Source of the DNA: a virus
Direction: 5' to 3' (one strand)
Virus record (IMG/VR): IMGVR_UViG_3300030098_005409
Length of the DNA stretch: 64,000 nucleotides
How positions within the stretch are numbered: the first letter of the stretch is position 1; the number at the start of each line of letters is the position of its first letter. The notes under the pieces were generated by a model that was not told where the DNA came from, ran no database searches, and worked only from the letters and a program-made list of their open reading frames with translations. Shown in pieces: positions 1-64,000 of the stretch. The position numbers and the translations under genes were made by a program.

Positions 1-1668
1 GGCTTCCTCAAAGTCCCACGCAAAGTTTTCTCTAACGTCGTCTAACACTCTCCCCCATGGGTGCTCAGCTTTCATCACCTGTTGCAAACTTTCTTTTGTC
101 AACTGTAGCTCCTTTGCTAGGAACGAGTTGTCATCCGATGCTTTAATATATTCCATCAACGAAAGATAGAAGTCCTTAAACGATATATCTAAGTGTGAAT
201 TTAAAAACCTAGACACAAATTGTAGATTACCAAGGTAATGAGCAAACATAAAAAACCAGCGATACACTGTACATTCCACGTATTCGTCCAGCGTCAGTGT
301 TTTGCTTCCTACTACCATGTGTTCTCTTTCGAAATCATTTTGATCATTAATGTCAACATGAGAAAAAGCAGGATATGTTTCAATAATATTTAGATCATAT
401 TTTTCAATATATTCTTTTTCCCCAAATGGAGTGTTTGGTAACGCTGTTAATGGGTAGATGCCAATATAGTTGTGTTGTCCCAATTCTATAACCTTAGAAA
501 TTCCGTCAATAAAACTCTGTAATGTTTCTTCGGGGAGGCCCATAATTAATTCAACATAACTTGGCAATTCTTCTTGACTATACATTTTAAAAAATTCAGA
601 CAGTTTGCCATTATCAACGTTTCTTCTACGTACAGCTTTGAGCGTTTCAGGATTCATAGACTGGAGTGCAATTGTGATACCTTTGTCCATATCTGCTTCG
701 TAAAACAATTTGGCCAACGTTATAACAGAGTCAGCTTTATTCTTAGCCCAATCGCACCGGTGCTTTTCTGGATATCCTGTCTCCTTTTTCTTTTTCACAA
801 AATATTTTGTAATTTCAAGATGATCTTTTAGCATTCCAAAGTTAGAGTCTGCGTTGTATACGAAAACAACCTTGTTATCTGACAGCCAATCAATCTCTTT
901 GTAAACCTTTTCAAGACTTTGTGATTTAATTTTCTGGTAGTATTTCGTGCTTATTTCACAAAAAGTGCACTGAAATGGGCAACCCCTTGTTGTTTCAATT
1001 GCGGCTTCAATCTCATAAGGACAGTCCTTAACAAGTTCATCGAATAAGCCATCCAAATATGGACTCGGCATTGAATTAAGGTCTTGAATTCTTTGTCTAG
1101 GGAGGTTGACGTGCGTTGCATAGTCACTATCGTCCGCTGATATTTCGTCAAGTAGCTTTAGCCCATGACTTATTCGCCGTAGGCGCCCTTTGTTTTCAGA
1201 ACTTACCAATCTCATAGGAATAGAGCATCCGTCAATACTTTCCCAATTGGGACTAACTTTAAGATTTTCAATTAAAATTTCTTTAAATGTAATCTCTCCC
1301 TCGCCATGCACAGCGATATCTACATAGGGATGCTCCTTAAAAAAGTTTTGATTTCTATCCGACATTGGAACCTGCCAGCCACCGTATACGATCAGGCACT
1401 CCGGATATTTTTCTTTAATTTTTTTTGCTAACTGATTGTTAAACTTCCAATTCCAAACAAAACAATTAAAGCCGATAATGGAGGGGTTTTCTATCTTATT
1501 GAGAATGTCATCTAAGTCTTCTCTGTAATAGAACCAGCCCCCTAAATTATAGTTACTTTCTATCTGCTTGTCCGTTATACAATAAGACCATATAACGCCC
1601 GTGCTATACGGAAGTTTAATCTGTCCTGTTAAGACATCATTAATTTCAAATAAATATACATTTTTCAT
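1..1668 (-). CDS. B12-binding radical SAM enzyme (runs off the window at position 1)
   Basis: Manual translation from ATG 1668 (ATGA overlap with the upstream gene): MKNVYLFEIN..., cobalamin-binding-type segment 'IVYGGWQV...HGEGE', radical SAM motif 'TTRGCPFQCTFC', 'ELIMGLPEET'. No stop before position 1, so it is absent from the ORF track. Confidence 0.9.
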   Translation of the reverse strand, partial: MKNVYLFEINDVLTGQIKLPYSTGVIWSYCITDKQIESNYNLGGWFYYREDLDDILNKIENPSIIGFNCFVWNWKFNNQLAKKIKEKYPECLIVYGGWQVPMSDRNQNFFKEHPYVDIAVHGEGEITFKEILIENLKVSPNWESIDGCSIPMRLVSSENKGRLRRISHGLKLLDEISADDSDYATHVNLPRQRIQDLNSMPSPYLDGLFDELVKDCPYEIEAAIETTRGCPFQCTFCEISTKYYQKIKSQSLEKVYKEIDWLSDNKVVFVYNADSNFGMLKDHLEITKYFVKKKKETGYPEKHRCDWAKNKADSVITLAKLFYEADMDKGITIALQSMNPETLKAVRRRNVDNGKLSEFFKMYSQEELPSYVELIMGLPEETLQSFIDGISKVIELGQHNYIGIYPLTALPNTPFGEKEYIEKYDLNIIETYPAFSHVDINDQNDFEREHMVVGSKTLTLDEYVECTVYRWFFMFAHYLGNLQFVSRFLNSHLDISFKDFYLSLMEYIKASDDNSFLAKELQLTKESLQQVMKAEHPWGRVLDDVRENFAWDFEEA

Positions 1669-2360
1669 TGTGTGTGAATCCAAACTTCCTCGGCGCCGCA
1701 GTGCATTGACTTTTCATACTTCATGCTTTCTAATAATTTGCTAATTGGACCAGAATGATCATAACCCGTGCCCCTGACTTCTACATATATTATCTTGGGG
1801 CGATGAGGACCCAGGCCCATAAGACACTGTAAAGCATGCCCTTCAACATCTATATGCATTAAATCTATGGACGCAATGCCCTGTTCCTCGCAAAACTTTT
1901 CTATAGTTATACTTGGAACTTTAACGGGAGTTCTTATTTCCAGGGGCAGGCCGTCTGCTCTATCTGTGGAGCATAGCTCTTTGTCAATTGCTCCGCATGG
2001 AGCATAATTATCATTCTCACTATCGTAAGTTTCATAAAAGCTAACCTCTCCAATAGTATCAGAGATAGCATAGTTAAAAACTTTTAAGCCATATTGATTC
2101 AGTCCTTTCAAGTTATGAAAACAAGCTGGGGATGCCTCAATTGAATAAACATCGGCTGTGGGGAAGTGGTGCTTATATCTGATTCCATCCCCTCCATCAT
2201 ACGAACCGAATTCTAATATTGTTTGAACTTTTTTACACTGCTGATTAACAATTTGTATATTGAAGTTTGAGTGCCACAAGTCTCTGTTATTCCACGGATT
2301 AGAATAATTCTCTATCTTAATCCTGTTCCCTGGTAAAAATTCAACCTTACTTTGGCTCAT
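1665..2360 (-). CDS. FkbM-family SAM-dependent methyltransferase
   Basis: 'ILEFGSYDG' SAM-binding loop, 'VYSIEAS', 'IDLMHIDVEG', typical of Methyltransf_21/FkbM. Confidence 0.85.
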   Translation of the reverse strand: MSQSKVEFLPGNRIKIENYSNPWNNRDLWHSNFNIQIVNQQCKKVQTILEFGSYDGGDGIRYKHHFPTADVYSIEASPACFHNLKGLNQYGLKVFNYAISDTIGEVSFYETYDSENDNYAPCGAIDKELCSTDRADGLPLEIRTPVKVPSITIEKFCEEQGIASIDLMHIDVEGHALQCLMGLGPHRPKIIYVEVRGTGYDHSGPISKLLESMKYEKSMHCGAEEVWIHTQ

Positions 2361-2368
2361 GATTAGTA

Positions 2369-3169
2369 TTACTCCAGAATATCATATAAACCATCCGACC
2401 GAAGGCGGACATATCCAAGATCTACTAACTCAGAGATGGTCTCGTCCTCCACCTTTACTCCATATGATGAGTCTCTATTCATTTTACTTGATAAACCTAC
2501 ACAAGCTAGGTCTGTTATATGTTGTCCAGTTCGGTAATGAACTCCATCCATATTAGTTATGGCCCAGTTTTTATTAGAAGAAATAACCTTAGAATCATGG
2601 TTTTTAGCTAAATTTGACAAATGAGCTTCCCAATGATACGAATGCACGCCGGTACCCGGCTGTTGATTAATATTTAGCAAGTATTCCCTATTCCATATGG
2701 AGGCGCGAACACAAATTTTTAATTCTGCATCCTGATCAGCACAAATAATATCATATTCCGGAGTTTGTTTTATTACCGAATGGGCTCGGCCTGATGTTCC
2801 TCTCGTTAAATCAACCCTAGCTAAATTAGGGTTGATATGTACATCATATTCATTCAATATTGCTTTGTTAACTGGTCTGATCAAAAATTCATTTTCTTCC
2901 AGCCAAATAAAATAATCATCGTGGATTACATCCGTTAGCATCTGTGTAACATCATCGCTTAGAACCCACGAACCCGGTGGGTTCTGTTTTCCGAGTGAAA
3001 TAAAATTAAAATTACTTGGTAGGTCGAATTCAGGGTGTCTGTCAAACCCTAAGACAGTTACTTCCTTTTCCGGTCCCCAGTGCTTGTTAAAGAGATACGA
3101 AAATATCTTTAATATGTGTACGTATTTATTTGAGGTTGTGACGTAAATTTTTAGTTCATCTGCTTTCAT
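2369..3169 (-). CDS. Putative glycosyltransferase-like protein
   Basis: GT-A-like N-terminus, 'FIWLEENEFL' at the usual DxD position; gene-cluster context. Confidence 0.45.
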   Translation of the reverse strand: MKADELKIYVTTSNKYVHILKIFSYLFNKHWGPEKEVTVLGFDRHPEFDLPSNFNFISLGKQNPPGSWVLSDDVTQMLTDVIHDDYFIWLEENEFLIRPVNKAILNEYDVHINPNLARVDLTRGTSGRAHSVIKQTPEYDIICADQDAELKICVRASIWNREYLLNINQQPGTGVHSYHWEAHLSNLAKNHDSKVISSNKNWAITNMDGVHYRTGQHITDLACVGLSSKMNRDSSYGVKVEDETISELVDLGYVRLRSDGLYDILE

Positions 3170-4074
3170 GAATACTCTCCTTCTTGGTTTTTATCAATAA
3201 TATCCTTTATAAAAGGCCAAATGTTATATTTCTCTAAAACTAAATTCCTTGCATGGTCGATTGCATCTATATTAATTTTTGTTATTGGTCTATCAATTAT
3301 ATCAGAAAACTCTCTAAGAGCTTCAGTCGGATTTTCAATGTTTATTGTATGATAAGATTCCGTAGGATAAAGCTCTTCTATGTTAGGGCACCCCCAATAA
3401 ATAGGCATTGTCCAACATAAAAACGGCTCCCATACTCTAGTACAAAAATTTTTTAACCTACCATTCTCTAGCGAAAGGGAATAATGATAAGGCTGTAATC
3501 CTTCATATTTACATCTTTTAGGGGGACCGGTAAGGGGCAGACCCCCCTTATAAGATGGCCCAAAATCCTCTGCTTTTAAAGTTTTGCCATAAAAATCAAT
3601 TCGATCAGAATGTTGAGCGGCCGCCATTTTAGCAAAATTTAATCTCAGAGACTGACCAAGGGTGAACCTCTTGTTGGTCAATATGCAACTGACACTGTTA
3701 TGCCCTTGGGTGGTGCGTATTTTTTCAGGATATTTCATGTTCTTTAGCTCCGAGAAAGTTTTTTTTACCCACCAGAGTGCATAAGTGTAGTGGTTGTCAT
3801 AAGTGTAGATATGCTTCGCGTACGCGGGGGGCGTATATCGACGGACATGTGTTGGCTCTCTTTGTAAAAAAAAGGTTTTATCTAAATTAAGCCAATTAGG
3901 ATTAAAGCCACTCGGGAGCCCATCTAGGACAAAGCAATACTCCGCGTCGTTAAGATTAGATACTGCTACTATATCTTCCCAGACATATCCCCCATCAGGA
4001 TTTTGGGACCTGCAGTGCTCCAAATACTGCGCTGGGGTTTCCCCCCAGTTGTTAAGAAGAAGGACTTTTTTCAA
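3166..4074 (-). CDS. GT10-like (fucosyltransferase-type) glycosyltransferase
   Basis: 'YHYSLSLENG...WEPFLCWTMPIYWGCPNI' matches the GT10 C-terminal motif. Confidence 0.75.
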   Translation of the reverse strand: MKKVLLLNNWGETPAQYLEHCRSQNPDGGYVWEDIVAVSNLNDAEYCFVLDGLPSGFNPNWLNLDKTFFLQREPTHVRRYTPPAYAKHIYTYDNHYTYALWWVKKTFSELKNMKYPEKIRTTQGHNSVSCILTNKRFTLGQSLRLNFAKMAAAQHSDRIDFYGKTLKAEDFGPSYKGGLPLTGPPKRCKYEGLQPYHYSLSLENGRLKNFCTRVWEPFLCWTMPIYWGCPNIEELYPTESYHTINIENPTEALREFSDIIDRPITKINIDAIDHARNLVLEKYNIWPFIKDIIDKNQEGEYS

Positions 4075-4729
4075 GATATAATCTCACATCCGCGCCATAT
4101 AGGTCATTAAACTTTTTTGATACTCTCTTATTATTTCTTGCCCAGAGAACCAGTTCCTTCTTATACATCTTCGCAAAACTATTCATGTTAGGCAATATAA
4201 AATGTTGTCCTCGGCGCGCACAAAATTTAGAAAAATCCTGTGTAATGGTCTCAAAAAATAAATAATTATCTATTTCTACTTCGTTACCGGCGTCATCTGT
4301 AACAAAATAAGCCTGGGGCTTTAAATGGCCATCAAAAAAGCCATACTCTGCGATTTCATCCAGTAAACACTCAAATCGATCCGGTTCGTTATTCAATAAT
4401 ATAAATTTTTTATCAGCTACAGTATTATAAATGTTCTCGGGTCGATGGCCTCTGAGTACTTCATAGTAAGCAGATACAATCCTCTCTAAAGGGTCTCTTA
4501 AAACAACAAATGTTTCATATTCGTGAAAATTGTCTAGCTTGCAGAGGTCTGAATATGATGTTCTGTATGATCCTTTCATAAGAGGAGACTTCCTGATTGC
4601 AGTGCTAGCGTTTTTCGGGATCACAAAAAATATAACTTTATTAGTATGACTAACCCAACAATAGTCTTTAAGCTTGTTTTCAATTCTTAATCTAAAATTT
4701 TCGTAATCTTTGTTCATTAAAGACTCCAC
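4052..4729 (-). CDS. Sulfotransferase (Sulfotransfer_2-like)
   Basis: 5'-PSB-like 'IPKNASTAIR', 3'-PB-like 'RDPLERIVSAY', 'HLKPQ'. Confidence 0.85.
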   Translation of the reverse strand: MESLMNKDYENFRLRIENKLKDYCWVSHTNKVIFFVIPKNASTAIRKSPLMKGSYRTSYSDLCKLDNFHEYETFVVLRDPLERIVSAYYEVLRGHRPENIYNTVADKKFILLNNEPDRFECLLDEIAEYGFFDGHLKPQAYFVTDDAGNEVEIDNYLFFETITQDFSKFCARRGQHFILPNMNSFAKMYKKELVLWARNNKRVSKKFNDLYGADVRLYLEKSPSS

Positions 4730-5586
4730 TTGTCCTTTTCTTCCCTAAAACGGCGGGCCCAATAACTCATAGTGGATTTATCCAAGCTAGACGTATTAAG
4801 TATTTTATCATACTGATCTATCAAAAAATCCTCTGTTATATCACTCAGATCATCATATACTAATATTGGTAAATCTAGGTAAAAATTAATATTTAGGTGT
4901 CTTGGTATTATAGGAATTGATCCTAAATAAATTGCTTGCCAGACGCGGCCGCAATCAACACCGTTGCCTAGTGGCGAAACCACGTATTTGTGATCATACA
5001 AGTTTTGATAGTACTCACCCATTTTGTTAAAATGGGATGAATTTTCATATTCACTTAAGGGTATATCACACGGCTTTTGTGTAACCCAGTCGTTGTCTTT
5101 AAAGTAATTATATACCTCTCTTCTGTGGCTTGGGTTTGTGTGTATGCCAAAATCTAGGTAAACTAAGTTTTTAAAGTTCTTCTCTACATTGTCTTCATCT
5201 ATAATAGTAAACTCTGGAGAGTCTTTAGCCTCAGCAAATTCTGACGTACCAATCCAAGTTGAGCTTGCTGATCCTAGTGGTATTGATTCTAGGATTGGAT
5301 GATCATAGGTTATATTAATACCGAACCACTTGACAATATTACTCGGTGCATTTCCAAATATTCTTTCATCAATTGGATAATCGCTATGATGTGTTACAAT
5401 TATATACTTGTTTTGCGTGTTTTTTCTGCACTCGTTAAGCAATCCAGCAACAAAATCTGTCTTACTAAACACAATATAGACTCCCGTTTGGTTTGGTAAA
5501 GCCTGTCCTGGTTTGTACACAATATCACATAATGTCTCAAATCTCTCGCCAACAATTCTATCTTGCTGCTCTACAGTACACTTCAT
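4717..5586 (-). CDS. Exostosin/GT47-like glycosyltransferase
   Basis: 'YVVSPLGNGVDCGRVWQAIYLGSIPI' matches the exostosin C-terminal motif. Confidence 0.75.
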   Translation of the reverse strand: MKCTVEQQDRIVGERFETLCDIVYKPGQALPNQTGVYIVFSKTDFVAGLLNECRKNTQNKYIIVTHHSDYPIDERIFGNAPSNIVKWFGINITYDHPILESIPLGSASSTWIGTSEFAEAKDSPEFTIIDEDNVEKNFKNLVYLDFGIHTNPSHRREVYNYFKDNDWVTQKPCDIPLSEYENSSHFNKMGEYYQNLYDHKYVVSPLGNGVDCGRVWQAIYLGSIPIIPRHLNINFYLDLPILVYDDLSDITEDFLIDQYDKILNTSSLDKSTMSYWARRFREEKDKWSL

Positions 5587-6866
5587 TATATTACTCCACT
5601 TAATAGCTGAACATCAACCAAATCTTTTGGCTCTGATCTGTTTTTCTTCATCTGTCGAATTACTTCGGGGCTGGCAAACTTAAGGCCATTATAATAAAAA
5701 TGATTATTTGGGTTAAAGATAATATCATCTTTGTGGTGCTTGTAGTATTTAAGTTCTTCGTTATGACAGTTAATCTCAGTTAGTCCTGTGTCGATGTTGT
5801 CGCCAGCATATAGGAAATCTAAGTCTCTACAGTCACGTAAGCCGTATGCCGCCAGAACTGCGCTCGCGTCAACGCAAAAGTCATCGCGATCGTGGACACT
5901 ATTATTATGCCAGTTCCTGTATTCTTGAAAATAAAATTCAAAGTTTTTAAAATATGTTGGCTTAAGTTGATTTAAAAAATTAATACTATTTTGGTTAAAG
6001 ACGGCGCTAGCGATTCTTATAGTTTCATGGTGATGGTCATTAATGTGAACTGAATGATTTCCAACGTTGTAGAGATCCCTCACGTTTTGCTTTAGGGCCC
6101 TCAGAGTGTCTGGGTCATCAGTCTGCACCAAAAAAACATAAGTCGGGCCCGCAGCATCGTAACACTGCTCAGCCTTAGAATTAACGCCTTGAAAGCCTAC
6201 TTGCCAATTACCTGCCCAGGGCTCCCCGTCGTAAAGTGTTCTAATAAAATTAAAGGGGCCGTATTTATCTAGTGGCACCGCCTTTTCGCACACCACATCA
6301 GTGCTATTTACAATTATTTCTCTTGCTTTCTCAAACTTACAGAGGGCAGTAGGAAACAACGTAATTATAAAAGTGTTATTTTTTAATTTAGCATAATTTA
6401 AAGCCATGGCATCTAAATAAGTTTGGTTTAGGCCGCCTTCCACATATACATCACGATTTTTAAAAAAGTAGTAGCTACAGTCTAATTGCCCAGAATCGGG
6501 AGGAGCCTCATAACATGCTACCATTTTATCATCAAGTATGCTTGATGCAATACGATGAGCACCGTTAAGAGGAGATTTTGTACTCTTATCAACTGGAACA
6601 ATGGATCTGTTCTCATCAAATCCATCTCGTTGAATCGATTCAATAATGTTGTTGAACTCATTAACAAACTTTTCTTTGCTTTGTTTATTAATATCGCCAA
6701 ATTCAGAAAAGTTATTCCAAACTTGCAAGTGCGATAGGTACAGGTCTAAAGGGAACTCACTTTTTACATCTTTATACTTAGCATAATAGTGCTTGGCCGC
6801 TATGTCAAAACGAAATGGTGTTAACAAACTAAGAGCATTGCGGTAGAAAGTATCGTTTTTATTCAT
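5586..6866 (-). CDS. Multidomain protein: ParB/Srx-like, NDK-like and nucleotidyltransferase-like segments
   Basis: 'PLNGAHRIAS'; 'KQNVRDLY...NHSVHIND'; 'DASAVLAAYGLRDCRDLD'. Confidence 0.5.
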   Translation of the reverse strand: MNKNDTFYRNALSLLTPFRFDIAAKHYYAKYKDVKSEFPLDLYLSHLQVWNNFSEFGDINKQSKEKFVNEFNNIIESIQRDGFDENRSIVPVDKSTKSPLNGAHRIASSILDDKMVACYEAPPDSGQLDCSYYFFKNRDVYVEGGLNQTYLDAMALNYAKLKNNTFIITLFPTALCKFEKAREIIVNSTDVVCEKAVPLDKYGPFNFIRTLYDGEPWAGNWQVGFQGVNSKAEQCYDAAGPTYVFLVQTDDPDTLRALKQNVRDLYNVGNHSVHINDHHHETIRIASAVFNQNSINFLNQLKPTYFKNFEFYFQEYRNWHNNSVHDRDDFCVDASAVLAAYGLRDCRDLDFLYAGDNIDTGLTEINCHNEELKYYKHHKDDIIFNPNNHFYYNGLKFASPEVIRQMKKNRSEPKDLVDVQLLSGVI

Positions 6867-6869
6867 TTT

Positions 6870-7631
6870 TTAAATCTCGCCAATCAAATCATATTGAGGT
6901 TTTGATCTAATCTGTCTGTCTAGAGCAAGTTGCAGTCTTGAGTTTACTTTAAAGTCGTTAATTGGATTGTCATTATTGTAAACATATAAGATATTAGATA
7001 TAAACTTATGCCGGTGGCCGGCCATTTCAAGCATGGGCATCATAAAGGCAACATCCCAAGCCATCCTATAAAAATTGCCCTCAGAATCTAGTAAGTCTTC
7101 TTTTTGTATCTTTTTCCACAAGCCATACTTAAATGTTCTAAGATGAGAGGAAATCCACTTTGGATAGCTTCTAAATGACCTATTTTCAACTACTTCTTCT
7201 GGAAAGTTGTGAGAGCCATTTGGAACAACTCTTCCGGCCACCAAGTCATTTAATTTGACATATTCGCCATAAGTTATATAACAATTTTCTTTATTGTAAA
7301 CAAAGTCAAGCGTATCTAATACTTTATCGTGGTATAGCCAATCATCCCCATCAACAGTCACTATAATGTCATGGTCATCCGGCTGAGACAACAGGATGCC
7401 TTCATAAATATTTTGTAGTGCAAATTTCTTTTCTGTATTTATATGCAGAATAAAACGATCATCATCCTTTATAAGCTCCTTGACTCTGCTTACTGTGTCA
7501 TCAGTTGAGATATCGTCTACTAGTATGCACTGAAAGTCTTCATACCCTTGGCTCTTAATGCTATTAATGTTCTTTTCTATCCATTGTTCTACGTTATACA
7601 TTGGAACAATGATCTTAAAATGGTTTTTCAT
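6870..7631 (-). CDS. GT2-family glycosyltransferase
   Basis: 'IIVPMYNVE', 'VDDISTD', 'VDGDDW'. Confidence 0.9.
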   Translation of the reverse strand: MKNHFKIIVPMYNVEQWIEKNINSIKSQGYEDFQCILVDDISTDDTVSRVKELIKDDDRFILHINTEKKFALQNIYEGILLSQPDDHDIIVTVDGDDWLYHDKVLDTLDFVYNKENCYITYGEYVKLNDLVAGRVVPNGSHNFPEEVVENRSFRSYPKWISSHLRTFKYGLWKKIQKEDLLDSEGNFYRMAWDVAFMMPMLEMAGHRHKFISNILYVYNNDNPINDFKVNSRLQLALDRQIRSKPQYDLIGEI

Positions 7632-7633
7632 TC

Positions 7634-8479
7634 TTAGTCCTTTATAAGTTCGACAAATTTTTCTTTGTACTCAATAAATTCTTCTACTTGATCAGGTGGG
7701 AAAACGCGAGACATAATTGTGACCGTGTCATCCCAAACTTTTCCTATGTACGGATCCCGATGCAAATGAACATCAATCGTTTTAGTGTTCATGCACTCAT
7801 TAAATGTTGGATCCCAAGCACCCCTATCAATACGCCCATTTCGAATCCCATACTTATTTCCGCCACGCTCAAACATCTGGCACCTATCTGGGTAGTAATC
7901 ACTTTGGAATACACTGCGAGTTAAAATCCACTCATCTAGATTCCATCCCGTGTCCCAATCAGCAGAGGGCGACAGATATTCCTCAAAACAAAGACGAACG
8001 TTTTCCTGAACTGATGTCTCTTGAATCCCTATCACCTTTTTCCATACTGACGCCTTCATGCCAATATTTCCAATCTTTAAACGGGTATAATTTAGCTCAT
8101 CCGGGTCATATATATGAATGTCTTTAGAGGCGCTTTGTTGGTTGAACCACATATAATCAATTACAAACTTATCCATATCGTCCGTAAGCAAGTAATCATC
8201 GTCTTTAAAGGCCGGATCTGCAGCTGCGTAAAGCCTACAGATCTGAGCTATATTGCAAGTACGATATCCCTCTATGGGGTTTAAGACATTTATCCGACCG
8301 CCAACTTTCTCTGTCGCCTCAAAAACCAGTTTTCTCAATTCTGGTGATATGCTGTCCTCCACCAAATAAACAACTGGTTGATAATCAATTTCTTTCCAGA
8401 ATGCACATGTCATTGGCACAAAAAAAAGATAGTCCGGATTTGAATCAACCGATAAAATGGAATGTTTATTATTTATCAT
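7634..8479 (-). CDS. Hypothetical protein, possibly glycosyltransferase-like
   Basis: 'LLTDDMD' acidic motif after a beta strand; cluster context. Confidence 0.4.
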   Translation of the reverse strand: MINNKHSILSVDSNPDYLFFVPMTCAFWKEIDYQPVVYLVEDSISPELRKLVFEATEKVGGRINVLNPIEGYRTCNIAQICRLYAAADPAFKDDDYLLTDDMDKFVIDYMWFNQQSASKDIHIYDPDELNYTRLKIGNIGMKASVWKKVIGIQETSVQENVRLCFEEYLSPSADWDTGWNLDEWILTRSVFQSDYYPDRCQMFERGGNKYGIRNGRIDRGAWDPTFNECMNTKTIDVHLHRDPYIGKVWDDTVTIMSRVFPPDQVEEFIEYKEKFVELIKD

Positions 8480-8480
8480 C

Positions 8481-10016
8481 TTATATTTTCTTAACCTCTA
8501 GAGGGCAATTTTGATTAGTCAAACACGCCCCAGATTTTAAATCAAATTCCCATCCATGTAATGAGCAAACAAGGTTTCCTGCTTCGTTGACATACCCTGA
8601 CTTTTTTAGATCCGCCAACATATGGGGGCAATATCGCTGAACCTTGTATTTTTGTTTATTATACTCTAATTCATACGTCTCATTAAGAAAATCTTTGCGT
8701 TCGGCATAAATTTTCTCCGAAATTAGTAATCGTTTTATATCAAAATTCTTTAACAATGTAAATAAAATTTCATTATATACATCGGGGTCGCGGTGACATT
8801 TAAAATTGGTACCAAGAAAAAACCTTTCAAAATCCACGTAACGCGATTTAAACAATTCACACATTGAATCGGGACATAAAGTAAACTCATAACTTATTTT
8901 TTGATTTTTAAGCGGCTCCACTATACCCTGAGAGAAGTCAACCACTATGTCTTCTACTTCATTAAAACTAAACAAAACATTAAAAGTCAATTGCGGCGCA
9001 TATACTTGAGATATTTTACAAATATTATTAACATGTTTAACAAATTTTTGCACCATTTTGGCATGCTCTACTTTAGTGTATGAGGGAATAGGGTATTCGT
9101 CTTGTACTTGACGCGCATATCTATCAATATATTGAGGTAGTTTATTATATACAGTGGTAAATTTTTTGCTATCAACAATGGTCTCTATTGTTTTAGCTAG
9201 TTTCACTTCATCACCGGGGCACAAGGTTTGCGCGTTAACACCTTGTGCATTCATTAAGCGCGATGCGTCATCTGATAAAATGAAAGGGTTTGACGCTTCC
9301 CTTCGGGTGTTATTCCAGTGATGCAAGGCACGATTACGGAAAAAGGGCGGGCCTGCATTAGGAACTGTCAGTTTTGCATTAACTGTCAAGGCATATTTTA
9401 TGGCTCGCTGGACAGCGTTATTCCTTTTTTGTATGCACTTATCTTTCAATTCTTGCTCATCGTAATCATACGTGCAGGGCCACCATATAGCGCTCGTTGC
9501 CTGCAATAACAACACATCCACATCTCCGATGTGTTCTTTAATTATACTATAGTCTAAATGGCAATCGTTGAGGTTGAGAATCTTGCGATTACCATCGTCC
9601 AAGAGTAAGCACGAGTCCTGATCCATGTAGCCATCGTCTTCCACAATTGTAATTTTCACATCCTTAAATATTTGAGTATCGTGCCTTGTCAGTTCTCTGA
9701 CGTCAGAAAAACCCATCTGTCCTAGAGTTGAGCGTAAAACAGGATCTTTAAACTTGGGTATTAAGATCGTTGTCGACCGGTCGGCTTGTTGCAAAACCCA
9801 TGGATCTAGATGATCCTCATGCGCATGGGAGATATAAATAAAATCCAAGTCTTCTAATAAATCTTTGTGCCACAGATCCCTATTTGATGGAAAGGGCAGC
9901 CATTGAGAAAAAAAAGCGCCGGATGGTCCAAACCACGGATCACAAATACAACGAAAGTCCGGGCCCTCAACTAACCAGCCGGCATGTCCAAGATATTTAA
10001 GATTATTTATCGGCAC
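8481..10016 (-). CDS. MBL-fold hydrolase with C-terminal Rieske [2Fe-2S] domain (CMP-Neu5Ac hydroxylase-like)
   Basis: 'YISHAHEDHLD' (HxHxDH), 'LNLNDC', Rieske ligands 'CPH...CSLHGWEF'. Confidence 0.85.
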   Translation of the reverse strand: MPINNLKYLGHAGWLVEGPDFRCICDPWFGPSGAFFSQWLPFPSNRDLWHKDLLEDLDFIYISHAHEDHLDPWVLQQADRSTTILIPKFKDPVLRSTLGQMGFSDVRELTRHDTQIFKDVKITIVEDDGYMDQDSCLLLDDGNRKILNLNDCHLDYSIIKEHIGDVDVLLLQATSAIWWPCTYDYDEQELKDKCIQKRNNAVQRAIKYALTVNAKLTVPNAGPPFFRNRALHHWNNTRREASNPFILSDDASRLMNAQGVNAQTLCPGDEVKLAKTIETIVDSKKFTTVYNKLPQYIDRYARQVQDEYPIPSYTKVEHAKMVQKFVKHVNNICKISQVYAPQLTFNVLFSFNEVEDIVVDFSQGIVEPLKNQKISYEFTLCPDSMCELFKSRYVDFERFFLGTNFKCHRDPDVYNEILFTLLKNFDIKRLLISEKIYAERKDFLNETYELEYNKQKYKVQRYCPHMLADLKKSGYVNEAGNLVCSLHGWEFDLKSGACLTNQNCPLEVKKI

Positions 10017-10800
10017 TTAAAAACCTAAACTTACCGAATTTAGATTCGCGAGGAGATAAAACAATTTTGTTTGGGTCGGGCTTAAAAGAATTATCAAACT
10101 CATAAATTGTTTGCCAATCCCCATATTTTAATGTCATTTCATGATCATAGAATTGATGTCTGTTAAATTTGTGGATTAAGACTGATAATACAGATTGATC
10201 TTGCCTGTGTTCCACACAGGGGCCATTGGGCCCATCTGGGTATCTTATGGTAGTGTCCGGTAGCGCTATACTAGGATTAAGCATATATTCATACATCTCT
10301 GTAACGAAGTCGATATTGTCGACTGTTTTTTTATACACTTGAAATCCTGCCCAGTATTGAGGCATAATTCCAGCCCCAGGGACATTCATCACTTTCAAAC
10401 ACTCTCTAGTTGTCCATCGTTCGTTAAGAAGGTTGGGGTGATTATAACACATGAACAGCGATTCATCAGTAAGATCCTGCTCTAAAGTATCAGTGGGATT
10501 CACGAAGCAGTTAGCAGAATCAGAGTAAATTATTTCTGATGAGTGGTTCATCAAACAATCGTTTATGGCGTATACCTTGTAGAAAAATACTCTTGGCTCT
10601 AGTGCGTGATCACAAACAGGCTCAACTTCTATGAGCCGAACCTGTCCAGGGAAAAGTTTTTCAAAAATAGTCAGATCGGATAAATCGGTGTTAAAATAAT
10701 AAAGATAGACCTTTTTATCAAAAGAGTTAAGTTTATAGCTTTGGATAAGATTGAGCGCCTGCGGTATGAAAGGCTTACTTATGACCGTACACAGATCCAT
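10003..10800 (-). CDS. Putative glycosyltransferase-like protein
   Basis: 'IIYSDSAN', 'EHRQDQSVLS' motif seen in GT-like proteins. Confidence 0.5.
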   Translation of the reverse strand: MDLCTVISKPFIPQALNLIQSYKLNSFDKKVYLYYFNTDLSDLTIFEKLFPGQVRLIEVEPVCDHALEPRVFFYKVYAINDCLMNHSSEIIYSDSANCFVNPTDTLEQDLTDESLFMCYNHPNLLNERWTTRECLKVMNVPGAGIMPQYWAGFQVYKKTVDNIDFVTEMYEYMLNPSIALPDTTIRYPDGPNGPCVEHRQDQSVLSVLIHKFNRHQFYDHEMTLKYGDWQTIYEFDNSFKPDPNKIVLSPRESKFGKFRFLSADK

Positions 10801-10806
10801 GAATTA

Positions 10807-12786
10807 TCAGCTGCTCGATTCTTGTTCTTGATACACGGCCAGATAGGTTTGGAATATCTCCCTTTCTTGCTTCTTTTTCCACGAGTTGTGTTCTACATTT
10901 GTAGAGACACCTTTAGGATTGAAATAATAAACTCCTAAAGTTTCAGGGTGCTTCTTGAATACGACACCTTCAAATGCACATCTCAGCCACATATCCCAGT
11001 CTGCAGCGCTGCGATATTTTTGATTAAAGTAGCCATACTTACTGTGCAGATCTTTCTTCCACATTGGGTTATTGTGTGGCAAATTACCTCTTAACATCGC
11101 TTCTTTAGAAAATTGTTCAAAATTATATTTCTGACTTGTGCTTTTATCTATATCTTCCCATTGCATATTGGGTTCATGAGTAATGTACGAATCATTATAC
11201 ACTAAGTCGACCCCGGGGCTAGAGAACAGAAGTTTTGCCTGTTTTTCTAGAGCGTCTGGGGCTCGACGGTCATCACAGTTAACATTAGTTACGTACTCCC
11301 CAGCCGACATCTTGATCGCCATATTCCAAGTTTCATAAAGGCCCGGGTCTTCTTCAAGCCTCTTGTATACAATATTGTTTGGATAACGCTCTACATACTT
11401 AAGAATAATTTCCTCTTCATCATCACCGGGTTCGTTTGCGTTCAAAATTATCCATTCGCACTTATCTTCAAACACAGTTTGTCTTGTAGTATCCTCAAGC
11501 AATTGTTCTATGTATTCGGATGCCTTATAGACAGAGGTTATTAAAGATATTTTTGGCAGATCCTCTGTATTAACGGCAACTATTTTTTCTCCATATACTA
11601 ACTCAGAAAACTGATGATACATATCTTTGTTTGTAAATTTGTTTAATATATGATCCTGTAAGACTCTTGCTTCCTTGCGGTAGTGAGTTTCTTTAGTCAG
11701 GACGTCTTTTAGGGCGTTCTTATACGACTTTTCTTTTGCAAAAGCCCACATAGAATCTTTTTGTATGACCCCATCCCACACGGCGCTGGGCTGTACTGTC
11801 TTAATATCGTAATCAACTTTCACGACGCGGGGGTAGTTTTTGCCCTTCTTGTTTGGCTTACAAATAAAATCCATCTGTCCGGACCAAGTTGTCGTAATTA
11901 ATGGCAATCCATGGTAGGCAGCTTCAAAAAGCGGGAGGCCATAACCTTCGCCGTGGCCAATATTAATCATTGCCTTCATTGTCGGATGTTTGTAGAGCCA
12001 CGCCAAGTTCCCAGGAGACACTTCACCATGAATTAGATATACAGAGCACTTACGATCCTTATAGGGGGCTAGAAGCGCCTCTAAGCGCGCCTGTGTATAC
12101 TCGCGGTCCATAACTGAATCAGACGCCGTGTTGGTTTTAACAACCAAGCCAACATTTTCCTCATCAATAAACGCCTCAACAAACCACTTAATAGTGTTAT
12201 CTAAATTCTTTCGCGGACCCCACTGGGCAACTGTAAGAAAATTTTTGCTGGTTTTGAAATCAACCTTCACCTCTTCGGATTCATGGAATCTAACAGGATA
12301 ATTAACCGTCGTGACGGGAACTTGTAGTCCCCAATTTTTATGTTCATTGCCACTATCATCTTTTATGTCATACTTTGTTTGTTCAAAGACTTTTTTTGAG
12401 TGATTTGAGACAACAATTATTTTATCAACCGTCTCGTTAGACTTAGCAATCCATTGTGGAGAGACCTTGGTTGTTTCAATTCCGGCCGTATACCCGATAT
12501 TCACGGGTGCAATTTTTTCAAACTCGTTTGGCACTGTGATCTGTAGTGAAACATCAAACTGACCTCCTTGTTGGATGTATTTTTGCGTCTTGAGTGTCGC
12601 TTCATGAATAAAGTTAGTTTCTTCATCATCGTTTGTAATTTGGCCTGTTCGACCCCACGGAATATTGATGATATATATATCAAAAAGATCCGGACGTGAT
12701 CGCAAAGATCTAAGAGCAAAACGAGATTGCTCTCCATAGCCCGATCGGGAAAGAACTGGACCTTTTATTAAAACTTTTTTTAACAT
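10807..12786 (-). CDS. Fused GT4 + GT2 glycosyltransferase
   Basis: GT4 'GEGYGLPLFEA' (Ex7E); C-terminal GT2 'SLITSVYKAS...NVNCDD...DWDMWLR'. Confidence 0.85.
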   Translation of the reverse strand: MLKKVLIKGPVLSRSGYGEQSRFALRSLRSRPDLFDIYIINIPWGRTGQITNDDEETNFIHEATLKTQKYIQQGGQFDVSLQITVPNEFEKIAPVNIGYTAGIETTKVSPQWIAKSNETVDKIIVVSNHSKKVFEQTKYDIKDDSGNEHKNWGLQVPVTTVNYPVRFHESEEVKVDFKTSKNFLTVAQWGPRKNLDNTIKWFVEAFIDEENVGLVVKTNTASDSVMDREYTQARLEALLAPYKDRKCSVYLIHGEVSPGNLAWLYKHPTMKAMINIGHGEGYGLPLFEAAYHGLPLITTTWSGQMDFICKPNKKGKNYPRVVKVDYDIKTVQPSAVWDGVIQKDSMWAFAKEKSYKNALKDVLTKETHYRKEARVLQDHILNKFTNKDMYHQFSELVYGEKIVAVNTEDLPKISLITSVYKASEYIEQLLEDTTRQTVFEDKCEWIILNANEPGDDEEEIILKYVERYPNNIVYKRLEEDPGLYETWNMAIKMSAGEYVTNVNCDDRRAPDALEKQAKLLFSSPGVDLVYNDSYITHEPNMQWEDIDKSTSQKYNFEQFSKEAMLRGNLPHNNPMWKKDLHSKYGYFNQKYRSAADWDMWLRCAFEGVVFKKHPETLGVYYFNPKGVSTNVEHNSWKKKQEREIFQTYLAVYQEQESSS

Positions 12787-14036
12787 TAAAACACCTTTAC
12801 TTCGTATGCATCATAGCCCTTGCGGGTTTCCCAAGAGCCTTTTTCTTCGTATATTGAGGTGAACAAATCATCCCATGTTTGAATAAACTTATCAAATCCA
12901 AATAAATCTTCTGACCATGCGCGGCCGGCGAGGCCAAGTTCTCGTCTGGCTTCAGGAGTCATTTCATAGAGTTCCACTAAAGCATTCACAAAGTCTTCTT
13001 TAGATAAACGATCTTCATAAATATATGGTACTTGTTGAGATCCGATTATTGCTTTTGATACCGGTTGTAGTCCAATCCCAAAGAACTTCTCACCATCAGT
13101 AACTTGATCCTGAAGGCCCCCAGTCATGTTAACTAGTATCGGTGTTCCACAGGATAAAGATTCCAATGTAGAAAGCCCAAATCCCTCGGCATCAGAAATA
13201 CACACAGTGAGATCTGCCATATTGTACATAGCAGCTAAATCTCCTGGTCCAACCTTATCTCGTGAAAATAAGACCTCTCCATTTGTCAGCCCTAATTCAT
13301 GAATTATAGCTTCCAAGTCTTGACCGTGCTGATCGTTGACATCGGTATGCATAATAAGACACGCTTTATCGTGTCCAACCTTATCTAAGAATTCCTTAAA
13401 CCACCAGATTAAGGTCCCTGATTGTTTCCGGCGCGCATTTCTGCTATTCCAAAAACAAACAAATTTATCATCTAAATTTTTAGAAGTTCTCCAGTTTTTT
13501 ACTTCTTGAGCAGCTGCCGGCTTGAATATATCCCCATCAACAGCGTGTGGGATGTAAGAGGAATCCACTTCCGGCGCCACGGTCGCGACTATATCATGCG
13601 TTACTTTTGAAATACAAGCAACGTGGTCGTTTGAAAGATAATACTTACGATTAAATTTCGGGTATGGGTAATTATCCCAAACGTGATAGTAGACCATTGG
13701 CACATGTGTTCTAACTTCGTTCTCAATCGCCCATAGCCACTCGTAAAACCTAGGGTCGGTCATAAACCACAAAATATCTGGCTTTTGCTGGTGAATCATC
13801 GCGCGAACCATATCATGGTTGCCATAGCCATCGACTGGCCATATAACCCAATCATCGCCCCACTGCTCAGTTCTCTGAGGGTTATGATTTGGATGTTTAA
13901 TCGCGCCTCCGAAGGAAACAAACTGGTACTTGCCAGTCTTAAGCATCCCTTCGATAATGTATTTTGTTTGAGTTCCCACACCACTTGGAGACAGTGGGTG
14001 ATCACTGATTGTGAATATCTTAATCTTATCTGACAT
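12786..14036 (-). CDS. GT4-family glycosyltransferase
   Basis: 'AEGFGLSTLESLSCGTP'. Confidence 0.9.
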   Translation of the reverse strand: MSDKIKIFTISDHPLSPSGVGTQTKYIIEGMLKTGKYQFVSFGGAIKHPNHNPQRTEQWGDDWVIWPVDGYGNHDMVRAMIHQQKPDILWFMTDPRFYEWLWAIENEVRTHVPMVYYHVWDNYPYPKFNRKYYLSNDHVACISKVTHDIVATVAPEVDSSYIPHAVDGDIFKPAAAQEVKNWRTSKNLDDKFVCFWNSRNARRKQSGTLIWWFKEFLDKVGHDKACLIMHTDVNDQHGQDLEAIIHELGLTNGEVLFSRDKVGPGDLAAMYNMADLTVCISDAEGFGLSTLESLSCGTPILVNMTGGLQDQVTDGEKFFGIGLQPVSKAIIGSQQVPYIYEDRLSKEDFVNALVELYEMTPEARRELGLAGRAWSEDLFGFDKFIQTWDDLFTSIYEEKGSWETRKGYDAYEVKVF

Positions 14037-14044
14037 TTAAGTTC

Positions 14045-14827
14045 CTATCTGCAGTGTTCAGTGTTGCGCAACGAACAAGGATACGGCTTTAAACAATGAA
14101 GTCGATTTTTAATTGAAAAGCCTTTTTGAATATTGTATATTGCTTGGTATAAAACTTTAAGGGCGTTCTCGGTTTTTTTGGCGCCACTTGTTACTCTAAA
14201 TATCTCGACTCTATTCTTTTTAGCCGTTCTTTTTAACAAAGCAAAGTGTGTCTCTACATCCTTAGGGTCTAGATTATGCTTCTGGCAAAAGAAATGCTTA
14301 TACAGGGTCAGTTGATAGGTAACCATCTTTTCAGCCTTCTTGCGGGAATCCCAGCCCCAGGAACAAGTCTTCCAATCAAAAAGATGGTACTTTTCTCCTA
14401 CTTTAACGACAGCGTCGACAAAACCTTTAAAGTGATACCCAAAGTTCTCTATCTCTTCGTACAGAAGCTCCTCGGAGGAATAAACGTCGTAGTCTCCAAA
14501 ATAGCTTTCAAGCGCGCCCTCAACTTCGGACAAAACCTCAGGGCCGGCCGTTCGCATTTGTTCAACATTCTTTTGATTTACTTCGATATTTTTTTCCGCA
14601 AGTTTTTCTAGTTCCTGATCAAAGCCGATCTGGAATATCTTTGCCTCGTCAATAACCTCGCGGAGAAGCTTCTTCTCGCACACATCGTGAACGGCAGTTC
14701 CGAATGCGGTGTATTCATTACCCTCAAATGAGGCAACCTTTTCAATCCAACTTTTTTTGTGGTAATGCGGGCAGTGGACCCAATCTTTTAGTTCGGAGTA
14801 TGATATATGTTTCTTAGTGGTCATCAT
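14045..14827 (-). CDS. PD-(D/E)XK nuclease, Cas4/RecB-like
   Basis: 'GTAVH', 'GFVDAV...DWKT', 'QLTLY'; one N-terminal and three C-terminal Cys. Confidence 0.8.
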   Translation of the reverse strand: MMTTKKHISYSELKDWVHCPHYHKKSWIEKVASFEGNEYTAFGTAVHDVCEKKLLREVIDEAKIFQIGFDQELEKLAEKNIEVNQKNVEQMRTAGPEVLSEVEGALESYFGDYDVYSSEELLYEEIENFGYHFKGFVDAVVKVGEKYHLFDWKTCSWGWDSRKKAEKMVTYQLTLYKHFFCQKHNLDPKDVETHFALLKRTAKKNRVEIFRVTSGAKKTENALKVLYQAIYNIQKGFSIKNRLHCLKPYPCSLRNTEHCR

Positions 14828-15443
14828 TCAGAGCATCTACTACTTTCTGGTACAGTACCGGACTAATTCTTTTAACATACTCTGGGCTTTCTGTAAAGTA
14901 CTTTTCAAAGCCATTAGCAAAATATTCTTCGATAGAGGTGGCGCCATACGGTGAGCAAAACAGACCCATCGTTATTGCCTGAAGCGTAGGATAACCAACC
15001 ACGTTGGCTAGAAAGTCATCAAACGCCTTATTATATTCCAGCATCTCATAACGAATACGGGGCATCTGATCGAAACCCTCGGCATTTAACAAGAAATACA
15101 ACTTTCTTCTTTTGCCCAAAAACTCAGTCAGCATCCTATCATCGTAGATAGCATGCGGATTTCCGACTTCAACAGCGTGAGCCACTTCGTGCACAAAGTT
15201 TTCAATCATATCCTCGTTTGTAGGCTCGTCTAGCTTCATGTAAATGGCGCCGTGGTTGTAAGCAGCGTTACGACCATCAAGAGCCGGATTTTCTGAGATG
15301 TAACAAACATCAACATTTTGTAACACAGACTTTGGCAACATCCGCTCTATCTGATAGCAAAATAAAGGAATGTCTACGGCCGGTTCTGTTTCACCGTAGA
15401 CAAACACCGGAATACTGTGGATGTAATACTCTCTGCTATACAT
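14814..15443 (-). CDS. Zincin-like metallopeptidase
   Basis: 'FVHEVAHA' and downstream 'EEYFA'; start moved to ATG 15443. Confidence 0.7.
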   Translation of the reverse strand: MYSREYYIHSIPVFVYGETEPAVDIPLFCYQIERMLPKSVLQNVDVCYISENPALDGRNAAYNHGAIYMKLDEPTNEDMIENFVHEVAHAVEVGNPHAIYDDRMLTEFLGKRRKLYFLLNAEGFDQMPRIRYEMLEYNKAFDDFLANVVGYPTLQAITMGLFCSPYGATSIEEYFANGFEKYFTESPEYVKRISPVLYQKVVDALNDDH

Positions 15444-15672
15444 TTTGCTTTTCCATCGTTTCAACGTCGGCTAGTGCCTGTTCGTATCCACGAAGAAAAT
15501 TCTCTTCTGCAACTGCTAGCAGAAATTCTGGGAATTCGGCTGCAAAGACCTCAACTGCCATATCAACAGTTACATCTTCAGACCGAGCTAACCTCTCGCC
15601 AATATAATTAACGACCAGTTCTTTGAGTCCCGTCTCAGAACTCACAGTTTCATTTAAATCTATATTTTCCAT
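15436..15672 (-). CDS. Hypothetical protein
   Basis: Compact ORF coupled to its neighbours; start at MENIDL. Confidence 0.6.
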   Translation of the reverse strand: MENIDLNETVSSETGLKELVVNYIGERLARSEDVTVDMAVEVFAAEFPEFLLAVAEENFLRGYEQALADVETMEKQNV

Positions 15673-15679
15673 TTTAACC

Positions 15680-16999
15680 TCACAAATTTTGTGCGGCGAA
15701 TGTAGCAACTCTTGAACGCTCGCCCTTTAGAAGAGTTACGTGAGCAGCCAACTCAAAGTCTTTAAATTTCTCAACAGCATGAGTCAAGCCGTTCGTAGTA
15801 GCATCTATGTAAACGTTATCAATCTGTTCTACATCGCCCGTCAGCACAATCTTGGTTCCTTCACCAACTCTTGTTATTATAGTCTTTAATTCGTGAGTTG
15901 TCAAGTTTTGTGCCTCATCAATGATAATAAAAGCCTTTCCAATAGAACGACCGCGGATATAAGTGATCGCTTCAATCTCAATCGTGCCCTTCTCCAAGTA
16001 CATGTCAAGCGTAACCTTGTCATTGCCCATTAGAGTCTGAAGATTATCCTGAATCGGCATCAACCAGGGAGACATTTTTTCTTCCATCGTACCCGGTAAG
16101 AAGCCAATGTCCTTTCCTAGCGGCTGTACGGGTCTAGAAACGATTACACGGGTGTAGGTGGATGTTCTCTCGTCTAAGGTCTGTTCAAGGGCCGCAGCGA
16201 TCGCACAGAGCGTCTTACCGCTACCTGCTTTACCAATGGCTGTGATAACCTCAATGTCTGGGTCCATAAGGGCGTCTATCAAAAACGACTGCTCTTTGTT
16301 TCTCGGCTTGATGCCCCACACGCCCCTCTTTTCTTTTCGCAGCTGCCGTACGGGCGTATGTTCATTGATAAATCTTCCCAACGCAGTCTTTTTTTCATTT
16401 GCATTAGAAATAAGCATTACATACTCATTTGTTTTAAGATTAGTGTCTTCGAGATAAACGTCTTTTTTATCATAAAACTGATCTATTATTCCATCATCTA
16501 CTAAAACCTCTGAAAACCCAGTGTATATACTATCGCTATCATCGACAATCTGTTGATTTTGGAAATCCTCACACGGCAGCCCAATAGCATCTGCGGTAAC
16601 TCGCATGTTAATGTCGCGAGAAACAAGAATAACTTTTCTTTCAGATTCTCTTGCGACTGCTCTCGCAGTCGCGATAATAAGATGATCAGGGATCTTAATA
16701 TCTAAATCTTGTGGCAGATCATCTCTGTCTATATCTGCGGCAGATACTGATTTAACAATCCCCAGTCCTTGGCGAATGCGGACACCTTTTTTAAGGTTAC
16801 CCTTAGAGCGAAGTTCGTCCCAAATGCGTATAATCTTCCGCGCCTGGACTCCTACAAGGTCCTGACGCTTCTTGTGTTTGTCAATTTCCTCAAATACTTT
16901 TAAAGGGACATATACATCATTGTTTTTAAAAGCGTATATTGCGTCTGCGTTCGTTAAATAAACACTAGTATCTAACACATAAATCTTCTTACGGCTCAT
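15680..16999 (-). CDS. phoH: PhoH-family protein with N-terminal PIN domain
   Basis: PIN 'YVLDTSV...EEID...DHLI...SRDIN'; Walker A 'GKAGSGKT'; 'RGRS', 'IIDEAQN', 'GDVEQID'. Confidence 0.95.
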   Translation of the reverse strand: MSRKKIYVLDTSVYLTNADAIYAFKNNDVYVPLKVFEEIDKHKKRQDLVGVQARKIIRIWDELRSKGNLKKGVRIRQGLGIVKSVSAADIDRDDLPQDLDIKIPDHLIIATARAVARESERKVILVSRDINMRVTADAIGLPCEDFQNQQIVDDSDSIYTGFSEVLVDDGIIDQFYDKKDVYLEDTNLKTNEYVMLISNANEKKTALGRFINEHTPVRQLRKEKRGVWGIKPRNKEQSFLIDALMDPDIEVITAIGKAGSGKTLCAIAAALEQTLDERTSTYTRVIVSRPVQPLGKDIGFLPGTMEEKMSPWLMPIQDNLQTLMGNDKVTLDMYLEKGTIEIEAITYIRGRSIGKAFIIIDEAQNLTTHELKTIITRVGEGTKIVLTGDVEQIDNVYIDATTNGLTHAVEKFKDFELAAHVTLLKGERSRVATFAAQNL

Positions 17000-17033
17000 T
17001 ACAACCCTATTCTAAACTAAATAGACACCTCTT

Positions 17034-17531
17034 TTAATAGTTTCCAACTTTTGCTATATCGCCGGATGCTAAAACCTCGACTTTTGATGGCTTTAGATCA
17101 TCCTCGGACAAAGGTGGTGGCTCCATCCCTGCATCTGATACGAGTGTTGAGGAGCTTTGAATCTTACCGCCGCCTACACCCCAAAGCATCTCAATACCTA
17201 ACTCTTCGCATACATTCATCTCTGGTGTGTTGTTCGTCTTCCGATCGCCGCCGTTAGCAAAATAATCTGGTTTAATCCTCCGGAGAGCCTCACACACGGT
17301 ACCATCCCTATCATCAACGTTGGTTGTTTCTCCGGTTCCAGTGAAGCCTTCCAGAATTTCACATCGCTCATCAAATGGCATAAAAATATAGCCTTTCTTT
17401 CGCATCAGCCAATCATCCGAGTTAACAACAACCACTACGTGACCATATCGAGATGCCTCCTGAATCATCCTTAGGTGTCCAATATGAACCGGATCAAAAC
17501 CTCCGGACACACAAATAGTTTTCTTACTCAT
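17034..17531 (-). CDS. Cytidylyltransferase-like (HIGH) nucleotidyltransferase, RfaE-II/TagD type
   Basis: 'GGFDPVHIGH', 'NGGDR', 'SSST'; start moved to MSKKTICV. Confidence 0.85.
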   Translation of the reverse strand: MSKKTICVSGGFDPVHIGHLRMIQEASRYGHVVVVVNSDDWLMRKKGYIFMPFDERCEILEGFTGTGETTNVDDRDGTVCEALRRIKPDYFANGGDRKTNNTPEMNVCEELGIEMLWGVGGGKIQSSSTLVSDAGMEPPPLSEDDLKPSKVEVLASGDIAKVGNY

Positions 17532-17763
17532 CTTCATCTGTCTCCGTCCGTGAAAGGAAGTTTCTTTCAATAGCACCGATTGCTTCTTCGGCATATGCCA
17601 GATTTCCAATTGCTGTGGCTATTTCATTTACAACACTTGGGTGCTTAGCAACTCCGATAGGGTTGTTCAAATATAACTCAATAACCGCGATTGCCTCTTG
17701 TCTATCTGCTTCAAAGCGAGCAAGGGTTGCTCGCACTAATTGTTCAGCCATCATATTACTCAT
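17524..17763 (-). CDS. Hypothetical protein
   Basis: GGAG SD upstream of ATG 17763. The ORF-track extension lies inside tRNA-Pro and was discarded. Confidence 0.7.
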   Translation of the reverse strand: MSNMMAEQLVRATLARFEADRQEAIAVIELYLNNPIGVAKHPSVVNEIATAIGNLAYAEEAIGAIERNFLSRTETDEDE

Positions 17764-17782
17764 TTTTTCTCCTATTATAAAA

Positions 17783-17860
17783 TGGTCGGGGCGGTAGGAT
17801 TCGAACCTACGACCCCCTGCTCCCAAAGCAGGTGCGCTAACCAGACTGCGCTACGCCCCG
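17783..17860 (-). tRNA. tRNA-Pro(UGG)
   Basis: CGGGGCG acceptor, anticodon loop TTTGGGA, GGTTCGAATCC, encoded CCA. Confidence 0.95.
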
Positions 17861-18292
17861 AATAATCTCCCATGTTTGATCTGGCAATAACTCAACCTCA
17901 GCCAAGAACTTGCCGGGATCTATTTTAATCCATTGATTGTCAGCTATTAAGGATAAAAAGTAAGTACCATCTTTTCTTTCATATAGAAAGTACTTATTTC
18001 CTATTACCGGCTGGATATTGAAATCTGCTTCGTAAATAATTTTAGACACATCCACTCGTTCTTTTACTTCTTTTACTTGTTCCATAATTAATTCAGCTTG
18101 CTTTCTTAGTTTATCTATTTCTTTTTCAGCATACCTCTCGGCTGCTGAGATGGCACGTCCCTTGATTGAGGACATGTCATTTGGTCTAATCGCGGGCGCT
18201 GCGGTATTCGTTCCATATGGCTTAATATTAGCATCAAATTCTTCTGTTTCATAGTTGTATACAACGTTGTCAGGAAATTTTTCTTTTGACAT
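17837..18292 (-). CDS. Conserved hypothetical protein (DUF2452-like); stop codon lies inside tRNA-Pro
   Basis: 'PVIGNKYFLYE...FLSLI...W'; ends IRGVAQSG*, encoded by tRNA nt 1-24. Confidence 0.7.
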   Translation of the reverse strand: MSKEKFPDNVVYNYETEEFDANIKPYGTNTAAPAIRPNDMSSIKGRAISAAERYAEKEIDKLRKQAELIMEQVKEVKERVDVSKIIYEADFNIQPVIGNKYFLYERKDGTYFLSLIADNQWIKIDPGKFLAEVELLPDQTWEIIRGVAQSG

Positions 18293-18296
18293 TCTC

Positions 18297-18704
18297 TTAC
18301 CATCGATGGTCTTTACCAGACCAGTCCTTAAACTCTTCTTTGCCTCCTCTTACACTCCAATCGGAATCTATTGTTAGTTTTGATGATAGTCCGCCTCTGG
18401 GATTGAAGTCCATTTCTATTCGAAGCCTGTTAGGGTCATAAACACTAATCAAGTCGTCATATACAACATTTATTAATCTTTCGTATGAAAGAAGTCGGTT
18501 TCGAAAATCTTGAAAATATTTTTTCAAAGACTTTAATTCAATAATGGTGTCTTTTGGATAAAAGACAATCCAGGCGGTTGCAAAATCGGGCTGATCTTTA
18601 ACTCCAATAAACGTAATTTCTGGATTTTTAATATTAATCTCATATCCATCCCCTGACGGATTTGGTAGAGTTTTTAGAATTGTTTTATCACTCCACTGTC
18701 TCAT
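18297..18704 (-). CDS. queF: QueF (type II, T-fold) homologue lacking the catalytic Cys
   Basis: 'LPNP', 'PEITF', 'QPDFA', 'IELKSLKKY', 'FRN', 'PRGG'. Confidence 0.8.
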   Translation of the reverse strand: MRQWSDKTILKTLPNPSGDGYEINIKNPEITFIGVKDQPDFATAWIVFYPKDTIIELKSLKKYFQDFRNRLLSYERLINVVYDDLISVYDPNRLRIEMDFNPRGGLSSKLTIDSDWSVRGGKEEFKDWSGKDHRW

Positions 18705-18729
18705 ACTACTAATGCCTCAATATATCTCA

Positions 18730-18805
18730 TGGTGGAGATGACAGGATTCGAACCTGCGACCTGATGCGTGCAAGGCAACTGCTCTCCCAACTGAGCTACA
18801 TCCCC
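18730..18805 (-). tRNA. tRNA-Ala(UGC)
   Basis: Cloverleaf, G3:U70, anticodon TGC, CCA. Confidence 0.95.
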
Positions 18806-18810
18806 ATATA

Positions 18811-18886
<76 letters not shown>

Positions 18887-18899
18887 AAACTATTTGTAT

Positions 18900-18928
18900 A
18901 TTATACAAGATTCACCTTCATAATTCAA
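18900..18928 (-). promoter_or_regulatory. sigma70-like promoter for the tRNA-Thr/Ala unit
   Basis: TTGAAT-17-TATAAT, 13 nt upstream of tRNA-Thr. Confidence 0.6.
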
Positions 18929-18958
18929 TACTATTTTGATAAATAAGTTCTAAGATAT

Positions 18959-19228
18959 CTACTCTGGATCATAAAGATCTTCGTCTTCATATTCGAAGTG
19001 CTCTGGCTCTTCCGTGTAAAGAACAATTGTGTAGAGTCCATTCCAATCAGTTGGAATTAATCTTCTTAAGATTCTTGAATCTTCTCGGGTGTCGGCATGA
19101 ACATACAAAGCCATACCGAGAGTGCTTTGACTGACATCATAAATACCTCTGTCGCCAAATTGAGTAATGGCTTTGAGAATTAGTTCTCGCTTTTCTGCTT
19201 TTGAGAAACGACTCTTTTTACTAGACAC
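18959..19228 (-). CDS. Hypothetical protein
   Basis: ORF track; coupled with its neighbour. Confidence 0.6.
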   Translation of the reverse strand: MSSKKSRFSKAEKRELILKAITQFGDRGIYDVSQSTLGMALYVHADTREDSRILRRLIPTDWNGLYTIVLYTEEPEHFEYEDEDLYDPE

Positions 19229-19416
19229 TAGTTTTTCTTTCTTCTAGTCTTTTTGTGAAGCTTTTCAAATAAAAGCTTTTTCCAAAGTGTTCCCTCTATT
19301 TCTTCTTCAGACATATTCAAAGAATACAAGCCAGCAAGAATCAAACGAATTTCACGATTTGATAGATATACTGTTTTTAAGAACGCTGGAATCTTTTTAT
19401 TGTTCTGGTCTGCCAT
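19228..19416 (-). CDS. Hypothetical protein
   Basis: ORF track; ACTATTTA motif upstream. Confidence 0.6.
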   Translation of the reverse strand: MADQNNKKIPAFLKTVYLSNREIRLILAGLYSLNMSEEEIEGTLWKKLLFEKLHKKTRRKKN

Positions 19417-19471
19417 ATGTGTTTTCTCTGTTTGTTTCTAGTGTAAATAGTTCCTGCAATGGCAAAAACTA

Positions 19472-20086
19472 CTAATCGTTGCTGGCGCGTAATCCCTCTG
19501 AATCCCAGCCGCCTTGCTCCCATTTTTCATTCATTATGTGATTAATCTTATTAAAGTGCATAAATCCCAAAGCGTGCCCGAGTTCGTGTTCGAGCACTGT
19601 TTCTCTTATATCTCGACGCATATAGATTTTAGCATACTGAATTTTATTTGTTAGGTTATCAACGTAAAAATGTGTCTGGGCTAAAGCCTTGTCTTCCATC
19701 GGAACTCCTGACGTTACTAAATGAATGACAACATATCCCACCGGCTCGTCCATCATGCACTTGTTTAAGGGGTCGTGCTTGTACTGGGTTGAAAAGAACC
19801 TATATCCCAAGCGCTTCCAGAAGTTTACAGCCTTAACAATCTGCCTTTGACTTATTGGGGCATGTTCACAAACTATAATCGTTGGCGTAAGACTCCACGT
19901 GGCTACTTGTGATGGGCTGTTATGAACAAGCGGTACCCGCTTATGATTACTATCAAAATCACTTGCTGCTGCAGTTGTGAACAGAAATAGAGAACCGATC
20001 CACAGTGCTATGACAAGCACTATAAACAAACCGGTCCAGTCTAGATGAGAGTGGTTCTTCATACAATATTTAGTTGAAAAAACCAA
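19472..20086 (-). CDS. Matrixin-like (metzincin) peptidase with N-terminal membrane/signal segment
   Basis: 'HELGHALGFMH' (HExxHxxGxxH) followed by Met-turn 'HIM'. Confidence 0.85.
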   Translation of the reverse strand: MVFSTKYCMKNHSHLDWTGLFIVLVIALWIGSLFLFTTAAASDFDSNHKRVPLVHNSPSQVATWSLTPTIIVCEHAPISQRQIVKAVNFWKRLGYRFFSTQYKHDPLNKCMMDEPVGYVVIHLVTSGVPMEDKALAQTHFYVDNLTNKIQYAKIYMRRDIRETVLEHELGHALGFMHFNKINHIMNEKWEQGGWDSEGLRASND

Positions 20087-20588
20087 TTTTATGATAAACG
20101 GTTCCCAAAACTCTTATTGAATTTCCTTCGGGATCTGGCACATACAGAGTCAGCGCTTGATGAGCATCATTAGGTGGGCGCCATATTATCTGCAACGCAT
20201 TAACCTCTGGTTCCCATATAGAGTCAAATTCGTTGCCTATATTATTTTCATAGTGATTGTAACAATTATAATTATTATTAGTAAGACTAGAAATTAAAGT
20301 ATCATGTAAATTATAACCTGAATTAAGAATAATGTCTCTGCCACAGATTGAAAAGAACTGTTTTTCTTCTGTATCTCTTTCAATAGCCAGACTGACAAAT
20401 CCAGAGATAAGATCTGTGTCTAGATTTTTATCGCACCAGAAGAGTAGAGTGTTTGGTCCTTGATTTCTACTCCACCAGCAGTCCATGGTTGCATATTGTT
20501 CTCCATATTCCTCTATTCTAGTATCTTCTTCACCTATATTAGAACAAGAACAAAGCAGAAACAATAAACAAATTACAATCTTATTCAC
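20070..20588 (-). CDS. Putative lipoprotein
   Basis: Signal peptide with lipobox-like 'LLCSC'. Confidence 0.5.
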   Translation of the reverse strand: MNKIVICLLFLLCSCSNIGEEDTRIEEYGEQYATMDCWWSRNQGPNTLLFWCDKNLDTDLISGFVSLAIERDTEEKQFFSICGRDIILNSGYNLHDTLISSLTNNNYNCYNHYENNIGNEFDSIWEPEVNALQIIWRPPNDAHQALTLYVPDPEGNSIRVLGTVYHKIGFFN

Positions 20589-20647
20589 CTTATATTAATT
20601 ATTATTATATTAATATTAATTGTATATTGCAAGCAAAATTTATATTT

Positions 20648-20960
20648 TGGTGGAGGTGGTGGGAATCGAACCCACGTCCAAAGCATATCCAACTTCAAGT
20701 CATTCACAGGTATAGTTTGTTTCTCTAAACAAACAAAGTATCAAATTCGATTCAATCCGCTCAAAAAAGCAAAAGCGTTTTTTTGGTTGTGTTCTTCTTG
20801 GACACCCGGCGAAGAACAACCGGGGATTAAGCAGCTAGTGCTAAACCGTAATCTGCGTCGTTTGCAGTTATATGTTTCTAACTAAAGTTTTATGTGATTG
20901 AGTTAGCTGTCACAACCTGCACTATCCATCTTCCTTACCCTGTCGAAACCTGTCACCCCC
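20648..20960 (-). ncRNA. ssrA: tmRNA, tag ANDADYGLALAA
   Basis: 5' GGGGGTGACAGGTTTCGAC, 3' GGGTTCGATTCCCACCACCTCCACCA with Ala-type G3:U70; resume context ATAACT-GCA; tag codons 20865-20830, then TAA. Confidence 0.95.
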
Positions 20961-20992
20961 TATTTTTATCTTGACAAGCTCAGAGAAATCCT

Positions 20993-21331
20993 TTACTCTT
21001 TGTCTATGCCAAATTTCCTCTTTATATCTATCCACGAACTTGGATTAACGCCCAATATTCTTCTTATCTCTGCATTAGTGTCAGCAACACTAATAACTGC
21101 ATTATACAGAGCTTCCTTAGAAATATCAACTATTTTCGACCAAAGATTAAAGCCGTACAGCTTACCATTAGTAAGCTTTATGGAACACTCTAACTTTAAT
21201 CCTATAACTTCTTCAAGAGTTAAAGCAGATAACATTATTTCAAACGCCTCAGAGGACTTACCTTCCTTGCGTAATGTATTTGATAGTGATTTGTTTCTAC
21301 TAAAACCCTTTTCTATATTAGGGTTTGTCAT
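20993..21331 (-). CDS. Hypothetical protein, possible C-terminal HTH
   Basis: 'NAEIRRILGVNPSSW'. Confidence 0.55.
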   Translation of the reverse strand: MTNPNIEKGFSRNKSLSNTLRKEGKSSEAFEIMLSALTLEEVIGLKLECSIKLTNGKLYGFNLWSKIVDISKEALYNAVISVADTNAEIRRILGVNPSSWIDIKRKFGIDKE

Positions 21332-21334
21332 ATT

Positions 21335-22171
21335 CTACTGTTCTAAAAGTTTGTCTACTAAACTTTCTAAATTAATTTCCATTCCTTCTTCCAACTCAAA
21401 ATCAGGAATGTCTGTCTCAGGTTCGCCTTCTTCTGGTGCAGCCACCGGCTCATCTGGCTGCGCATCTTGTGCTGCTTGTGGCTCCTCTGGGCTCGTCGCC
21501 AACTCTCCTTCAAACTTATCAAAATATAGCGCAAGGTTCTTCAGAAGGTATTCTTCAAACATTTTAATATCATTGGGGTTATCAAGATTATCGTATGCTA
21601 CTAGGATGTTTTTCTCGATATCTTGGAAGTCGTCATATGCCCTGTTACGACCGGTCTTATCTTCACCCTCAATACCAAACTCTTCTCTTTCATCGGGCTC
21701 TTCTGCTGGCTCTTCTACTTTATCTTCAACGTCAATAAACGCTGGATCATCCTCAGGCTTGTCGGAAATAGTTATATCGACATCCTCTTCCACAGCCTCA
21801 ATCTCTTCGTCTTCGCCGGCTTCCTTACGGGACTCTTCAGGTGCAAGAGACATCTCAACAGCATTGAGGATATGGGCTCTATATGAATCTCTCTGTTGCT
21901 TGTCGGTGGTAAGAGACTTATATCCTGTTTCAATAACAGATAATAAGTTAGAGTTCTTAAGAAGATCTTCTAAGGTATTAATGCCTGTACTTTCATGTTT
22001 CGCCACGGACGCAACATTACTCTTCTCGGATAGTAAAGTTCGAATGACAGAACGAAGCTCATTTTCTTCGTTTAATCTTTTTGTTTCTCTTCTACCTAAA
22101 ACGTGGCGAATGGCTTTGCGCACATTCTCACGGAGCATTAGCTCTTCTGCAAATTCTTTACGATCAATCAT
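21335..22171 (-). CDS. Acidic hypothetical protein, probable head-internal protein
   Basis: 'LRENVRKAIR', 'ELRSVIRTLLSE' tag-like helices; very Glu/Asp-rich. Confidence 0.6.
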   Translation of the reverse strand: MIDRKEFAEELMLRENVRKAIRHVLGRRETKRLNEENELRSVIRTLLSEKSNVASVAKHESTGINTLEDLLKNSNLLSVIETGYKSLTTDKQQRDSYRAHILNAVEMSLAPEESRKEAGEDEEIEAVEEDVDITISDKPEDDPAFIDVEDKVEEPAEEPDEREEFGIEGEDKTGRNRAYDDFQDIEKNILVAYDNLDNPNDIKMFEEYLLKNLALYFDKFEGELATSPEEPQAAQDAQPDEPVAAPEEGEPETDIPDFELEEGMEINLESLVDKLLEQ

Positions 22172-22173
22172 TT

Positions 22174-24333
22174 TTAGCCCACCGATATTCCTAGTAAATA
22201 GTCCATTACTTCAGTAACTAGCTCTTCATCTTCTTTAATGAAGTTCTTGGGATGCCTCTTCTTTTTCTTCTCAGAACCGGCCACTTTCGGCGCGCGCATC
22301 CCAAGGGGTAGAGAATAACCAGCGACGTTGCCACCGGCCATTGAAGACATTTCCTCAAGCTTTCCTTGGAGTATATCATATATTTCCTGATTATAAAATC
22401 CCATAATAGCTTCAAAATCTTCTTGAGAGGCACCCTTGAGAGCCTTTCTTAAAGTAGTTCCTGACATCTCACCAAATCCTGGGACATCAATCTCAACGTG
22501 CGGAGCTACTGCGATGTAACCATGCTTGTCAAGCCCCACAAGTTCTTCTCCGGGCCTGTATGTCTTGTAGTAAGCAGGAGTGCCTCTTTTGGTCATGCCG
22601 TCTAGATTGGCAAACCTGGGACTATCACGCATATCTTTGCCGCCAACAGCGAAAACAACAGCCGTTGATTCTGGGTCGAAGTTCTGAGTAAGTTCCACCG
22701 CCTGATATGGGTTCCTGCTCATCACAATCTTATCAGCAGGCACGCCGTGGGCGACCATAATCTTTTTCTTTTCTTCAAAGTCTAGGGGAGACTTAGGACC
22801 CATCTTATTGGAAGTTACGATAAAAGTATTCTCGTCGCCAAATTGATCAGCAAGCGCTTTATAAGTTGCATAATGGTGACGACCCATAGGCTGGAATCGT
22901 CCGGGATAAATGGCGATAACTTTCTTCTGATCTTGTTCATTCAGAGCCCAATTGACTGCCTCAGCCAAAGCAATCTTTACTTGACTTGCCTCACGAACCA
23001 AAGAAGTGATAGGAGCACCGCCAAGAAGGTTTTCATAAAGATCTTGATTCTTATTTATAACAGAGGGGAGATTACGAGACCACTCCAAAAGAGGCTTGGT
23101 CACAGAGAAACCATCAGATCCCCAGTATACAGTAAGACTTTCGGTTTGCTGGAACTTGGCGCCCTTATCAACAGCAAAGTTTGCCTTGCTGAATTCTAGA
23201 CGATCAACAAATTTGACACCGTTACCGATGTGATCAACAGCAACATAACCCTCTGGATTACTTGCGACAAGATCGCCTGAGCCATCGTCAATAAAATGCT
23301 TTGTGTTATACACAGCGTTGTTATACTTGGCGATGAATATATTTTTTGCCTCGAATAGAAGCCGCGAGACTTTGAAAAGGTTGAGGATATCTTCTTGCTT
23401 GCTATCGAAGGCTGCAAGCATTTCTTGACCTTTTTGGGTTGCTCGCATTTTTCCTTTTTCAGACTTTAGCTTATCAATTCTTTTTTCTAGACGACCTGAA
23501 TACCAACGCTTGAAACCTAAGAAAGATTTAGCTGGATCCTCAAGGAATTGACCACCCTTGATTTCAGAGTTAATGTAGATGTTAAGAAGATCCATCGGCA
23601 GACCTTCATAGTCAATCTTTTCATTGACCTGATCCGCGGCTGAAACTAATTCCTTCACCTTTGCTTCTTCATCTTCAGTTAAAGTAACAGTTCCAGTATC
23701 GTCTGTAAAATAAGCATCATCAACCCATACACCGGGAACCTTATTTAGACCACTTACATCAGCGCCGAAAGAAGCGCCACCGTCCAAACTATCATAAGTT
23801 GTATGAAAAACAATACCGAACTTTGATTCAGCGATCTCTTGTCCAAGCTTGGATTCAACTGGTGCGGCATAAGTAATAGTATTTGGCTTGAAAGCATAAT
23901 GAGGCTCGCCATCAACGTCGATGGTGCTAATCATCTCATCGTCAAACATAAAGTCTCCCTGGAGAATCTTTTGGATTCCTAGGGGAGGCAAGTATTGAAG
24001 TGCTTTTGTAAGCTTATCGACCAAACCCGGAGCGTGTCCGTGATTTCTCCGAACATCTTCGGGGGTATAGTTTATCTTTGGTTCTTTATTGAAGATAGAT
24101 TTGGTTCCAACAAAGAACTTACCATTTTCTGGATTAATACCAGCAAAAATAGCCGGCGCGCCATCCCACTTGACAGAGGTCTTTACTCTTGAATCAACAT
24201 TACCTTTTAACTCTTCTAACAACTCAAGCAGAAAAGCCCGAGCCATATCATATCCCTTTGGACCCTGTGTTAAAACAAGCTCTTCCAGGTGAGTTAAGTG
24301 TGTGTTTGCTTTGCCTTCATCCAGAAGAGACAT
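22174..24333 (-). CDS. Ligase-like nucleotidyltransferase domain (DUF6267-type) fused to a cytidylyltransferase-like domain
   Basis: 'VKWDG', 'LQGD', 'PEGYV', 'VKFVD'; then 'YPGRFQPMGRHH' and 'MSGTTLR'. Confidence 0.7.
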   Translation of the reverse strand: MSLLDEGKANTHLTHLEELVLTQGPKGYDMARAFLLELLEELKGNVDSRVKTSVKWDGAPAIFAGINPENGKFFVGTKSIFNKEPKINYTPEDVRRNHGHAPGLVDKLTKALQYLPPLGIQKILQGDFMFDDEMISTIDVDGEPHYAFKPNTITYAAPVESKLGQEIAESKFGIVFHTTYDSLDGGASFGADVSGLNKVPGVWVDDAYFTDDTGTVTLTEDEEAKVKELVSAADQVNEKIDYEGLPMDLLNIYINSEIKGGQFLEDPAKSFLGFKRWYSGRLEKRIDKLKSEKGKMRATQKGQEMLAAFDSKQEDILNLFKVSRLLFEAKNIFIAKYNNAVYNTKHFIDDGSGDLVASNPEGYVAVDHIGNGVKFVDRLEFSKANFAVDKGAKFQQTESLTVYWGSDGFSVTKPLLEWSRNLPSVINKNQDLYENLLGGAPITSLVREASQVKIALAEAVNWALNEQDQKKVIAIYPGRFQPMGRHHYATYKALADQFGDENTFIVTSNKMGPKSPLDFEEKKKIMVAHGVPADKIVMSRNPYQAVELTQNFDPESTAVVFAVGGKDMRDSPRFANLDGMTKRGTPAYYKTYRPGEELVGLDKHGYIAVAPHVEIDVPGFGEMSGTTLRKALKGASQEDFEAIMGFYNQEIYDILQGKLEEMSSMAGGNVAGYSLPLGMRAPKVAGSEKKKKRHPKNFIKEDEELVTEVMDYLLGISVG

Positions 24334-24336
24334 TGT

Positions 24337-24585
24337 TTACTTATCCTTGTTTTCTTCTAATATAGTAACCTGCTCTTCAAGAATGCTAACGCGCTCTTGA
24401 AGACGGCGCATGTGTCGTCTCACTTCTTTAAGACTTTGCCTAGCCATCTCAATCCGTCGCTCGTCAGTGCGGCTACGTGGAGATATATTCTGGAGAACCT
24501 CAGAGATAGACTGAAGATAGCTAGACACACTTGGTCCTTTGCCTTCATTTTGAATAAACTGGCGCGTTAGACGACGAAAGTCCAC
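24337..24585 (-). CDS. Small coiled-coil protein
   Basis: C-terminal heptad pattern. Confidence 0.6.
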   Translation of the reverse strand: MDFRRLTRQFIQNEGKGPSVSSYLQSISEVLQNISPRSRTDERRIEMARQSLKEVRRHMRRLQERVSILEEQVTILEENKDK

Positions 24586-24588
24586 GGC

Positions 24589-24828
24589 CTATTCCTTAGC
24601 GACTTTAGGTGTCGATGCTCTCTTTTTAGCGGCAGTCTTCTTTGTAGCAGGCTTGACAGTCCTCTTTATGGCTGGCTTGACAGCCTCTTCTACGACGGGT
24701 GCTGGTTCTGGCTCAACAACCGGTGCTGGTGCTTTCTTTGCTGCTGCCTCTTTTGCTGCTGCCTCTGCGGCTGCTTTCTTTGCCGCGGCCTCTGCTCTTC
24801 TTCTGCGTTTTATGTGTGGTGCTACCAT
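24589..24828 (-). CDS. Lys/Ala/Pro-rich histone-H1-like small protein
   Basis: 'AAAKKAAAEAAAKEAAAKKAP', 'KPATKKTAAKK'. Confidence 0.55.
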   Translation of the reverse strand: MVAPHIKRRRRAEAAAKKAAAEAAAKEAAAKKAPAPVVEPEPAPVVEEAVKPAIKRTVKPATKKTAAKKRASTPKVAKE

Positions 24829-24829
24829 T

Positions 24830-25633
24830 TTACTTAGACTCCTTTCTAACTCTTTCTAAGATTCTGCGGGTGATTTGCTTTGCCTCGTGGACAGAGATCA
24901 TCTTTGGTGCTGCTGTTTCCTCAACAGCCTCCTCGATCTCATCCTCAGCGCGACCGCAATGGGCTTCATCAAGATCCATATCTTTTGCCATTGAGGGGCG
25001 ATTTCCTTCTTCATCGCCGTGCTCCTTAGCATCTTTTGCGGCCTGCTTCATTGGCTCTTCTTTATCGCCATCCTTGTCTAGATCTAGGAAGTCTGGCTTG
25101 GCGGCTTCATTAAGAAGTCCCCACTTTTTCATCAACTTAGTGTTGATTTCGTTGTTTTTCCACTCTTTAAGTGACATTTTTGGTTCTCCTGTTTTTGAAA
25201 AATCAATCTCCACATTAATTTTTCCTGTTTTAATTAGGTCTTCAAAGTCCCTAAATATTAAATTTCCTTTTTCATATGCCTCTCGCTCCATTTCTCTAAG
25301 GTGCGGATCTTTCTGGGCATATCCTTCATAAGTAGGATTGTCCCTTGTAAAATCACCTCGGCAGTTCTGTGCGTGATGAACTAACTCGTGAGATAAAGAC
25401 CTTAAGATATCTTTTGGGTGTCTGCCGTCCGTGTAAAGAACAATCTGATAGTTCTCGGGGTCGTAATAAGCAGTTTTGCCCAGCATTCTACCAGCGTTAT
25501 CTTGATCGCTTTGAAAAACAATCGTTGCGCCCTTATCAAAACCTAGCTGTTTTTGCGAATAAGGAAAAAAGTTATCCACCATCTGCTCAAGATGATAGAC
25601 ATTTGCTGGTGTGTTGTTGATGCTTTTATGCAT
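24830..25633 (-). CDS. Zinc metallopeptidase with C-terminal acidic/EF-hand-like region
   Basis: 'SLSHELVHHAQ', 'EREAY', 'DLDKDGDKEE'. Confidence 0.7.
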   Translation of the reverse strand: MHKSINNTPANVYHLEQMVDNFFPYSQKQLGFDKGATIVFQSDQDNAGRMLGKTAYYDPENYQIVLYTDGRHPKDILRSLSHELVHHAQNCRGDFTRDNPTYEGYAQKDPHLREMEREAYEKGNLIFRDFEDLIKTGKINVEIDFSKTGEPKMSLKEWKNNEINTKLMKKWGLLNEAAKPDFLDLDKDGDKEEPMKQAAKDAKEHGDEEGNRPSMAKDMDLDEAHCGRAEDEIEEAVEETAAPKMISVHEAKQITRRILERVRKESK

Positions 25634-25636
25634 TGT

Positions 25637-25957
25637 CTAATAAATAGTTGAAAAAAGAAGAAAAAGAGCGCCCGATAAATGGTAAGCAAATACAAGAAGA
25701 TAGATTATATTCAACCCCAAAAGAATATTGAAGATCATTTTTTGAAATTTTATTCTGAAAAAATAAAGAATGTAAATTCCAACGATACTGAGCCCTAATT
25801 TAGCAAAGACAAATAGTGCCGGGGAACACTGTAAAAAGTAATTCATAATTGGGTTGGCTTCGGTAGCCAATCCAGTCTGCACCCAGAGTAAAGTTGCGAG
25901 GAGATCAAAAAGAATCAAAATAGTCAGTGAGTGAATCAGTCTAACTATTTTTTGCAA
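25637..25957 (-). CDS. Small membrane protein (DUF5658-like)
   Basis: 'LFDLLATL...EANPIM...FAKL'; three hydrophobic helices. Confidence 0.7.
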   Translation of the reverse strand: MQKIVRLIHSLTILILFDLLATLLWVQTGLATEANPIMNYFLQCSPALFVFAKLGLSIVGIYILYFFRIKFQKMIFNILLGLNIIYLLVFAYHLSGALFLLFSTIY

Positions 25958-25960
25958 TTT

Positions 25961-26155
25961 CTATCTCTTCAGTGCTTTGTCCAAAGCGTCTCTAACACCC
26001 TCAGCAGCCAGCCATTTAGGCTGTTGCCAAAACGGCACCAGCATGTGTCCAAGCATTCCTAATCCTGCTAAAAGCAACAAACCAGATAATCTTGATGAAC
26101 GCTTAAGGTGCGCCAACCAGCCTTCGTCTTTAAAATGTGCCCAATCCCAACTCAT
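25961..26155 (-). CDS. Small membrane protein
   Basis: Hydrophobic segment, 'HMLVPF'. Confidence 0.55.
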   Translation of the reverse strand: MSWDWAHFKDEGWLAHLKRSSRLSGLLLLAGLGMLGHMLVPFWQQPKWLAAEGVRDALDKALKR

Positions 26156-26478
26156 TATAATTTACCTTTCCCTGGACCTTTTTCGTATGAAATACTCTTG
26201 AATGCTTTTTCAAGATAATCTGCTGCTTTGGTGATCTTTGATTGAACCCAAGGCTCAAGGTTTTCGTCATCATGGAGCATATCGTGAAGTTGCTGTGCTT
26301 GCGCAGCCATATGGTAAAGTGACCGCTTGGCCATGTTGCCTTCGTATCCGTCTGGATCCTTCTCGTAGTTGTTGGAGGCTGGATCCAGCGTATTCATCTG
26401 TGGCATTTCAAGCAAAACAGAAGAGCCGTTCAACTCTTCAGCAATCATCTTTTTAAGTTCGTTTTTTGAGATTTTCAT
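26155..26478 (-). CDS. Tagged probable head-internal protein
   Basis: 'MKISKNELKKMIAEEL'; 'LEPWVQSKITKAADYL'. Confidence 0.65.
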   Translation of the reverse strand: MKISKNELKKMIAEELNGSSVLLEMPQMNTLDPASNNYEKDPDGYEGNMAKRSLYHMAAQAQQLHDMLHDDENLEPWVQSKITKAADYLEKAFKSISYEKGPGKGKL

Positions 26479-27185
26479 TATTTCTGTTCCTGTTGTTTAG
26501 CAGAGACTTTCAAAAGGTTTTTAAGAACAGCCTGCAGTGCGTTACGATATCTTATAAGGTCATCTTTTTCAGCTATATCAGTTAAGATCTTTTCAATCTG
26601 CACCAACATACCTCTTTCTTTATCATCAACCCCTCCTAAAGCATCGCCTTTTGCAATTGCTTTGGATTTTTCCAGTTCGCCTTTCGCTTGTGTTTGTTGA
26701 GTAACAATTCCGCTCCCAAAACCTTTAAGGGCATCATCTTGCTCCTCAAGCCCAACACCGCCACCAAAATCAGCATAACCCATGCTGTAGTAATTCATAG
26801 CTCCGGATCCACCGGTGCCATATGGCTGCTGACTCTTGGCAGGAGCCACGACTCTTTGGTCAGGCATTGGATGAGCGCCAGCATCTTCTAGGTCGTTCAG
26901 AGCCTTTCTAAGGCACGCAGACGCCTTGAAAGCGTGCTCATAGGCGCCGTCATAGATCGGCTCATCAAGAGCCTCTACGAGCTTCTCAGTAGCCTCTCTA
27001 GCCACGAGAGCGAGATCATATAAGTTGTTTGCCTCTGGATCTCCTTTGTCCTGCTCCGGAGTCTCTGTATCGGCAGCAGGCATTCTGTGTGGAACGCCTT
27101 CAGGAGCAGATGGCTCGTTAATTCCGCCGCCTGTAAACATAGCTTCTTTTACAAGCGCTTGAAGTTGTTTATAATCAATAGTCAT
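26478..27185 (-). CDS. Tagged probable head-internal protein
   Basis: 'MTIDYKQLQALVKEAM'. Confidence 0.55.
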   Translation of the reverse strand: MTIDYKQLQALVKEAMFTGGGINEPSAPEGVPHRMPAADTETPEQDKGDPEANNLYDLALVAREATEKLVEALDEPIYDGAYEHAFKASACLRKALNDLEDAGAHPMPDQRVVAPAKSQQPYGTGGSGAMNYYSMGYADFGGGVGLEEQDDALKGFGSGIVTQQTQAKGELEKSKAIAKGDALGGVDDKERGMLVQIEKILTDIAEKDDLIRYRNALQAVLKNLLKVSAKQQEQK

Positions 27186-27186
27186 T

Positions 27187-28344
27187 TTATCCCTTTACCA
27201 AGAAGCGATCAAATGTGCCCTTAAGATCGGCTAACTTATTTTCCTCTAGATTTCTCATCTTATCTTTTGCGACCGCCGCACGACCGCGACCCTGAGCAAG
27301 ATCTTTGGTTTTTTCAAGCTCTTGTGCCGCAGACCGGTCCGCACTTAGCTCCTCACCGGCTGCAAGCTGCAATTTGTCGTGGTGCTTCTCTGAGGGTAAA
27401 CCAGCCTTCTCGAACTTTTTAAGCATTCTGCGTAGGAGAACAAGATCGTCAAGTGCTGTCAGCGGACCAAGGAATTCAAGACCCATAAAAGTCCCGGCAT
27501 CAACAGGAGAAACGAAATTAAGAATAGCAAAAGCAGCTAAGAGTCGAAGTTTTGTTGGCGTGTCACGGTCGACGCTGGCCATAAACATGGCAGCCAAGTC
27601 GCGCCCACCGGGAAGATTTAGAAGCGCTTTCAAAACTGGGTTGCCTTTAGCTTCCTGTAGATCGCCGGTACCTAGCTTGTCGAGTAGTACATTTAAAACC
27701 TTGTCCTGCTCATCTTCTGGCATTGCTTCAATCGCATCTTCGGCAGTCTCAACTGGGTCTTTTGCCTCATCTAAGTCTTCCTTCTTAGAATCTTCTTTAG
27801 CGGCTTTTCTTGCTTTTTTGTTGGCGGCTTTCTTTTCGTCCTTGGTGGCATCTGGTGGTGTTTTTGCAACCTTAGAAGCTCTACCCATTGCCTCTTGTAG
27901 AGCTTCCTGAAGTTCTGTGTTAGACGACAATATAGACAAAAACTGCTCTCTAACGGCATCAACAATTAGGGCTGCAACCTCATCCGCTTGGTCTTTAATG
28001 ATTTTAGCAAATGCTCTTTGCATGAGTCCTTCAATTACATCTCCGTCAAATGGGATATCTGGCACAATCTTGGAGGCAATATCGTCTGCGTTCTCAATAA
28101 GGTGCGATTCTATCTGACGCGCAGCAATTCGTAAGAACAAACCAGCTGCAGCGTCCAGTACTGCTCCAGCGCTAGTGTTCTTAAAGGTTTCACTAGCAGC
28201 ATACCTCAGTGGCTCTTTAAAGTCCCCTATGTTTTTTAGTACGCCCTTTGCAGTAGCGGTTAAACTATTTTCGTTTTTCAACTCTTCCGAGACCATTTGT
28301 GCTATTTGGTCGATTATTCTTTTGTCCATGGTGGATTCTCCCAT
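27187..28344 (-). CDS. Tagged multidomain protein with a YkvA/DUF1232-like hydrophobic segment
   Basis: 'IIDQIAQMVSEEL'; 'AILNFVSPVDA...LDDLVLL'; repeated L-x-E sites. Confidence 0.55.
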   Translation of the reverse strand: MGESTMDKRIIDQIAQMVSEELKNENSLTATAKGVLKNIGDFKEPLRYAASETFKNTSAGAVLDAAAGLFLRIAARQIESHLIENADDIASKIVPDIPFDGDVIEGLMQRAFAKIIKDQADEVAALIVDAVREQFLSILSSNTELQEALQEAMGRASKVAKTPPDATKDEKKAANKKARKAAKEDSKKEDLDEAKDPVETAEDAIEAMPEDEQDKVLNVLLDKLGTGDLQEAKGNPVLKALLNLPGGRDLAAMFMASVDRDTPTKLRLLAAFAILNFVSPVDAGTFMGLEFLGPLTALDDLVLLRRMLKKFEKAGLPSEKHHDKLQLAAGEELSADRSAAQELEKTKDLAQGRGRAAVAKDKMRNLEENKLADLKGTFDRFLVKG

Positions 28345-28351
28345 ATGTTAA

Positions 28352-29335
28352 TTAGTCTTTTTTCTTTTGTAATCGTTTAGTTTTTTCTTTTGATGCTTCT
28401 TTTCTTTTCTCAGCGTGATCAAGAACTTTCTTCAATCTGGCTTTGGTCTTAGGGTCCTTAGCATTCTGATAGGCAGCCCGTACACGCTGATGGATAAGAT
28501 TAATAATCTGTGACTGACGCTTGTGAGACTTTGATTTGAAGGATTTCTTTGATAAGGTATCCTTTACATCTTGAACTGTTCGGAACTTTACTGACACTGT
28601 ATCACTTGGATCCTCGTCGGTGTAAAGTCTGCGTCCTGAACCTTTTGGTTTCTTGCCAGTTCCAGTCTTAGGATCCTTACCTTCTTCGGCCTTGATACAA
28701 TTTCTGTACGTCTTGCCGTACATCTTCTTAGTTTTGCGTTTGGGGTGAGTTTTATAACCCTTCTGGCAACGTTCTTGCAGTCCATCAGGCTCCATATATG
28801 GATGATCTTTAAGATACTTTTTCATCTTAGGTGCTGGTTCAATCCCAGCTTCTTGAAGTTTATTCGCCCACATAGACAGCATTGTCTCACGTATTTCCTC
28901 ATCTCCCCGGACAAAGTTTGCTTTTATGCCTGCTTCTTTGGCCGCCGCAATCTCTTCTTCGTCATCATCCCAATGTTCGATAACACCAAGAGATAAAAGA
29001 GTTTCAGCTTTCAAATCTCCATTTGTGTAGTGGATAGACTTGACGGGAAGATTCATACCGGCAACCAACTCTTCTGGCTCTGGTGCTGTATCCCATGGAT
29101 ACTTGTCTCCTGTGCGTTTCGATCGGGAAGTAACAATATAAACAGTTTCACCGGCAGCTGCGAGTTCTCTTAGTTTGGCGATGTTCTCTTCGTGGGGCTT
29201 GTCGTATATGGTGCTGAATTCAGGATCTTCAGGATCTGTCTTATACTTGATAAGTGTCTCGTCATAATCAAACGAGTAAGCGCCTTTCTTTTCTTCGTTT
29301 AGGAAGTTCTTCCAGTTTTCAAGTAGGAGTTTCAT
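28352..29335 (-). CDS. Tagged protein: HAD-like phosphatase domain plus basic C-terminal domains
   Basis: 'MKLLLENWKNFLNE'; HAD motifs 'FDYDETL', 'IVTSR', 'K', 'HWDDD'. Confidence 0.7.
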   Translation of the reverse strand: MKLLLENWKNFLNEEKKGAYSFDYDETLIKYKTDPEDPEFSTIYDKPHEENIAKLRELAAAGETVYIVTSRSKRTGDKYPWDTAPEPEELVAGMNLPVKSIHYTNGDLKAETLLSLGVIEHWDDDEEEIAAAKEAGIKANFVRGDEEIRETMLSMWANKLQEAGIEPAPKMKKYLKDHPYMEPDGLQERCQKGYKTHPKRKTKKMYGKTYRNCIKAEEGKDPKTGTGKKPKGSGRRLYTDEDPSDTVSVKFRTVQDVKDTLSKKSFKSKSHKRQSQIINLIHQRVRAAYQNAKDPKTKARLKKVLDHAEKRKEASKEKTKRLQKKKD

Positions 29336-29742
29336 TTCTTAGATACCTTCCAGCCGCCCATCATACCTCCAGGCATATCATATTCTTCAACATTTACAGA
29401 ATCATCCTGCTGCAGTCTTGTCCAGATTTTGGTGCCAGCCGGCGATTGCGATGGATCACTATATAGCACCCCCACATGATCGAGAAGCCACTTATAGAAA
29501 TCAGTCATATAGAAAGCAGCGTCTGATTCTTTTTTTGCATATTTGACTCTCACGCCATCTTCGTGAGGAACTACGTCCAACGTAGCTTTTGTTTTCCCCT
29601 CGGGATCCATTACAGAATAAACTATAACGTCGCCGCCGAAAGGACTAGATTCGCTAGACTGCAACACCTGATGTTTTCCAAAAGAACCCACTTCCTGGTT
29701 TTCTACCAAATACTTCCGCCAGTTTTCAAGGATTAGTTTCAT
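29332..29742 (-). CDS. Tagged protein, possible GNAT-like fold
   Basis: 'MKLILENWRKYLVE'; 'LYSDPSQSPAGTKIWTRL'. Confidence 0.5.
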   Translation of the reverse strand: MKLILENWRKYLVENQEVGSFGKHQVLQSSESSPFGGDVIVYSVMDPEGKTKATLDVVPHEDGVRVKYAKKESDAAFYMTDFYKWLLDHVGVLYSDPSQSPAGTKIWTRLQQDDSVNVEEYDMPGGMMGGWKVSKK

Positions 29743-29744
29743 GA

Positions 29745-30182
29745 CTAGTCCTTCCCGATATTACTTCTGTCCTGCCATTCGTGAGATGTTTCATCTGTAT
29801 CAATAGGGCCACCCGCAGCCCATGTATAGCACGTGCGCGCGCTGTGGCATTTAAAATGATGCATCCAGCAATAACCTAGCCGACCTTCTTCATCTTCAAT
29901 GGGCCCTGGAAAGCATTCGTCCATTCTTGGCGAGATATCAAACGCCGCGCAATTATTGCACATTGATTGTTTTGCAACCTCAACGGTTGTGTTCCAGTGC
30001 TCTGCCAGTCTATCATAGTATGCTTCATCAGCAAGATTAAGGGGTCCGTATTGAATGTGCTCTGCTTTGATGGCAGAATCACGGTTCTTTGTGTTTAATT
30101 CTAAATCCTGTGTGGCAGGGGGGCAAATGTATTTCTTTGCCTCTGTCAAAAACCTTTTCCAGTTTTCAAGTAGGAGTTTCAC
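29745..30182 (-). CDS. Tagged Cys/His-rich metal-binding protein
   Basis: GTG start 'MKLLLENWKRFLTE'; 'CNNC...GYCWMHHFKCHSARTC'. Confidence 0.65.
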   Translation of the reverse strand: MKLLLENWKRFLTEAKKYICPPATQDLELNTKNRDSAIKAEHIQYGPLNLADEAYYDRLAEHWNTTVEVAKQSMCNNCAAFDISPRMDECFPGPIEDEEGRLGYCWMHHFKCHSARTCYTWAAGGPIDTDETSHEWQDRSNIGKD

Positions 30183-30565
30183 TCTACTCCTCCAAACATT
30201 TTCTTAAACTTCTCGGGTGTCTCAGCTTCCTCGGAGACATCAAGGATCTTTGCCTTTATTGTTTCAACCTCTTGATTGATTGCTTTTTGTAGCCGATGGT
30301 TGCCATCCAAAACATACTTGAGCTGCCCATCTTTCTTGATGACTATAATAGGAAACTCTAAGCTCGCTGCTGCTACTCGCTCCTCACCTCTGGTTGGAAG
30401 AGGGGGTATTTGTTTGGAAAGTTCTAAAACATTAATGTCAATAGTTTTGTCTCCCAAGAAATCATCTATCTCTCCAAGTGTAACCTTTCCCTCATCATTT
30501 TCCCACGATGTATCGCGCCAACTTTCTGTAAGATACTGCCGCCAGTTTTCAAGGATAAGTTTCAT
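30179..30565 (-). CDS. Tagged ParB/Sulfiredoxin-like protein
   Basis: 'MKLILENWRQYLTE'; 'PIIV...VLDGNHRL'. Confidence 0.75.
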   Translation of the reverse strand: MKLILENWRQYLTESWRDTSWENDEGKVTLGEIDDFLGDKTIDINVLELSKQIPPLPTRGEERVAAASLEFPIIVIKKDGQLKYVLDGNHRLQKAINQEVETIKAKILDVSEEAETPEKFKKMFGGVE

Positions 30566-30570
30566 TTGTT

Positions 30571-31485
30571 TTACCACTTCTTACAGGACCAGTAGCGTGC
30601 CTTTGTTTTGGGTCCTGGGTTATCACAGTTGTGTCGAGCCCGGAAAGACTTGCGTCTCTTTGGATTAGACTTCTTGATTCTCATCTTCTTATCACCGAAA
30701 TTAACCTTCTTTACATTTCCGGTTTTCGGATCTTTGACATAAACTTTGAATTTTTTAACATCTCCACGCGTGGGTTTGTTGAGAGTAACCTTGCGACCCT
30801 GGTATTCTGCCTCGTAGACAAGATCAGGGCAGCCACAGGTAGCTGTATCTAGTTGTTCTACCAAGCAAGCAACACACGCTGGGGTACCGTCATCAAGGAA
30901 AGCTTCTGTTAAGTAAGGAAGAATATCGTTCTCCAAAAGATGACGATTAACCTCTTCTGCGATAATGCCATACAATTCGTCTCTGTTCATATCAAGATTC
31001 TCCTTCTTGGCGCCTTTCTTGCCCCAAGACTTGCCTTTTCCTTTTTCCTTACAAGCCCCCGGAGTTGGGCGGCAAGCAGGGTACTTAGAGCGCTTCTCGC
31101 CCTTCTCGCGGCCACAAGACTTATAGCCACCCTTGCCGTCTGGGGCATTACAATCAACCCAGCCACTCTTCTTTCCCTTGGCGCCTTTGCGTCCAAACCA
31201 ATCTCGGAGGCTACTTTCTTTACTAGATTCAGTTCCGGCTTTTTTCTTTTTGGCTTCTTCAAGAAGGTCTTCATACTCTGTGTTCTCTGCAAGATCGGCA
31301 TCTTCGATCTCCTCTTTGACACCCTTCCAGATTTTACCGGCTCGACAGCGCACAACGGCGCCGGAAGCATATGCTGAGGGCCATACATCATATTTACGTT
31401 TAGCGATTCTTGTGCAACGATCATCTTTTTCTTCGATGATGTCTTCTTCTAGATAAGAACTCCAGCTTTCAAATAAGTACTTCAT
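30571..31485 (-). CDS. Tagged multidomain basic, Cys-containing protein
   Basis: 'MKYLFESWSSYLEE'; internal 'ELYGIIAEEV'; 'WPSAYASGAVVRCR', 'RRKSFRARHNC...ARYWSCKKW'. Confidence 0.65.
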   Translation of the reverse strand: MKYLFESWSSYLEEDIIEEKDDRCTRIAKRKYDVWPSAYASGAVVRCRAGKIWKGVKEEIEDADLAENTEYEDLLEEAKKKKAGTESSKESSLRDWFGRKGAKGKKSGWVDCNAPDGKGGYKSCGREKGEKRSKYPACRPTPGACKEKGKGKSWGKKGAKKENLDMNRDELYGIIAEEVNRHLLENDILPYLTEAFLDDGTPACVACLVEQLDTATCGCPDLVYEAEYQGRKVTLNKPTRGDVKKFKVYVKDPKTGNVKKVNFGDKKMRIKKSNPKRRKSFRARHNCDNPGPKTKARYWSCKKW

Positions 31486-31486
31486 T

Positions 31487-31771
31487 CTATTCTTTACCCT
31501 TCCCTTGCATCCTAAGTAGTCTATCTTCGGCGTATTTTGCCCTCATATCGCCCAAGCCACGGTCAATTTTTTCAAGAGCTTGGGCTAACATCTTTTCTTG
31601 GGTGGTTAATTTAGAGACAATCATCTCTTGATGATACTGCCGTGCTTCTTTAGCAGCCTTGTCTTCTTCCTTCTTGTCCTTGCGCTGTTGCCAGTTCATA
31701 AACAGCAAAGAAGCAGTCCATAATCCGAGGACTCCATACTGCGCTAACCCTTTTATTATCTCAAGTTCCAC
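31487..31771 (-). CDS. Single-pass membrane protein with coiled coil (holin-like candidate)
   Basis: N-terminal hydrophobic helix; close to the amidase. Confidence 0.4.
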   Translation of the reverse strand: MELEIIKGLAQYGVLGLWTASLLFMNWQQRKDKKEEDKAAKEARQYHQEMIVSKLTTQEKMLAQALEKIDRGLGDMRAKYAEDRLLRMQGKGKE

Positions 31772-31790
31772 TCAATAATTAGTGACCTTC

Positions 31791-32108
31791 TTAGAGGAGA
31801 TGTTTTTTGTCTTTAATATTTTTATACTTTTCTGCTTCTGGATGAGGGTCTATAGAATACTCAATTTCCGGGGCAGTCCGGGAAAGCCTCTCGTTAATCT
31901 GTATAAATTCTACTTGGTCAGCCGGAATTTCAAAGTCCCCATATATTGCATCCACAGGACACATTGGTTCACAGGCATCACAATTTATGCAAATCTCAGG
32001 ATCAATAACCAGCATATCCGGAGCTTCTCTAAAAGCGTACACAGGACATGCATCGACACAATCAGTATATTTGCATTTAATGCAAGCCTCAGTTACAACG
32101 TAAGCCAT
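31791..32108 (-). CDS. fdxA: Ferredoxin, FdxA/7Fe type
   Basis: 'CIKCKYTDCVDACPV...CINCDACEPMCPV'. Confidence 0.9.
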   Translation of the reverse strand: MAYVVTEACIKCKYTDCVDACPVYAFREAPDMLVIDPEICINCDACEPMCPVDAIYGDFEIPADQVEFIQINERLSRTAPEIEYSIDPHPEAEKYKNIKDKKHLL

Positions 32109-32510
32109 TTAGGTAAAGTCCTTCGGATCTCTATACTTCTGGCGTACTTTTTCAGAGATAGGGATCGCCTCGCCATCACCATCAATACGAACGAAGGTCA
32201 TCTGGGTACTGACGACTGCTTTCTGTGTGCCGTTATACACGGAGTGCCTTCTGGCCTCCATATTCAGCGTTAGAGAGGTTTTACCCACCTTGGCCACCTC
32301 TCCATATATCTTGATGATTTGCCCGGGCCTAGCGGGCTTCTGAAAGGTCATAGAAGCGATGTGCTTCGTGACCATTCTAGGCGTGTCGGCAACTTGAGCA
32401 GCAAATGCTGCTGCAGCTTCGTCAAGCCATGCCATCATAATGCCTCCAAAGAGGTTGTCGTGATAGCCTACGTCATTCTTCTTCACGAAGTGCGTTGATA
32501 TGAGTTGCAT
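32109..32510 (-). CDS. Acyl-CoA thioesterase (hotdog fold, YciA-like)
   Basis: 'NLFGGIMMAWLDEAAA', 'GKTSL', 'MTFVRID'. Confidence 0.9.
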   Translation of the reverse strand: MQLISTHFVKKNDVGYHDNLFGGIMMAWLDEAAAAFAAQVADTPRMVTKHIASMTFQKPARPGQIIKIYGEVAKVGKTSLTLNMEARRHSVYNGTQKAVVSTQMTFVRIDGDGEAIPISEKVRQKYRDPKDFT

Positions 32511-32691
32511 TTAAAATACTATCTTTCTTTCTTAAAATTTGTTGGTTAATCTTCTTAATCTGATCGCAGCTACCAGTTTCTTTACAAAGGCTATCAAGTT
32601 TTGACTTAAGCCTCTCAACCTTAACCAGTAATTCGTTAACAGCAGAGCTTATCTCATTTATCTCTTCTTGTTTAGAGTCCATTCTCTTCAA
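32473..32691 (-). CDS. Small coiled-coil protein
   Basis: ORF track; heptad pattern. Confidence 0.45.
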   Translation of the reverse strand: MKRMDSKQEEINEISSAVNELLVKVERLKSKLDSLCKETGSCDQIKKINQQILRKKDSILNATHINALREEE

Positions 32692-33361
32692 TCTCCAGCA
32701 TCATATTATAATGTGCGTTTGCAATTGCCTGCCTAACATTAGGGTCCATCAAATTAACAGCATCATCAAAGTTTGTCATAAATCCGTTTTCAGATAAGAC
32801 TGCAGGCATATGCGTCTTTCTTAGAACATAGAAGTTTGCCCAAGTTTCATTTGCTCGGATACCTCGATCACGGAAAGGAGTTAATTCAGCAAGCCACTTT
32901 TGAAGGGATTTAGCCAACACCTCACCAGTCGCGCTGCGATAATGGTAAAAAGTACAGGTCCCCCTTGCACTATTAAAGTCCTTCCCATTGCCAAAAGCAT
33001 TGGAGTGAACAGAAACATAAATACAGTTTTGTTTTTCTTGGTGGATTTTGTTTGCTATTGTAACACGCTGCCGAAGTGATATATCTTCCTCTGTGTCGAC
33101 AACGTTCACGGCATCTAAAGCAAACCGAAGCCAATGCTTTGGTCTTTTAAGAGGTGGCTTGCCTTTCATAAGGTAATGACCTTTTTCTCCCCATTTGCCA
33201 GAACATAAATCCATTATTCTAGCCACAACATCTCTGTTGAACTCGCCTTCGTATAAGCGAGACCCATCCGGAAACTCTGGAGATCTTTTTCCGGCAGTTT
33301 GATAAACTCCGTCAATAAAGCCTCCGTGACCCGGGTCCAATAACCATGTATAGCGTGACAT
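32672..33361 (-). CDS. N-acetylmuramoyl-L-alanine amidase (Amidase_3), probable endolysin
   Basis: 'LDPGH', 'YEGE', 'SVHSNA', 'VLSENGF'. Confidence 0.9.
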   Translation of the reverse strand: MSRYTWLLDPGHGGFIDGVYQTAGKRSPEFPDGSRLYEGEFNRDVVARIMDLCSGKWGEKGHYLMKGKPPLKRPKHWLRFALDAVNVVDTEEDISLRQRVTIANKIHQEKQNCIYVSVHSNAFGNGKDFNSARGTCTFYHYRSATGEVLAKSLQKWLAELTPFRDRGIRANETWANFYVLRKTHMPAVLSENGFMTNFDDAVNLMDPNVRQAIANAHYNMMLEIEENGL

Positions 33362-33379
33362 TCTCTAAAAAACTCCCAC

Positions 33380-33880
33380 TTATAAATACTCTTTCCATTT
33401 GGAATTGGCATTTCCAATCTTTTTCTTAATTATAGAGTGATAGGATGGTGCCTTTGGAGGTCTTAAAAGCTTGACGGGAGCATCTTCGGGCATATGATTG
33501 CCTTTTAGTTGATTACATCCTCTACAAGCAGCTACAACGTTGTCCCACGTCGTTTGTCCGCCTTTGGAACAAGGAATTACATGATCTATCGTCAATTCGC
33601 TTTCTTTGAAGCGATTTCCGCAATATTGGCAATGAAAATTGTCACGAAGAAGAATATTTTTCCTCACACAAGCTACATCAAAGAATTTTTCGTCAATATA
33701 GCGAAATAAAACGATCACGGAGGGTATCTGGAAGGCTTCTTTGGCTGAATGAACCCATTTATCAGTCCATTCAGCAGCCCAAGCCTTTTTGAGCCACGTA
33801 AGGACAACAGCTTCTTGCCAGGAGATAACTCCTATTGGTTTGAATGAAGAATCTAATTTTAGAACGGTCACATTGTCCAT
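33380..33880 (-). CDS. HNH endonuclease
   Basis: 'CQYCG...TIDHVIP.SKGG...NVVAACRGCN..K'. Confidence 0.9.
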   Translation of the reverse strand: MDNVTVLKLDSSFKPIGVISWQEAVVLTWLKKAWAAEWTDKWVHSAKEAFQIPSVIVLFRYIDEKFFDVACVRKNILLRDNFHCQYCGNRFKESELTIDHVIPCSKGGQTTWDNVVAACRGCNQLKGNHMPEDAPVKLLRPPKAPSYHSIIKKKIGNANSKWKEYL

Positions 33881-33938
33881 AAATTACAGAATTGGCTTGT
33901 TCACAAAGTAAATAGAGAATCGTAAGCCAAAATAAAAC

Positions 33939-33967
33939 TTGAAGTCTGATGATTTTTCGATTATACT
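33939..33967 (+). promoter_or_regulatory. sigma70-like promoter for yeaH-spoVR-prkA
   Basis: TTGAAG-17-TATACT; AGTATTTA also lies 4 nt before the yeaH ATG. Confidence 0.5.
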
Positions 33968-34022
33968 AGGAAGAAGAGCCAAACTAAAATGTTTTTAGGC
34001 AGTGTAAGAAAGTATTTAATGT

Positions 34023-35261
34023 ATGAGCGTATTTCGCAAGCATGAATCAATTGTCGACCGGTCAGCTAGCGACCGAACCCGACACAAAAAGAAGATCGAA
34101 AAAGCAATCAAAGAATCTATCAAAGATGTGGTTGCAGACGAGTCAATTATCGGGCAAAATGGCAAGAAAAAGATTCGAATTCCTGTTAGAGGACTCAAAG
34201 AGTATCGTTTTGTCTATGGATCTGGCAAGAAAAACAAGACTGTTGGATCTGGCGGCGATCATAAGCTTAAAAGAGGTCAAAAGATTGGTAAACAACGTGC
34301 GAAGAAGGGGTCTGGACAGGGAACTGGCAAGGCAAGCAATAAAAAAGGCGATCAATACTACGATGTGGAGGTTACTCTTGAGGAATTGGCTGAATATCTC
34401 TTCGCTGACCTCGAACTCCCAGATTTAGAGAAGAAACAGTTCCGCTTCATCACCCAGGAGACCGTAAAGCGCAAAGGATATCGCTTCCAGGGCATCCGAC
34501 CGAGACTTTCAAAGAAGGAAACTCTAAAAAGAAAGATTCGACGCCAAAAAATGGCTGAAAAGACCGGCGCTTACGACCCTGAGTCCGATGAGCGCTTCCC
34601 TTTTCACAAAGATGACATGAAATATCATCACATCAAGCCCAAGGCAAAGGAAAACTCATCAGCAGTCATCTTTTTCTTGATGGATGTGTCCGGATCGATG
34701 TCTCAGGACCGCAAATATCTTGCAAGATCCTTCTTTTTCCTTCTTTATCAGTTTTTGAACCACCGATACGAGCGAGTTGAGGTCGTTTTTATCTCCCACT
34801 CCACTCATGCCGAGCGAGTAAACGAAGATGACTTCTTTAAAGTCGGCACATACGGCGGAACTATCATCTCTTCGGCACTTAATCGACAAATGGAGATTGT
34901 TGAGAAAGAATTTCACCCAAATGCTTGGAATATTTATACATTTTACTGTGGCGATGGTGAAAATTGGGCATCTGACAACGAAAAGTGCATTGATTTGTTT
35001 AAAGAAATCAAAGAAGTCAGTCAATTAACGGCTTATTGTGAAATAAATGAGCACTATAAGGGCTTGGATGATGAATCCCTACAAGATGATAGGTTTAAAA
35101 CCAGCCCCTGGGCCAATTTTTCAGCGTGGAAAAACGAAGAAATGGATAATTTGTGGTCCAAATTGAAACCAATTACTGATAATAAGTTTAAGAGAGTAAT
35201 GATTGGACAAACAGAACATATTTGGTTGGCATTTAAAACACTTTTCGGCGGGAGTAAGTAA
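34023..35261 (+). CDS. yeaH: YeaH/YhbH (DUF444) vWA-domain protein
   Basis: 'RHKKKI', 'RIPV', 'EYRF'; MIDAS 'MDVSGSM', 'GGTIISS', 'GDGEN'. Confidence 0.92.
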   Translation: MSVFRKHESIVDRSASDRTRHKKKIEKAIKESIKDVVADESIIGQNGKKKIRIPVRGLKEYRFVYGSGKKNKTVGSGGDHKLKRGQKIGKQRAKKGSGQGTGKASNKKGDQYYDVEVTLEELAEYLFADLELPDLEKKQFRFITQETVKRKGYRFQGIRPRLSKKETLKRKIRRQKMAEKTGAYDPESDERFPFHKDDMKYHHIKPKAKENSSAVIFFLMDVSGSMSQDRKYLARSFFFLLYQFLNHRYERVEVVFISHSTHAERVNEDDFFKVGTYGGTIISSALNRQMEIVEKEFHPNAWNIYTFYCGDGENWASDNEKCIDLFKEIKEVSQLTAYCEINEHYKGLDDESLQDDRFKTSPWANFSAWKNEEMDNLWSKLKPITDNKFKRVMIGQTEHIWLAFKTLFGGSK

Positions 35262-35262
35262 A

Positions 35263-36570
35263 ATGAGTGACTGGACAGTTGCAGATTTGCAAAAATGGGA
35301 TGACAAAATCTGTCGCGTTGGCGAAGATTTTGGTTTAGACTGGTTCCCGATTGATTATGAGATCATTGATTACGCTGAAATGCTTGGAGCGATGGCTTAT
35401 ACGGGACTTCCAACCCATTATCGCCACTGGTCGTACGGAAAAGAGTACGAAAGAACCCACACACTTTACAATATGGGCCAGACCGGACTACCTTATGAGA
35501 TGATTATTAACTCAAATCCGTCTATCGCATACTTGATGAGAGAAAACGCTCTCTACATTCACATTTTGACGATGGCGCACTGTGTTGGTCACTCGGATTT
35601 CTTCAAACAGAACCGTATGTTCGCGCATACAGACCCAGCTAACATCATTGTGAGCTTTAAATCAGCCGCCAAATACGTACGTCAGCTAATTGAGGATCCT
35701 TCAATCGGGATTGATAGAGTTGAGAAGATTTTGGACGCAGCGCATTCAATCAAGTATCAGGTTCCAAGATATCCAGGAATCAAATATAAGACCCGTGAGG
35801 AGGTTCTTGAGATTGAAAAAGACAAAATGGCTGAGAATATTAACTACAAACCGGACTTATCCAAGGTTCCTTTGCGCCCAGAGTACAACCTATTACGGTT
35901 TATTGCCGAGAACAGCAAACATTTGGAAGAATGGGAAAGAAATCTTATCCTTATTGTTGAGGAATCGTCCAAATACTTCATTCCTCAGGCTCTGACCAAG
36001 GTTATGAACGAAGGATGGGCTTGTACGATCCACCAAAAGATTATTAACGAGTTGAATTTGCCTGATAGTTTGTATCTTCCCTTTATTAAGCTACACAATC
36101 AGGTTATTCGACCGCACTTGGGGCAACTCAACCCTTACCACCTGGGTTATAAGTTGTTCCAGAAGATCATTGAAGAGAAAGGCTTTGAGGAAGCAATGAC
36201 AATCCGAGAAGTCCACAATGATATAACGTTTCTTCGTTTCTACATGGATGAAGAGTTTATGAAAGAGAACAACTATTTCTCATACTCTTTTGATAAAAAG
36301 AAGCAGTCGTCTGTTGTAGACGACATATCTGACGGAGAAGGCTGGGAAAATGTTAGAGATGCCATGATTGGAAATGTTGGTCTCAACAGATTACCCGTCG
36401 TCTTTGTCGACGAGGTAGAGAAAGATAACACCCTTTGTCTTGTTCATGAACATGACGGTAGGGATATAGAGTTGAATTATGCCCGAAAGGTTTTCGAATT
36501 TATTGAAACTCTTTGGGGAGATAGTGTAAAATTAATCACAATAGTGGAAGATGAAATATGGGAGTTTTAG
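35263..36570 (+). CDS. spoVR: SpoVR/YcgB family protein
   Basis: 'HYRHWSYGK', 'YEMIINSNP', 'AHCVGHSDFFK', 'MNEGWA', 'NPYHLG'; start at ATG 35263. Confidence 0.92.
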   Translation: MSDWTVADLQKWDDKICRVGEDFGLDWFPIDYEIIDYAEMLGAMAYTGLPTHYRHWSYGKEYERTHTLYNMGQTGLPYEMIINSNPSIAYLMRENALYIHILTMAHCVGHSDFFKQNRMFAHTDPANIIVSFKSAAKYVRQLIEDPSIGIDRVEKILDAAHSIKYQVPRYPGIKYKTREEVLEIEKDKMAENINYKPDLSKVPLRPEYNLLRFIAENSKHLEEWERNLILIVEESSKYFIPQALTKVMNEGWACTIHQKIINELNLPDSLYLPFIKLHNQVIRPHLGQLNPYHLGYKLFQKIIEEKGFEEAMTIREVHNDITFLRFYMDEEFMKENNYFSYSFDKKKQSSVVDDISDGEGWENVRDAMIGNVGLNRLPVVFVDEVEKDNTLCLVHEHDGRDIELNYARKVFEFIETLWGDSVKLITIVEDEIWEF

Positions 36571-36571
36571 C

Positions 36572-38506
36572 ATGACCACAACAAAGAAATTCCTCGAATC
36601 GGTTAGGGAACACCGTGAGAGTAAGAAGAGAGAAAAGTTCTCCGGGGTATTGGAAGACTACCTAAAACTAATTGAGGAAGACCGAGATATTCCGGTGCTT
36701 GCTCACAAAAGACTTTACGAAAAGATTATTGGAGAAGGGGTCACTGTCTTGGATGAGACTGATGCTCGTTGTAATAAGCTTTTCAATGGCGAGACCGTAA
36801 AGACATACGATTATTTCTCCGGTCAGTTCTTCGGAATGGAGCGCCCACTAGAAAAGGTCGTGCGCTTCCTTCACTCTGCCGCGATGAAGGGCGAGGAGAG
36901 TCGTCAGGTTCTTCTTCTCTTGGGTCCGGTAGGTGCCGGTAAGTCTGCTCTTGTAGAACACATTAAGGGAGCGCTTGAAGAGTGCGACCCAATTTTTACT
37001 TTGGATGGCTGCCCAATCCGCGAGGAGCCACTTCACCTTATCCCACGTTCATTACGCGCCGAATTTGCCGACACGTACAACATCAAGATCGAAGGTGACC
37101 TTTGTCCCGTATGTCGTCACAGGCTTATTAATGAGTTTGGCGGCGATTTCACTAAGTTCCCAATCACTGAGTCCTCTTTTTCTGTCCGCGGCCGCAAGGG
37201 TGTCGGCGTTGTTCCCCCAATGGATCCCAACACACAGGACACCAGCCTTCTTATCGGCTCTGAGGATATTTCAAAGCTGGACTTGTACCCAGAAGACGAC
37301 CCGAGAGTTCTTTCGCTCAACGGAGCGTTCAACGTTGGTAACCGAGGCATTGTTGAATTCGTTGAGGTCTTCAAGAACGAGATTGAGTTCCTTCACACAA
37401 TGATTACCGCAACCCAGGAAAAGTCAGTTCCCTCTCCTGGTAAGCAGGCAATGATTTACTTTGATGGCGTCATTCTTGCTCACTGCAACGAAGCTGAATG
37501 GAACAAATTCAAGGCTGAGCACACAAACGAAGCTATCCTTGATCGTATTGTCCGTGTCAATGTTCCTTACTGCCTTGAAGTAGATCAGGAGATAAAGATT
37601 TATGAGAAGCTTATCGGTCGTTCGGACTTCGATAGTCATATCGCACCACACACACTTCAGGTGGCTGCAATGTTCTCCGTTCTTTCTCGCCTCAAGCCTT
37701 CCAACAAGGTTGATGCTCTCACCAAGATGAAGATTTACAACGGTCAAGAGATTGTCGAGAAGGGCCTTATCAAAAAGGTTGATATCAGAGACCTTCGCGA
37801 AGAAGTTGAGGATGAGGGTATGACTGGCATCTCAACTCGTTTCATTATGAAGGCGATTGATGCTGCTCTTGCTGACTCCACAAAGAATATGATTACACCA
37901 ATCTCTATTCGCGAGTCTCTCATCAAGCAGGTTAAGGAGCAGATTGTTAATCCAGACGAGCGTAAGCGCTGCCTAGAGTTCCTACAGAAGGTTCTTCACG
38001 AAGAGTATCTTTCCATTCTTGAGAAGGAAATTACAAAGGCATTTGTCACTGCTTATGAAGAGCAGGCTGAGTCTCTCTTCAACAACTATCTTGATCACGC
38101 TGAAGCTTACGTTAACAACACGAAGGTCAAGGATCGTGTGACCAATGAAGAAATGGACGCTGACGAGAAATTCTTGGCCTCAATTGAGGAGCAGATTGGT
38201 ATCAAGGGCTCAGCTAAGAACAACTTCCGTGCTGATATTACTTCTTACATGTTTGCCAAGCTTCGCAGAGGTGAGGTTATTGACTGGCGTTCTTACGGTC
38301 CTCTCCGCGAGGCTATTGAAGCTAAGTTGGTTGCCTCGGTAAGAGACATCTCTCGTATTGTCACCAAGTCTAAGTCTCGTGATGTTAAACAACAGAAGAA
38401 GTTTAACGCCATGGTTCAGACCTTAATTGACAACTACGGTTATAACGAGGACTCAGCCGAAGAAGTAATTAAGTTTGCTTCGAATAATTTATGGCGCGAT
38501 TCATAA
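36572..38506 (+). CDS. prkA: PrkA/YeaG AAA+ protein (annotated as serine protein kinase)
   Basis: 'FFGME', Walker A 'GPVGAGKS', 'GCPIREEPL', 'GSEDISKL', 'NRGIVEFVE', 'NEAILDR'; start at ATG 36572. Confidence 0.93.
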   Translation: MTTTKKFLESVREHRESKKREKFSGVLEDYLKLIEEDRDIPVLAHKRLYEKIIGEGVTVLDETDARCNKLFNGETVKTYDYFSGQFFGMERPLEKVVRFLHSAAMKGEESRQVLLLLGPVGAGKSALVEHIKGALEECDPIFTLDGCPIREEPLHLIPRSLRAEFADTYNIKIEGDLCPVCRHRLINEFGGDFTKFPITESSFSVRGRKGVGVVPPMDPNTQDTSLLIGSEDISKLDLYPEDDPRVLSLNGAFNVGNRGIVEFVEVFKNEIEFLHTMITATQEKSVPSPGKQAMIYFDGVILAHCNEAEWNKFKAEHTNEAILDRIVRVNVPYCLEVDQEIKIYEKLIGRSDFDSHIAPHTLQVAAMFSVLSRLKPSNKVDALTKMKIYNGQEIVEKGLIKKVDIRDLREEVEDEGMTGISTRFIMKAIDAALADSTKNMITPISIRESLIKQVKEQIVNPDERKRCLEFLQKVLHEEYLSILEKEITKAFVTAYEEQAESLFNNYLDHAEAYVNNTKVKDRVTNEEMDADEKFLASIEEQIGIKGSAKNNFRADITSYMFAKLRRGEVIDWRSYGPLREAIEAKLVASVRDISRIVTKSKSRDVKQQKKFNAMVQTLIDNYGYNEDSAEEVIKFASNNLWRDS

Positions 38507-38532
38507 ACTCCCACTTCCACTATTAGAAGCGC

Positions 38533-38733
38533 CTAAGAGGAGGGGTCGGTTTCGGCCCCTTCTTTTTTTATTACCCTTAAACTTGATTGCTTACACCATT
38601 GAAAAGTTTGTAATTCGCCTTTTTGAAAGACAACACGAATCCAAGGATCAACAGGGTCCAAATCTCCAAAGATATCGATGACAATACCTATTTGACTTGT
38701 TTTGGACCACCGAACTAAATCGCCTACTTTCAT
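38533..38733 (-). CDS. Small SH3/KOW-like protein (MKVGDLV family)
   Basis: 'MKVGDLVRW...GIVI...RVVF'. Confidence 0.65.
   Translation of the reverse strand: MKVGDLVRWSKTSQIGIVIDIFGDLDPVDPWIRVVFQKGELQTFQWCKQSSLRVIKKEGAETDPSS
38538..38569 (+). terminator. Intrinsic terminator after prkA
   Basis: AGGGGTCG-GTTT-CGGCCCCT hairpin followed by a T run. Confidence 0.8.
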
Positions 38734-39242
38734 TAATGATAAGTCTCATCGTCACCCGGGTCTCCAAAGTTATAGAATGAGACATCGCCCTCCAAATCGT
38801 GCTTAGTGGATAAAACCATTTCTTGTGTTGCGGTATCAACATAGACAGAGACATATCCATCTTCGTCTATCGGACCCATATCATCCATTCCTAAACGCAT
38901 ATCGCCGTACTTCATAACCACGGCGGTCAGGATGGTAGCCAACATCGCGGGGTCACTCAGCATATCGACGTCACCAGGGGCCCCAGCCGGCCGCGTGGGG
39001 TAAGACATATCGGCTTGCATCGCCGCCATTGCCATAGAAACTTGTTTCTTGGCTTCCGCGACTAATTTTTCATTTTTGGTAATATGAACTTGAACATCTT
39101 CAGCCAGCGCAATCGCAGAATTACGCAGTGCAACGTTGAATTGTTTTTCTAATTGATTGTCTTTCCATGCCCGCCATATAAAAAAAGAGATAACCAGATA
39201 GCAGACAATCATTGTGCTATGGGCAATTACAAATAAAGTCAT
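38733..39242 (-). CDS. Membrane-anchored hypothetical protein
   Basis: GGAGG SD; N-terminal transmembrane helix. Confidence 0.6.
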   Translation of the reverse strand: MTLFVIAHSTMIVCYLVISFFIWRAWKDNQLEKQFNVALRNSAIALAEDVQVHITKNEKLVAEAKKQVSMAMAAMQADMSYPTRPAGAPGDVDMLSDPAMLATILTAVVMKYGDMRLGMDDMGPIDEDGYVSVYVDTATQEMVLSTKHDLEGDVSFYNFGDPGDDETYH

Positions 39243-39278
39243 AAACAACTCCTATCAGTAAGTAGTTGCTCAGAGGCT

Positions 39279-39542
39279 TCATAATAAATTTTTAAGACGC
39301 ACCCCGACCATCAGCTCTCTGCCGAACAAACAAACGCTTAGATAAACGCTACGGGCTTGACAGGTGCTACCTCCCCATTGGAGCGAGACCCCAACAATGT
39401 ACCCGTAGGATCGGATGAGTTCAATAAAAGGTATAGGTAGCATTTAGGTGTTCATCAAAATCGAGATAACCGAACCAATGATTGTGCCCAAGCATATCCA
39501 GAACACAGCCTTGGTGATATCGTCATTGGAATCGGAGAACAT
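39279..39542 (-). CDS. Two coupled small ORFs (39444-39542, 32 aa; 39279-39443, 54 aa)
   Basis: Manual translation; TAAATG junction; ACTACTTA upstream. Confidence 0.4.
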
Positions 39543-39568
39543 AACGAACTTAAGTAGTTCGTTAAAAG

Positions 39569-40327
39569 TTAATAGTCCTCGTCCCCGCCGTAATCTAGGT
39601 TAAAGATTGAGGAATCAATAATTTTGAAGTTACCCTCGCTATCATGTCCAATATTGCCTCTGCCAATCTCATACTTGTCAATATTAAACTCGTGCATGGC
39701 TTTACTTAGCTCTTGGTACGCAGGGCCTGCTACGCGGGACAGCAGGAGCCCCAGTTCCTGAGCAATCCCAGCGCTTTTAGATTTGTCATCGTCTGGATGT
39801 TTGGTTCGGTCATACCGAAAGGATCCCATGATCATCTTCAAGATGTGAAAAGGGTCGGCAGGATTGAGATCCGCGTCTTGTCGCGACTTTAATATGGCTT
39901 CTTTCTCTGCGGGGAAAGACTTATCAAGCACTTTGTCCAGATCCTCCGTATAGTAGATCTGGGGGATATGCTCCATTACAACCCACGAGAAGTCATCAGC
40001 GTGTGCGTACGCGCGGGGGAAGATAAGAGGATACCGCTTGGCGGTGTTGAAGTCGTCTTCATTCATCTGCGCCTTATAGTCGTCAGGTTCGTGAATCATT
40101 TTGATAACATGATCCGGGTCATCAACGGGCCGATACACGGCTCGAAAAGAACCGGTACCAAGTTTTTTGAAACGGTCAGACTCTAGGATGGTTTGTATTT
40201 CATTAAAGTCGTCGGTGGCTTGAATTTCTTTGAGCCAAGGGAAATATCCTGCTTCTCCCTTGGCTTCCTTAAGGACTTGAAGGTGATTCTTCCACCTCCA
40301 GTGCCATACTGTGTTAGTAACTTTCAT
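39569..40327 (-). CDS. Protein kinase-like protein with atypical catalytic loop
   Basis: 'LGTGSFRAVY', 'HVIK', 'VVME', 'YEIGRGNI', 'KIIDS'. Confidence 0.7.
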   Translation of the reverse strand: MKVTNTVWHWRWKNHLQVLKEAKGEAGYFPWLKEIQATDDFNEIQTILESDRFKKLGTGSFRAVYRPVDDPDHVIKMIHEPDDYKAQMNEDDFNTAKRYPLIFPRAYAHADDFSWVVMEHIPQIYYTEDLDKVLDKSFPAEKEAILKSRQDADLNPADPFHILKMIMGSFRYDRTKHPDDDKSKSAGIAQELGLLLSRVAGPAYQELSKAMHEFNIDKYEIGRGNIGHDSEGNFKIIDSSIFNLDYGGDEDY

Positions 40328-40371
40328 ATATGCTCCGTATATAACTAGTTTCTAAAGTCCTCAAAATTTTC

Positions 40372-40566
40372 CTAGGAATTTTTTTGGGCCCTTCGTTTAT
40401 CCGCGCGCTTTTTCGTACGCTCTAATTTGGCTCTAAGGTCGTTTTCTTTGGGTTTCGCCTTAGGGGAGATAGCGCGCGTTGTTCTCCAAGCAAAATATAC
40501 CAACAATCCACCTGGAATTACCACTGCAGCCATGAATGCTATAAGATGTATCATTGGATTGCTCAC
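40372..40566 (-). CDS. Small membrane protein
   Basis: Transmembrane helix plus basic tail. Confidence 0.5.
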   Translation of the reverse strand: MSNPMIHLIAFMAAVVIPGGLLVYFAWRTTRAISPKAKPKENDLRAKLERTKKRADKRRAQKNS

Positions 40567-40581
40567 TTGTTGGCCTCTTTA

Positions 40582-40731
40582 CTATCGTCCTTGACCTCTG
40601 TACTTCTTCTTATATCGCTTATTCTGTCCCTGAGGTCCTGGCCGACCTGTTTTGGTGTATGGGCTGGATCCGATTGATGTCTTCTTCTTTCTTTTTTCAA
40701 GCTTTGTCGTGCTTAAGCTTCTACGTGCCAT
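40582..40731 (-). CDS. 49-aa highly basic protein
   Basis: MARRSLSTTKLEKRKKKTSIG...NKRYKKKYRGQGR*; 17 K/R residues. Confidence 0.7.
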   Translation of the reverse strand: MARRSLSTTKLEKRKKKTSIGSSPYTKTGRPGPQGQNKRYKKKYRGQGR

Positions 40732-40892
40732 GTGCTTATCCCCCGATTAGTGCGCTAGCGTTCTAAGCTAAATATGCTTATCTCGTTATTATCTCTCTCA
40801 GGCTATCGAAAAGTCTCAGAAAATTGGCTGCGCGTTGAAAACGTACTAAGGCGCTTGTATTGGGTCCAATGTTGCCCTAGCACATACCCCGG

Positions 40893-41060
40893 GCGCCCCC
40901 TATGGGGGGTGGGGGGGTGTGTTAGTTTGTTTTTTTGTGAGTTTATTTTGTGAGGATTTGTGAGCTTTGTGAGTTACTTGTGTAGCGCAAACAACTCACG
41001 CGCATACAAAAAAACCCGGGACAATGCCCGGGCTCTAATGTTGCGCCCCCATTATGGGGG
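40893..41060. repeat. TTGTGAG short repeats flanked by two GCGCCCCC(AT)TATGGGGG elements
   Basis: TTGTGAG at 40935, 40948, 40958, 40967 (variant at 40978); flanking elements at 40893 and 41043. Confidence 0.7.
41008..41033 (-). terminator. Intrinsic terminator
   Basis: CCCGGG-CATTGT-CCCGGG followed by a T run on the minus strand. Confidence 0.75.
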
Positions 41061-41067
41061 AAGTCTG

Positions 41068-41496
41068 TTAGGACTTGCGCGCGGTCTTGCGCCGCTTGTG
41101 CAGGACCAATTCACGGACCTCAATTTCGAGGCTATCGTCGGTCGTAACAGACGCCATAGCAGCCGCTAGCGACTCTCGAAGCTCCCCAACCTTTGCAACG
41201 TTGTTCGGGTCAATACCCAACGCAGCACAAGCCTTCACCGCGCCGTCAATCTTGCTCTGAATGGAAGCAACGGCGTCGGCACCTTCGCCCGCGACGGTGA
41301 AAGTACCGCGCGACGTGTTAGCAAAGTGCGCTTTTACAACCTTATTGGAAGCCGGGACACCGCCGAGCATAAGGGTAGCACCTTCCGGCGCAAGGTCGGC
41401 GGACAGGTCGCGCACATATGCCAGCATTGCATCGGCGCTGGAGAATGCAAGGGTGGAGGAAGTACGGTTGTCGGAGACGGTGAAGATGGTAGCCAT
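41068..41496 (-). CDS. Hypothetical early protein (isolated transcription unit)
   Basis: AAGGA SD before ATG 41496; own promoter (41671-41698) and terminator. Confidence 0.65.
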   Translation of the reverse strand: MATIFTVSDNRTSSTLAFSSADAMLAYVRDLSADLAPEGATLMLGGVPASNKVVKAHFANTSRGTFTVAGEGADAVASIQSKIDGAVKACAALGIDPNNVAKVGELRESLAAAMASVTTDDSLEIEVRELVLHKRRKTARKS

Positions 41497-41819
41497 GTTA
41501 GTGTGTCCTTTCGAGACGCGGGCGTCATTGCCCTCAACTGTTTTAATAATACCAGAGAATCCGGTATCTGTATCGGGCATTCTCGTGCCCGGTCGAAGAG
41601 TCCGGAGCGCGCACGGGTCCGCGGTCATTCGCGGGTTGTCCTTGTGTCCGTTCCTCATCCTCATACAAGTATTATAGCAGGATTCTCAGAAATAGCAACC
41701 CCTTTGGGCTATGTAGTCAAAAAAAAACATTCCCCTAAGTGCCCGGAATCATTGGGGTTTCATTAACCTCGCGCTTAAAGGAGGTAGCCCGAATTCCTCA
41801 AGTGAGTCAAGCACTTACA

Positions 41820-41935
41820 AAACTTGCATCATAAAACTAAAAAGCCTGGACATGCTTGCAACACGCAAGGAGCCTGGACATACTTGCATGGTGCATGCAA
41901 CTCACGCACATATGCTTGCATGCCGCAAGGACTCA
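41820..41935. repeat. Imperfect direct repeats of the GCCTGGACAT[AG]CTTGCA / CGCAAGGA type
   Basis: AGCCTGGACATGCTTGCA, AGCCTGGACATACTTGCA, CATATGCTTGCA; CGCAAGGA twice. Confidence 0.65.
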
Positions 41936-42032
41936 CAGATACGGGGGTTTTGCGCCTGTACTAAGTCGGACAATAGGCACACCCTAACAAATAACCATTA
42001 TCACCTCGCAACCATTCATCATAACCTTATGC

Positions 42033-42860
42033 TTACGCCTTTACCCAATTGACCTTCCTAGAAACCACCTTAAACCGATTCCACGAAAGAGAATGCTTGT
42101 AACGATGCTCTACAGCATACTTTGGTAGTTCCCATTCCTCCAGGGAAGAAGCATTAGCAGTCCATTGAACTCTAGTGGTACCATAAGCATCAGAATGCAC
42201 AGAAGCAACAATACCTAGAATCTTTCCACTATAATCATTGGCAATGGTATTATCCTTTGTACACTCCTCAACTGTAACCAAGTCTCCTGGCTGAAGATTT
42301 ATCGTCCATTTTTCTTGAAGTTTTTGTCGCTTTTTTTGAACGGTTTTTCTCTGAAGATTTCTCGGAGACTTTTTCTGTGAAGATTTTTGTGCCTTAATCT
42401 TCGGAGGATTTTTCTGTGGCTTTTTCTGAGTAGTTTTCTTTTTGTTGCCCGACCAATTCGTCCAACACGCATTCGCACAAACCACGTTGCCACTTTTTGC
42501 TGTAAACTTTTTTGCCTTACAATGCTTGCAAGTTTTTACAAACTTTTCTGCTGCTTCTTGTGCTCGGATTGTCTTGACAAGTCCTGTGTTTGTCGTGAAA
42601 ACTTCTGTGGTAATCTCGCGCCATTGCTTTTGTCGATTGATAAAGCATAGCTTCACACCAACCTTGCCGATGACTTTTCCTGTCTTGCTGTCAATGCCGG
42701 AATCCACAACAACGCGCACGAACTTTGCGCTGGGATGCTTGCGGCTATAAATAATGCTTGTGCCTTTGCCGTTCTTCTTGTGGGGAAAGAAACCTTCGGC
42801 TTTCAACATTGCTTTTCGTTGTACTACTGACATTTTCTCTTTCCTGAGTTCTGTCGCCAA
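42033..42860 (-). CDS. Lys-rich hypothetical protein with C-terminal SH3/KOW-like domain
   Basis: CxxC segment, K/Q-rich linker, 'LQPGDLVTV...LGIV'. Confidence 0.6.
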   Translation of the reverse strand: MATELRKEKMSVVQRKAMLKAEGFFPHKKNGKGTSIIYSRKHPSAKFVRVVVDSGIDSKTGKVIGKVGVKLCFINRQKQWREITTEVFTTNTGLVKTIRAQEAAEKFVKTCKHCKAKKFTAKSGNVVCANACWTNWSGNKKKTTQKKPQKNPPKIKAQKSSQKKSPRNLQRKTVQKKRQKLQEKWTINLQPGDLVTVEECTKDNTIANDYSGKILGIVASVHSDAYGTTRVQWTANASSLEEWELPKYAVEHRYKHSLSWNRFKVVSRKVNWVKA

Positions 42861-43096
42861 ACATTATCGGCAAATTCCTTAACGGACTTCAATGACGCGA
42901 TACCTTCACGGTTTTTCGGGCTTCCCGGTGCTATCTTTTCCCACTCGCGAAGAAGTTTGATAAACTGAATCTTTCCAAACTCTCGATGGCTGCCACGGTA
43001 CCTTTCATCGTAATCGTTCACCAACTTTCGCATAATCGCGATTGAGTTTTGGTGATCCTCAACATTGTCGGTATCGTATACAAGCACCATCTTCAT
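42824..43096 (-). CDS. Hypothetical protein
   Basis: ORF track. Confidence 0.55.
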   Translation of the reverse strand: MKMVLVYDTDNVEDHQNSIAIMRKLVNDYDERYRGSHREFGKIQFIKLLREWEKIAPGSPKNREGIASLKSVKEFADNVWRQNSGKRKCQ

Positions 43097-43101
43097 TTAT
43101 C

Positions 43102-43545
43102 TTATCCTCGGAGCGCGGACAAATCGGCTTCGGTTAGCCCGAGAGAATCAAGCATCTTTTGACGGTCCGACTTCTTTGGCTTTGAAACCTTTGCCTTTGG
43201 CTGAACAACCGTTGAAGTAACCTTCTTCTCTTTCTCCCATTGGGCGAAAAGAATTGCGTTTCCGGGGTGCGAAGGTGCCTTGTTGCGAGCACGGAAACGA
43301 GCGATTCTTGCTCGTCGTTCCGCACCCGGTATGCCATTGGCAAACTTTTCATCTTTTGCGTTGGCGCGAGCAATGTTGTTGACTCCACCGTGGCTTTCAC
43401 AATACCACACTTTGCCCATTCGAACATTCGGGTCATACTCATTGCAACTTGAGTGATTACAAGAAACACCATGCGTAAGATTAGAAGCCTCGCGAGAATT
43501 GCTGGCGATGATGAAGGCATTTCGGACATTGTTGCGCTTACCCAT
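43102..43545 (-). CDS. Hypothetical protein with Cys/His cluster
   Basis: GGAG SD before ATG 43545; 'CNHSSC...YCESH'. Confidence 0.6.
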   Translation of the reverse strand: MGKRNNVRNAFIIASNSREASNLTHGVSCNHSSCNEYDPNVRMGKVWYCESHGGVNNIARANAKDEKFANGIPGAERRARIARFRARNKAPSHPGNAILFAQWEKEKKVTSTVVQPKAKVSKPKKSDRQKMLDSLGLTEADLSALRG

Positions 43546-43636
43546 TTCGTATGATACTCCTTTGGTGAAAGACTGAATGCCTTTCCTCACTGTGCTTATA
43601 TAATACCACAACGAGGCGCGTCTGTCAAGAGAAAAA

Positions 43637-44263
43637 TTACCGCGAAGTTGCGCCTTCGCGCTTTGTGATCTCCGCGGCCTTCATCAATGCCTTATGCTTG
43701 ACCCTCTCCCAACGGTCGCTTCCCCATCGTACCTGATTCTCTGGAATCTTCATCGTGGAAATTCGTAGAGCGAGTTCAAGCGAGCAATTTGGATGTTGCA
43801 CGAACCTCTCAATCGCGTAATACTCCGGGTCGCGGGTTTCGTCTGTAACAACGTCGTTATAGATTTCTTCAAGTAGAGCGGCTGGAGTATTTGATATTTT
43901 GGGATTCCTGTACCAATGATAGCCGCCTAGAAAAGCCTGAACCATTCGCCAGGAGCGACGATGAAGCCTACGCTTGAAAACATCCCGATAGAATGCGGTA
44001 TACTCTTCGTCTGAAAGTTCCATATTGCCATTCATAAGAAGGCAACACTTGAGAACGTAACCCTTTCTCTCCCAAAGGATTTTGGCAGCTTTGGGTGAAA
44101 CATCGGGGTTTTCCGCAAGGTATTGCCTTCCGAGAGCATAATAATGCTTCGCAATCGCAATTTGTGTCTCTTCGTCAGTAAAACGATTCTTCGCGAGGGA
44201 AACAACCTCGGCATTGTACATCTTGCCAATGTTGGCAGCATAAGGGGACTTGTATTCACTCAT
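43637..44263 (-). CDS. Hypothetical protein with LRV-like helical repeats
   Basis: 'LAENPDVS', 'FVQHPNCS'. Confidence 0.5.
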   Translation of the reverse strand: MSEYKSPYAANIGKMYNAEVVSLAKNRFTDEETQIAIAKHYYALGRQYLAENPDVSPKAAKILWERKGYVLKCCLLMNGNMELSDEEYTAFYRDVFKRRLHRRSWRMVQAFLGGYHWYRNPKISNTPAALLEEIYNDVVTDETRDPEYYAIERFVQHPNCSLELALRISTMKIPENQVRWGSDRWERVKHKALMKAAEITKREGATSR

Positions 44264-44266
44264 TCT

Positions 44267-44530
44267 CTAAAACTCCATCCCGCTGAAATCAAACGGGTCA
44301 ACATTAGCTTGTTCGCCTTCGCCCACCGCATCGGCAACGGACGTATTGAATTGGTGTAGTTTATCCCACACACTCCTGCTCAGGTTATTTACTGTGTCAA
44401 TCCTCGCAAGGATTGATGCCTCGTTTTCCACAAACGCAGACTTGTATTGTGCATACAACTCGTCTTCAAGCCTATTGAGAGCATCCACAATCGTCTCAAC
44501 TTGTTCGGGAGTTAGTTCAAACTTAATCAT
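44267..44530 (-). CDS. Hypothetical protein
   Basis: ORF track; ATGA coupling. Confidence 0.55.
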   Translation of the reverse strand: MIKFELTPEQVETIVDALNRLEDELYAQYKSAFVENEASILARIDTVNNLSRSVWDKLHQFNTSVADAVGEGEQANVDPFDFSGMEF

Positions 44531-44808
44531 TCTGGGAACTCCGAATTTTGGAAAACGACGGGATGCATAACGTGGTCAGCCCTCCATCGCGCCTTTCCAA
44601 TATGGCAGGAAGTCGTCATAGACATAAACGAACCACCAGGGGAAGTGAAATCGCCCAACACCGTTGAGCCCGACTTAGCACGATAACCAATCCGAAGATT
44701 GTAGGAATACAGGTTCACACCATCTGTGCGAAGTGCGCCAGTGTGGGAATCAGCCTTTACGCCGCGTGTCCAGGCATCAATAACTTCTTCGTTTCGCATT
44801 CTACTCAT
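44527..44808 (-). CDS. Hypothetical protein
   Basis: GGAG SD; start MSRMRNE. Confidence 0.55.
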   Translation of the reverse strand: MSRMRNEEVIDAWTRGVKADSHTGALRTDGVNLYSYNLRIGYRAKSGSTVLGDFTSPGGSFMSMTTSCHIGKARWRADHVMHPVVFQNSEFPE

Positions 44809-44980
44809 TTTCTTCTTCCTCATCTCCGAATTCAATGTCGTCGTATTCAACGTCAAAACCGTATCGCAAAGAATTGCAAACGTCCCAAATGTTATCTTCT
44901 TCCATTTCAGTGCAGGCTCCATTCAACGCCAACGGCAATAAATCCAATACACATAATCAGTTGCATAGCAAGTTCAAGCA

Positions 44981-45124
44981 TTAGTCTCTCTTTCTGTTTT
45001 TGTGTTTAGTCTTGCGGGAGCGTCCCTTTGAAACGTCCCGGCTTCTGTTGTGATGTTTACCGGCACCACCTCTTTGAAAGGCTGCAACGGCAATCCAATT
45101 TCGAGTTTTAATCTTCCCAGACAT
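44981..45124 (-). CDS. 47-aa basic protein
   Basis: MSGKIKTRNWIAVAAFQRGGAGKH...RKTKHKNRKRD*; directly after promoter 45155-45183 and GGAGG. Confidence 0.6.
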   Translation of the reverse strand: MSGKIKTRNWIAVAAFQRGGAGKHHNRSRDVSKGRSRKTKHKNRKRD

Positions 45125-45194
45125 TCGGGGCACCCCTTCCTCCACTGTCTTTATAGTATACCAGAAGGGGCACCCGTTGTCAAGAGGAAAATGA

Positions 45195-46481
45195 TTACCT
45201 TTCGGTAGGAACGATAATCATTCGTTCGGGCTTCGGGTTGAAATAAGGACGCTGCCCGTTGTACTCATCGGTAATCCAGAGACGCTGAACATTGCAGCGA
45301 ACCGGCTTCGGTGCCTCCATATCGGTGCAAATGATAAGACCGTCGAATCCGCCCTTCTCATTCACGAAGTTCGTGGGAGCGTTGAAGCAAGTTCCACCGT
45401 GCATTACACGTTCACGCTTGCGCTGCATTCCCTTCTTCCAAACATAGTTCAGACTCTCATCGACACGAGTATCGAAAGGAATGACAGTGAACTCAGCAAT
45501 CTTTGCGAGCGAGTTGAGTTCCGCGAAGAAAGCAGCAAGCATCGAATCCGAAACAGAGCCCGACTGGTCAATGGCAATAGCAATCTTTGCGGTTCGCGTA
45601 GACTTCTTGCCGGGATGCTGGTAAGGATACCGCTTGTTAATCTTACGAACAGTGCTTCGCTTGTTTGCCTTTTGGCTTTGCTTCACGAAGTATCGCAGGA
45701 CCTTGCGCCAGTCAACCTTAGTGGAAATACCATCCATGATTTCCTTGCGACAACTGGCAGGAACTGAACCCCATCCACGGGAAGAAGAGTTTGCCTCTTC
45801 AACCGCATCCTTGATAAACTCCTTTACACGCTCCTCAGCAATCTGCTTTGCCTGTTCATCGGCTTCGCCCCATCCACCGTGGTCATCAAAAGAATCCATA
45901 TCATCCAGGGGACTTCCGCCACCTCCACCGGGCTGGCCTTCACCGTCACCGCCTTGACCTTCGCCATTACCTTCACCTTCCGGCTGCTCTTTCTGCATCT
46001 TGCGAAGCTCAGACAAGTACCATTCGGCAGACTTGCCAGCAGGCAAATGTTCAAACGGACCCTTACCAGGGAAACAGGCCATATCAGGAAGATTCGGAAG
46101 ATGACCGTTGATAGAAAGGTCCATCGCTACATTGTGCAACTTCCTTTCTTGCGGGCTCATATCGCGGAATGCTGCGAATCGCCCACCAGTAACATGCTGA
46201 TAAACAATGTGATAGAATTCGTGCTTTAGCACATCCTTCTTTGCTGCATCCTCCAGTCCCGCGAAGAACTTAGGATTGTAAATCATCTCCAACTTACCTT
46301 CCTCAGTCACCATCACACCGGCAGTTGGAATAGCAGCCGAAGGCTTCTTATCCATCCGACGCGAAAGTGCCGCAAAGAAAGGTTCATCCATTAGAAGACG
46401 ATGGATGTGCAAACCAAGGTCAAAGGCAATAACCCCTGATTCCTCAGTTTGTTCAGTTTCAGTTTTCATCGGCTCAGTCAT
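45195..46481 (-). CDS. DUF2201-type metallopeptidase + vWA-like domain protein
   Basis: 'LKHEFYH', G/E-rich linker, MIDAS 'IDQSGS', 'GGT', 'TD'. Confidence 0.85.
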   Translation of the reverse strand: MTEPMKTETEQTEESGVIAFDLGLHIHRLLMDEPFFAALSRRMDKKPSAAIPTAGVMVTEEGKLEMIYNPKFFAGLEDAAKKDVLKHEFYHIVYQHVTGGRFAAFRDMSPQERKLHNVAMDLSINGHLPNLPDMACFPGKGPFEHLPAGKSAEWYLSELRKMQKEQPEGEGNGEGQGGDGEGQPGGGGGSPLDDMDSFDDHGGWGEADEQAKQIAEERVKEFIKDAVEEANSSSRGWGSVPASCRKEIMDGISTKVDWRKVLRYFVKQSQKANKRSTVRKINKRYPYQHPGKKSTRTAKIAIAIDQSGSVSDSMLAAFFAELNSLAKIAEFTVIPFDTRVDESLNYVWKKGMQRKRERVMHGGTCFNAPTNFVNEKGGFDGLIICTDMEAPKPVRCNVQRLWITDEYNGQRPYFNPKPERMIIVPTER

Positions 46482-46554
46482 TCGCTGCTCTCCCCACTGT
46501 CTCTATATAATAGCAGATTTGAAATCCCCTGTCAAGGGGAATCTTCATCCCTTA

Positions 46555-47616
46555 CTATACCGAGTCGCCGGTCAGAATTTCAACAAGGTAGGAACCAACC
46601 TTACGACCGCTCGCATCTTCCGCCGAGTGCAGAGAGATAGCATTGTCCTGGCAAGCGTTGCCGACAACGGTCCAAAGCTTCATCGCAGGTTCCGAAGGAA
46701 GCGAAGTGAAGTAAGTCGCGAGGTTGGTAATCTCGCCTTCATTCAGCGCATTCGCAAGACGCTCGGAGGCACCCAGCTTATCAATCAAAGCGCAGTGCGC
46801 GTTAAGGTCAATATCCGGGGTCTGTCCCTTATCGAGAATGTCGGAGACAGTCACGACCTTGCTGTAGTTCGCAACGAAATCGTTGAAAGCAACCGCAGCC
46901 TCAAAGCCGAGATAAGCAGAAGCAAGCGAGAAAACAACCGGATTCGATTGTCCAGCTTCCAGCATTCCACCGCGACCCACCGTATCGGAGAATCGAGCCC
47001 ACGAACGACGCGAAGGATAAACCTTGTTAGGCTCCGGGTCATCGTTGTGCTCAAGATGCTCGACGTTGTTACGAATGAAGTCCGTCACCAGAGCATCGCA
47101 GTTGGACTGTGCCCAGGAAAGCCAATCATCCACCGAAGGCTCAACATCGAAAACCGTGTAACGGTCAAGCTCGGCAGGGTCCATCTCGCCAACCTGATAA
47201 GAAGCCGCACCCGCATGAGTGCCACCGTTGACAGCCGCGAAAATCAGCGTATCCGGGTGGAGAGCGTGACCGGCGAGCTTGCGAGAATCACAAAGCTCAA
47301 AGATGCCCTGTCGAACTTCCAGGGTTGCACGGTCTACCTCATCGAGGAAGAGAACCACGCCGGTATCGCAAGCAGTCGCAAACCAGTCGGGAGGACAAAA
47401 GGAAGTCACACCCTCATCCACGGTGGGAAGACCCAAAAGGTCGCCCTCGGTCATCTGCGAAGCACGACGCTCCACAATCGGCATACCGAGAGATTCGGCA
47501 TACTGATAAACCACAGAGGACTTACCAATACCGTGACGTCCACGAAGAAGTACAGGATGCCCCGCGTCAGTAACGAGGGGAAGGACGGTCAGAAGATTCT
47601 TGAAGTCGATTGCCAT
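46555..47616 (-). CDS. MoxR/dynein-like AAA+ ATPase
   Basis: Walker A 'GRHGIGKS', Walker B 'LFLDEV', 'MDPAELDR', 'PSRRSW'; start MAIDFK. Confidence 0.88.
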   Translation of the reverse strand: MAIDFKNLLTVLPLVTDAGHPVLLRGRHGIGKSSVVYQYAESLGMPIVERRASQMTEGDLLGLPTVDEGVTSFCPPDWFATACDTGVVLFLDEVDRATLEVRQGIFELCDSRKLAGHALHPDTLIFAAVNGGTHAGAASYQVGEMDPAELDRYTVFDVEPSVDDWLSWAQSNCDALVTDFIRNNVEHLEHNDDPEPNKVYPSRRSWARFSDTVGRGGMLEAGQSNPVVFSLASAYLGFEAAVAFNDFVANYSKVVTVSDILDKGQTPDIDLNAHCALIDKLGASERLANALNEGEITNLATYFTSLPSEPAMKLWTVVGNACQDNAISLHSAEDASGRKVGSYLVEILTGDSV

Positions 47617-47726
47617 GTTTTTCTTTCTTTCTTTTCCAGTTGACTGAGCGTTGTCGCTCCGTCCAGTGTCTATATAGTACCACACCAGGGGCTCGCTGTC
47701 AAGCCCCAAATTCATCTCTTTCTTAA

Positions 47727-48599
47727 CTAACTATCATCGCCAGGAAGTTCCGGGTCATCCATTTCCGAAAGTTGAATTTCACCGTTGACATACCGTTGAA
47801 GTTGGTCAAGCTGAAAATCGGTAAAGTGCTTGAACCCATGAGCCTGTTCGGCAGTCTTGCCGCCTCTGAAGTGTTCCTTTGTAACCTTCGCGAGGGTCTT
47901 TGCACCAACCCACTCGGAACTAAAATCCTTGACGGCAGGCGAAACGGTTTCCCACTCTCCCTCGGCACCGACATACTCATTCCTGTCATAATTATTATAT
48001 TGATCATAGTACGACTTCACCCTTCCGTGGCGCGGCACAATGCCAGGAATAGAGGGAATGGCAAGAGTAAGTGACTTGCCATAATAGCCAGGGTCCTTGA
48101 TTCCCATAACATCAAACGATGCGAAAGGAACATTGTTATTTGACCACGCGTTAGTCGCAGGGATACCAACATAATGGGTCATAAATTGCCCCGGAGTATC
48201 GTGCATAACCATTCCAACAGGAGGGACGTAATTGTCATCCGAGGGATACAAGTATTGTCCGTCTCTTCGATAAGAAATCTTACCAGCGCGAACCATCGCA
48301 CCAATACCAAAGCCGGTATCCTTTGCCCACTTGAGGACAGCACGACGCCACAAACTCAGTTCAAACTGAAACTGCGACTTGTGTCGCTTCATAATCGCAC
48401 AACCGGCGCGGGTGTGACCTTCTTCGCCACAATAACTACAAATCCTTGGCTTTGCCTTGCGGTCAAGAATTGCCTGCCACTGGCGACCATAATAACTGTT
48501 AGGGTCCTTTTCCCATTCCTTCTTCAATTCAGGACAACTGGTTTTGTTGTGTCCTGATTGGTAACAATGGCTACAACGTACTGTGCCAGTATAACTCAT
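47727..48599 (-). CDS. Protein with two CCHC zinc knuckles
   Basis: 'CSHCYQSGHNKTSC' and 'CSYCGEEGHTRAGC'. Confidence 0.75.
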   Translation of the reverse strand: MSYTGTVRCSHCYQSGHNKTSCPELKKEWEKDPNSYYGRQWQAILDRKAKPRICSYCGEEGHTRAGCAIMKRHKSQFQFELSLWRRAVLKWAKDTGFGIGAMVRAGKISYRRDGQYLYPSDDNYVPPVGMVMHDTPGQFMTHYVGIPATNAWSNNNVPFASFDVMGIKDPGYYGKSLTLAIPSIPGIVPRHGRVKSYYDQYNNYDRNEYVGAEGEWETVSPAVKDFSSEWVGAKTLAKVTKEHFRGGKTAEQAHGFKHFTDFQLDQLQRYVNGEIQLSEMDDPELPGDDS

Positions 48600-48835
48600 A
48601 TTTTCTCTCCCGATTGCGGGGGGGTTAATCTCTAACTTCTACCTGTATTATACCAGCCTCAAAGGTGGCTGTCAACCTTTTTATTGTAAGGATGGGGGGC
48701 AACATCTTTTCGGGTGTTGCTGCCTAGACAACTTTTAACTTATTTTGTGTTGCCCCACACATATGGGCGGCGAACACTGGGATTCAAGATTGTCATTGAA
48801 GCCCAAATTTATATAATTTTCACCCCAATTCTATG

Positions 48836-49489
48836 TCACTTACGCTTCTTTGCCTTCTTTAGATAACGCTCTTCCGTCCAAATGGGTTCGGCAGACCCGA
48901 TTGGCAATACCTGTACTGGCTTTGCGCCCTTTGCATGGGACTTAACGTCGTTCGCATCCCCATACTTCAAAATAATGACTGGCTTGTTTGCGAATCGGCG
49001 GGTTCCGCTGGCGGCTCGGAAGCAAGCAGTCGAACCTACTACAAATTTAGGTTCGCTCAGGAAGTTGCGAATGACACCCGCAGCGTACTTGTTTTCTACG
49101 ATCTTGTTGTATTCCCCCATTGTGGGAGTACCGCCGGAACGGACACCTGTGAGTCCATCTTTACTCTTCTCATATTTAAGATACTTCCCAGTAATATTGC
49201 CGTAATAGCCGGTTCGATCGTAATAATTAAGGGCGATGCAAAACTTCTGTTCCTTTTCGTCGTCCCAATTTTTGACCCAATCCGCGCGAGCTTTAAGAGC
49301 TTCGTCAGACCAGCGACCCTTAATTTGCTGAAATGCTCGTTCCTGCGGATAGGAAAGAGTCCTCCCACTAGCCAAGTGCTTAGTGATAGACTCTAGGAAC
49401 CCATAATCCCAGGAGTTTTCCTCCCCGGCAATAAGGATTCTTCCCATGAAATCATTTACTTGTTCAAGCATCGTAGTTCCTTCGCTCAT
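48836..49489 (-). CDS. Hypothetical early protein
   Basis: Directly after promoter 49499-49527. Confidence 0.7.
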   Translation of the reverse strand: MSEGTTMLEQVNDFMGRILIAGEENSWDYGFLESITKHLASGRTLSYPQERAFQQIKGRWSDEALKARADWVKNWDDEKEQKFCIALNYYDRTGYYGNITGKYLKYEKSKDGLTGVRSGGTPTMGEYNKIVENKYAAGVIRNFLSEPKFVVGSTACFRAASGTRRFANKPVIILKYGDANDVKSHAKGAKPVQVLPIGSAEPIWTEERYLKKAKKRK

Positions 49490-49523
49490 CGTGTATATAT
49501 ACTACCACAGACCGGCGCGGCTG

Positions 49524-49943
49524 TCAAGCAGAAAGTAAAGTTTGCAGATTAGTGATGTGCTTGCACTTTCCACGAAACTGAAACCCTGAACATTCACACT
49601 TCCACTTGTTGCCTTGCTTCGTGACTTTGTAAGTATTGCCCTTTGAGCCCTTTACTTCAATTACCTTTTCAGGTTCGTCTGAATAGTTCGGATCCCAATA
49701 CTTGCGAGCTTCCGCACCCCAACAAAACAACTCCTTCACATCTTCCAAAGTTGTATCGTCAGGAACCTCAATCCATACACCACCAGAGACAGCGTAATAC
49801 TTACCTTCCCTGCCCTGCATGATAGCCGGATGGAATAAAACTACATGTCGTCCATCAGGCGTCAATTTGCGAAGCATACTCGGCAGCCAATCGCTTGTAG
49901 GTTTGAGCCTGAAAAGTATCAATGTTGAAGTATTCCTCTTCAA
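49524..49943 (-). CDS. SWIM zinc-finger protein
   Basis: 'WKCECSGFQFRGKCKH'; start uncertain. Confidence 0.7.
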   Translation of the reverse strand: MKRNTSTLILFRLKPTSDWLPSMLRKLTPDGRHVVLFHPAIMQGREGKYYAVSGGVWIEVPDDTTLEDVKELFCWGAEARKYWDPNYSDEPEKVIEVKGSKGNTYKVTKQGNKWKCECSGFQFRGKCKHITNLQTLLSA

Positions 49944-50076
49944 TCATATCCCAATACACACCTACAGCATTTAGCATTTCTTCAACATCTTCGCCTAGCG
50001 GACCGGACTGACGCCTGTCTTCCGTTAGTCGCTCCAAAGCCTTACCTTGAAGGTCAGTAAAGTTATCCAAAGTCAT
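49855..50076 (-). CDS. Hypothetical protein
   Basis: ORF track. Confidence 0.4.
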   Translation of the reverse strand: MTLDNFTDLQGKALERLTEDRRQSGPLGEDVEEMLNAVGVYWDMIEEEYFNIDTFQAQTYKRLAAEYASQIDA

Positions 50077-50423
50077 TACTTTTTTCCCTTGTGATTAGAG
50101 TTACCAAAGTTTTCGCCAACCTGACGAAACTTCATTCCAGTCATTGCGGTATTGGCACCGGACAATGCTGCAACCTTGCCTTTGTGCATTCCAATGTTGT
50201 TGTTCCAAGCCTTGCGGTACTTCTCGCGGTCAGCATTGGACTCAAACGCAAGAATAGAAACACCGCCCATCTTACCGTCAGCGGAAGCGCACCCGAGATA
50301 CTTTACAGCAGTCTCAGTTCCCAATTCTTCAACACAGTCGGCGCACTCATTAATACGGCCACCAACTCTACGCTTTCTTTGGGACTTAGGATTAAAATCA
50401 ACTTCGCAGTGAATACAGTTCAT
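50076..50423 (-). CDS. Hypothetical Zn-ribbon protein
   Basis: 'CIHC...ECADC'; GGAGG SD and promoter. Confidence 0.65.
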   Translation of the reverse strand: MNCIHCEVDFNPKSQRKRRVGGRINECADCVEELGTETAVKYLGCASADGKMGGVSILAFESNADREKYRKAWNNNIGMHKGKVAALSGANTAMTGMKFRQVGENFGNSNHKGKK

Positions 50424-51095
50424 CTGACCTCCAGTGTCTATATACTACCACACGACGACACGATTGTCAAGTCATCTTCGTCTAACCAGCATCCGTCACC
50501 GGGTCCAAAATGAACCCAATAGGAAGGGACATATAGACGCTTCCAGCTTTCCAGTATAATTCCAACTTTGCCAGCCAAGTTCTTACCACTAATCGCGGAG
50601 GCACCCAAAGTTTCCTTATTGACTTTTACCATATCGCCAACTTCATACACGGCTTATATCCATTCTTTAAGTGGGGCTGAACTCCCTCATCATATGTATA
50701 CTATAGCACGCGCGTGGGCTCCTGTCAAGGTTTTTAATCGTCTGATTCTACGCTCCCGATAATTTCAATTTCGTCGTGGTCCACATAAAACTTACCATAC
50801 TGAGGATGGTGTAGAAGGTAATCCCACTTACTCGGAACGCCCGATTCTGGGTCATACCAAAGAGGAAAAACTTCCATAACCACAGCAACGTCGCCTGTTT
50901 GAATATCGCGAACCAAATCACCGACTTTCATTGCTACTCGCCACCCTCAAGCATGCTTCACTCCACCAACCTTCGTTATTTGCAGTGTGCCATACGATAT
51001 AATATCCGGCGTGCGAGCGGGACAAATCCATTCGGACTATTGTTCCAAGTTGGCGCTCTTTCGTGAGGATCTGACCCCCTACGTATTCCACCAAA

Positions 51096-51254
51096 TCACC
51101 GACTTTCATTTTCTTCCGTCTCTTCGACAGTTAGGACCTCAACAAACTCTGGCTCTGCCGAGTAATCACTGTTTTCAAACTTAGTCCGAGCTTCATCTTC
51201 TGATTCGGCATCGACATAAATTTCCATACGATAACAAAGGCGATAAACTTTCAT
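51096..51254 (-). CDS. Small acidic protein (copy 2 at 54095-54244)
   Basis: MKVYRLCYRMEIYVDAESEDEAR... in both copies. Confidence 0.7.
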   Translation of the reverse strand: MKVYRLCYRMEIYVDAESEDEARTKFENSDYSAEPEFVEVLTVEETEENESR

Positions 51255-51461
51255 TCTCTGATAATCTCCAATTGGTCTTGCCACATTGATTCTTCAATAT
51301 CTTCCCAATCAAAAAAGTTATTTCTTTTACAGACAGACCACCATATATTAATTCCGTGTTCTTCTTCTCTAGTTACAATCCCAATGTCGTCAACATCTTG
51401 ATCATTGTCGGTTACATCGGCACCCCACCAGCGCACTAATGAGCCAATCTTCAAGCCATCA
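51096..51461. repeat. About 365-bp two-gene duplication, copy 1 (copy 2 at 54085-54451)
   Basis: Hand alignment of 51121-51460 vs 54111-54450: 36 mismatches in 340 nt (about 89% identity). Confidence 0.95.
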
Positions 51462-51845
51462 TAATCAATTTTTGCCACGGCTGATTATCTCCAACTTGTC
51501 GCGACGGTGGTAAACATCCCATGACTCTCCCTTAGCCGCAGTATCAAAGTAGCGCACCCAAACATGTATGCCTTCGGTTGCTATAATATATCCCGCTCCG
51601 TCGTCCGCCCACTCTCCGCGAGCCTTCACAACATCACCAACTTTAGGCTTCGTTCGCACGATGCACCGTTATTCCGTTGTCCGCTTCCCAGCGTCTCATT
51701 TCGCCAAAGTAATAGTGGTATATCATCTCATGGCAATCCACAAATTTAACGTGGACGCCGAAGTCATCAAACATACCATCTCGCTGAACCCGTACAACGA
51801 TTCCTATTTCTTTACCACTTCGCTCGTGAAATTCAATCAAATCAC

Positions 51846-51909
51846 CGGGGTTGTATTCGCTCATAATGGCAGACAATCTTTCTCGGAGTGCGGGGTTGTA
51901 TTCGCTCAT
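51846..51909. repeat. 19-bp direct repeat CGGGGTTGTATTCGCTCAT
   Basis: Exact copies at 51846-51864 and 51891-51909. Confidence 0.95.
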
Positions 51910-52691
51910 CGTGCTTATAGCATACCACGACAGGTTCAGTCTGTCAAGTCTTTATTGACTACCTGCAAATCATCGGGGACCTCCCAATCGTGCTTTCCAT
52001 CCATAGTGTAAACTCTGTATTGTTCCACGCCAGTTGTGAGCAGATGTCGGCTGTCCGTAATAACACCGAGAGTGTCAGTGTATCTCCACTCGCCACCACC
52101 ATCGAACACATACTGAGCCTTTTTCAGTATTACCGCATCACCGATTTCCATTTACCCGCTCCAAAGCAAACTCTAATTCATGTTGAGGAGGATAATCAGG
52201 CCACTTAACAATGACAACTCCCTCTTCATCTGCTTCTTTAAGAATAATGCCAAGCTCTGTATACAATGTTTCGTCTCGCATGATCGTATGATACTTAACC
52301 AAGTCACCGACTTGCACTGATTACCTCCACATCCCAATCGTTAGGATGGAACTCCCGGCGTTTTCCGTCACGGTTACACACAACGGAAAACCAGAAACGG
52401 TTCACGCCGTCGTTAGGGATAACAAGTATGCCGAAATAACGGTCATCGTCACCGCCCCTAATCTCTTTGTGTGTAACCACTACCAAATCACCGATTTGCA
52501 TTACTTACCCCAACGAAAGGATTTCAAAGTCTTCCAAAGGACGCCACATTGTGGGTCCATCACCAGCGAATTGAATGTATTCGCCCTTTCCATCACACTT
52601 ATACGCTGCGACAATCTTCATAATCATCGAACAATCGCGCACAAGCGCACCAATCATAGGCATACCGCGACTTAAAGTCATTTTACTGTCC

Positions 52692-53072
52692 TTAGTATTG
52701 AATGGAGGTTACGGGAGTAATATCCCAATAGCCGGAACCACGAACAACTACGTCACCATAATCCTCGCCAACTCTCGCAAAGCGGAAAAGCTCTTCTGAA
52801 TGTACTTCTTCGCCATCGTCGTTGGTTATTTCCCATTCCCCCGACTCTGCATCATCCATAAACTTCTCAATCGCATCAATGTCGGCATAGCCTTCATACC
52901 ACTTGATTGAATCCCACACGAGAAGCCACGACTTATCGTTTTCGTAGTTTCGCTCAAGATTGCCGTACTTAAACACCAATTCTTCCGCCTCTTTGTTCTT
53001 AGAAGTAGCCAGCAGAAGAAAAGGAATTAGTTCCTTGCTGATAGCCATTACAACTTGCGAGCGATAACCCAT
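52692..53072 (-). CDS. Hypothetical protein
   Basis: GGAGG SD; 'MGYRSQV...WDSIKWY...RVGEDYGD'. Confidence 0.7.
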   Translation of the reverse strand: MGYRSQVVMAISKELIPFLLLATSKNKEAEELVFKYGNLERNYENDKSWLLVWDSIKWYEGYADIDAIEKFMDDAESGEWEITNDDGEEVHSEELFRFARVGEDYGDVVVRGSGYWDITPVTSIQY

Positions 53073-53082
53073 TCCATACCTC

Positions 53083-53319
53083 CTAGTTCAGGCGTTGTGC
53101 TAGTGCAGCGAGTTCGCCATAATTGACAGCTCGGGCCGGCAAATACTTTAGGTCAACGTCATTTCTCTCCAAATGACTCATTACCCCGTAGAGTGAAGAG
53201 GGAGAAGTAGAGTGATCCCATTCTGTGTTCTTACTCAGGCGGCGGCTCACCTCGTGAACAGATGCCGAGGTTTGCCATGTTTCTATGAACAATTTGTAAT
53301 CTTCGTGGCGTCGTGCCAT
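53083..53319 (-). CDS. Hypothetical protein, possible HTH
   Basis: After promoter 53343-53371; 'SVHEVSRRL'. Confidence 0.55.
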   Translation of the reverse strand: MARRHEDYKLFIETWQTSASVHEVSRRLSKNTEWDHSTSPSSLYGVMSHLERNDVDLKYLPARAVNYGELAALAQRLN

Positions 53320-54084
53320 GTGTGTACCTCCATTGTGCTTACAGCATACCACGGGATGCGGCTGCTGTCAACCCCTAATCGTTAATCGTGAAATCGTAGG
53401 GCTCGTGCGGAATGATAGAAAGCGCCTCGCGTCTTTCCCACGAATCACGGTGCGGGGCCAACTCGTCTTCCCACTGCACACACAACTGCTGGAATGGTGT
53501 CTCCACCTCATAGCTGCTGTCGATTACGGTTCCCACCGAACCAGTTCCAAAATGCTGTACCTTATCCCCAATATCCATTTCTAGTTTCCTTTCTTTACTA
53601 CCTTCACATAATTTCCCATGATGAAACCCGTTCTGTTGGGCCATGCGACAATTGGATTCTTTCCGAAAGTATCCCCCACGCGGAAATCAACAATAATGCC
53701 CAACTCGCCGCTGTTGATATTTCTTACCAAGTCACCGACTTTCACTTACCATCTCCAAAGCAAACTCTAGGTCATACTCAGGGTCCTTGTCGGGCCACTT
53801 AACCAGAACAGTACCGTCAGTATCCATTTCAATAACAATCCCAAGCTGTAGTGTTTCGCCTTCGGTGTGCAACAAACCAGGGTGATACTTAACTAAATCA
53901 CCTACTTGCACTGACTACCTCCAAGTCTCTCCGCCTTACCCAGCTAACATCCTTGCCGCCATCATCGAACCACCGAACACGTAGTTCCTTGATACCGCGG
54001 ACAGGGAGGTCGTGAATGAATTCCTCTACAACTATTCCCACGCAATCAGCCTGAAAACCCTGCGACCGACTGAGCTTTACTAGA

Positions 54085-54451
54085 TCGCCGACCTTCATTC
54101 TCTCTCCGTCTCTTCGACAGTTAGAACCTCAACAAACTCTGGCTCTGCCGAGTATTCACTATTCTCAAACTTAGTCCGTGCTTCATCCTCTGATTCGGCA
54201 TCGACATAAATTTCCATACGATAACACAGGCGATAAACTTTCATTCTCTGATAATCTCCAATTGGTCCTGCCACATTGATTCTTCAACCTCGGACCATTC
54301 AAAAAAGTTGTCTCTGTTGCAAACAGACCACCAAATAGTAACTCCGTTTTTTTCTTCTCTAGTTACGATTCCAACGTCGTCAACGTCTTGATCGTTGTCA
54401 GTTACATCGGCACCCCACCAACGAACCAAAGTGCCAATCTTCAAGTCATCA
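54085..54451. repeat. About 365-bp two-gene duplication, copy 2
   Basis: See copy 1. Confidence 0.95.
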
Positions 54452-55918
54452 CTTATCATGACTGATTGCCTCCACATACTCTTCACCTACAATGAAGTTT
54501 TCCCCATCAGCGTGAAGTTCTATGCGCCGTCGTCGCCCTGGACGCCGGGAGTTGATAATACGAACAACCACACCAGCCAAATCACCAGCGGCAGGTGCAC
54601 TGCTCCACTCTGAGGCCCAGTGTGACCAAACTGCCAAATCACCGCGTTTCATTTTTACTCACAACTTTCCAATGTCCAGGGTCGGCCATTTCAGGGCGGT
54701 CGCTACCAACGAATTGAATCTGTATCCGGTTGAACCATGATATACACTCGGTGCTTATCACAATAGCAAGTGGAGCGCCGGGATGATGCTTTGGTGTAAC
54801 CAAATCCCCAACCTGAAACGAGCTAAGAAATGTGCTCTTTTCCATCAATCTTCCTCCACTGTCTATAGTATATCAGGTGGAGCCAGAGTTGTCAAGTCGT
54901 AATCGTCAATCCACGATTCCGAGCCGTCCATGAAAAGGACGAGCCATGTGAGGGCGTGTTGTCTCCTCCACAGTTGAGTAATAATCCCAACTTTTCCCCC
55001 CAGAGCATGGCTGGAAGGATGAGCTTGATGCTCTGACTTCACTTTTACAATATCACCGATGCCCATTTAAGCCTCCGGGGGAGCTGGTGGTGGTGGAACT
55101 ACGGGCTCCAAGTCTGCCGACCTGAGTCCCATTAAAAGAGTTATTCCCTCGCATTCGCTTCGACGTATACTATAGATGGTTTCCGGGCCATCTAGCGAGA
55201 CATGAGTAATGACGCAAATTCCCCAGCTAGGGTAAGCAGTAAGAGTGACCTCATCGCCTACGCCCACGGTGTTTCCTCGTGTAAGAATCGAATTCGTATA
55301 TGGCTAGAATTACAAGTGCCAAACCAATGAGGCCAACTTCTTTGGCTACCCTTTTAGCGCGGGATTTCCACTTGTCTTTCATGGCGCGGCTTCCCTCATG
55401 ATGCCTAGAGCATACCACGGTTATACCTCTAGGTCAAGTACTTTCTCAGATTGTTCAAATAGCTCGTAAAACTCTTCTCTCACAAGTACCGGGCCACGTT
55501 CTCCCTGGGGCCAGATTTCCACCCAACCCTCCAATTGCAACGCCGTCACTATGCTCACCGGCACGAGGACCCCCATTTCTCGGGAAAGAATGGGAACCAC
55601 CTTGTCTCCTATGCGAAACTTGAAACTCATACTGCCTCCACATGCCGCCACGCATCCGGCCACATCCAACACACGGTTCCCTCAATAGAAACTTCCCGTA
55701 CATTGAAGAAGCCTCCATAGTAACTCGGGTCTGTCATTTTTTTCTGCCCTAAATAAATCATTAGAGGTTGCCCAAGTTGAACCCATTTTAGAGTTTGGTT
55801 TTTATGAGGCACGCTGATGTCGAGCCAGTGATCGTCTCCGCTGTCGCGTAAATACTTATAAATTCGGGGCTCCTTGAATCTGAGGAGCATTCCTGGTTTT
55901 AGTTCTGAAACTTTCATA

Positions 55919-56362
55919 TCACCACACCACCCATTCGGCGGCGGGGTGGTCCGCATAATCATATGCCCTAAAAAGGAAATCATAGCTGTTCGCACAGTGA
56001 TAAGAATTTTCAGGGGAGCCGATATTGTCAAAAGACACGCGCCACTCATCCTGCGCAACAGGGGCTAGAGAAAAAACTGTGTTATAACTATACAATTCGC
56101 TTCCTTCGATGGAGGCATATACGTCCTCTATTTCATCGGGGCCATAAGTGGTGTCAGGGTTGGCTACCAGCGTCCAGTGCGAGATTTGGTCGCCCACGCT
56201 ATATTCACAATAGACGGCAGCGTCATTAAACCAAACGTCATATCCCCCAGGGAAATGGGTGTAGTGAGAGCGGCGCTCTGACGGGTGCTCGACTAGCACC
56301 AGACACCCTCCCACAAGGGCTGTAATTCCCCCTATGGCTGCGACCTTAATCAGGCTTTTCAT
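55919..56362 (-). CDS. Putative lipoprotein
   Basis: MKSLIKVAAIGGITALVGGC lipobox; follows promoter 56430-56458. Confidence 0.6.
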   Translation of the reverse strand: MKSLIKVAAIGGITALVGGCLVLVEHPSERRSHYTHFPGGYDVWFNDAAVYCEYSVGDQISHWTLVANPDTTYGPDEIEDVYASIEGSELYSYNTVFSLAPVAQDEWRVSFDNIGSPENSYHCANSYDFLFRAYDYADHPAAEWVVW

Positions 56363-56678
56363 CATAACATCCTTCCGCATATGTTGTATCATAGAGAGAC
56401 GTTACCTCTCTCTTTAGGCTACTCTCTACAGTATGCCACAACCCAAGGGCCATGTCAAGGGTTTTTTTGTCTACTTTTCCCTGCGTGGCTAATTCAAGGA
56501 TATTCTCGATTCCTACGCGAAACTTATGCCGCTGCTGCTGTATCTCTAGTATCTCAACGAAATAAGAATAGCACTTACTCATCTGTTCCTCTTGAGCTTG
56601 CAGAGTGGATATACCCACACATAGCACAGAGAGCAAGCAAAGCAAAAATAAACAACATCGTTGTAAGCCCTCTTTCAC
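56346..56678 (-). CDS. Putative secreted protein
   Basis: Signal-like N-terminus; ACTATTTA 4 nt before the GTG. Confidence 0.5.
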   Translation of the reverse strand: MKEGLQRCCLFLLCLLSVLCVGISTLQAQEEQMSKCYSYFVEILEIQQQRHKFRVGIENILELATQGKVDKKTLDMALGLWHTVESSLKREVTSLYDTTYAEGCYDEKPD

Positions 56679-56900
56679 TCACTAAATAGTTTTTTGAGGA
56701 ATCTTCTGCCAATAATCCTGATTGGTGTATCGTTTCTCGCCCACAGTTTCGGGATAAGATTTGTCGTAAACTATCACCAATTCGCACACCTCGGCTCCTG
56801 AACTCGTCACATCTACGTTTAGGACAATTGCCAGGCGACCGGAGTCCTGTCTATATTGTACCAAGTCTCCCGAAGCCAAGCGCATGTCCTAAATAGTAGC

Positions 56901-56967
<67 letters not shown>

Positions 56968-56977
<10 letters not shown>

Positions 56978-57279
56978 GCGGGGGGTGCAATCACACCCGG
57001 AGGAACTTCTCCTTCCACGAGGCCGCCATGCTTTACAATAACATTAGTAACAATATCAACAGGGACATATCCATAGACTGTGCGTGTAGGTTCCGCCGGA
57101 GATTCCGCCCAGGGCATAAGAAGCGGCTCTTCCTCAGACGGGAACCCAACCTCGACAAGATTATATTTCTTTTGCTCATTCAGTCGAGGCTCGCAATATG
57201 CGTTTTCGTTCGCCTGAACCGACATTTCAAAACCGTCGGCGCACAGGACTTGCTCGTTCAATTTTCTTCTTCCTAACAT
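56968..57279 (-). CDS. Conserved hypothetical phage protein; stop codon lies inside tRNA-Arg
   Basis: 'CADGFEMSVQA...YCEPR...VEVGFPS...TVYGYVP'. Confidence 0.7.
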
Positions 57280-57305
57280 TTTATTCTTCTTTCAATTTGG
57301 GTAAA

Positions 57306-57382
57306 TGGCTGGGGCGGTTGGATTCGAACCAACAACCTCCGGGGTAACAACCCGGCGTCCTTGCCAATAGGACCTCGCCCCA
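57306..57382 (-). tRNA. tRNA-Asn(GUU), non-canonical body
   Basis: TGGGGCG/CGCCCCA acceptor, G73, anticodon loop TTGTTAC, A8/U14, CCA. Confidence 0.85.
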
Positions 57383-57383
57383 A

Positions 57384-57460
57384 TGGTGGGATAGGCGGGA
57401 CTTGAACCCGCGACCGGCGCTTTATAAGAACGCTACTCTGACCTACTGAGTTACTATCCC
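57384..57460 (-). tRNA. tRNA-Ile(UAU)
   Basis: GGGATAG acceptor, anticodon loop CTTATAA, A73, CCA. Confidence 0.9.
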
Positions 57461-57515
57461 AGCTTTGGGGTCCGTAGGTCATTTGAGAGCATACACTTAG
57501 GTTCGTAAGCGTGGG

Positions 57516-57707
57516 CTAACTCTTCTTATCTCCTTGTAAAACCATGAGAAGCCACTGCTTAAATTGCTTAGGTGCCCATCGTTTAAGGTTATGTTCCAGC
57601 TTAAACCATTTTACAAAGTCATCGGACATGTCAATAGTGAGGACATTCTCCTCCTCGTTTTTCAACTCAACCTTTAGCATTGTAATATGGGGTTTGTAAT
57701 CTTTCAT
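57516..57707 (-). CDS. Hypothetical protein
   Basis: Starts 7 nt after the -10 of promoter 57715-57743 (possibly leaderless). Confidence 0.55.
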   Translation of the reverse strand: MKDYKPHITMLKVELKNEEENVLTIDMSDDFVKWFKLEHNLKRWAPKQFKQWLLMVLQGDKKS

Positions 57708-57751
57708 TATGAATATATTACCACGCTGGAGCGTGTTTGTCAAGCGTTTTT

Positions 57752-57826
57752 TGGCTCCGGTGGCTGGACTCGAACCAACAACCATCCGATTAACAGTCGG
57801 ATGCTCTACCATTGAGCTACACCGGA
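57752..57826 (-). tRNA. tRNA-Asn(GUU), canonical
   Basis: TCC...GGAGCCA, anticodon loop CTGTTAA. Confidence 0.95.
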
Positions 57827-57946
57827 ATAATATCAGTCTTCGTCGTAGTAGTCAAGACCTTTCTGAATTTCTCTTATCGTTAGAAGCGCAAGCATAATAA
57901 TAATTATAAAGACTGCAAGTGGGTTCATCTTCTTTTCCTCATGTTT

Positions 57947-58032
57947 TGGTAGCGCGGGCGGGACTCGAACCCGCAAGGTCTAAGACCGGCAGATTTTAAG
58001 TCTGCTGTGTATACCGATTCCACCACCGCGCC
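57947..58032 (-). tRNA. tRNA-Leu(UAA)
   Basis: Long variable arm, anticodon loop CTTAAAA, A73, CCA. Confidence 0.92.
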
Positions 58033-58117
58033 ATATCATTACTTAAGTTGTTGTTGATAATAAAGGTAAGCTCCCCCGATAACAACACACGCCGCTATAC
58101 CCATCAGTTCTAGGAAC

Positions 58118-58675
58118 TCAATCATGCCACGTTTCCATCGTGCGAAACCATGACGGGACAGAGGCTACTGTTCCGCCCTCGGTGTGAATCCAGTACAAGT
58201 CTTGTTCTCCCTTTTTTCCCGCATGTTGGCGAAATTCGTCCCGACCAAAAATGTGCTGTTCAAGATCGCCCTTAGTACACCACCATGCCTGAGCGCCGGA
58301 AGCGTTGAGTCCCAAAAAGACCACTCGTTCATATTTCTGCTTCGAACGAAGCTGTTGCCATACAAACTTATTATCCGTGGCCTCCCAGGCGCTTGAGGTT
58401 TTTACCTCTGTAGGAAGGTTGTCGGGAAAAATATCAAAATCCGTCCCGGAGCCTTTGGGTTTGGTCGGCTTGCCCGCGGGGTCACGAGGAACAACGCTTC
58501 CGTTTCCTTCCAGAATATCCGCCACCATCCGTTCGCCGGTGGCCCCCTTTGAGCGCGACGCAAGGCGACGAAACCACTCAAAAGGACTTCCCTTCCAGTA
58601 TTTATCGGCTTTGGTTTGCTGTTGTCCCTGTTGGCAAGTTTGCCCCGCTATCAAAAGTTTAGTTATATCAGTCAC
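58118..58675 (-). CDS. PD-(D/E)XK restriction-endonuclease-like protein
   Basis: 'KGATGERMV', 'FDI...TEVKTS', 'WQQLR'. Confidence 0.6.
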   Translation of the reverse strand: MTDITKLLIAGQTCQQGQQQTKADKYWKGSPFEWFRRLASRSKGATGERMVADILEGNGSVVPRDPAGKPTKPKGSGTDFDIFPDNLPTEVKTSSAWEATDNKFVWQQLRSKQKYERVVFLGLNASGAQAWWCTKGDLEQHIFGRDEFRQHAGKKGEQDLYWIHTEGGTVASVPSWFRTMETWHD

Positions 58676-58693
58676 TTATAAATCCTTCTTAGA

Positions 58694-58769
58694 TGGTGAA
58701 CCCCCTGGGACTCGAACCCAGAACCAATGGATTAAAAGTCCAGTGCTCTACCTGTTGAGCTAGGGGTCC
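58694..58769 (-). tRNA. tRNA-Lys(UUU)
   Basis: Anticodon loop CTTTTAA, CCA; own promoter upstream. Confidence 0.93.
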
Positions 58770-58812
58770 TTCTCACATCGTGCTTGTAGCTTACCACGCA
58801 GGGGGGCGGTTG

Positions 58813-59055
58813 TCAACTTCTTTTCTTAATTGAGTGAAAAAGCCACACCGGCCCCCACACCAATAAAAAGAATAGCATAATGATACCCAAGCCTGTCTCG
58901 TAAGTAATGTAGGTATCGAGTCTCAGCTCATTGAGTACGTTTGTGACAATAATACTGTTTATGATGAAATAGGCGCCCAAAGCCCCTAAGATGACAAGTG
59001 CCAGTACCACGTCAATACAGGTATATAAAAATTTCTTCATTCTGTCGTACATCAT
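58813..59055 (-). CDS. Small two-helix membrane protein
   Basis: Hydrophobic segments; GGAG SD. Confidence 0.6.
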   Translation of the reverse strand: MMYDRMKKFLYTCIDVVLALVILGALGAYFIINSIIVTNVLNELRLDTYITYETGLGIIMLFFLLVWGPVWLFHSIKKRS

Positions 59056-59064
59056 TTTTTTCTC

Positions 59065-59451
59065 CTATAGTGGATTCTCTATCAGATCGTAGTGAGTAGG
59101 CGTGGGAAAACCCACTCGCTTACCTTTCGCATTAGTGTGAACGCTATACCATTCTCCATTAAAAATAATCAACTTACCAAGGTGTTCTGACTTTGGATCA
59201 GTGATCATCCACACGCTCCTGCCAGCCATAGCACTGGGCTTGCTGATGCAAGTAAGCATAGTTCCCGTAATTTTCTCTCTGGTGGTCCGATCCGGGTGAG
59301 TATGGTAGTTTATGCTCTCACTAGTTTTTTCCGCTAGTCGTGCGTAGGCACAATCAATATCTTCTTTCCGAAAGAATAAAATAGCGCCGGGCTTCCACGA
59401 TCTATTTGTGAAGTAAGCTGTTGTGCCTACTTTGGTATTGTAAATTTTCAT
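59065..59451 (-). CDS. Hypothetical protein
   Basis: GGAG SD; ORF track. Confidence 0.65.
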   Translation of the reverse strand: MKIYNTKVGTTAYFTNRSWKPGAILFFRKEDIDCAYARLAEKTSESINYHTHPDRTTREKITGTMLTCISKPSAMAGRSVWMITDPKSEHLGKLIIFNGEWYSVHTNAKGKRVGFPTPTHYDLIENPL

Positions 59452-59460
59452 TTTCTCTCC

Positions 59461-59835
59461 TCACATCTCTCGCGTATAGTGCGTTCGTAGGAAGCGCGCA
59501 ATGGCGGCAACCGTATAGTCGATTACAACGTCATCGTCCTGATGGTCCATAAGGTGCTCCTGAGCTTCCTCAATCACATGAATCTGTGGTAGCGGTAGCG
59601 CCATGTCTAAGCGGTGGGCATCGTCGTGCACGGCAAACTTCATATACTCGTCGCCCTTTCTGCGAACGTAACGATCGTGGTTCTGCCACTCCCATTTATA
59701 GCCTAGTCGCCATAGGGAATGCCAGATTTGTTCCCAATCCTGAATTGCTGCGGTGGTCCACGTAAAGTTCCGTAGCCCGGTGCGGTTGGGGTTCTCTACG
59801 AGGTCCACCCCACATTCCTCATATATTCGTGTCAT
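59461..59835 (-). CDS. Hypothetical protein
   Basis: ATGA coupling; ORF track. Confidence 0.65.
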   Translation of the reverse strand: MTRIYEECGVDLVENPNRTGLRNFTWTTAAIQDWEQIWHSLWRLGYKWEWQNHDRYVRRKGDEYMKFAVHDDAHRLDMALPLPQIHVIEEAQEHLMDHQDDDVVIDYTVAAIARFLRTHYTREM

Positions 59836-60092
59836 TTTTTCCTCACAAGTCTAAGTTGGTTCTTTGTCATTTGCACCTGTCCTTTGCCTAGACGCATATA
59901 ATACGAATCTACATTTCCTGGCTTTTCAAACCAGTGCACCACGAACCAGGGCTGCGGTTTCTCTAAGTCCCGGTAGCGCCCCTGCGCCTTCGTATCCATT
60001 GTAGGTCCTCGGACAATAATGCCGAACCCCTTTCCATATGTGCTGTTCCGAGCCTCTACAAGAGCACCGGGAATGTATCTAGCTCTTGCCAC
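59832..60092 (-). CDS. SH3/KOW-like small protein
   Basis: 'PGALV...FGIIV...VVHW'; promoter 60115-60143. Confidence 0.6.
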   Translation of the reverse strand: MARARYIPGALVEARNSTYGKGFGIIVRGPTMDTKAQGRYRDLEKPQPWFVVHWFEKPGNVDSYYMRLGKGQVQMTKNQLRLVRKK

Positions 60093-60309
60093 TATATGCC
60101 TCCATCGTAGCTACAGTATACCCTCCCAGAGCCACGTTGTCAAGGTTTACTTTTCTTTCTTTCATTTCGTTCTCCAGGCGCAACTCCCGAATCCGTCGAG
60201 CGGTATACCTCTCGATAAAAGGGTCGGGCCGCGTGACCGGATCTGTTTCACCGCGCAGCTCCCGCATTCGGTGCCGCGTGTACTTCTCAATCTTTTGATA
60301 CTCGTTCAA
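60079..60309 (-). CDS. Hypothetical protein with internal 'ERYT.RR.RELR' repeat
   Basis: 'IEKYTRHRMRELR' and 'IERYTARRIRELR'. Confidence 0.45.
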   Translation of the reverse strand: MNEYQKIEKYTRHRMRELRGETDPVTRPDPFIERYTARRIRELRLENEMKERKVNLDNVALGGYTVATMEAYSGKS

Positions 60310-60487
60310 GATAATCTCCGTGAAATGTTATTGTTTTTCCAAACTTAGTAAAATAAACAGCATACTTATTTCCGTGGTCAGTTCCCAACTTTGCCGGGAC
60401 GTCTTCCAGGACAACACCGATTCCATAGCTGTTATCGACTTGATTTAGTGTATCGCGAACTAGGTCGCCTACCTTTAGTTCTTTCAT
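60287..60487 (-). CDS. SH3/KOW-like small protein
   Basis: 'LKVGDLVRD...IGVV'. Confidence 0.65.
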   Translation of the reverse strand: MKELKVGDLVRDTLNQVDNSYGIGVVLEDVPAKLGTDHGNKYAVYFTKFGKTITFHGDYLERVSKD

Positions 60488-60957
60488 TAGCGTTTTACTA
60501 CCATCACATCAGGCGCTCTGCGCGGCTTTCTGCTACGTTTTGTCGCCTTCTGCTTCCTGCTCCCTTCTGCCTGACGCAAACAGCGCCCACAGGCAATGTG
60601 GCCCCTTAGAGAGCCTTTCCCTTGTCTAAGGAATGCTGGCGTGTACGCACAGTATTCACAGGTCAGTCGCGACTGCTCCCTCGCAGTCGTAATGATATCT
60701 TGGATGGGCGGCGTAAGATTGCGCGTCGCAACATGTAAGGTCCCGTCTTCGTTTCTAGAAACTTCCGTAATCGCACAGTCGTGCGCACTGCCCGACGAGA
60801 GCTTCTCAATCTTTTTAGACATTTCATAAATTATTTTATACCAGCCATTCTCGCATTGAAACCCCCATGCCATACTGGAGCTTTCCAGGGGTGCGTTTCT
60901 CTCTCTATATAAGTGGGCAAACCTTTCGTAAAGGTTGTTGGTCTTATGACTATCCAT
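60487..60957 (-). CDS. Hypothetical protein with C-terminal CxxC...CxxC
   Basis: GGAGG SD and promoter before ATG 60957; 'GFQCENGWY', 'TCEYC...ACGRC'. Confidence 0.65.
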   Translation of the reverse strand: MDSHKTNNLYERFAHLYRERNAPLESSSMAWGFQCENGWYKIIYEMSKKIEKLSSGSAHDCAITEVSRNEDGTLHVATRNLTPPIQDIITTAREQSRLTCEYCAYTPAFLRQGKGSLRGHIACGRCLRQAEGSRKQKATKRSRKPRRAPDVMVVKR

Positions 60958-61021
60958 AACATAGCCTCCTACTCTTATACTGTAGCATAGGAATCCGAGG
61001 CTGTCAAGATTTATTATTGTT

Positions 61022-61267
61022 TTAGCGAGTAAGGCGCGCTCGCACCGCTGAATAAAATCCATTCTTCTGTGCGGCTTCTTCATTCGCAAAGCACAGTTCG
61101 GCCTGTGTGCGATGGTAGAACGGGCTATCCGGGGTGTGATATAAGTATGAATTAGCATTACCCTTGATAGGGAAGTCTGCTGGGCAGCTTCCATCCGTGG
61201 GCGCGAACCTTATATGGGCACACCCAGTCATCAATAATGCACACACAATAATTAAAATCTTTTTCAT
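61022..61267 (-). CDS. Putative lipoprotein with Ada-like/sunset metal-binding domain
   Basis: Lipobox 'LMTGC'; 'IKGN...YHTP...Y...CFANEEAAQKNGF'. Confidence 0.65.
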   Translation of the reverse strand: MKKILIIVCALLMTGCAHIRFAPTDGSCPADFPIKGNANSYLYHTPDSPFYHRTQAELCFANEEAAQKNGFYSAVRARLTR

Positions 61268-61488
61268 CTCTCTTGTCTTTCTGTTCTGCTCACCAGCTCA
61301 TAACTCTTCTCATGGAATGTAAACTCGCGACCCTGAGACATCATAGTAACCGTTGTGAACTTTTGGTCTGTCTGATCGTGGACCAGCTCCCGGATCTCTG
61401 TTACAAGGCCCACGGGATGCCCCAGCCACTCACTTTCTATAAGTCTCACTAAATCGCCAATTCTTATGTCTACTGGGTACTCCATCAC
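61264..61488 (-). CDS. SH3/KOW-like small protein
   Basis: 'IRIGDLVRL...VGLV'; promoter 61504-61532. Confidence 0.6.
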   Translation of the reverse strand: MMEYPVDIRIGDLVRLIESEWLGHPVGLVTEIRELVHDQTDQKFTTVTMMSQGREFTFHEKSYELVSRTERQER

Positions 61489-61541
61489 TCAACCTTCAAC
61501 GACATAGTAGCACGCTAGGCGGGCGGTGTCAAGGGTTGTTC

Positions 61542-63002
61542 TCAAATAAGGCCAGCGAGGCGCTGAAACCTTTCCACAATGTGACCTGCATAGCCTCGAC
61601 TGCCTTGGGGTCCGAATAAAAACAGCCCCACGTCGGCCACGACCAAATCACCATTTGAGCGTTGCATGAGATTGTGGGCGTGTACATCACCATACTGAGT
61701 GTCATATTTTTCCAGCTTTTTAAGCCGGTTGTAGAAGTTTTTAGCCACTTGTGATTTTATCTCGGAGGGCGGCACCATAGATGCGGCCAGGGCCGATGAT
61801 CTCCCGATAGTTTCTGGGTCATATTGAGATAAGCGCATATTGGCATCCAACTGCTTCCCCAGTATTTCCGGGCTGGCCATAATATTGAGAGTGCGCAGAG
61901 CTTCCGGGTCTGTGATATATTTCTCGAAAGCATCTTTTACATATGTTGAAATGTGGCGCTTCATGTCGTGAATGGCAAAGTAATCATTCTCAGGGTCAGA
62001 CCGCAAGTAAGCCCTCTTGAGATCCGCCAGTTTCTTCTCTATCTCTCGAAATATAGGGAAGGCTCTCTCGTCCTTGATCGGCAAAGCTTGTTCTGTTACG
62101 GGACCCGGATCTGTTCCGCGGCGCATGGAGGCGCTTTCCGGAGACTCCAAAGTGCTAAATATTTTTTCTAATCTGTCTTCTCCTATCAACTTTTCCAATG
62201 CTGAATAGATATTATCAATGGCTAGATAGTTGTCAACAAATCGCTTTCGTACTTCAGGCTCTGGTTTCCCCAGAGGGTCGGCGCCAAAAACATCCACTCG
62301 CGTTGCAGGATCAAGGCTATCCAACAATTCCATCTGCACAACAAAGACTTTATATTTCTGTCCACCTTCTTTCTCGATGAACTTCCCTCGGCGAATGGTT
62401 CCCTCAGGGTCAACAGGAGGGGACGGCAACACACTAATGTCTAGTATCTCCGGGAGGACGTTGGCGGCCTGCGGGTCTCGCGTTTCTAAGCCGTCCTTAA
62501 GTTTTTTGATGTTGCGATAGGCGTTTATTTCCTGGCCGGATAAGGTCATCTTTACCGCAACAGGACCCCAAGCGGGATTCTCGCCCCGGTAAACAATGCC
62601 AAACTCTCCCGAGCCGAGCGGCTCAGGGTCGATGGTGATTCCCTCTTTGTTGGAGTAGGCTAGTAAGAGCTTGTCCTGCACATCCTTCGCAAAATCGGTG
62701 ATAGTAAATCGCTCGGGATCTCGCAGCGGTCTCTCTGGCGCCTGTATAACTTCCCGCTCCTTGTCTAAAGCGGCCTGTCGGGCCGGGCTGAGTTTTACTG
62801 TTTTGTCGGGGTCTCCCGCGGCGCTCGGGGCATCAGGCATCTGGGTGGTGTCGGGCTCCTCCAGATCTCTGGTGCCAAAAAACTTTTTCAGAGCCTCACG
62901 CTCTTTGGCGCGCTTTTTGCGGCGCCTAAGGTCGTGGACATAAACGGTCGGATCCAACTCTTCCCTAATTATTCGGCGCAGACTCGATTTGGATATCTTC
63001 AT
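61542..63002 (-). CDS. Tagged Ser/Thr-kinase-like protein with a large insertion
   Basis: 'MKISKSSLRRIIREEL'; 'LGSGEFG', 'VAVK', 'MELL', 'GDVHAHN', 'ADVG'. Confidence 0.8.
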   Translation of the reverse strand: MKISKSSLRRIIREELDPTVYVHDLRRRKKRAKEREALKKFFGTRDLEEPDTTQMPDAPSAAGDPDKTVKLSPARQAALDKEREVIQAPERPLRDPERFTITDFAKDVQDKLLLAYSNKEGITIDPEPLGSGEFGIVYRGENPAWGPVAVKMTLSGQEINAYRNIKKLKDGLETRDPQAANVLPEILDISVLPSPPVDPEGTIRRGKFIEKEGGQKYKVFVVQMELLDSLDPATRVDVFGADPLGKPEPEVRKRFVDNYLAIDNIYSALEKLIGEDRLEKIFSTLESPESASMRRGTDPGPVTEQALPIKDERAFPIFREIEKKLADLKRAYLRSDPENDYFAIHDMKRHISTYVKDAFEKYITDPEALRTLNIMASPEILGKQLDANMRLSQYDPETIGRSSALAASMVPPSEIKSQVAKNFYNRLKKLEKYDTQYGDVHAHNLMQRSNGDLVVADVGLFLFGPQGSRGYAGHIVERFQRLAGLI

Positions 63003-63366
63003 CAGGAGACTTTTCCTCTTCTATAAATAGTCCGAAACGCTCTTGTTCCCCATCATCGTAGGTAATGATAGTGCGGTTTCCGGGATGCGGCTTGATATGA
63101 ACAGTAATGAAATCATTCATTGAATCAAAAATAGCAATAGATCCTTTTGGCCGTGGATACAACCAATGTGCGATGCACTGCCCTGTTGCTAACACAACGC
63201 CCTCGATCACCACACCCTCGCCTGAAACTCCTGTCTCATCGTTTTGTCGTGCGACTGTGAACGTCTGAATGCCGCGTGGGCATAAGCGCGATGGCTTTTT
63301 CGGTATCAGTTCCTCCGCCGGGGATTGCTCCTCTTCAGTGGTGGTATCATTTATTTCTTCAGTCAT
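62965..63366 (-). CDS. Hypothetical protein
   Basis: 'DETGVSGEGVVIEGV...HWL'. Confidence 0.65.
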   Translation of the reverse strand: MTEEINDTTTEEEQSPAEELIPKKPSRLCPRGIQTFTVARQNDETGVSGEGVVIEGVVLATGQCIAHWLYPRPKGSIAIFDSMNDFITVHIKPHPGNRTIITYDDGEQERFGLFIEEEKSPDEDIQIESAPNN

Positions 63367-63758
63367 AGTTTTATTGCTCGCCTAAAAATTGCCCCGATGT
63401 TGGGGGTAGTATCATACTCGCCCAACTCATCTAGACTCACCCAAACATGATCATCATGCTCAAAGTCTAACTTTACATCCCCCTCATAAGTGGGGGCATA
63501 AAATATGTCTACAGCTGGGGTGCTCAATTCTGTCAAGGGAATAAGACCCCGGACTTGAAGGGTGGTCTCTTCCTCAGTCTCTCGTTGAGCGCACTTGATC
63601 GGGGTTTCGTCCGCCTCAACCTTTCCTCCGGGGAGTCCCCACTTCCCCGGCATCCAATGTGCTTTCATGCTGCGCTTCAGCAGCAATAGACGATCAGAAT
63701 CGTCCAGTATGGCTACAGCTGTGCCCTTCATCTTTCCTCCAATTCTAATACGAATCAT
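63363..63758 (-). CDS. NUDIX hydrolase
   Basis: Nudix box 'GGKVEADETPIKCAQRETEEET'. Confidence 0.9.
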   Translation of the reverse strand: MIRIRIGGKMKGTAVAILDDSDRLLLLKRSMKAHWMPGKWGLPGGKVEADETPIKCAQRETEEETTLQVRGLIPLTELSTPAVDIFYAPTYEGDVKLDFEHDDHVWVSLDELGEYDTTPNIGAIFRRAIKL

Positions 63759-64000
63759 TGCTCAATACTATAAAGCTTATCATAGGCCCGCGTATAGATG
63801 GCAAATAGCTGCTCTATATCTCCCGAGCGGCGTAACATTTTAAATGCTAGATTTTCCGGAGAATAAATGCCCGAACTCTCCAGCCCGGCTTGTCGCATCC
63901 GTTTCAGCTTATCTCGGAGTCGCTGCGCCATTTCAAAAGCCTCATCATATCTCCCATTATCATACACAGAACTCAGTTTGTCAACCTCTCGCGCCATTTG
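63755..64000 (-). CDS. 3' end of a gene entering from the right, possibly nucleotidyltransferase-associated
   Basis: 'RQAGLESSGIYSPENLAFKMLRR'; frame open to the window edge. Confidence 0.4.
   Translation of the reverse strand, partial: QMAREVDKLSSVYDNGRYDEAFEMAQRLRDKLKRMRQAGLESSGIYSPENLAFKMLRRSGDIEQLFAIYTRAYDKLYSIEQ

Follow-up and report, generated by a model that had tools for sequence, protein, structure and literature searches.

The late promoter of phage T4, TATAAATA, occupies positions -13 to -6 (PMC1524935) and is read by gp55 together with gp33 and the gp45 sliding clamp. In Aeromonas phage Aeh1, the late promoter is CTAAATA, with C at -12, and gp55 is diverged (PMC1524935, PMC2988020); this variant was identified computationally in front of orthologues of late genes (Nolan et al. 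2006, PMC1524935). Late-promoter searches in marine T4-like phages use TATAAAT (PMC3037559, PMC9004378).

A comparable element, (A/T)CTAnTTA, occurs in an uncultured ocean phage represented by IMG/VR record IMGVR_UViG_3300030098_005409 and is also found in its relatives. The window is the 64,000-nt stretch of this record that was analyzed, in which minus is the gene strand for motif counts. The copies considered are given below; all those listed in the earlier note on this DNA lie where it had placed them.

63024..63031, minus strand, ACTATTTA: 21 nt before ATG 63002 (486-aa ORF 61542-63002); SD (Shine-Dalgarno)-led class
56890..56897, minus strand, ACTATTTA: 4 nt before ATG 56885 (67-aa ORF); putative leaderless class; lies 3 nt downstream of tRNA-Arg (56901-56977)
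56683..56690, minus strand, ACTATTTA: 4 nt before GTG 56678 (110-aa ORF); putative leaderless class with GTG
40342..40349, minus strand, ACTAGTTA: 14 nt before ATG 40327 (252 aa); GGAG in the spacer
39551..39558, minus strand, ACTACTTA: 8 nt before ATG 39542 (ORF of a 32-aa hydrophobic peptide); putatively near-leaderless
39259..39266, minus strand, ACTACTTA: 16 nt before ATG 39242 (169 aa); TAGGAG in the spacer
34011..34018, plus strand, AGTATTTA, an uncommon variant with G: 4 nt before ATG 34023, the yeaH start; about 75 nt farther upstream is a sigma70-like promoter
33909..33916, minus strand, TCTATTTA: 28 nt before ATG 33880 (166 aa)
33383..33390, minus strand, AGTATTTA, a weak G variant whose membership of the set is uncertain: 21 nt before ATG 33361 (229 aa); GGGAG in the spacer
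31776..31783, minus strand, ACTAATTA: 4 nt before GTG 31771 (94-aa ORF); putative leaderless class with GTG
31513..31520, minus strand, ACTACTTA: 27 nt before ATG 31485 (304 aa); within the 3' end of the upstream gene
28349..28356, minus strand, ACTAATTA: 4 nt before ATG 28344; overlaps the stop of the upstream gene; also 19 nt before in-frame ATG 28329 (GGGAG SD), so that both geometries fit
25641..25648, minus strand, ACTATTTA: 7 nt before ATG 25633 (267 aa); no SD
22195..22202, minus strand, ACTATTTA: 23 nt before ATG 22171 (278 aa); within the last codons of a 719-aa gene
19444..19451, minus strand, ACTATTTA: 27 nt before ATG 19416 (62 aa)
17018..17025, minus strand, TCTATTTA: 18 nt before ATG 16999 (PIN-PhoH, 439 aa)
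13130..13137, minus strand, ACTAGTTA: deep within a glycosyltransferase gene; probably a chance occurrence

Whether the motif is enriched in the window depends on how it is written. The loose pattern of the earlier note, [AT][CG]TA[ACGT]TTA, shows no enrichment there (30 matches, both strands counted, vs 33.1 ± 6.0 in shuffles), whereas for the tighter core ACTANTTA 13 copies are present on the minus (gene) strand against 3.5–4.0 (about 3.8) expected from Markov models of order 1–4 (Poisson p = 2e-4), and none on the plus strand, where 2.2–4.0 copies are expected. Twelve of the 13 copies lie no more than 50 nt upstream of a start, and the remaining one, at 13130, is intragenic. From 669 non-redundant upstream regions, an EM weight matrix (A 0.75/T 0.16, then C 0.93, T, A, n, T, T, A) and an unbiased 6-mer screen were built. 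In the matrix, the near-invariant C at position 2 is the most informative base, and the [CG] of the loose pattern is too permissive because G has a frequency of merely 0.04 there. In the screen, the words ranking next to the SD word AAGGAG are without exception fragments of ACTA[ATG]TTA, followed only by sigma70 -10 words, such as TATAAT, and diffuse AT-rich words.

The same asymmetry is seen in 80 related ocean-phage loci (752 kb), which are not independent samples and whose contexts were de-duplicated: 288 copies lie on the sense strand against 78.8 expected, and 12 on the antisense strand against 54.9 (p = 3e-12), a depletion to be anticipated if stray copies were able to fire. The complete 196-kb relative G003 has 30 of its 43 sense copies within the 7.7% of the sequence immediately upstream of genes, where the AT-rich composition of that zone itself predicts 2.3 (a 13-fold excess; binomial p = 4e-24). 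Moreover, orthologous genes retain the motif upstream even where flanks and spacers have diverged. The copy at 22195..22202 is present in 21 orthologs, which read it in either of two codon registers (D-Y-L vs E-L-I); that before 25633 is conserved in 13 orthologous loci with a spacer of 6–10 nt; orthologs of the 19416 gene carry a copy at shifted positions in nine relatives; and PhoH orthologs of G2, G3 and Flavobacterium phage immuto are likewise motif-bearing. At yeaH, the motif flips strand with the gene, as had been noted, and AGTATTTA followed by 4 nt and ATG is retained in two relatives that differ in the spacer letters. An origin of the motif by chance, or from the composition of AT-rich intergenic DNA, would be in keeping with the AT-rich upstream regions and with the count for the loose pattern; nevertheless, it is very improbable in view of the excess over the upstream zone's own composition, the sense-to-antisense ratio of 288:12, the invariant-like C, the retention of the motif across diverged orthologous regions and the sharp ATG offset peaks given below. 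This reading was rejected on the enrichment, strand and offset counts.

Aligned in T4 orientation and register, the motif reads A-13 C-12 T-11 A-10 n-9 T-8 T-7 A-6. Its information content is limited to these 8 positions, no other position exceeding 0.13 bit within 45 nt upstream or 44 nt downstream, and neither a -35 word or -35-like k-mer nor an extended -10 TG at -15/-14 accompanies it. It is a single 8-bp AT-rich element which, like the T4 late promoter, stands alone at what would be the -10 position, without a -35, 5' of virion genes. It has -11 T, -10 A, -7 T and -6 A in common with TATAAATA, and T4 relatives often have A at -13, as it does; it differs in having C rather than A at -12, T rather than A at -8, and a relaxed -9. 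Overall, the consensus (A/t)CTAnTTA matches TATAAATA at 4–6 of 8 positions and falls outside the T4 consensus. The likeness to Aeh1 is closer: C at -12 is a strong determinant, TA stands at -11/-10 and -7/-6, a purine, often A, occupies -13, and the partner, here a putative one, is a strongly diverged gp55. One fixed base differs, T instead of A at -8, and -9 may be any base (T > A); in addition, the lineage is another one and the sigma architecture differs. The canonical NATAAATA is neither enriched (36 vs 39.7 expected) nor antisense-depleted on the G003 coding strand, the reverse of what is seen in Pelagibacter phage HTVC008M, which has an annotated late sigma transcription factor. Given this and the partial match to T4, the motif is taken as a variant nearest to Aeh1 CTAAATA. 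Therefore, the earlier view that the motif, as the reverse complement of TAAATA, is not a T4 gp55 promoter as oriented finds no support; judged by its sequence, the motif is best seen as a gp55-type late promoter that has diverged, rather than as something unrelated or inverted. In the terminase gene terL, identity is only 28–29% to a T4-like phage of the Kyanoviridae, and 46% to Immutovirus.

The genes that the motif precedes are largely distinct from those served by sigma70-type promoters. In G003, they include tail sheath, tail tube (phrog_4542, E = 1.5e-24) and the genes flanking the major capsid gene, whereas sigma70-like promoters precede gp41 helicase, the gene adjoining UvsX and small early ORFs. 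In G002, a near-identical relative, the gene classes divide in the same way; the virion-gene copies of both genomes lie upstream of sheath, tube and head-module genes, and those of phage immuto upstream of portal, sheath, tube and hub genes. The motif lacks the sigma70 arrangement of a TTGACA-like -35 16–18 bp from a TATAAT-like -10, and in G003 only 2 of 66 promoter-bearing genes have both kinds of promoter (38 with the motif, 30 with a sigma70-like promoter). The absence of the motif before sigma70-served genes, as formerly claimed, thus largely holds; in the window, sigma70-like promoters cluster at 41–64 kb and the motif at 17–40.4 kb, with exceptions at 63024, 56890 and 56683. No copy lies directly upstream of the major capsid gene in G002 or G003, which would then need co-transcription with the preceding gene. 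Gene content suggests that motif-led genes are expressed late, but 'late' may be too narrow, because PhoH, yeaH and small membrane proteins are motif-led as well.

A candidate reader of the motif is encoded by the phages themselves. In each genome, one sigma gene has a match to phrog_234, 'late sigma transcription factor' (per-protein scan, E = 4.9e-6; genome search, 8.6e-8). The AF2 model of its product (pLDDT 91.5) has T4 gp55 as the best of 48,161 PDB chains (7d7d_F, Z 10.8, residues 10-132; VIA-align rmsd 4.5 over 117 aligned residues), and its Foldseek matches are nearly all sigma factors; profile-vs-PDB matches are to sigma factors and gp55 only, albeit weak (E 0.17–1.3). In this model, the N-terminal domain comes closest to T4 gp55, of which it would be a diverged homologue. 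Unlike T4 gp55 (185 aa), the protein is about 230 aa long and carries a C-terminal domain resembling sigma region 4 (3mzy, Z 7.5; 2h27, Z 5.7). Region 4 normally reads a -35 box, yet none is seen, which counts against pairing this sigma with the motif. Two cultured relatives, phage immuto (31% identity) and Microcystis phage Mel-JY01 (27%), have homologues of this sigma; TATTTA ranks first among their upstream words, preceding portal, sheath, tube and hub genes. Public metagenomes contain at least 1,302 clusters of the family (50% identity), and annotation is absent from all of its members among the matches listed. No phage RNA polymerase was found in G003. The Pfam gp45 C-terminal model PF09116 has no match in G003, and BLASTP with HTVC008M gp45, gp33 and gp55 at 1e-5 gave none, searches that divergent homologues may escape. 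The earlier note had proposed a distinct site for a phage sigma or RNA polymerase: the element does stand alone, strand-specific, without a -35 and before virion genes, and the phages do have their own sigma factor, but the polymerase did not turn up in G003. Nor does the system seem unrelated to gp55; with an N-terminal domain closest to T4 gp55, the sigma appears to belong to a gp55 system that has diverged, not to another kind of system.

The co-occurrence of sigma and motif suggests that the former reads the latter. It is also conceivable, if unlikely, that a host holoenzyme with a primary or alternative sigma, perhaps with a phage factor, reads the motif, and that the phage sigma serves other promoters. 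The TAnTTA core is similar to an AT-rich -10 hexamer whose key TA comes first, and the phage sigma has a region-4-like domain for which the motif offers no -35 partner. However, the 669 upstream regions hold no other conserved word as a target for the phage sigma, and the motif has neither the TG of an extended -10 nor a -35; compared with extended -10 or -10-only sigma70 promoters, C-12 and TTA at -8 to -6 are unlike TATAAT, the C-12 (0.93) matching the gp55-type Aeh1 variant instead. Furthermore, the Flavobacterium and Microcystis phages, reported from hosts of different phyla, share both the TATTTA core and the sigma homologue with the uncultured marine clade.

Thus, the motif is probably a late-class promoter that would be read by the host RNA polymerase core with the phage gp55-like sigma, akin to T4 in the proposed use of the host enzyme with a phage-encoded gp55-like domain, and that would have two start designs. 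The 8-bp, -10-only element would lie at about -13 to -6, with transcription predicted to start about 5–6 nt downstream of its last A. In one design, the start codon would follow the motif by 4–5 nt (up to about 8 nt), placing the 5' end of the mRNA at, or a few bases before, AUG or GUG, to be translated without an SD; in the other, it would follow by 17–19 nt, leaving a leader of 12–14 nt with room for only an SD. Two peaks are indeed observed. ATGs opening ORFs of at least 50 codons peak at offsets 4–5 (32 of 241 unique sites, against a background of about 2.5 per offset; p = 7e-16), where no SD is found, and a second peak at 17–19 nt has one. Only 3 of these 32 sites have an alternative SD-led in-frame start. 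The start abuts the motif in about one case in eight, a sizeable subset that sets these promoters apart from those of T4.

Near-leaderless starts had been claimed for a subset of genes, and the 4-nt spacing is correct for all five cases given: ATG at 28344, 34023 and 56885, and GTG at 31771 and 56678. Among them, only 28344 has a better-looking alternative (ATG 28329, with GGGAG upstream). The two GTG codons have no in-frame SD-led alternative and open an N-terminal membrane-like helix (31771) or a signal-peptide-like segment (56678). GTG is a poor leaderless start in E. coli, and its use in two of the window's 4-nt cases counts against a leaderless reading. Two further starts in the window, 25633 (7 nt) and 39542 (8 nt), would be near-leaderless. 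The spacing of the 4–5 nt subset and its lack of an SD fit leaderless or near-leaderless mRNAs. Such mRNAs are familiar from lambda cI, transcribed from PRM, and from many genes of Thermus phage phiYS40; there, as the spacing suggests here, transcription begins at or next to the start codon with no SD, the difference being that this would be a phage-sigma late promoter working alongside an SD-led class with the same promoter. In HTVC008M, 11 of 96 canonical motif sites have an ATG at a distance of exactly 5 nt, which in T4 register puts the A of ATG at +1; from the agreement with the 4–5 nt seen here, leaderless late mRNAs may well be common among ocean myophages.

Start-proximal 5' ends could alternatively arise at the RNA level, if the motif were a site at which a host or phage endoribonuclease processes polycistronic transcripts. 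The motif is AU-rich and strand-specific like an RNA signal, in tight same-strand arrays it is often located within the upstream gene or at its end and so would be present in read-through RNA, and mapped T4 5' ends can stem from processing (PMC2988020). On the other hand, antisense depletion (12 vs 55) is easier to explain with a DNA promoter, albeit not decisively, and the size, register and, in part, sequence are those of a gp55-type promoter in phages that have a gp55-like sigma and lack the canonical late motif. The motif also follows a tRNA gene and heads the strand-switched yeaH cassette, where read-through is not assured, and is nearly exclusive with sigma70-type promoters. Processing is therefore an improbable explanation, and a promoter for the gp55-like sigma is preferred.

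For these genomes, the motif provides a simple rule for late-gene assignment and helps to fix start codons, since leaderless ones are misplaced by gene callers relying on an SD. A TATAAAT search is expected to miss the late regulon of this lineage, given that the canonical word is not enriched. A gp55-like sigma with a region-4-like domain also bears on the origin of the T4 late system of gp55, gp33 and clamp. More tentatively, the lineage, together with Immutovirus and Mel-JY01, may use an unsplit late sigma with a TATTTA-type, -10-only promoter that is clamp-independent and yields many leaderless late mRNAs. These abundant, uncultured ocean myophages would then have a gp55-like domain 2 fused to a region-4-like domain, which may replace T4 gp33 at the beta flap. 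If so, they would represent a living intermediate between sigma70-family factors and the split gp55/gp33 of T4, and promoter-abutting start codons, given that HTVC008M shows them with the canonical motif, would be a general, unreported design of marine T4-like phages.

The word (A/T)CTAnTTA (core ACTANTTA), which precedes many genes of the window, is a real, conserved cis-element. The favoured reading is a late promoter of gp55 type, itself diverged, whose partner is a late sigma that has also diverged and has two domains. The loose pattern proposed in the earlier note, [AT][CG]TANTTA, is not itself enriched in the window (30 copies versus 33 in shuffles), whereas its core is: the gene strand carries 13 copies of ACTANTTA, where ~3.8 are expected (p = 2e-4), the opposite strand carries none, and 12 of the 13 copies lie ≤50 nt upstream of a start. 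By megablast, none of 50,697 phage records matched the window, so there is no close cultured-phage DNA, and relatives were taken from IMG/VR, where those of the 719-aa window protein (22174-24333) number in the hundreds. Across 80 related loci fetched via this protein (752 kb in sum), sense copies number 288 versus 78.8 expected, and antisense copies 12 versus 54.9. Two relatives were read as whole records, namely G002 (88 kb, 93% amino acid identity in the 719-aa protein) and G003 (195,690 nt, completeness rated 100%). The earlier note had accepted that its claim would fall if the word were no commoner than an AT-rich background allows; in G003, however, 30 of 43 sense copies fall inside the gene-upstream zone, which makes up 7.7% of the genome and for whose AT-rich composition 2.3 copies are predicted (p = 4e-24). 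An unbiased 6-mer screen covering 669 upstream regions left after de-duplication put the Shine–Dalgarno (SD) word AAGGAG first, and the words next in rank are all pieces of ACTA[ATG]TTA. Refinement by EM yielded (A/t)CTAnTTA, a word carried by roughly one upstream region in four, with C as the most informative base; G is rare at the second position, and the [CG] once written there is dropped.

Single copies are conserved as well. The copy at 22195, in the final codons of the 719-aa gene, is present in 21 of 21 orthologs examined, down to ~51% protein identity, in two codon registers, gAC-TAT-TTA (D-Y-L) and gaA-CTA-ATT-A (E-L-I), and selection on the DNA word itself is therefore indicated. The word at 22174-22202 (minus strand), whose two registers encode similar residues, exemplifies dual coding and regulatory constraint. 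The copy at 25641 is intact at 13 orthologous loci, with a 6-10 nt spacer to the ATG that varies in letters and length, and the gene at 19416 has a copy upstream in each of nine relatives, at a shifted position. The strand flip reported at yeaH is borne out, the copy lying on the opposite strand, as does its gene, and two relatives retain the arrangement of AGTATTTA, 4 nt and ATG although their spacer letters differ. That the motif is a processing site, rather than a promoter, is improbable.

In T4, the late promoter word TATAAATA lies at −13 to −6 without −35 conservation, with A frequently in place of T at −13, and Aeromonas phage Aeh1 has CTAAATA, in which the C at −12 is strongly determining, together with a gp55 that has diverged (PMC1524935; PMC2988020). 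Read in the T4 orientation and register, the motif is A−13 C−12 T−11 A−10 n−9 T−8 T−7 A−6, which shares four positions with T4 and departs from the Aeh1 word at one fixed base; the assertion that it is not a T4 gp55 promoter as oriented is thus unsupported. The likeness to the reverse complement of the T4 word, on which that assertion drew, is real, as the phage immuto has TATTTATA, the exact reverse complement of TATAAATA, but the motif can be explained without it, and a promoter on the antisense strand would make no sense because the distance to sense-strand starts is fixed. In G003, the canonical word is neither enriched nor depleted (coding strand 36 versus 39.7; other strand 59 versus 50.4), counts that rule out the canonical T4 late motif as the promoter of this lineage. 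In Pelagibacter phage HTVC008M, the antisense strand has far fewer canonical words than expected (4 versus 46.4), and ACTANTTA is not enriched; thus, the selective signature has shifted from one word to the other. No other conserved signal was found ≤45 nt upstream or ≤44 nt downstream of the motif, and a search near it for a −35-like word or second element found none; there is little chance that the motif is read by the host holoenzyme. The Bacteroidetes −7 motif, TAnnTTTG, was also considered and rejected, since its spacing and G misfit and the clade has strong SD and TTGACA promoters.

A sizeable subset of the copies is best read as placed for leaderless or near-leaderless mRNAs. After 241 unique (A/T)CTANTTA copies, ATGs were counted per offset (nt between motif and start codon), independently of gene calls. 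Those opening ORFs of ≥50 codons number 18 and 14 at offsets 4 and 5 versus a background of ~2.5 per offset (p = 7e-16), with a second peak of 7, 13 and 20 at offsets 17-19; GTG, too, peaks slightly at offset 4 (6 cases). With the last motif base at −6, the A of ATG at offset 5 would be +1. An alternative in-frame start with an SD was found in only 3 of the 32 short-spacing cases, and in the long-spacing class (offsets 15-24) an SD-like word stands between motif and start in 63 of 75. The 4-5 nt spacing is kept among orthologous genes with differing spacer letters. For the five window cases listed earlier, the 4-nt spacing was given correctly. At 28344, an SD-led design through the ATG at 28329 also fits; 31771 and 56678 each use GTG to start a membrane- or signal-peptide-like protein, and neither has a better alternative. 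An SD-led ATG downstream of 56678 was discarded, being out of frame and opening only 27 codons. Additional near-leaderless cases in the window are at 25633 (7 nt) and 39542 (8 nt). The latter starts a 32-codon ORF, MFSDSNDDITKAVFWICLGTIIGSVISILMNT (39444-39542, minus strand), a candidate membrane micropeptide missed by ORF lists with a 50-aa cutoff.

Nearly all window genes are on the minus strand, and its RNA genes comprise nine tRNAs and a one-piece tmRNA. Its landmarks are as follows.

Landmarks of the window
1-14 kb: glycosyltransferase-rich cluster
17.8-18.9 kb: tRNA genes for Pro, Ala and Thr
20648-20960, minus strand: one-piece tmRNA, tag ANDADYGLALAA, with tRNA genes on both sides
34023-38506, plus strand: yeaH-spoVR-prkA cassette
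56.9-58.8 kb: six further tRNA genes
Also in the window: PIN-PhoH gene

The tmRNA tag is gamma/beta-proteobacterial-like in style, which could hint at the host. The motif extends over 17-40.4 kb and sigma70-like promoters over 41-64 kb, where ~20 near-consensus examples, usually of the form TTGACA-N17-TAnnnT and in many cases bearing TG at the extended −10 (such as TTGACAGCCACCTTTGAGGCTGGTATAAT at 48675), precede small ORFs on the minus strand; this part looks like an early region. These promoters speak for a host whose sigma70 and SD usage is like that of E. coli, in contrast to the Bacteroidetes bacterium that the nearest cultured relative infects. In G003, the motif leads tail sheath, tail tube (phrog_4542, E = 1.5e-24), the gene run around the major capsid gene, PhoH and various small genes, and TTGACA-N17-TAtaaT promoters lead gp41 helicase, a UvsX-adjacent gene and small-ORF blocks. 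The tally there is 38 genes with the motif, 30 with a sigma70-like promoter and 2 with both; the claim that the motif is absent before sigma70-served genes largely holds, with three copies falling within the early-looking block of the window. Head and baseplate genes of G002 follow the G003 pattern. When ten genes of G002 (six motif-led) and ten of G003 (all motif-led) were scanned against PHROG, most matched no family, so the gene class rests on a few nameable genes: sheath, tube, portal, protease, MCP, terL, gp25 and a gp6-like protein. The major capsid gene lacks a ACTANTTA of its own in G002 and G003. About 30 nt upstream of it in G002 (81560-81600, fetched piece L101) lies AATAAATA, which may be a residual canonical-type promoter or chance. 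Upstream of yeaH (33939-34022, plus strand; also pieces L005 and L006), two conserved signals are found, the sigma70-like TTGAAG-N17-TATACT at a distance of ~75 nt and AGTATTTA at 4 nt from the ATG, with no visible SD, which suggests dual early and late expression, the late form being leaderless.

By large terminase, the closest cultured phages are Flavobacterium phage immuto and Microcystis phage Mel-JY01 (46% identity), and Kyanoviridae-type T4-like phages are far more remote; BLASTP transfer from HTVC008M recovered just 7-9 core genes per genome. In immuto, TATTTA is the top upstream word (22 versus 3.2 expected), and the form (c/a)TATTTATAa precedes portal, sheath, tube, baseplate hub, a virion structural protein and PhoH; in Mel-JY01, aTATTTAta precedes terminase, tube and other genes. 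Hence the TATTTA core is shared across the lineage, and C at −12 is the mark of the marine clade.

The earlier note advised looking for a phage sigma or RNA polymerase gene, and a search of the relatives revealed one ~230-aa gene with a PHROG 'late sigma transcription factor' match in each of G002, G003 and a third relative, G004 (E = 4.9e-6 and 3.2e-3 in per-protein scans; 8.6e-8, 1.3e-4 and 4.6e-4 in the genome search), with a weak Pfam Sigma70_r2 match besides.

Putative late sigma genes
G002 30122-30808 (L098:10122-10808, plus strand): sigma gene, ~230 aa, PHROG match
G003 33191-33898 (L088:13191-13898, minus strand): sigma gene, ~230 aa, PHROG match

For the AlphaFold model of the sigma (pLDDT 91.5, from a 55-sequence alignment), top Foldseek matches are nearly all sigma factors, and the best match in a Foldseek-independent scan of 48,161 chains is T4 gp55 within the gp45-dependent activation complex (7d7d_F; Z 10.8 over 117 residues, model residues 10-132), a match that counts only jointly with the sequence evidence because helical folds readily score middling Z. 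Residues 137-227 resemble sigma region 4 (3mzy, Z 7.5; 2h27, Z 5.7), and no DNA partner (−35) for this domain is visible around the motif. Homologues occur in immuto (31%) and Mel-JY01 (27%), and the family comprises at least 1,302 50%-identity clusters in public data, the named members among those listed all being called hypothetical. Weak tests detected no gp33 or gp45 homologue. The ~230-aa sigma may correspond to T4 gp55 and gp33 in unsplit form. The complete G003 yielded no phage RNA polymerase (PF00562, no match); a PF00940 match was dismissed as sub-threshold and inside terL. Late timing, start sites, leaderless translation and the pairing of sigma with motif are predicted.

The searchable literature gave no link of CTATTTA to a phage late promoter and no account of leaderless late mRNAs in marine T4-like phages. 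As an independent control, HTVC008M (NC_020484) has the canonical N[ACT]TAAATA at 96 sites, of which 11 lie exactly 5 nt from a following ATG; 10 of these ATGs open ORFs of ≥40 codons, and among the late genes inspected that show this spacing are gp4, gp48/54, gp25 and gp3. Such spacing implies that this cultured SAR11 phage, too, would make leaderless late mRNAs.

Follow-up and report, generated by a model that had tools for sequence, protein, structure and literature searches.

The 64-kb stretch of DNA analysed here (the window; IMG/VR record IMGVR_UViG_3300030098_005409, an uncultured marine T4-like phage) contains a row of genes whose products begin alike, which raises the question of what the common beginning is for. 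A preliminary description had reported five consecutive unrelated proteins with a common start, together with a second leader family, and took both for portable packaging tags that load diverse effectors into the capsid. The reading of ORF starts confirms a 14-residue N-terminal peptide (tag 1) on five adjoining minus-strand genes (28352-31485). Its consensus in the window is MKL[LI]LENW[KR]x[FY]LxE, one copy of the five being divergent (MKYLFESWSSYLEE), and its wider consensus is MKL[LI][LF]ENW[RK]x[YF][LI]xE. All five copies end in [L/I]-x-E (FLNE, YLVE, FLTE, YLTE and YLEE). A degenerate DNA pattern for M/V-K-L-[LIM..]-L-E-N-W matches four times in the window, each time at the start of a tagged ORF, and is absent from 100 shuffles of the window. 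The five cargo bodies are indeed unrelated, with no significant pairwise similarity (all E > 0.3). When HMMs of both tags were run over the window, its relative G001 and the complete 203-kb genome G002, all strong matches were located at ORF starts. No late promoter was recognised.

The first tagged gene (30571-31485, minus strand) carries the divergent leader at 31444-31485 and encodes a 304-aa protein with a basic body (pI 9.3) containing 12 Cys and composed of small modules. These modules occur as separate small untagged ORFs in pelagiphage HTVC027P and behind a different leader in Flavobacterium phage immuto; the C-terminal one corresponds to phrog_7595. The second gene (30179-30565, minus strand), counted from ATG while the ORF listing extends the start to GTG at 30577, encodes 128 aa, with the leader MKLILENWRQYLTE at 30524-30565 (32.7 bits against the tag HMM). 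Its AF2 model has a mean pLDDT of 76 and finds its best Foldseek matches in sulfiredoxin, Noc and ParB; matches to ParB-like PHROGs are weak, and the DGNHR motif is invariant in six homologs. The modelled structure thus bears out the earlier assignment and supports a predicted ParB N-domain/sulfiredoxin fold with a DGxHR-type motif. In the model, pLDDT stays under 50 for residues 1-25, which include a short helix at 3-11; the folded part begins near residue 28.

The third gene (29745-30182, minus strand, GTG start) encodes an acidic 145-aa protein with the leader (M)KLLLENWKRFLTE at 30141-30182 and a 90%-identical ortholog in G001. It had been described as a Cys-rich metal domain; seven conserved Cys confirm that it is Cys-rich, but the AF2 fold is of low confidence. 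The fourth gene (29332-29742, minus strand) encodes 136 aa with the leader MKLILENWRKYLVE at 29701-29742 (30.1 bits against the tag HMM) and a cargo without an assigned family, a weak Atlas lead being the only indication of the GNAT-like domain proposed previously. The fifth gene (28352-29335, minus strand; leader MKLLLENWKNFLNE at 29294-29335) encodes a 327-aa protein in which a domain with a DYDET motif (DxDxT) from residue 22, directly behind the leader, precedes a basic C-terminal extension. Its PHROG match is phrog_415 (polynucleotide kinase/phosphatase; 1.2e-8), and Pfam gave no match at E <= 0.1. Motif I and the family profile match support its assignment, at the level of sequence, as a HAD phosphatase, as proposed. 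A strongly basic composition (pI 9.3, 21-22% K+R) is shared by the 304-aa protein and the C-terminal end of the 327-aa protein. The kinase listed among the cargos was not found within 21335-31485.

Tag 1 is widespread in IMG/VR, with at least 175 ORFs in at least 120 loci, comprising at least 139 unique complete proteins and at least 78 cargo clusters. Among the matches listed, the cargo Pfam families include HAD_SAK_1, which is the commonest, NUDIX, Pkinase, Zeta_toxin/AAA_33, RNase_T and NT5C, so that HAD phosphatases, Nudix hydrolases, kinases and exonucleases form part of the cargo. Conservation was judged at the tag positions left free by the search pattern. Among the matches listed, Y/F occupies position 11 in 91% and L/I/V/M position 12 in 93%, while E is present at position 14 in 78% and missing there in 22%, several of the latter having [LIVM]-x-E one residue later. 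In these matches [LIVMF] at position 12 is combined with E at position 14 in 107 of 139 proteins, and conservation ends past residue 14. In one variant (L044) only the proximal half of the tag is left. Among the matches listed, position 3 shows six Leu codons and position 9 shows five for Arg; this free variation of synonymous codons indicates that selection acts on the peptide. The extended pattern is nearly absent from cellular genomes, with five stretches in 596 Gb searched, all of them in MAGs. One of these MAGs has a gene for the gp21-family prohead protease (Peptidase_S77, profile PF03420) on C6, probably the tagged contig; no S77 match was found in two other checked MAGs.

The window and G001 are syntenic, with about 80% nucleotide identity, and the ends of their homologous segments coincide exactly with tag boundaries. 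G001 lacks the 136-aa cassette, which represents an insertion in the window with tags on both flanks, and has a tagged 75-aa ORF in place of the ParB cassette. The tagged genes thus occupy a hypervariable locus with leader-bounded cassettes. Several features would suit an element conserved primarily as DNA or RNA, either a cassette junction or a translation-initiation region, with the peptide as a by-product: 25 nt of tag DNA are identical between non-adjacent genes, indels have their endpoints at the tag, tag-only micro-ORFs (MKLLLENWRG[IL]stop) lie upstream of untagged genes, and GAGG occupies the ribosome-binding-site position before the next ATG in two of three micro-ORF versions. Gene shuffling by promoter/stem-loop cassettes in the hyperplastic regions of T4-type phages provides a precedent (PMC2839356, PMC4122927).

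The closest parallel to tag 1 is the T4 capsid targeting sequence (CTS), a 10-residue peptide cut at L/I-X-E (PMC9026906). In T-even phages the CTS and the hypervariable ip loci (IPI, IPII, IPIII, Alt; PMC9026906, PMC3012670, PMC12373910) resemble the present system in that one short N-terminal leader precedes proteins that are otherwise unrelated, the gp21 cleavage motif [LI]-x-E closes the leader, a gp21-family protease is encoded within the phage lineage, the genes lie in tandem in plastic regions that differ between close relatives, and leader DNA forms the cassette boundary. The leaders of T4 IPII and IPIII read MKTYQEFIAE; like tag 1, they start with M-K-x-hydrophobic-x-E and end with aromatic-[IL]-x-E, a likeness of pattern between peptides too short for statistics. 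Unlike this 10-residue leader, tag 1 has 14 residues (MKLLLENWRKYLNE). The tagged phages further differ from T4 in having a second leader type in the same genomes, in the far larger number of cargo clusters given above, in cargos that include many enzymes of 200-900 aa, where T4 has small protein inhibitors, and in their hosts, which are uncultured marine bacteria. In the giant phages phiKZ, 201phi2-1 and SPN3US, which have propeptide-bearing ejection proteins, a diverged homolog of gp21 also cleaves many head-internal proteins behind a Glu, and paralogs have identical N-terminal stretches in common (PMC5694885). Their propeptides are mostly longer than 100 residues with the motif S/A-x-E, whereas the leaders described here have 14-16 residues and, as in T4, [LIV]-x-E.

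The window contains neither an S77 protease nor a head module; both are presumed for this phage from G001, and the prohead protease sought by the preliminary description was located only in related genomes. It is encoded by G001, by six of six tag-1 contigs with a completeness of 90% or more (8/15 tag-1 contigs overall) and by all 10 tag-2 contigs tested; the 25 IMG/VR contigs tested include no complete small genome. Since T4-like phages account for most large marine phage contigs anyway, a high baseline of co-occurrence with S77 is expected. The head genes of G001 follow the order terminase, portal, a tagged 164-aa gene (MKLIMENWRQF), S77 protease and a gene starting MEISKEELEKIIKEEI. G002 has MKLLLEHWNRYLQE at the corresponding place, and in another genome (G005) a canonical second leader is found on the gene directly 3' of the protease. 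The proteases of the tag-bearing clade have the N-terminus KLLREFYELCE; for comparison, T4 gp21 starts with MNEPQLLIETW and gp22 with MLKEQLIAEA. Portability, a strictly N-terminal position, the [LIV]-x-E end, the occurrence in S77-encoding T4-like phages and in head-module genes, and the cassette junctions are the parts of the packaging interpretation that hold. The tags without Glu at position 14, the shortened L044 variant, the absence of a recognised late promoter, the expected S77 baseline and a likeness to the T4 CTS in pattern only count against this interpretation. On balance, we consider tag 1 likely to be a capsid-targeting leader of the T4 type, attached to hypervariable internal-protein cassettes, in a clade of marine T4-like myophages not yet cultured.

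The second leader (tag 2) has the consensus MKISKxxL[KR]x[IM]IxEEL in the window and MK[IL]TKxxLKxIIxEE more widely. The preliminary description assigned it to four genes, and it was recovered in two of them, both on the minus strand: a 107-aa gene (26155-26478; MKISKNELKKMIAEEL, 22.0 bits) and, outside the array, a 486-aa gene (61542-63002; MKISKSSLRRIIREEL, 24.5 bits), scored against an HMM built from the widespread tag-2 family. Tag 2 is likewise widespread in IMG/VR among the matches listed, where homologs of the 107-aa protein have the same leader. The other two genes (26478-28344, minus strand), encoding 235 aa (26478-27185) and 385 aa (27187-28344), have loosely tag-2-like N-terminal helices (MTIDYKQLQALVKEAM and, counted from the sixth codon, MDKRIIDQIAQMVSEEL) that score below 6 bits; neither product matches a Pfam or PHROG family. 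The second leader is probably a capsid-targeting leader too.

By analogy with T4 internal proteins, the amphipathic N-terminal helix of the tag would dock a new protein onto the assembling prohead core, around which the shell then closes. The S77 protease would cleave the terminal [LIV]-x-E behind its Glu, freeing the cargo within the head, and the cargo would exit with the DNA at the next infection, active ahead of any phage gene expression. The tag-coding DNA doubles as a junction for the gain, loss and swap of cargo cassettes, a role compatible with that of the peptide. It is possible, but rather doubtful, that the two leaders jointly address a large, fast-reshuffled arsenal of capsid-delivered enzymes in uncultured marine T4-like phages, one leader resembling the N-terminus of the prohead protease and the other that of a conserved protein encoded just 3'. 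The arsenal named in this reading comprises HAD phosphatases, Nudix hydrolases, kinases, exonucleases and ParB/Srx NTPase-like proteins. Each leader might dictate its own docking site, copy number or order of release.

The tag could also direct proteins into the prohead for action inside the head, as core or scaffold accessories, DNA-condensing counter-ions or size determinants, some being degraded like T4 gp67/gp68. The adjacency of tagged genes to the protease in the head module, the strongly basic parts noted above, which recall DNA-binding internal proteins, and the mostly small size of tag-2 proteins (median near 100 aa) would fit such a role. However, many cargos are enzymes with no obvious capsid role (HAD, Nudix, kinases, exonuclease, ParB/Srx) and vary between close relatives, which suits accessory effectors better than assembly parts, and we regard action inside the head as unlikely. 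Somewhat more improbable is a cytoplasmic docking tag without a capsid role that gathers enzymes on a phage hub, such as an RNA/nucleotide repair complex or a replication factory. Such a hub would accord with the dominance of nucleotide- and RNA-end-processing enzymes in the cargo (the name HAD_SAK_1 refers to 'Swiss Army Knife' RNA repair proteins), with the neighbouring ligase-like/cytidylyltransferase fusion and with the tag of the 128-aa protein modelled as an exposed helix on a flexible linker, but it does not account for the conservation of the [LIV]-x-E terminus, for tagged genes lying between portal and protease, for tag 2 just 3' of the protease or for the tag-like N-terminus of the protease itself. 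A primarily DNA- or RNA-level element is very improbable, as amino acids are kept while codons vary across the IMG/VR matches listed, and the second half of the tag, [YF][LI]xE, shows peptide conservation but little DNA identity.

Should the tags prove to be capsid-targeting leaders, sequence alone could suffice to list the proteins that abundant uncultured ocean phages inject, the T4 packaging principle would be ancient and diversified, and new peptides with which to load proteins into phage heads may become available. Proteins active ahead of phage gene expression are prime counter-defence candidates; all three T4 internal proteins are inhibitors of GmrSD restriction enzymes (PMC12373910). 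The tagged payloads, being mostly enzymes acting on nucleotides or RNA ends, point to injected activities against nucleotide-signalling or RNA-cleaving defences, and the cargos may function in counter-defence or in RNA/nucleotide repair. Were the joint reading of both leaders true, such effectors could be read from metagenomes by their tags.

Within 21335-31485, a recognisable tag is present on only five (+2) of about 14 genes, so that the diverse tagged set proposed earlier is reduced by its peptidase, ligase-like nucleotidyltransferase and kinase. The first two are present as an HExxH protein (24830-25633) and a DUF6267/cytidylyltransferase fusion (22174-24333), both untagged. They belong to a minus-strand group of untagged neighbours (21335-25633), together with an acidic 278-aa protein and two small basic proteins, that is syntenic with modules of HTVC008M, Melnitz, immuto and cyanomyophages. 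Neither tag was found in the cultured phages immuto, Mel-JY01, HTVC008M, Melnitz, T4, S-PM2, P-HM2 and P-RSM6. In Melnitz, HTVC008M and immuto the syntenic module (DUF6267, cytidylyltransferase, HExxH, NT5C/HAD) encodes proteins with short N-terminal helices of their own that end in [LI]-x-E, for example MKKFSEIIEA, MKKSQLRQIIKEAL and MGKVNKAYIENIIKEIL.

Five tightly packed minus-strand genes, running from 31485 to 28352, encode proteins of 304, 128, 145, 136 and 327 aa, four of which open with the 14-residue leader MKL[LI]LENW[KR]x[FY]LxE (tag 1), the fifth opening with MKYLFESWSSYLEE. A degenerate DNA pattern for the first eight tag residues has four matches in the 64 kb, all at start codons of the array, and none in 100 shuffles. 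In-frame stop codons lie 1–19 codons upstream of the tagged starts, and the tag peptide is therefore the true N-terminus; because of the conserved tag position, the 128-aa protein starts at ATG 30565, not at GTG 30577. Beyond residue 14, nothing is common to the five proteins (pairwise E > 0.3). Two tags that are not neighbours have the same first 24–25 nt, whereas the remaining two depart at 2 of the first 24 positions.

In T4, the internal proteins IPII and IPIII both open with the capsid-targeting sequence MKTYQEFIAE, in which changing the Glu at residue 10 to Asp blocks cleavage. This 10-residue leader is enough to target proteins to the prohead core, with residues 4 and 7 important to the targeting step and 8 and 10 to the processing step, and gp21 cleaves after the Glu of L/I-X-E (PMC9026906). 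The internal proteins of T-even phages are diverse, with the leader as the one common part (PMC3012670), and Ip1-3 are injected inhibitors of the GmrSD restriction enzyme, encoded in a genomic hotspot (PMC12373910). Tag 1 shares with the T4 leader the M-K-x-hydrophobic-x-E start and the aromatic-[IL]-x-E end, but is four residues longer; judged by sequence, this is a resemblance, and homology is not demonstrable. The most economical explanation, and a probable one, is that tag 1 is a T4-type capsid-targeting leader carried by hypervariable internal-protein cassettes in a clade without a cultured member, in which case the tagged proteins would be docked, cleaved, packaged and injected. It seems unlikely that the packaged proteins work inside the head, and slightly less likely still that the leader serves for docking in the cytoplasm, on a repair complex assembled in trans. 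T-even phages have been known since the 1990s to work on this principle of a targeting leader, a gp21 site and plastic ip loci, of which the marine leaders would be a variant. No account of either tag discussed here was found in the literature on such tags or on marine-phage capsid targeting, within a coverage outside which most subscription journals lie.

Scanning of IMG/VR with a degenerate pattern for M-K-L-[LI..]-[LF]-E-N-W-[RKN..] revealed at least 175 tagged ORFs in at least 120 loci. These include at least 139 unique complete proteins of 66 to 900 aa, forming at least 78 cargo clusters (drawn at BLAST E < 1e-5), with 57 singletons among the matches listed. Pfam domains of the cargos, also among the matches listed, comprise HAD_SAK_1 (10), DUF2608 (5), NUDIX (4) and protein kinase (3), together with Zeta-toxin/AAA_33 kinases, RNase_T, NT5C and others. 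Three positions left free in the search pattern are nevertheless conserved among the matches listed, namely Y/F at 11 (91%), L/I/V/M at 12 (93%) and E at 14 (78%); several tags without E at 14 have [LIVM]-x-E shifted one residue downstream, and conservation drops abruptly past residue 14. The codons of conserved tag residues vary freely, Leu at position 3 being written in six ways and Arg at position 9 in five, and it is therefore the peptide that is under selection. A cassette element acting primarily as nucleic acid, at the level of translation or RNA, would be compatible with the peptide reading as a second role, but the synonymous variation disfavours it, and it is rejected as the main explanation on this ground as very improbable.

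The behaviour of the cassettes is evident from comparison with G001, an 81-kb contig of a relative that is syntenic with the window over 11.7–39.3 kb at ~80% nucleotide identity. Homology spans the 145-aa gene and 24 nt of the following tag, stops there, and restarts 5 nt ahead of the start of the HAD gene; thus, the 136-aa cassette, tag and cargo together, is an insertion bounded by tags. Upstream, G001 has a tagged 75-aa ORF in place of the ParB cassette of the window, past which homology returns precisely with the first codon of the 145-aa gene. One cargo also has differing leaders in different phages: the Cys-rich module at the N-terminal end of the 304-aa protein stands behind MKKLLESWDRFLNE in G001 and behind MGKVNKAYIENIIKEIL in Flavobacterium phage immuto, and is leaderless in the podophage HTVC027P. 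Domain recombination is found in the stretch L122, where the Cys-rich domain is joined to the basic tail that the HAD protein carries. Tag-only micro-ORFs of 10–11 codons, MKLLLENWRG[IL]stop, lie directly ahead of three different untagged genes (loci L046:2167-2202:+, L049:5885-5920:+ and L060:3537-3572:+, the last being 20050-20085 of the relative G002, and the minus strand of L076). Two of the three versions have the ATG of the next gene right behind the stop and the GAGG of the remnant in the Shine-Dalgarno position for that gene. By their sequence, these micro-ORFs look like scars left where cassettes were replaced at the tag.

Two of the cargos named in the preliminary description are well founded. 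The 327-aa HAD phosphatase (phrog_415) has its DYDET motif straight behind the tag and a basic tail, and gave no tblastn match among cultured phages. The 128-aa protein contains an invariant DGNHR, and its AF2 structure prediction (pLDDT 76) has sulfiredoxin, Noc and ParB as top Foldseek matches. In this model residues 1–25 have pLDDT < 50, comprising a short helix at 3–11 with a disordered linker behind it, and the fold is confident from ~28 onward, placing the tag as a predicted appendage outside the domain. In the ortholog at L044:2249-2596:+, a deletion between two W-R repeats (ENWR...SWR) removed tag residues 8–15, and with them the [LI]-x-E end. Of the proposed Cys-rich metal domain, the seven conserved Cys of the acidic 145-aa protein stand, but no fold is assignable at an AF2 pLDDT of 38, while the GNAT-like cargo comes down to a weak lead for the 136-aa protein, which has no other family match. 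No kinase is encoded in 21335-31485, and the supposed ligase-like nucleotidyltransferase and peptidase, which are a DUF6267–cytidylyltransferase fusion and a HExxH protein, carry no tag; two small basic proteins and an acidic 278-aa protein of this stretch are also untagged. The 304-aa protein (30571-31485) is basic, Cys-rich and modular. Its small basic Cys-containing modules are separate tiny ORFs in pelagiphage HTVC027P (L001 3043–3891), and its C-terminal module, phrog_7595, annotated in some records as 'HVA1 family', is shared with roseophages and with a spindle-shaped virus of Nitrosopumilaceae.

A second leader, tag 2, had been proposed for a larger group of genes. The 107-aa and 486-aa proteins encoded at 26155-26478 (MKISKNELKKMIAEEL) and 61542-63002 (MKISKSSLRRIIREEL) are clear family members, scoring 22–24.5 bits against the tag-2 HMM, whereas the loosely similar N-termini of the 235-aa and 385-aa proteins score below 6 bits. 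The tag-2 pattern occurs in at least 151 unique IMG/VR proteins, mostly of 70–150 aa, with the consensus MKITKSQLKQIIKEEL among the matches listed. A single 352-aa ORF of G002 (106766-107824; L140:6766-7824:+) contains two in-frame tag-2 motifs, one at residue 1 (MKVTKSKLKQIINEEL) and one at residue 228 (MKVTKAQLQEIILEEL), and may be a fused pair of cassettes, its polyprotein product being one that the protease could separate.

The prohead protease, which the preliminary description had left to be located, was found in relatives, from which alone the head module is known. A protease of the T4 gp21 family (Peptidase_S77, PF03420) is encoded by all six tag-1 contigs of 90% or higher completeness, by 8 of 15 tag-1 contigs overall and by 10 of 10 tag-2 contigs, a co-occurrence to be read against what is presumably a high baseline for marine contigs of large size. 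All of the mid-size contigs tested from IMG/VR represent 16–53% of a genome of about 180 kb, and there is no complete small genome among the 25 IMG/VR contigs tested. In G001, the head module runs from the terminase and the portal (phrog_213) through two small genes, a 164-aa gene with a tag (MKLIMENWRQF...) and a membrane protein to the S77 protease (phrog_207, 4.9e-59), followed by a gene opening with MEISKEELEKIIKEEI. At the position matching this last gene, G002, a complete genome of 203 kb, has MKLLLEHWNRYLQE; it has about nine tag-1 genes in all and several tag-2 genes, and in the contig G005 a canonical tag 2 is on the gene immediately behind the protease. Complex prediction for a tag-1 N-terminus (40 aa) and the putative G002 scaffold scored 0.00, giving no answer either way.

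The S77 proteases of this clade (L125-L129) open with ...KLLREFYELCE. In T4 (103448-104926) gp21 begins with MNEPQLLIETW, resembling the LLLENW core of tag 1, and gp22 (MLKEQLIAEA) and gp24 (MAKINELLRE) begin similarly to tag 2. Each of the two leaders thus looks like the N-terminus of a core head component, and the cargo leaders may be copies of such N-termini. In the cultured marine T4-like phages Melnitz (14525-16866) and HTVC008M (107221-109011), a cytidylyltransferase-like enzyme and its neighbours start with MKKFSEIIEA, MKKFSELTSELIE and MKTLKELLRK, very like the T4 leader. Analogous leaders also stand on the syntenic genes of Flavobacterium phage vB_FspM_immuto, whose host is Flavobacterium sp. 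LMO8.

A tblastn search with 23–25-aa tag queries against cultured phages gave no matches, the queries probably being too short, and pattern scans of eight cultured genomes in its place (immuto, Mel-JY01, HTVC008M, Melnitz, T4, S-PM2, P-HM2 and P-RSM6) found neither tag; a homologue search limited to residues 1–40 retrieved orthologs of the 136-aa protein alone, its word filter being ill suited to counting tags. The extended tag-1 pattern occurs in five stretches only, every one in a MAG, across 596 Gb of genomes of bacteria and archaea. One tagged gene is on a 116-kb contig (NHHP01000006.1) binned as SAR11 ('Candidatus Pelagibacter sp. TMED166'). This MAG has S77 protease genes on two contigs, one of which is probably the tagged contig, which is thus probably a mis-binned phage, or possibly a hint at the host; two other tag-1 MAGs checked for S77 gave no match.

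The window is a piece of a large marine phage genome with nearly all genes on the minus strand. A DUF6267 domain, the terminase and further genes tie it to T4-like marine myophages, the closest cultured relatives being Flavobacterium phage immuto and Microcystis phage Mel-JY01 (terminase ~46% identical), followed by cyanomyophages, HTVC008M and Melnitz. The T4-type late promoter (TATAAATA) was not enriched in a scan, and none lies upstream of the tagged array. The phage encodes PhoH, many glycosyltransferases, a tmRNA (20648-20960; tag ANDADYGLALAA) and ten tRNA genes (17783-18886, 56901-58769). The sole substantial plus-strand block is a yeaH(DUF444)-spoVR-prkA-like trio (34023-38506), with strong matches to phrog_19072, 35217 and 22605 and 82% nucleotide identity in G001.

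Follow-up and report, generated by a model that had tools for sequence, protein, structure and literature searches.

An uncultured T4-like phage carries a complete yeaH-spoVR-prkA trio, with full-length homologues of DUF444/YeaH, SpoVR and PrkA encoded on the plus strand at 34023-38506 of the window, the stretch of 64,000 nucleotides of viral DNA analysed here. Comparison with related loci shows all three genes to be intact and under strong purifying selection, and the protein phylogenies show a module that was inherited by the whole phage clade from one ancestor. Our preferred reading, to which we give about an even chance, is that the trio raises the breakdown of host proteins, its products acting as one ATP-driven turnover machine. 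How the very widespread PrkA/YeaG-YeaH-SpoVR system works has been unclear for some 30 years; it has variously been described as a kinase, as a Lon-like protease and as neither of the two.

Carrier phage

The T4 gp23-type major capsid family (PF07068) was found in four of the five relatives' records tested (165-257 kb; E 1e-59 to 1e-63), including those of the loci L005 and L006, whose PrkA proteins are 84-87% identical to that of the window. The window itself contains no structural region, and the gp23 assignment comes from these relatives. Its further content includes PhoH, amidase and HNH genes, nine tRNAs and a tmRNA. In a megablast search the 4.7-kb block of the trio had no match among 50,697 phage records, so none of these sequenced isolates is close, and the best phage records found by tblastn reached at most 34% identity.

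Most of the ORFs flanking the trio in the window and in L039 had no match in Pfam or PHROGs, and the neighbourhood is therefore little informative on function. The flanks vary among sub-clades, and neither in the window nor in its relatives is the trio flanked by structural genes. A conserved fourth gene was sought among the ORFs beside the trio of L039; these occur in some members of the clade only, and the window lacks them.

Genes and proteins of the trio

YeaH (34023..35261, plus strand) is a protein of 412 amino acid residues that matches PF04285 over nearly its whole length (E 4e-107). Its vWA signals in Pfam are weak (VWA_CoxE, E 0.0018, and VWA_2), and the MIDAS-type residues DxSxS...T...D are present as DVSGS...GGT...GDG. 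The second protein, SpoVR (homologous to YcgB; 35263..36570, plus strand, 435 aa), covers profile positions 1-404 of 407 of PF04293 (E ~3e-113), and its SpoVR_C domain scores 27.6 bits, exactly the cut-off of 27.6. The longest ORF for spoVR begins at a TTG at 35203; the ATG at 35263 is preceded by a GGGAG Shine-Dalgarno sequence, leaves a gap of 1 nt after yeaH and yields a length of 435 aa that the relatives share. Lastly, PrkA (homologous to YeaG, also named SpdA; 36551..38506, plus strand, 651 aa) combines an AAA+ ATPase domain (PF08298, E 1e-145, profile positions 3-358 of 358) with the PrkA C-terminal domain (PF06798, E 8e-80, profile positions 1-255 of 255), and matches PDB 9xip, a 'Serine protein kinase', at E 6e-98. 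Its start overlaps the end of spoVR by 20 nt, and the three genes follow one another on the same strand. GPVGAGKS, the Walker A motif with K131, is invariant across 13 phage sequences; in B. subtilis PrkA both the ATPase and the in vitro protease activity depend on the Walker A lysine, K108.

Of the columns that are near-invariant in cells, PrkA keeps 137 of 150, YeaH 49 of 53 and SpoVR 83 of 107, the remaining 24 of SpoVR carrying clade-specific replacements. Values of dN/dS were 0.03-0.05 for YeaH, 0.03-0.05 for SpoVR and 0.02-0.03 for PrkA against L001 and L002, where dS is unsaturated; distant pairs were saturated and the spoVR range of L003 was unusable. These values are not near 1, which the first-pass annotation had named as the sign of relaxed selection, and its description of an intact trio with catalytic motifs, a full copy of the system, agrees with the near-full-length Pfam matches and the motifs given above.

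MoxR-type pairs such as RavA-ViaA resemble the trio in that the gene of an AAA+ ATPase stands beside that of a MIDAS-bearing vWA partner. PrkA differs from them in its own AAA clade, its large C-domain and a third obligatory partner, SpoVR, and no membership in this group is claimed.

Operon signals and orientation

A scan placed a sigma70-like promoter upstream of yeaH on the plus strand at 33939..33967, with TTGAAG (33939-33944), a 17-nt spacer and TATACT (33962-33967). It agrees with the consensus at 9 of 12 positions; promoter-like matches near the trio are no commoner than in shuffles. L001-L003 preserve both hexamers and L006 has them as TTGCAA/TATAAT, while the spacer diverges, as would suit the promoter proposed in the first-pass annotation. 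The near-consensus promoters that the genome has at 43.6-61.5 kb show a TTGACA-N14-TGn extended -10 form, which the trio promoter lacks. A perfect 6-bp palindrome read from the sequence of the 5' leader, CTAAAA-TGT-TTTTAG (33984..33998, plus strand), is the same in L001-L003 and preserved in part in L006; it is a possible operator or leader hairpin. The element AGTATTTA (34011..34018, plus strand) had been singled out as a motif, a status that it loses here: it is not enriched within the window, where 5 matches compare with an expectation of 2.75 +/- 1.6, and it occupies the position of a ribosome-binding site, 5-12 nt ahead of the ATG of yeaH. L001-L003 keep it, and L006 has AAGGTAATTA at this place. 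Downstream of prkA the scan found an intrinsic terminator (38535..38572, plus strand), consisting of a hairpin with a 14-bp stem and a 4-nt loop (38535-38566) and a T run. L001-L003 retain the hairpin, and in L004 another hairpin with a T run stands at this place, which bears out the terminator first annotated. With sigma70-like promoter, abutting or overlapping genes and terminator, the trio of the window sub-lineage shows the predicted make-up of a self-contained, divergently oriented operon.

The divergent neighbour, outside the module, is an HNH endonuclease gene (33380..33880, minus strand; HNH_5, E 6e-19), as had been annotated. It adjoins the trio only in L001-L006, where its identity is 63-98%. 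The trio had also been called an inverted cassette and the only plus-strand genes in 64 kb. Inversion holds for the window, L001-L006 and L080, but not for the related loci at large: of 79 loci, 8 are inverted and 57 are co-oriented with both flanks. Inversion and the HNH neighbour are by this comparison traits of the window sub-lineage and not of the module. The second statement fits the GC skew, which is positive across the window only at 34-38 kb, and it holds for the long plus-strand ORFs tested, which had no family match, the minus-strand ORFs overlapping them being matched.

Distribution and origin of the module

A scan of IMG/VR with PrkA yielded 155 confirmed relatives, the best 80 of which were fetched. 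In all 80, so far as the locus extends over the genes, the trio lies on a single strand and its gene order is the same; this answers the call of the first-pass annotation for a survey of viral databases. The order in the phage clade, yeaH-spoVR-prkA, is cyclically permuted relative to that of cells: in every one of 74 Bacillota loci with the complete set of genes it is prkA-yeaH-spoVR, in line with the initial remark that the order is unlike that of bacteria.

These loci also bear on the notion of a bacterial fragment joined to phage DNA by chimeric assembly or host contamination, which we regard as having a negligible probability. Although the trio is the sole clear plus-strand unit in the window and has cellular homologues, it is present in all the viral loci fetched (best 80 of 155), in an order met in 0 of the 74 Bacillota loci. 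Its GC content equals that of the flanks, its coding-strand skew has the sign of the rest of the genome, and the phage copies form a clade of their own. Both junctions, HNH/yeaH and prkA/orf171, are common to six independent assemblies from different samples; the chimera against which the first-pass annotation had cautioned is thus refuted so far as sequence data go.

In the PrkA tree the phage clade has an SH-aLRT of 100, with Clostridia and Negativicutes as sister group at 97, and the phage copies of YeaH and SpoVR are likewise monophyletic (0.95 and 0.98). The monophyly that had been proposed for testing is borne out for all three proteins. Clostridia and Negativicutes also contain the nearest cellular relatives, with identities of 59-62% for PrkA, about 40-47% for YeaH and about 40-46% for SpoVR; the scan of cellular genomes used two peptide patterns, which closer relatives lacking them could escape, and an unbiased search of representatives gave nothing above 56% identity. 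Compared with the short-form prkA(yeaG/spdA)-yhbH(yeaH)-spoVR(ycgB) module of these bacteria, the phage has the same three full-length families, adjacent on one strand, but a permuted order, a T4-like carrier and a SpoVR changed at 24 of 107 conserved columns. In E. coli, which has the same families and whose three genes cofit, the genes are split into yeaGH and ycgB under RpoS control, whereas the phage operon has a promoter of its own.

The family also occurs in non-sporulating phyla, namely in 44 of 201 Pseudomonadota and 147 of 151 Bdellovibrionota genomes, where identity to the phage PrkA is 33-37%. Bdellovibrionota were considered as a source and rejected, as those 147 of 151 genomes have only such distant relatives. 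Two contigs labelled Bdellovibrionota with a PrkA of 63-64% identity show the phage gene order, and one of the two MAGs has its own 35% PrkA and a gp23 gene on other contigs; both contigs are read as probable phage DNA binned into MAGs.

Phage trios have been on record since phiYS40 (GenBank DQ997624), and the window is a well-supported example, not a new kind of system; our literature search found such trios only in annotations, not as a studied unit. The Ralstonia jumbo phage RsoM2USA and the huge uncultured phages LR745206 and LR756511 also carry a complete trio, of proteobacterial type, with 30-34% identity and the bacterial order prkA-yeaH-spoVR, and they represent acquisitions separate from that of the window clade. 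The Thermus phages phiYS40, TMA and Lalka8 have a similarly permuted order, yeaH-spoVR-(x)-prkA, annotated as conserved protein or vWA, SpoVR, and serine kinase or AAA ATPase. Their PrkA is 33% identical and distant in the tree, and they differ in host, in phage group and in the position of the trio beside head and terminase genes. This position is what would suggest a role in the phage's own biology, such as the remodelling or processing of phage proteins in head assembly or maturation: in Lalka8 the trio lies between portal/minor-head genes and TerL, and in phiYS40 immediately upstream of the terminase region. We consider such a role very unlikely for the window clade, where the flanks are non-structural and vary by sub-clade. 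T4-like phages without the trio assemble normally, and the cellular system functions without any phage.

Structural models of SpoVR and of the YeaH-SpoVR complex

No solved structures of YeaH or SpoVR relatives were found by sequence. The AF2 model of SpoVR (pLDDT 85.8) is mostly helical. In VIA-align its top rows were nearly all zincin metallopeptidases (M1, M4, M30, M32, M3, ACE and DUF885), with Z scores of 7-11.3 over 163-200 residues at 3.6-6.1 A rmsd, a range (Z 7-11) that mostly helical models can reach by common architecture; Foldseek of the model against the PDB gave nothing at E <= 0.001. The residues H106xxxH110, E154 and E250 are invariant. The spacing of the histidines of the HExxH motif is kept, but its catalytic Glu is absent, the sequence reading H106-C-V-G-H110 here and H-V-Y-G-H in cells. 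Because HxxxH lacks the Glu at +1, and a superposition of the motif residues on a template was not obtained, SpoVR is not filed as a zincin metallopeptidase.

The model of the YeaH-SpoVR complex supports binding of YeaH to SpoVR. It scored 0.82, against 0.00 for the best of three controls; 58 of 80 solved complexes and 2 of 110 mismatched pairs reach this mark, counts that hold roughly, as our own alignments were used for the pair. At least 85% of contacts agreed between runs, and partner pLDDT was at least 86. New here are the predicted zincin-like fold of SpoVR with its HxxxH motif and the modelled YeaH-SpoVR complex. The phage copies are conserved, autonomous and compact, and together with the modelled contact and fold they give rise to hypotheses that can be tested by mutation.

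Possible function in the infected cell

In E. coli, starvation sets off a largely non-specific breakdown of cytoplasmic proteins that depends on YeaG, supplies amino acids and ATP and also turns off RpoS and YeaG themselves (PMC13684143, October 2026). That study deals with YeaG and does not mention YeaH or YcgB, and PrkA of the E. coli type is only about 33-36% identical to that of the window. B. subtilis PrkA degraded casein, very slowly, in an ATP- and Walker A-dependent manner and had no kinase activity in vitro (PMC9512850), and for B. anthracis PrkA both activities, protease and kinase, were negligible in vitro (PMC13001217). The three proteins show cofitness of r>0.7 in six bacteria and are encoded in one operon in most bacteria (bioRxiv 10.1101/072470). 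Given the proteolysis reported for E. coli and B. subtilis (PMC13684143; PMC9512850), protein turnover is a better-founded guess than dormancy signalling.

As a single ATP-driven protein-turnover machine, the trio would have PrkA as its AAA+ motor and YeaH as a bridging adaptor, which in the model holds SpoVR through conserved segments near its own N terminus and whose vWA domain would be free for PrkA or a substrate; SpoVR would be a zincin-like HxxxH subunit that may act as the hydrolase or, as a pseudo-peptidase, in regulation. Expressed during infection, the trio would increase the breakdown of host cytoplasmic proteins, in bulk or selectively, as YeaG does in starved E. coli, and the amino acids and energy set free could serve virion synthesis, a slow-growing host in a nutrient-poor setting being assumed. 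Recycling of host protein in this manner would match, at the level of protein, the familiar destruction of host DNA by phages. More tentatively, and with a probability that we put fairly low, the trio may be a three-part ATP-dependent protease of unrecognised architecture, with PrkA as motor, SpoVR as a divergent zincin-type hydrolase and YeaH as a bridge that clamps SpoVR with its N-terminal segments and docks on PrkA or the substrate with its vWA domain. It would then be a portable 'autophagy' device, repeatedly acquired by large phages, for the conversion of host protein to building blocks. If so, reconstitution would start most simply from the compact, self-contained phage operons and could settle the biochemistry of PrkA.

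The same biochemical basis would also serve a takeover of selected targets, in which individual host proteins, for example stress sigma factors, hibernation factors or proteins of defence, would be unfolded or degraded by the trio and the starved cell would be kept productive for the phage. The vWA/MIDAS domain of YeaH is typical of adaptors that bind specific proteins, RpoS and YeaG are among the proteins turned off in E. coli (PMC13684143), the species-dependent mutant phenotypes (bioRxiv 10.1101/072470) suit target-specific action, and the sigma70-like promoter would permit expression by the unmodified host RNA polymerase. We nevertheless hold selective action to be unlikely, considering that the E. 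coli degradation is described as largely non-specific (PMC13684143) and that the sub-clades, with their differing flanks, have no conserved partner or target gene beside the trio.

The first-pass annotation had favoured a manipulation of host dormancy, persistence or development. Kinase, adaptor and SpoVR would here form a signalling trio by which the phage makes its host enter or leave dormancy, persistence or sporulation. A signalling pathway was indeed proposed by Price et al. (bioRxiv 10.1101/072470), Bacillus mutants of prkA, yhbH and spoVR are sporulation-defective (PMC9512850, PMC13001217), and the closest cellular relatives belong to spore-forming Clostridia and to Negativicutes. On the other hand, kinase activity was not reproduced for PrkA of B. 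subtilis or B. anthracis (PMC9512850, PMC13001217), the carrier is T4-like, the window ORFs scanned include no further sporulation gene, and the clade's phage contigs were binned only with Gram-negative MAGs, a weak indication. The family is common in non-sporulating phyla, nothing found here points to sporulation, and the dormancy or sporulation reading is left without support; we regard it as unlikely. Should the turnover of host proteins prove to be the function, viral 'sporulation' genes would have to be read differently, spoVR being the most abundant of them in one virome study of an oxygen-minimum zone (PMC8940887).

Structure of the yeaH-spoVR-prkA module

The trio forms a single compact transcription unit on the plus strand (33939-38572). 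Its first gene encodes a DUF444/YeaH (YhbH) protein (34023-35261, plus strand; Pfam E 4e-107), the second a SpoVR (YcgB) protein with SpoVR and SpoVR_C domains (35263-36570, plus strand; E 4e-113) and the third a member of the PrkA (YeaG, now SpdA) family (36551-38506, plus strand; AAA_PrkA E 1e-145, PrkA C-domain E 8e-80), each matching nearly whole profiles. Judged from sequence, the true start of spoVR is most likely the ATG at 35263, located 2 nt past the yeaH stop and 8 nt past a GGGAG; the resulting protein of 435 aa has the same length in relatives, and the 3' end of spoVR overlaps prkA by 20 nt. A Walker A motif (GPVGAGKS) was found in PrkA and MIDAS-type residues (DVSGS...GGT...GDG) in YeaH, and together with the near-full profiles they bear out the first-pass annotation of an intact trio with catalytic motifs. 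Columns near-invariant among cellular homologs are retained at 137 of 150 positions in PrkA, 49 of 53 in YeaH and 83 of 107 in SpoVR. Against the closest relatives, dN/dS across the three genes was 0.02-0.05 (dS 0.45-1.1), far from the value near 1 of relaxed selection, so the trio is not under relaxed selection.

A sigma70-like promoter, TTGAAG-17-TATACT, is predicted upstream of the trio (33939-33967, plus strand) and a terminator composed of a hairpin with a 14-pair stem and a T run lies downstream (38535-38566, plus strand). Taken alone the promoter is an ordinary 9/12 match, but both hexamers are conserved, with a varying spacer, in the related IMG/VR viral loci L001-L003 and L006. The terminator is conserved by structure, with an altered loop in L003 and a different hairpin at the same place in L004. 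The earlier assignment of an own promoter and terminator is supported. The AGTATTTA motif that accompanied this assignment is present and occupies the ribosome-binding-site position, but it is not enriched within the window. The operon leader contains a perfect 6-bp palindrome, CTAAAA-TGT-TTTTAG (33984-33998, plus strand), which is identical in L001-L003 and may serve as an operator or form an RNA hairpin. On the minus strand between 43600 and 61532, the window has about 18 near-consensus promoters that follow the pattern TTGACA-N14-TGnTAnnnT and have GC-rich spacers; the trio promoter falls outside this class.

The carrier genome

The window is coded almost entirely on the minus strand and contains PhoH, Amidase_3 and HNH genes, nine tRNAs and one tmRNA. 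A scan of IMG/VR with PrkA, the survey of viral databases proposed with the first-pass annotation, yielded 155 confirmed relatives, and in all of the best 80 loci (63-97% identity) yeaH-spoVR-prkA lie on one strand, as far as each locus extends. Both trio junctions of the window are common to six assemblies from different samples (L001-L006). GC skew turns positive at 34-38 kb only, and block and flanks have equal GC content; in coding-strand composition the block is therefore like the genome that carries it. At the level of sequence evidence, a chimera of a host fragment and a phage is ruled out by the shared junctions, the trio in 80/80 best loci and the matching composition. The carrier is a phage, and T4-like as judged from gp23, which is encoded in the records (165-257 kb) of four of five tested relatives with E about 1e-60.

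The nine tRNA genes are located at 17783-18886 and 56901-58769. The one-piece tmRNA (20648-20960, minus strand) carries the tag ANDADYGLALAA, which might assist host placement. An N-acetylmuramoyl-L-alanine amidase (Amidase_3) gene, probably encoding an endolysin, adjoins the HNH gene (32672-33361, minus strand) and stays beside the trio in L001-L005.

Gene order and phylogeny

All 74 Bacillota loci holding the three genes have the order prkA-yeaH-spoVR, in agreement with the difference from bacteria claimed at first. Relative to this arrangement the phage genes are thus cyclically permuted, which marks the clade. The description as an inverted cassette beside an HNH gene applies to the window's sub-lineage but not to the clade at large: inversion relative to the flanks, HNH neighbour and private promoter and terminator are confined to L001-L006, with inversion also in the related locus L080, whereas 57 of 79 loci have the trio in the same orientation as both flanks, often with gaps of a few bases. 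The flanking genes vary among sub-clades, and comparison of these flanks revealed no fourth gene travelling with the trio.

A tree of PrkA built with IQ-TREE (quick mode, LG+C20; 74 rows) places all 29 phage-clade rows on one branch (SH-aLRT 100) with Clostridia and Negativicutes as sister (97), distant from Pseudomonadota, the Thermus phage phiYS40 and the Ralstonia phage RsoM2USA. FastTree likewise recovered the phage copies as monophyletic for YeaH (0.95) and SpoVR (0.98), so the suggested monophyly test returned a single clade for each protein. PrkA identity was 59-62% to Bacillota, 33-36% to Pseudomonadota (relatives in 44/201 genomes) and 33-37% to Bdellovibrionota (147/151 genomes). Among 1.8 billion representatives, only three (near-)full-length clusters were found at 50-56% identity; other rows of higher identity were fragments and the remainder reached at most 40%. 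Four 'MAG' contigs with 63-66% PrkA identity show the phage gene order and are read as binned phage DNA. One of these MAGs, G008, labelled Halobacteriovorax (C25:8090-10015, C13:45823-47427 and C18:83857-85377), combines a phage-type trio contig, T4 gp23 on another contig and its own 35% PrkA. The explanation is either mis-binning of phage DNA or a possible link to the host.

The search of representatives also returned long fused forms of 1000-1570 aa (P0005, P0007, P0010, P0036, P0041 and P0051). Their last 370-430 residues align at 37-40% identity with the part of PrkA that runs from residue ~225-310 to the end.

The trio in other phages

The Thermus phages phiYS40 (L082 1555-7680) and Lalka8 (L182 3549-7764) share the permuted order yeaH-spoVR-prkA with the window. 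In Lalka8 the trio sits between portal/minor-head genes and TerL, and phiYS40 has an additional 616-aa gene ahead of prkA. Unlike the window, RsoM2USA and two huge uncultured phages have the bacterial order prkA-yeaH-spoVR. The trio was therefore acquired by phages several times. Annotations of the trio in phage genomes go back to phiYS40, and the RsoM2USA paper lists it as well; an oxygen-minimum-zone virome study (PMC8940887) ranked spoVR first in abundance among viral 'sporulation' genes. The window trio is hence a well-supported example of a phage-borne module already annotated elsewhere. Our literature search found annotations only and no paper studying the trio in a phage; its value lies in this, and in a predicted SpoVR fold and a predicted YeaH-SpoVR contact that are open to mutation tests.

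Predicted function

The trio genes show cofitness in six bacteria, and most bacteria encode them as a single operon (bioRxiv 10.1101/072470). In vitro, PrkA of B. subtilis is a slow casein protease dependent on ATP and Walker A, with no kinase activity (PMC9512850); B. anthracis PrkA showed negligible activity (PMC13001217). In E. coli, YeaG (SpdA) is needed for starvation-induced, largely non-specific cytoplasmic protein degradation, which yields amino acids and ATP (PMC13684143). The AlphaFold2 model of the window SpoVR (pLDDT 85.8) gave no significant match by Foldseek; with VIA-align its top matches were almost all zincin metallopeptidases (Z 7-11.3). Invariant in the SpoVR family are an HxxxH formed by H106 and H110, which has the HExxH spacing without the Glu, and E154 and E250.

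A sequence search found no solved structure related to YeaH or SpoVR. The modelled YeaH-SpoVR complex scored 0.82 (best of three controls 0.00). Of 80 solved complexes 58 attain this score, and of 110 mismatched pairs 2 do; these counts are only rough, as custom alignments were used. Runs agreed in at least 85% of contacts, with partner pLDDT of at least 86, and the predicted contact joins YeaH residues 1-24 and 57-89, outside the vWA domain, mainly to SpoVR 336-413. The model supports binding of YeaH to SpoVR. We infer, in every functional step, that the trio may act as a three-part protein-turnover machine with which the phage would recycle or remodel host protein.

A PhoH-type gene is a second gene of the 'starvation-inducible' type in these phages: the window encodes a 439-aa PhoH-like protein 17 kb from the trio (15680-16999, minus strand), and the related viral locus L039 a PIN-PhoH fusion (15848-17161, plus strand) 4 kb downstream of its trio.

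Follow-up and report, generated by a model that had tools for sequence, protein, structure and literature searches.

The window (the whole stretch of 64,000 nucleotides of viral DNA that was analysed) carries on its minus strand, from 43600 to 61532, a block of 18 sigma70-type promoters and a doubtful nineteenth together with about 55 small co-oriented ORFs and six tRNA genes. The sites are very probably early promoters of a T4-like phage, recognised by host RNA polymerase with its primary sigma factor and arranged as exchangeable cassettes. Read from its sequence, the block is of an ordinary kind, a PeSL-like (promoter-early stem-loop) early-promoter layout already known from T4-type phages, and the current view of phage transcription is left unchanged by the array. 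We infer the early timing of the block by analogy with such phages, and the start sites and promoter strength from the DNA itself.

The pattern TTGACM-N17-TAnnnT matched 21 times in the window against 1.14 ± 0.95 times in shuffles, and 17 of the 21 matches fell in the interval 43600-61532 of the minus strand. When the extended -10 was required (TTGACN-N14-TGN-TANNNT), the 64-kb window gave 17 matches, every one of them in that interval and strand; the plus strand had none. The full set comprises 18 minus-strand sites of the form TTGAC[AC]-N17-TAnnnT or CAnnnT, from 43600 to 61532, with hexamer scores of 9-12 of 12 and a spacer of 17 nt, each standing 1-51 nt from a downstream ORF start or tRNA in the gene direction. 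An earlier note on this DNA had claimed 18 one-strand sites in which TTGAC[AC] is followed by a 17-nt spacer, a count that is reproduced when 56430-56458 (-10 CATACT), probably its eighteenth site, is included; its extended -10 in 17 of 18 sites was likewise found, the exception being 60143 (GGG), as was its density of about one promoter per kb (18 per 17.9 kb). Genome-wide promoter scans were run on the complete genomes of relatives, and there the strict pattern gave 15 reverse and 0 forward matches in 194 kb, 12 of them within one 17.6-kb block, while backward-read pattern controls gave 0-1 matches. Chance or base composition as the origin of the array is ruled out by the shuffles, the strand bias and these scans.

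Followed in the direction of transcription, with all sites on the minus strand and written as -35, TGn position and -10, the array begins at 61504..61532 (TTGACA-N14-TGC-TACTAT; first start ATG 61485, 73 aa) and continues at 60979..61007 (TTGACA-TGC-TACAGT), with leader ATAAGAGTAGGAGG and ATG 60957 (156 aa), and at 60115..60143 (TTGACA-GGG-TATACT), the sole site without TGn, where GGAGG is followed by GTG 60092 (86 aa). The promoter at 58788..58816 (TTGACA-TGG-TAAGCT; leader ACAAGCACGATGTGAG) lies directly 5' of tRNA-Lys (58694-58769); the TGA within its TTGACA is also the stop codon of the upstream gene. The doubtful nineteenth site, 57827..57855 (TTGACT-TGA-TATTAT), is without the ATA element, and its -10 ends one base ahead of tRNA-Asn (57752-57826), so a normal start would be within the tRNA. 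At 57715..57743 (TTGACA-TGG-TAATAT), ATG 57707 (63 aa) coincides with the predicted start site, and its mRNA is possibly leaderless. An A-run stands upstream of 56430..56458 (TTGACA-TGG-CATACT, with C at -12), which precedes ATG 56392 (157 aa). Further along are 55409..55437 (TTGACC-TGG-TATGCT; leader CTAGGCATCATGAGGG; ATG 55382, 43 aa), 54867..54895 (TTGACA-TGA-TATACT; leader ATAGACAGTGGAGG; ATG 54845, 68 aa), where the TAG of ATAG is the end of the upstream gene, and 53343..53371 (TTGACA-TGG-TATGCT; leader GTAAGCACAATGGAGG; ATG 53319, 78 aa).

The site at 51919..51947 (TTGACA-TGG-TATGCT) has ATG 51909 at +3 (88 aa, MSE...), likely a leaderless start; the L001 paralogues of this start (MSD) differ mostly at synonymous sites. 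A 7-codon mini-ORF is present at +3 of 50700..50728 (TTGACA-TGC-TATAGT), with the gene start at GTG 50650 or ATG 50632, and 50442..50470 (TTGACA-TGG-TAGTAT; leader ATAGACACTGGAGG) precedes ATG 50423 (115 aa). For 49499..49527 (TTGACA-TGG-TAGTAT) the start is ATG 49489 or 49471 (217 or 211 aa); a leaderless start of the gene 48836-49489 is not preferred, since the orthologues keep the in-frame second ATG with an AAGGA Shine-Dalgarno sequence (SD), and the SD-led start at 49471 is therefore at least as likely. Three successive sites have a hairpin around the -35: 48647..48675 (TTGACA-TGG-TATAAT, 12/12), ahead of ATG 48599 (290 aa, zinc-finger match); 47674..47702 (TTGACA-TGG-TACTAT, GGGGC/GCCCC), ahead of ATG 47616 of a MoxR-like AAA ATPase; and 46507..46535 (TTGACA-TGC-TATTAT, TCCCC/GGGGA), ahead of ATG 46481 of a DUF2201 metallopeptidase-like/VWA protein. 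The array ends with 45155..45183 (TTGACA-TGG-TATACT; leader ATAAAGACAGTGGAGG; small ORF of about 47 aa) and with 43600..43628 (TTGACA-TGG-TATTAT), which has a terminator-like hairpin upstream at 43641-43660 and whose leader motif ATAAGCACAGTGAGG is not an SD, the SD AAGGAG and ATG 43545 being found 48 nt downstream.

The 20 nt upstream of the -35 have a GC content of 41%, compared with 48% in the region as a whole. A's are conserved between about -40 and -46, as is a C ahead of the -35, and this A/T-rich stretch corresponds to the UP region of T4-type early promoters. The spacers are GC-rich (68%) and mutually unrelated in sequence. Downstream of the -10, conservation is highest for ATA at 1-3, for the pyrimidine at 6 and for the A at 7. 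We read this element, ATA-RR-Y-A, as an A/T discriminator followed by a pyrimidine/A start site, which would probably put the transcript start some 7 nt past the -10. The element is followed by an SD within a few bases, by ATG at +3 or by neither. The three leaders quoted in the earlier note were recovered exactly (ATAGACACTGGAGG after 50470, ATAGACAGTGGAGG after 54895 and TAAGCACAATGGAGG after 53371), and of the shared leader-SD cassette proposed there the conserved stretch 3' of the -10 stands, but its best-kept part is ATA with Y-A and not the SD, GGAGG being downstream of the promoter in only 6 of 18 cases. Strong SDs are largely restricted to the promoter block, GGAGG being found ahead of 1 of 40 genes in the rest of the window.

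The conserved stretch after the -10 (ATA-RR-YA-C-R-R-T-G; ATAAACACAATCAA in AT-rich relatives) might instead be a separate functional signal beyond start-site context, which could be the target of a phage factor for shut-off or boost, a translation or decay signal at the RNA 5' end, or a recombination site. Such a signal would agree with the retention of the element where it is not an SD, namely before tRNA-Lys (58816) and at two promoters, 43628 and 47702, whose true SD lies 40-50 nt beyond it, with its retention across relatives of very different spacer composition, and with one indel junction that falls in it. We nonetheless consider this unlikely, as an A/T discriminator with Y(-1)/A(+1) is expected of any strong promoter, and T4-like early promoters are reported to have an extra consensus of their own with a C preference at -3 to -1 (PMC2988021, PMC1524935). 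AsiA and RegB profiles gave no candidate factor in four relatives, a result of little weight as the controls were also without match. The narrower proposition that the motif spanning -6 to roughly +8 (ATA-RR-YA-CRRTG; ACACAATCAA in AT-rich relatives) serves as the clade's dedicated early-transcript signal at the RNA 5' end is quite unlikely. If true, a phage factor, the ribosome or an RNase would recognise it, promoter escape would be coupled to translation of RNAs with an SD or AUG no more than 6 nt from the 5' end, and the phage would gain a single handle for switching off the entire early class.

Under the preferred reading, early promoters used by the host enzyme, sigma70-type RNA polymerase of the host would contact four elements, namely the A/T-rich UP, the -35 TTGACA, the extended -10 TGn and the -10 TAnnnT, with the -35 and -10 at the optimal spacing of 17 bp. 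Transcripts beginning at the predicted position would be of three types: some with a strong SD no more than 4-6 nt from the 5' end, some leaderless with ATG at +1 to +3, and some carrying a tRNA. Right after DNA entry, the block of about 18 kb with its roughly 55 small orphan genes and 6 tRNAs would thus be expressed at a high level as many short units. As the units have about 45 nt of near-identical signals in common, they would also act as short homology patches at which genes and promoters are gained, lost and shuffled, as has been described for PeSL cassettes in RB49/phi1, T4/PST and KVP40/nt-1.

Comparison with relatives bears on this exchange. An equivalent promoter design on the gene strand was found in L001-L013, and uncultured relatives with a T4-type (Gp23) capsid gene have an equal architecture, with a single block of some 18 kb whose sites all point the same way. 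In each close relative L001-L005, five orthologous promoters have been retained (25/25); the DNA around them is 65-80% identical while the spacers diverge, and the downstream genes are kept together with their promoters across relatives. The small-gene order at 50-56 kb is scrambled among relatives, and gene-sized indels have their junctions within promoters or at the GGAGGTA ribosome site, some of them bringing their own promoter. The window promoter 49499..49527 combines the upstream half of L001-6425 with the downstream half of L001-6894, a chimera of two promoters that in L001 flank a cassette of about 470 bp with an extra gene, and a paralogue of this cassette is located at L001 2579-3602. 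The 78-aa gene (ATG 53319, promoter 53371) is missing in L001, L003, L004 and L005 with the junction at a repeated GGAGGTA, and the 45155..45183 unit is present in L003 and missing in L004 and L005. Beyond these three worked examples the match of alignment breakpoints with promoters is only suggestive, because intergenic DNA diverges fastest anyway. The 'copied promoter cassettes' of the earlier note hold in so far as the units are exchangeable, as the chimera and the indel junctions indicate; recent duplication of one unit from another is not supported, as the spacers are unrelated.

PeSLs have been described in the T4-type pairs RB49/phi1, T4/PST and KVP40/nt-1 (Arbiol et al. 2010, PMC2839356; Comeau et al. 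2014, PMC4122927). Their defining feature is a stable stem-loop, often of a G-run and a C-run, in the promoter or beside it, which acts as a terminator, and recombination gives rise to mini-circles. In common with PeSLs, the window has near-perfect TTGACA-N17 -10 promoters that follow an AT-rich stretch and lead into an SD and start codon, that are crowded into a hyperplastic region rich in small orphan genes, and that contain the junctions of gene-sized indels. The block is of this hyperplastic type in that its promoters adjoin orphan genes, a Pfam search with 10 promoter-proximal small ORFs (first genes) having given 0 matches. The stem-loop is where the likeness weakens. Whereas RB49 has many sites with stereotyped GGGGATC...GATCCCC spacers and few with TGn, the window has no stereotyped stem-loop and near-universal TGn, and the sites of its clade are packed into a single block of about 18 kb whereas the PeSL sites of RB49 are spread over the genome. 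Compared with shuffles, 5 of 17 window promoters fold better at p<=0.05 (mean z -0.48), as do 6 of 47 in close relatives (mean z -0.47, combined Z -3.2), and the clear hairpins at 46535, 47702 and 48675 have no stem sequence in common. The case for a universal PeSL stem-loop in the block is accordingly weak, folding being significant for about one quarter of the window promoters.

T4 early promoters are 'uber' promoters of UP, -35, TGn and -10 with extra consensus regions (Hinton 2010, PMC2988021), and the predicted early promoters of T4-like phages precede novel ORFs and tRNAs (Nolan et al. 2006, PMC1524935). The window sites share the four elements for host sigma70 RNA polymerase, the extra start-region consensus, the number of tens per genome and a place ahead of novel ORFs and tRNA genes, read in the gene direction; they differ in the -35, which is GTTTAC in T4 and the canonical TTGACA here, and in leaders that, unlike those of T4, are very short or absent. 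The strong host-type promoter and ribosome-site units before small genes, to which the earlier note had drawn attention, therefore match T4-type early regions (PMC2988021, PMC1524935). Its comparison with SPO1 is apt as an analogous architecture: the SPO1 host-takeover module (Stewart et al. 1998, cited in PMC6873191) is a cluster of 12.4 kb with 26 small early genes, whose promoters and ribosome-binding sites are typical of highly expressed genes. Both are compact clusters of small early-type genes with promoters and ribosome sites, an analogy of design only; SPO1 belongs to an unrelated phage family with a Gram-positive host, and its module is located in the terminal region of the genome.

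Nothing in the sequence fixes the timing, and the sites could in principle be constitutive or middle-phase promoters, or read-through boosters, with expression beyond the first minutes. This is decidedly unlikely, as the -35 boxes are intact with no replacement by an activator box, unlike T4 middle promoters (PMC2988021), and small orphans and tRNAs are the typical content of early regions (PMC1524935).

The earlier note inferred an RNAP-sequestering module. In such a reading the array would chiefly titrate host RNA polymerase off host promoters and the ORFs would be incidental, the sites being, by their sequence, about as strong as sigma70 promoters can be. This is very improbable, given that 18 sites per infecting genome cannot hold a meaningful share of the cell's polymerase, that an SD with ORF, a leaderless ATG or a tRNA follows each site at a fixed short distance, and that the downstream genes are conserved along with the promoters in relatives; each site is placed to express a conserved ORF or tRNA, and expression therefore suffices without a decoy role, even though T4 early promoters do outcompete host promoters (PMC2988021).

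By its sequence relationships the phage is very probably an uncultured marine T4-like myovirus of a distant clade; its T4-like status is supported by a Gp23-type capsid protein, detected in four relatives of the clade. In a megablast comparison of 43-62 kb with 50,697 phage records the sole match was a 57-nt piece of tRNA-Arg, and there is therefore no close sequenced relative among them. When three metatranscriptome contig sets from the same sample were compared with the window, nothing matched but short tRNA-like fragments with loose ends, which other organisms had probably contributed. AsiA (PF09010) and RegB (PF10715) profiles found 0 matches in the four relatives, the controls likewise being without match.

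The T4-type early-promoter or PeSL-like design would be extended to an uncultured marine clade far from the enterobacterial and Vibrio phages from which it is known. The early block can be recognised in metagenomic contigs by the simple signature TTGACA-N14-TGnTAnnnT-ATA. Its promoters could serve as compact promoter-RBS parts of very high strength, and the approximately 55 orphan early genes are an obvious set in which to seek host-takeover functions. With regard to the host, the nearest cultured capsid relatives (hosts Flavobacterium and Microcystis) are only 46-49% identical in the capsid and have 0 promoter matches, in keeping with window promoters adapted to a host sigma other than the one used by those phages; the signature argues for a host with canonical sigma70 outside the host phylum of these relatives. 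The phage tmRNA tag appears proteobacterial in type, at most a hint that does not name the host: 0 identical tags were found in 185,579 species genomes, and the looser tag AND..Y.LALAA matched only Duganella/Rugamonas and one gammaproteobacterial MAG.

A real and well-defined array of promoter-like sites precedes the small co-oriented ORFs and tRNAs on the minus strand at 43600-61532. The pattern TTGACM-N17-TAnnnT matched 21 times in the 64-kb window as compared with 1.14 +/- 0.95 times in dinucleotide shuffles, and 17 of the 21 matches lie on the minus strand within 43600-61532. With the extended -10 TGn demanded, 17 matches were obtained, every one of them on the minus strand inside the same block, and the plus strand of the window gave none. 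The count of 18 TTGAC[AC] sites in the earlier note was matched in full when a site from the consensus scan was included (56430-56458, minus strand; TTGACA, 17-nt spacer, TGG, -10 CATACT and an A-run upstream). Its proportion of 17 in 18 with TGn was reproduced, the exception being 60143 (single numbers name a promoter by its -35 end), and the three leader strings that it quoted occur verbatim in the window. A further strong promoter-like site at 57827-57855 (minus strand; TTGACT-N14-TGA-TATTAT) is doubtful as a normal promoter because it ends 1 base before tRNA-Asn(GTT) (coordinates beginning at 57752), which would place a normal start within the tRNA itself. Another tRNA-Asn(GTT) lies at 57306-57382.

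Alignment of the sites revealed a conserved C before the -35, an A-rich stretch from -40 to -46 (upstream GC 41% against 48% for the region), a 14-nt spacer of 68% GC with otherwise unrelated sequences, TGn and TAnnnT. In 63 sites from the window and close relatives, the bases after the -10 read A-T-A at positions 1-3 (81%, 79% and 94% of sites), followed by purines at positions 4-5, a pyrimidine at position 6 (83%) and A at position 7 (95%). These ATA and YA elements probably represent an A/T discriminator followed by a start site of the Y(-1)/A(+1) type, and transcription would then start at position 7.

The architecture is common to all IMG/VR relatives, on the gene strand. Local variants in the contigs L006 and L007 carry TTGCAA at -35 and CATAAT at -10. 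Since the early promoters of this sub-lineage are variants (GATTGAC[AT]-N17-CATAAT-ATAG... and CTTGCAAT-N16-TATACT-TAGAGAGT; L006 290-7700, L007 8600-10000), the clade consensus drifts, possibly tracking different hosts. The AT-rich L011 and L013 have A/T spacers, yet ATAAACACAATCAA is kept after the -10. The genome-wide scan proposed in the earlier note, run on the complete 194-kb relative, gave a single early-type block, the strict pattern matching 15 times on one strand (12 of them within 17.6 kb) and 0 times on the other, with 0-1 matches in backward-read controls. The promoters of five larger conserved genes were kept in 25/25 cases in five close relatives, where the surrounding DNA is 65-80% identical and the spacers vary freely, a pattern that would be expected for selection on polymerase contacts.

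T4 early promoters have been described as 'uber' promoters of the UP/-35/TGn/-10 type, which have additional consensus regions and outcompete those of the host (PMC2988021). Predictions for five T4-like genomes place early promoters 5' of novel ORFs and tRNAs; several T4-like phages prefer C at -3 to -1, and RB49 tolerates C at -12 (PMC1524935). Promoter-early stem-loop cassettes (PeSLs) combine a sigma70-like promoter that has AT-rich DNA upstream with a stem-loop and an SD plus start codon, and are dense in hyperplastic regions with indels mediated through recombination (PMC2839356, PMC4122927). Our scan of RB49 found 59 sites against 6 on the opposite strand, dispersed over the genome, many with a stereotyped GGGGATC...GATCCCC spacer and few with TGn, whereas the sites of the window phage are confined to one block and TGn is near-universal. 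A stem-loop is clear only at 46535, 47702, 48675, 57743 and 60143. Because the stem-loop tendency is weak as a class (mean z about -0.47, combined Z -3.2, over 47 sites in relatives), the array is filed as PeSL-like in behaviour and not as strict-sense PeSLs, and probably consists of T4-type early promoters.

The array thus belongs to an already known kind of feature. Less usual are its one-block confinement, near-universal TGn, promoter-embedded stop codons, the conserved ATA/YA element with predicted very short or absent leaders, and a promoter type that does not fit the hosts of the cultured phages closest by capsid. The sites would be recognised by a host sigma70-type polymerase, and early timing and high expression of the array genes are presumed. 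The polymerase-sequestering role proposed in the earlier note is superfluous for explaining the data and is not supported; the resemblance to the SPO1 host-takeover module (PMC6873191) is one of design only.

The window is colinear with relatives at 42-50 kb, and at 50-56 kb its small genes stand in a scrambled order relative to them; three junctions were resolved. Promoter 49527 joins the upstream half (through the spacer) of L001-6425 to the downstream half (from the -10 on) of L001-6894, two promoters of the close relative L001 that bracket a unit of about 470 bp encoding a protein with 69-nt repeats; another pair of promoters surrounds a paralogue of the unit at L001 2579-3602. A 78-aa gene (53083-53319) is missing from L001, L003, L004 and L005, with the junction at a repeated GGAGGTA, and the window shares with L003 a promoter plus 47-aa ORF at 45183 that is missing from L004 and L005. 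The repeat protein of the mobile L001 cassette has two copies in that genome, each between early promoters, and its 23-aa tandem repeats (...NGDKEW.LNGK.HREDGPAVE...; 2651-3516, 6514-6802) look MORN-like by eye.

Assuming a start at position 7, four arrangements were distinguished at the first gene: a strong SD 4-6 nt downstream of the 5' end, with an untranslated leader of 12-20 nt (e.g. 50470, 53371, 54895, 60143, 61007); an ATG at +1 to +3 (57743, 51947 and perhaps 49527); an extended leader of 31-51 nt, where the shared motif is distinct from the SD (43628, 47702, 48675, 56458); and a tRNA as first gene (58816). Two L001 paralogues with MS(D/E) starts differ in their first seven codons by 3 synonymous changes and 1 replacement, and this mostly synonymous divergence argues that the ATG at +3 is truly translated; initiation would be leaderless. 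Where the block is tightly packed, the stops of upstream genes sit within the next promoter on the minus strand, either as TGA of TTGACA (58816, 49527) or as TAG of ATAG (54895, 50470). Within the window, strong SDs are mostly restricted to the early block; in the rest of it, with crude start calls, GGAGG precedes 1/40 long ORFs, and around half of these ORFs lack any SD-like motif. A start-stop ATGTGA mini-ORF occurs at +3 of a predicted transcript before tRNA-Lys (58770-58787, minus strand), and two short frames at +3 begin MRE (ATGAGGGA...; 50667-50690 and 55379-55399, minus strand), one overlapping the following start as ATGA; these could act as uORFs or could just reflect the SD GAGGGA.

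No close DNA relative was found among 50,697 phage records. The larger block genes encode a MoxR-like AAA ATPase, a DUF2201/VWA protein, and zinc-finger and SWIM proteins; no family was assigned to the small block genes. The DUF2201 protein is encoded by 13 IMG/VR contigs (54-88% identity), and a Gp23-type major capsid protein, encoded in four of them that are 91-100% complete, places the clade as T4-like. When capsid proteins are compared, Flavobacterium phage immuto (49%) and Microcystis phage Mel-JY01 (46%) come closest among cultured phages, and the strict promoter pattern has 0 matches in either genome (160-190 kb); the promoter type is mismatched to their hosts. A one-piece phage tmRNA is encoded at 20648-20960 (minus strand; Rfam RF00023, 133 bits, full length) with the tag ANDADYGLALAA; an identical tag is not encoded in 185,579 species genomes, and looser AND..Y.LALAA tags were matched only in Duganella/Rugamonas and one gammaproteobacterial MAG.

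A strong GC gradient runs along the window (1-64000), from 36-39% at 1-12 kb, a glycan gene cluster, through 42-46% at 22-40 kb to 45-51% at 40-64 kb. In the gene at 51643-51909 (minus strand), the first 16 nt (ATGAGCGAATACAACC) are repeated in frame 45 nt downstream (51864-51909), and its N-terminus looks like a 15-codon tandem duplication. Many small early ORFs carry an ...(I/V)GD(L/M)V... motif at the start or within (50438-61485, minus strand; L004 521; L007 206-3928) and appear to form a paralogous family, the members often each with their own promoter.
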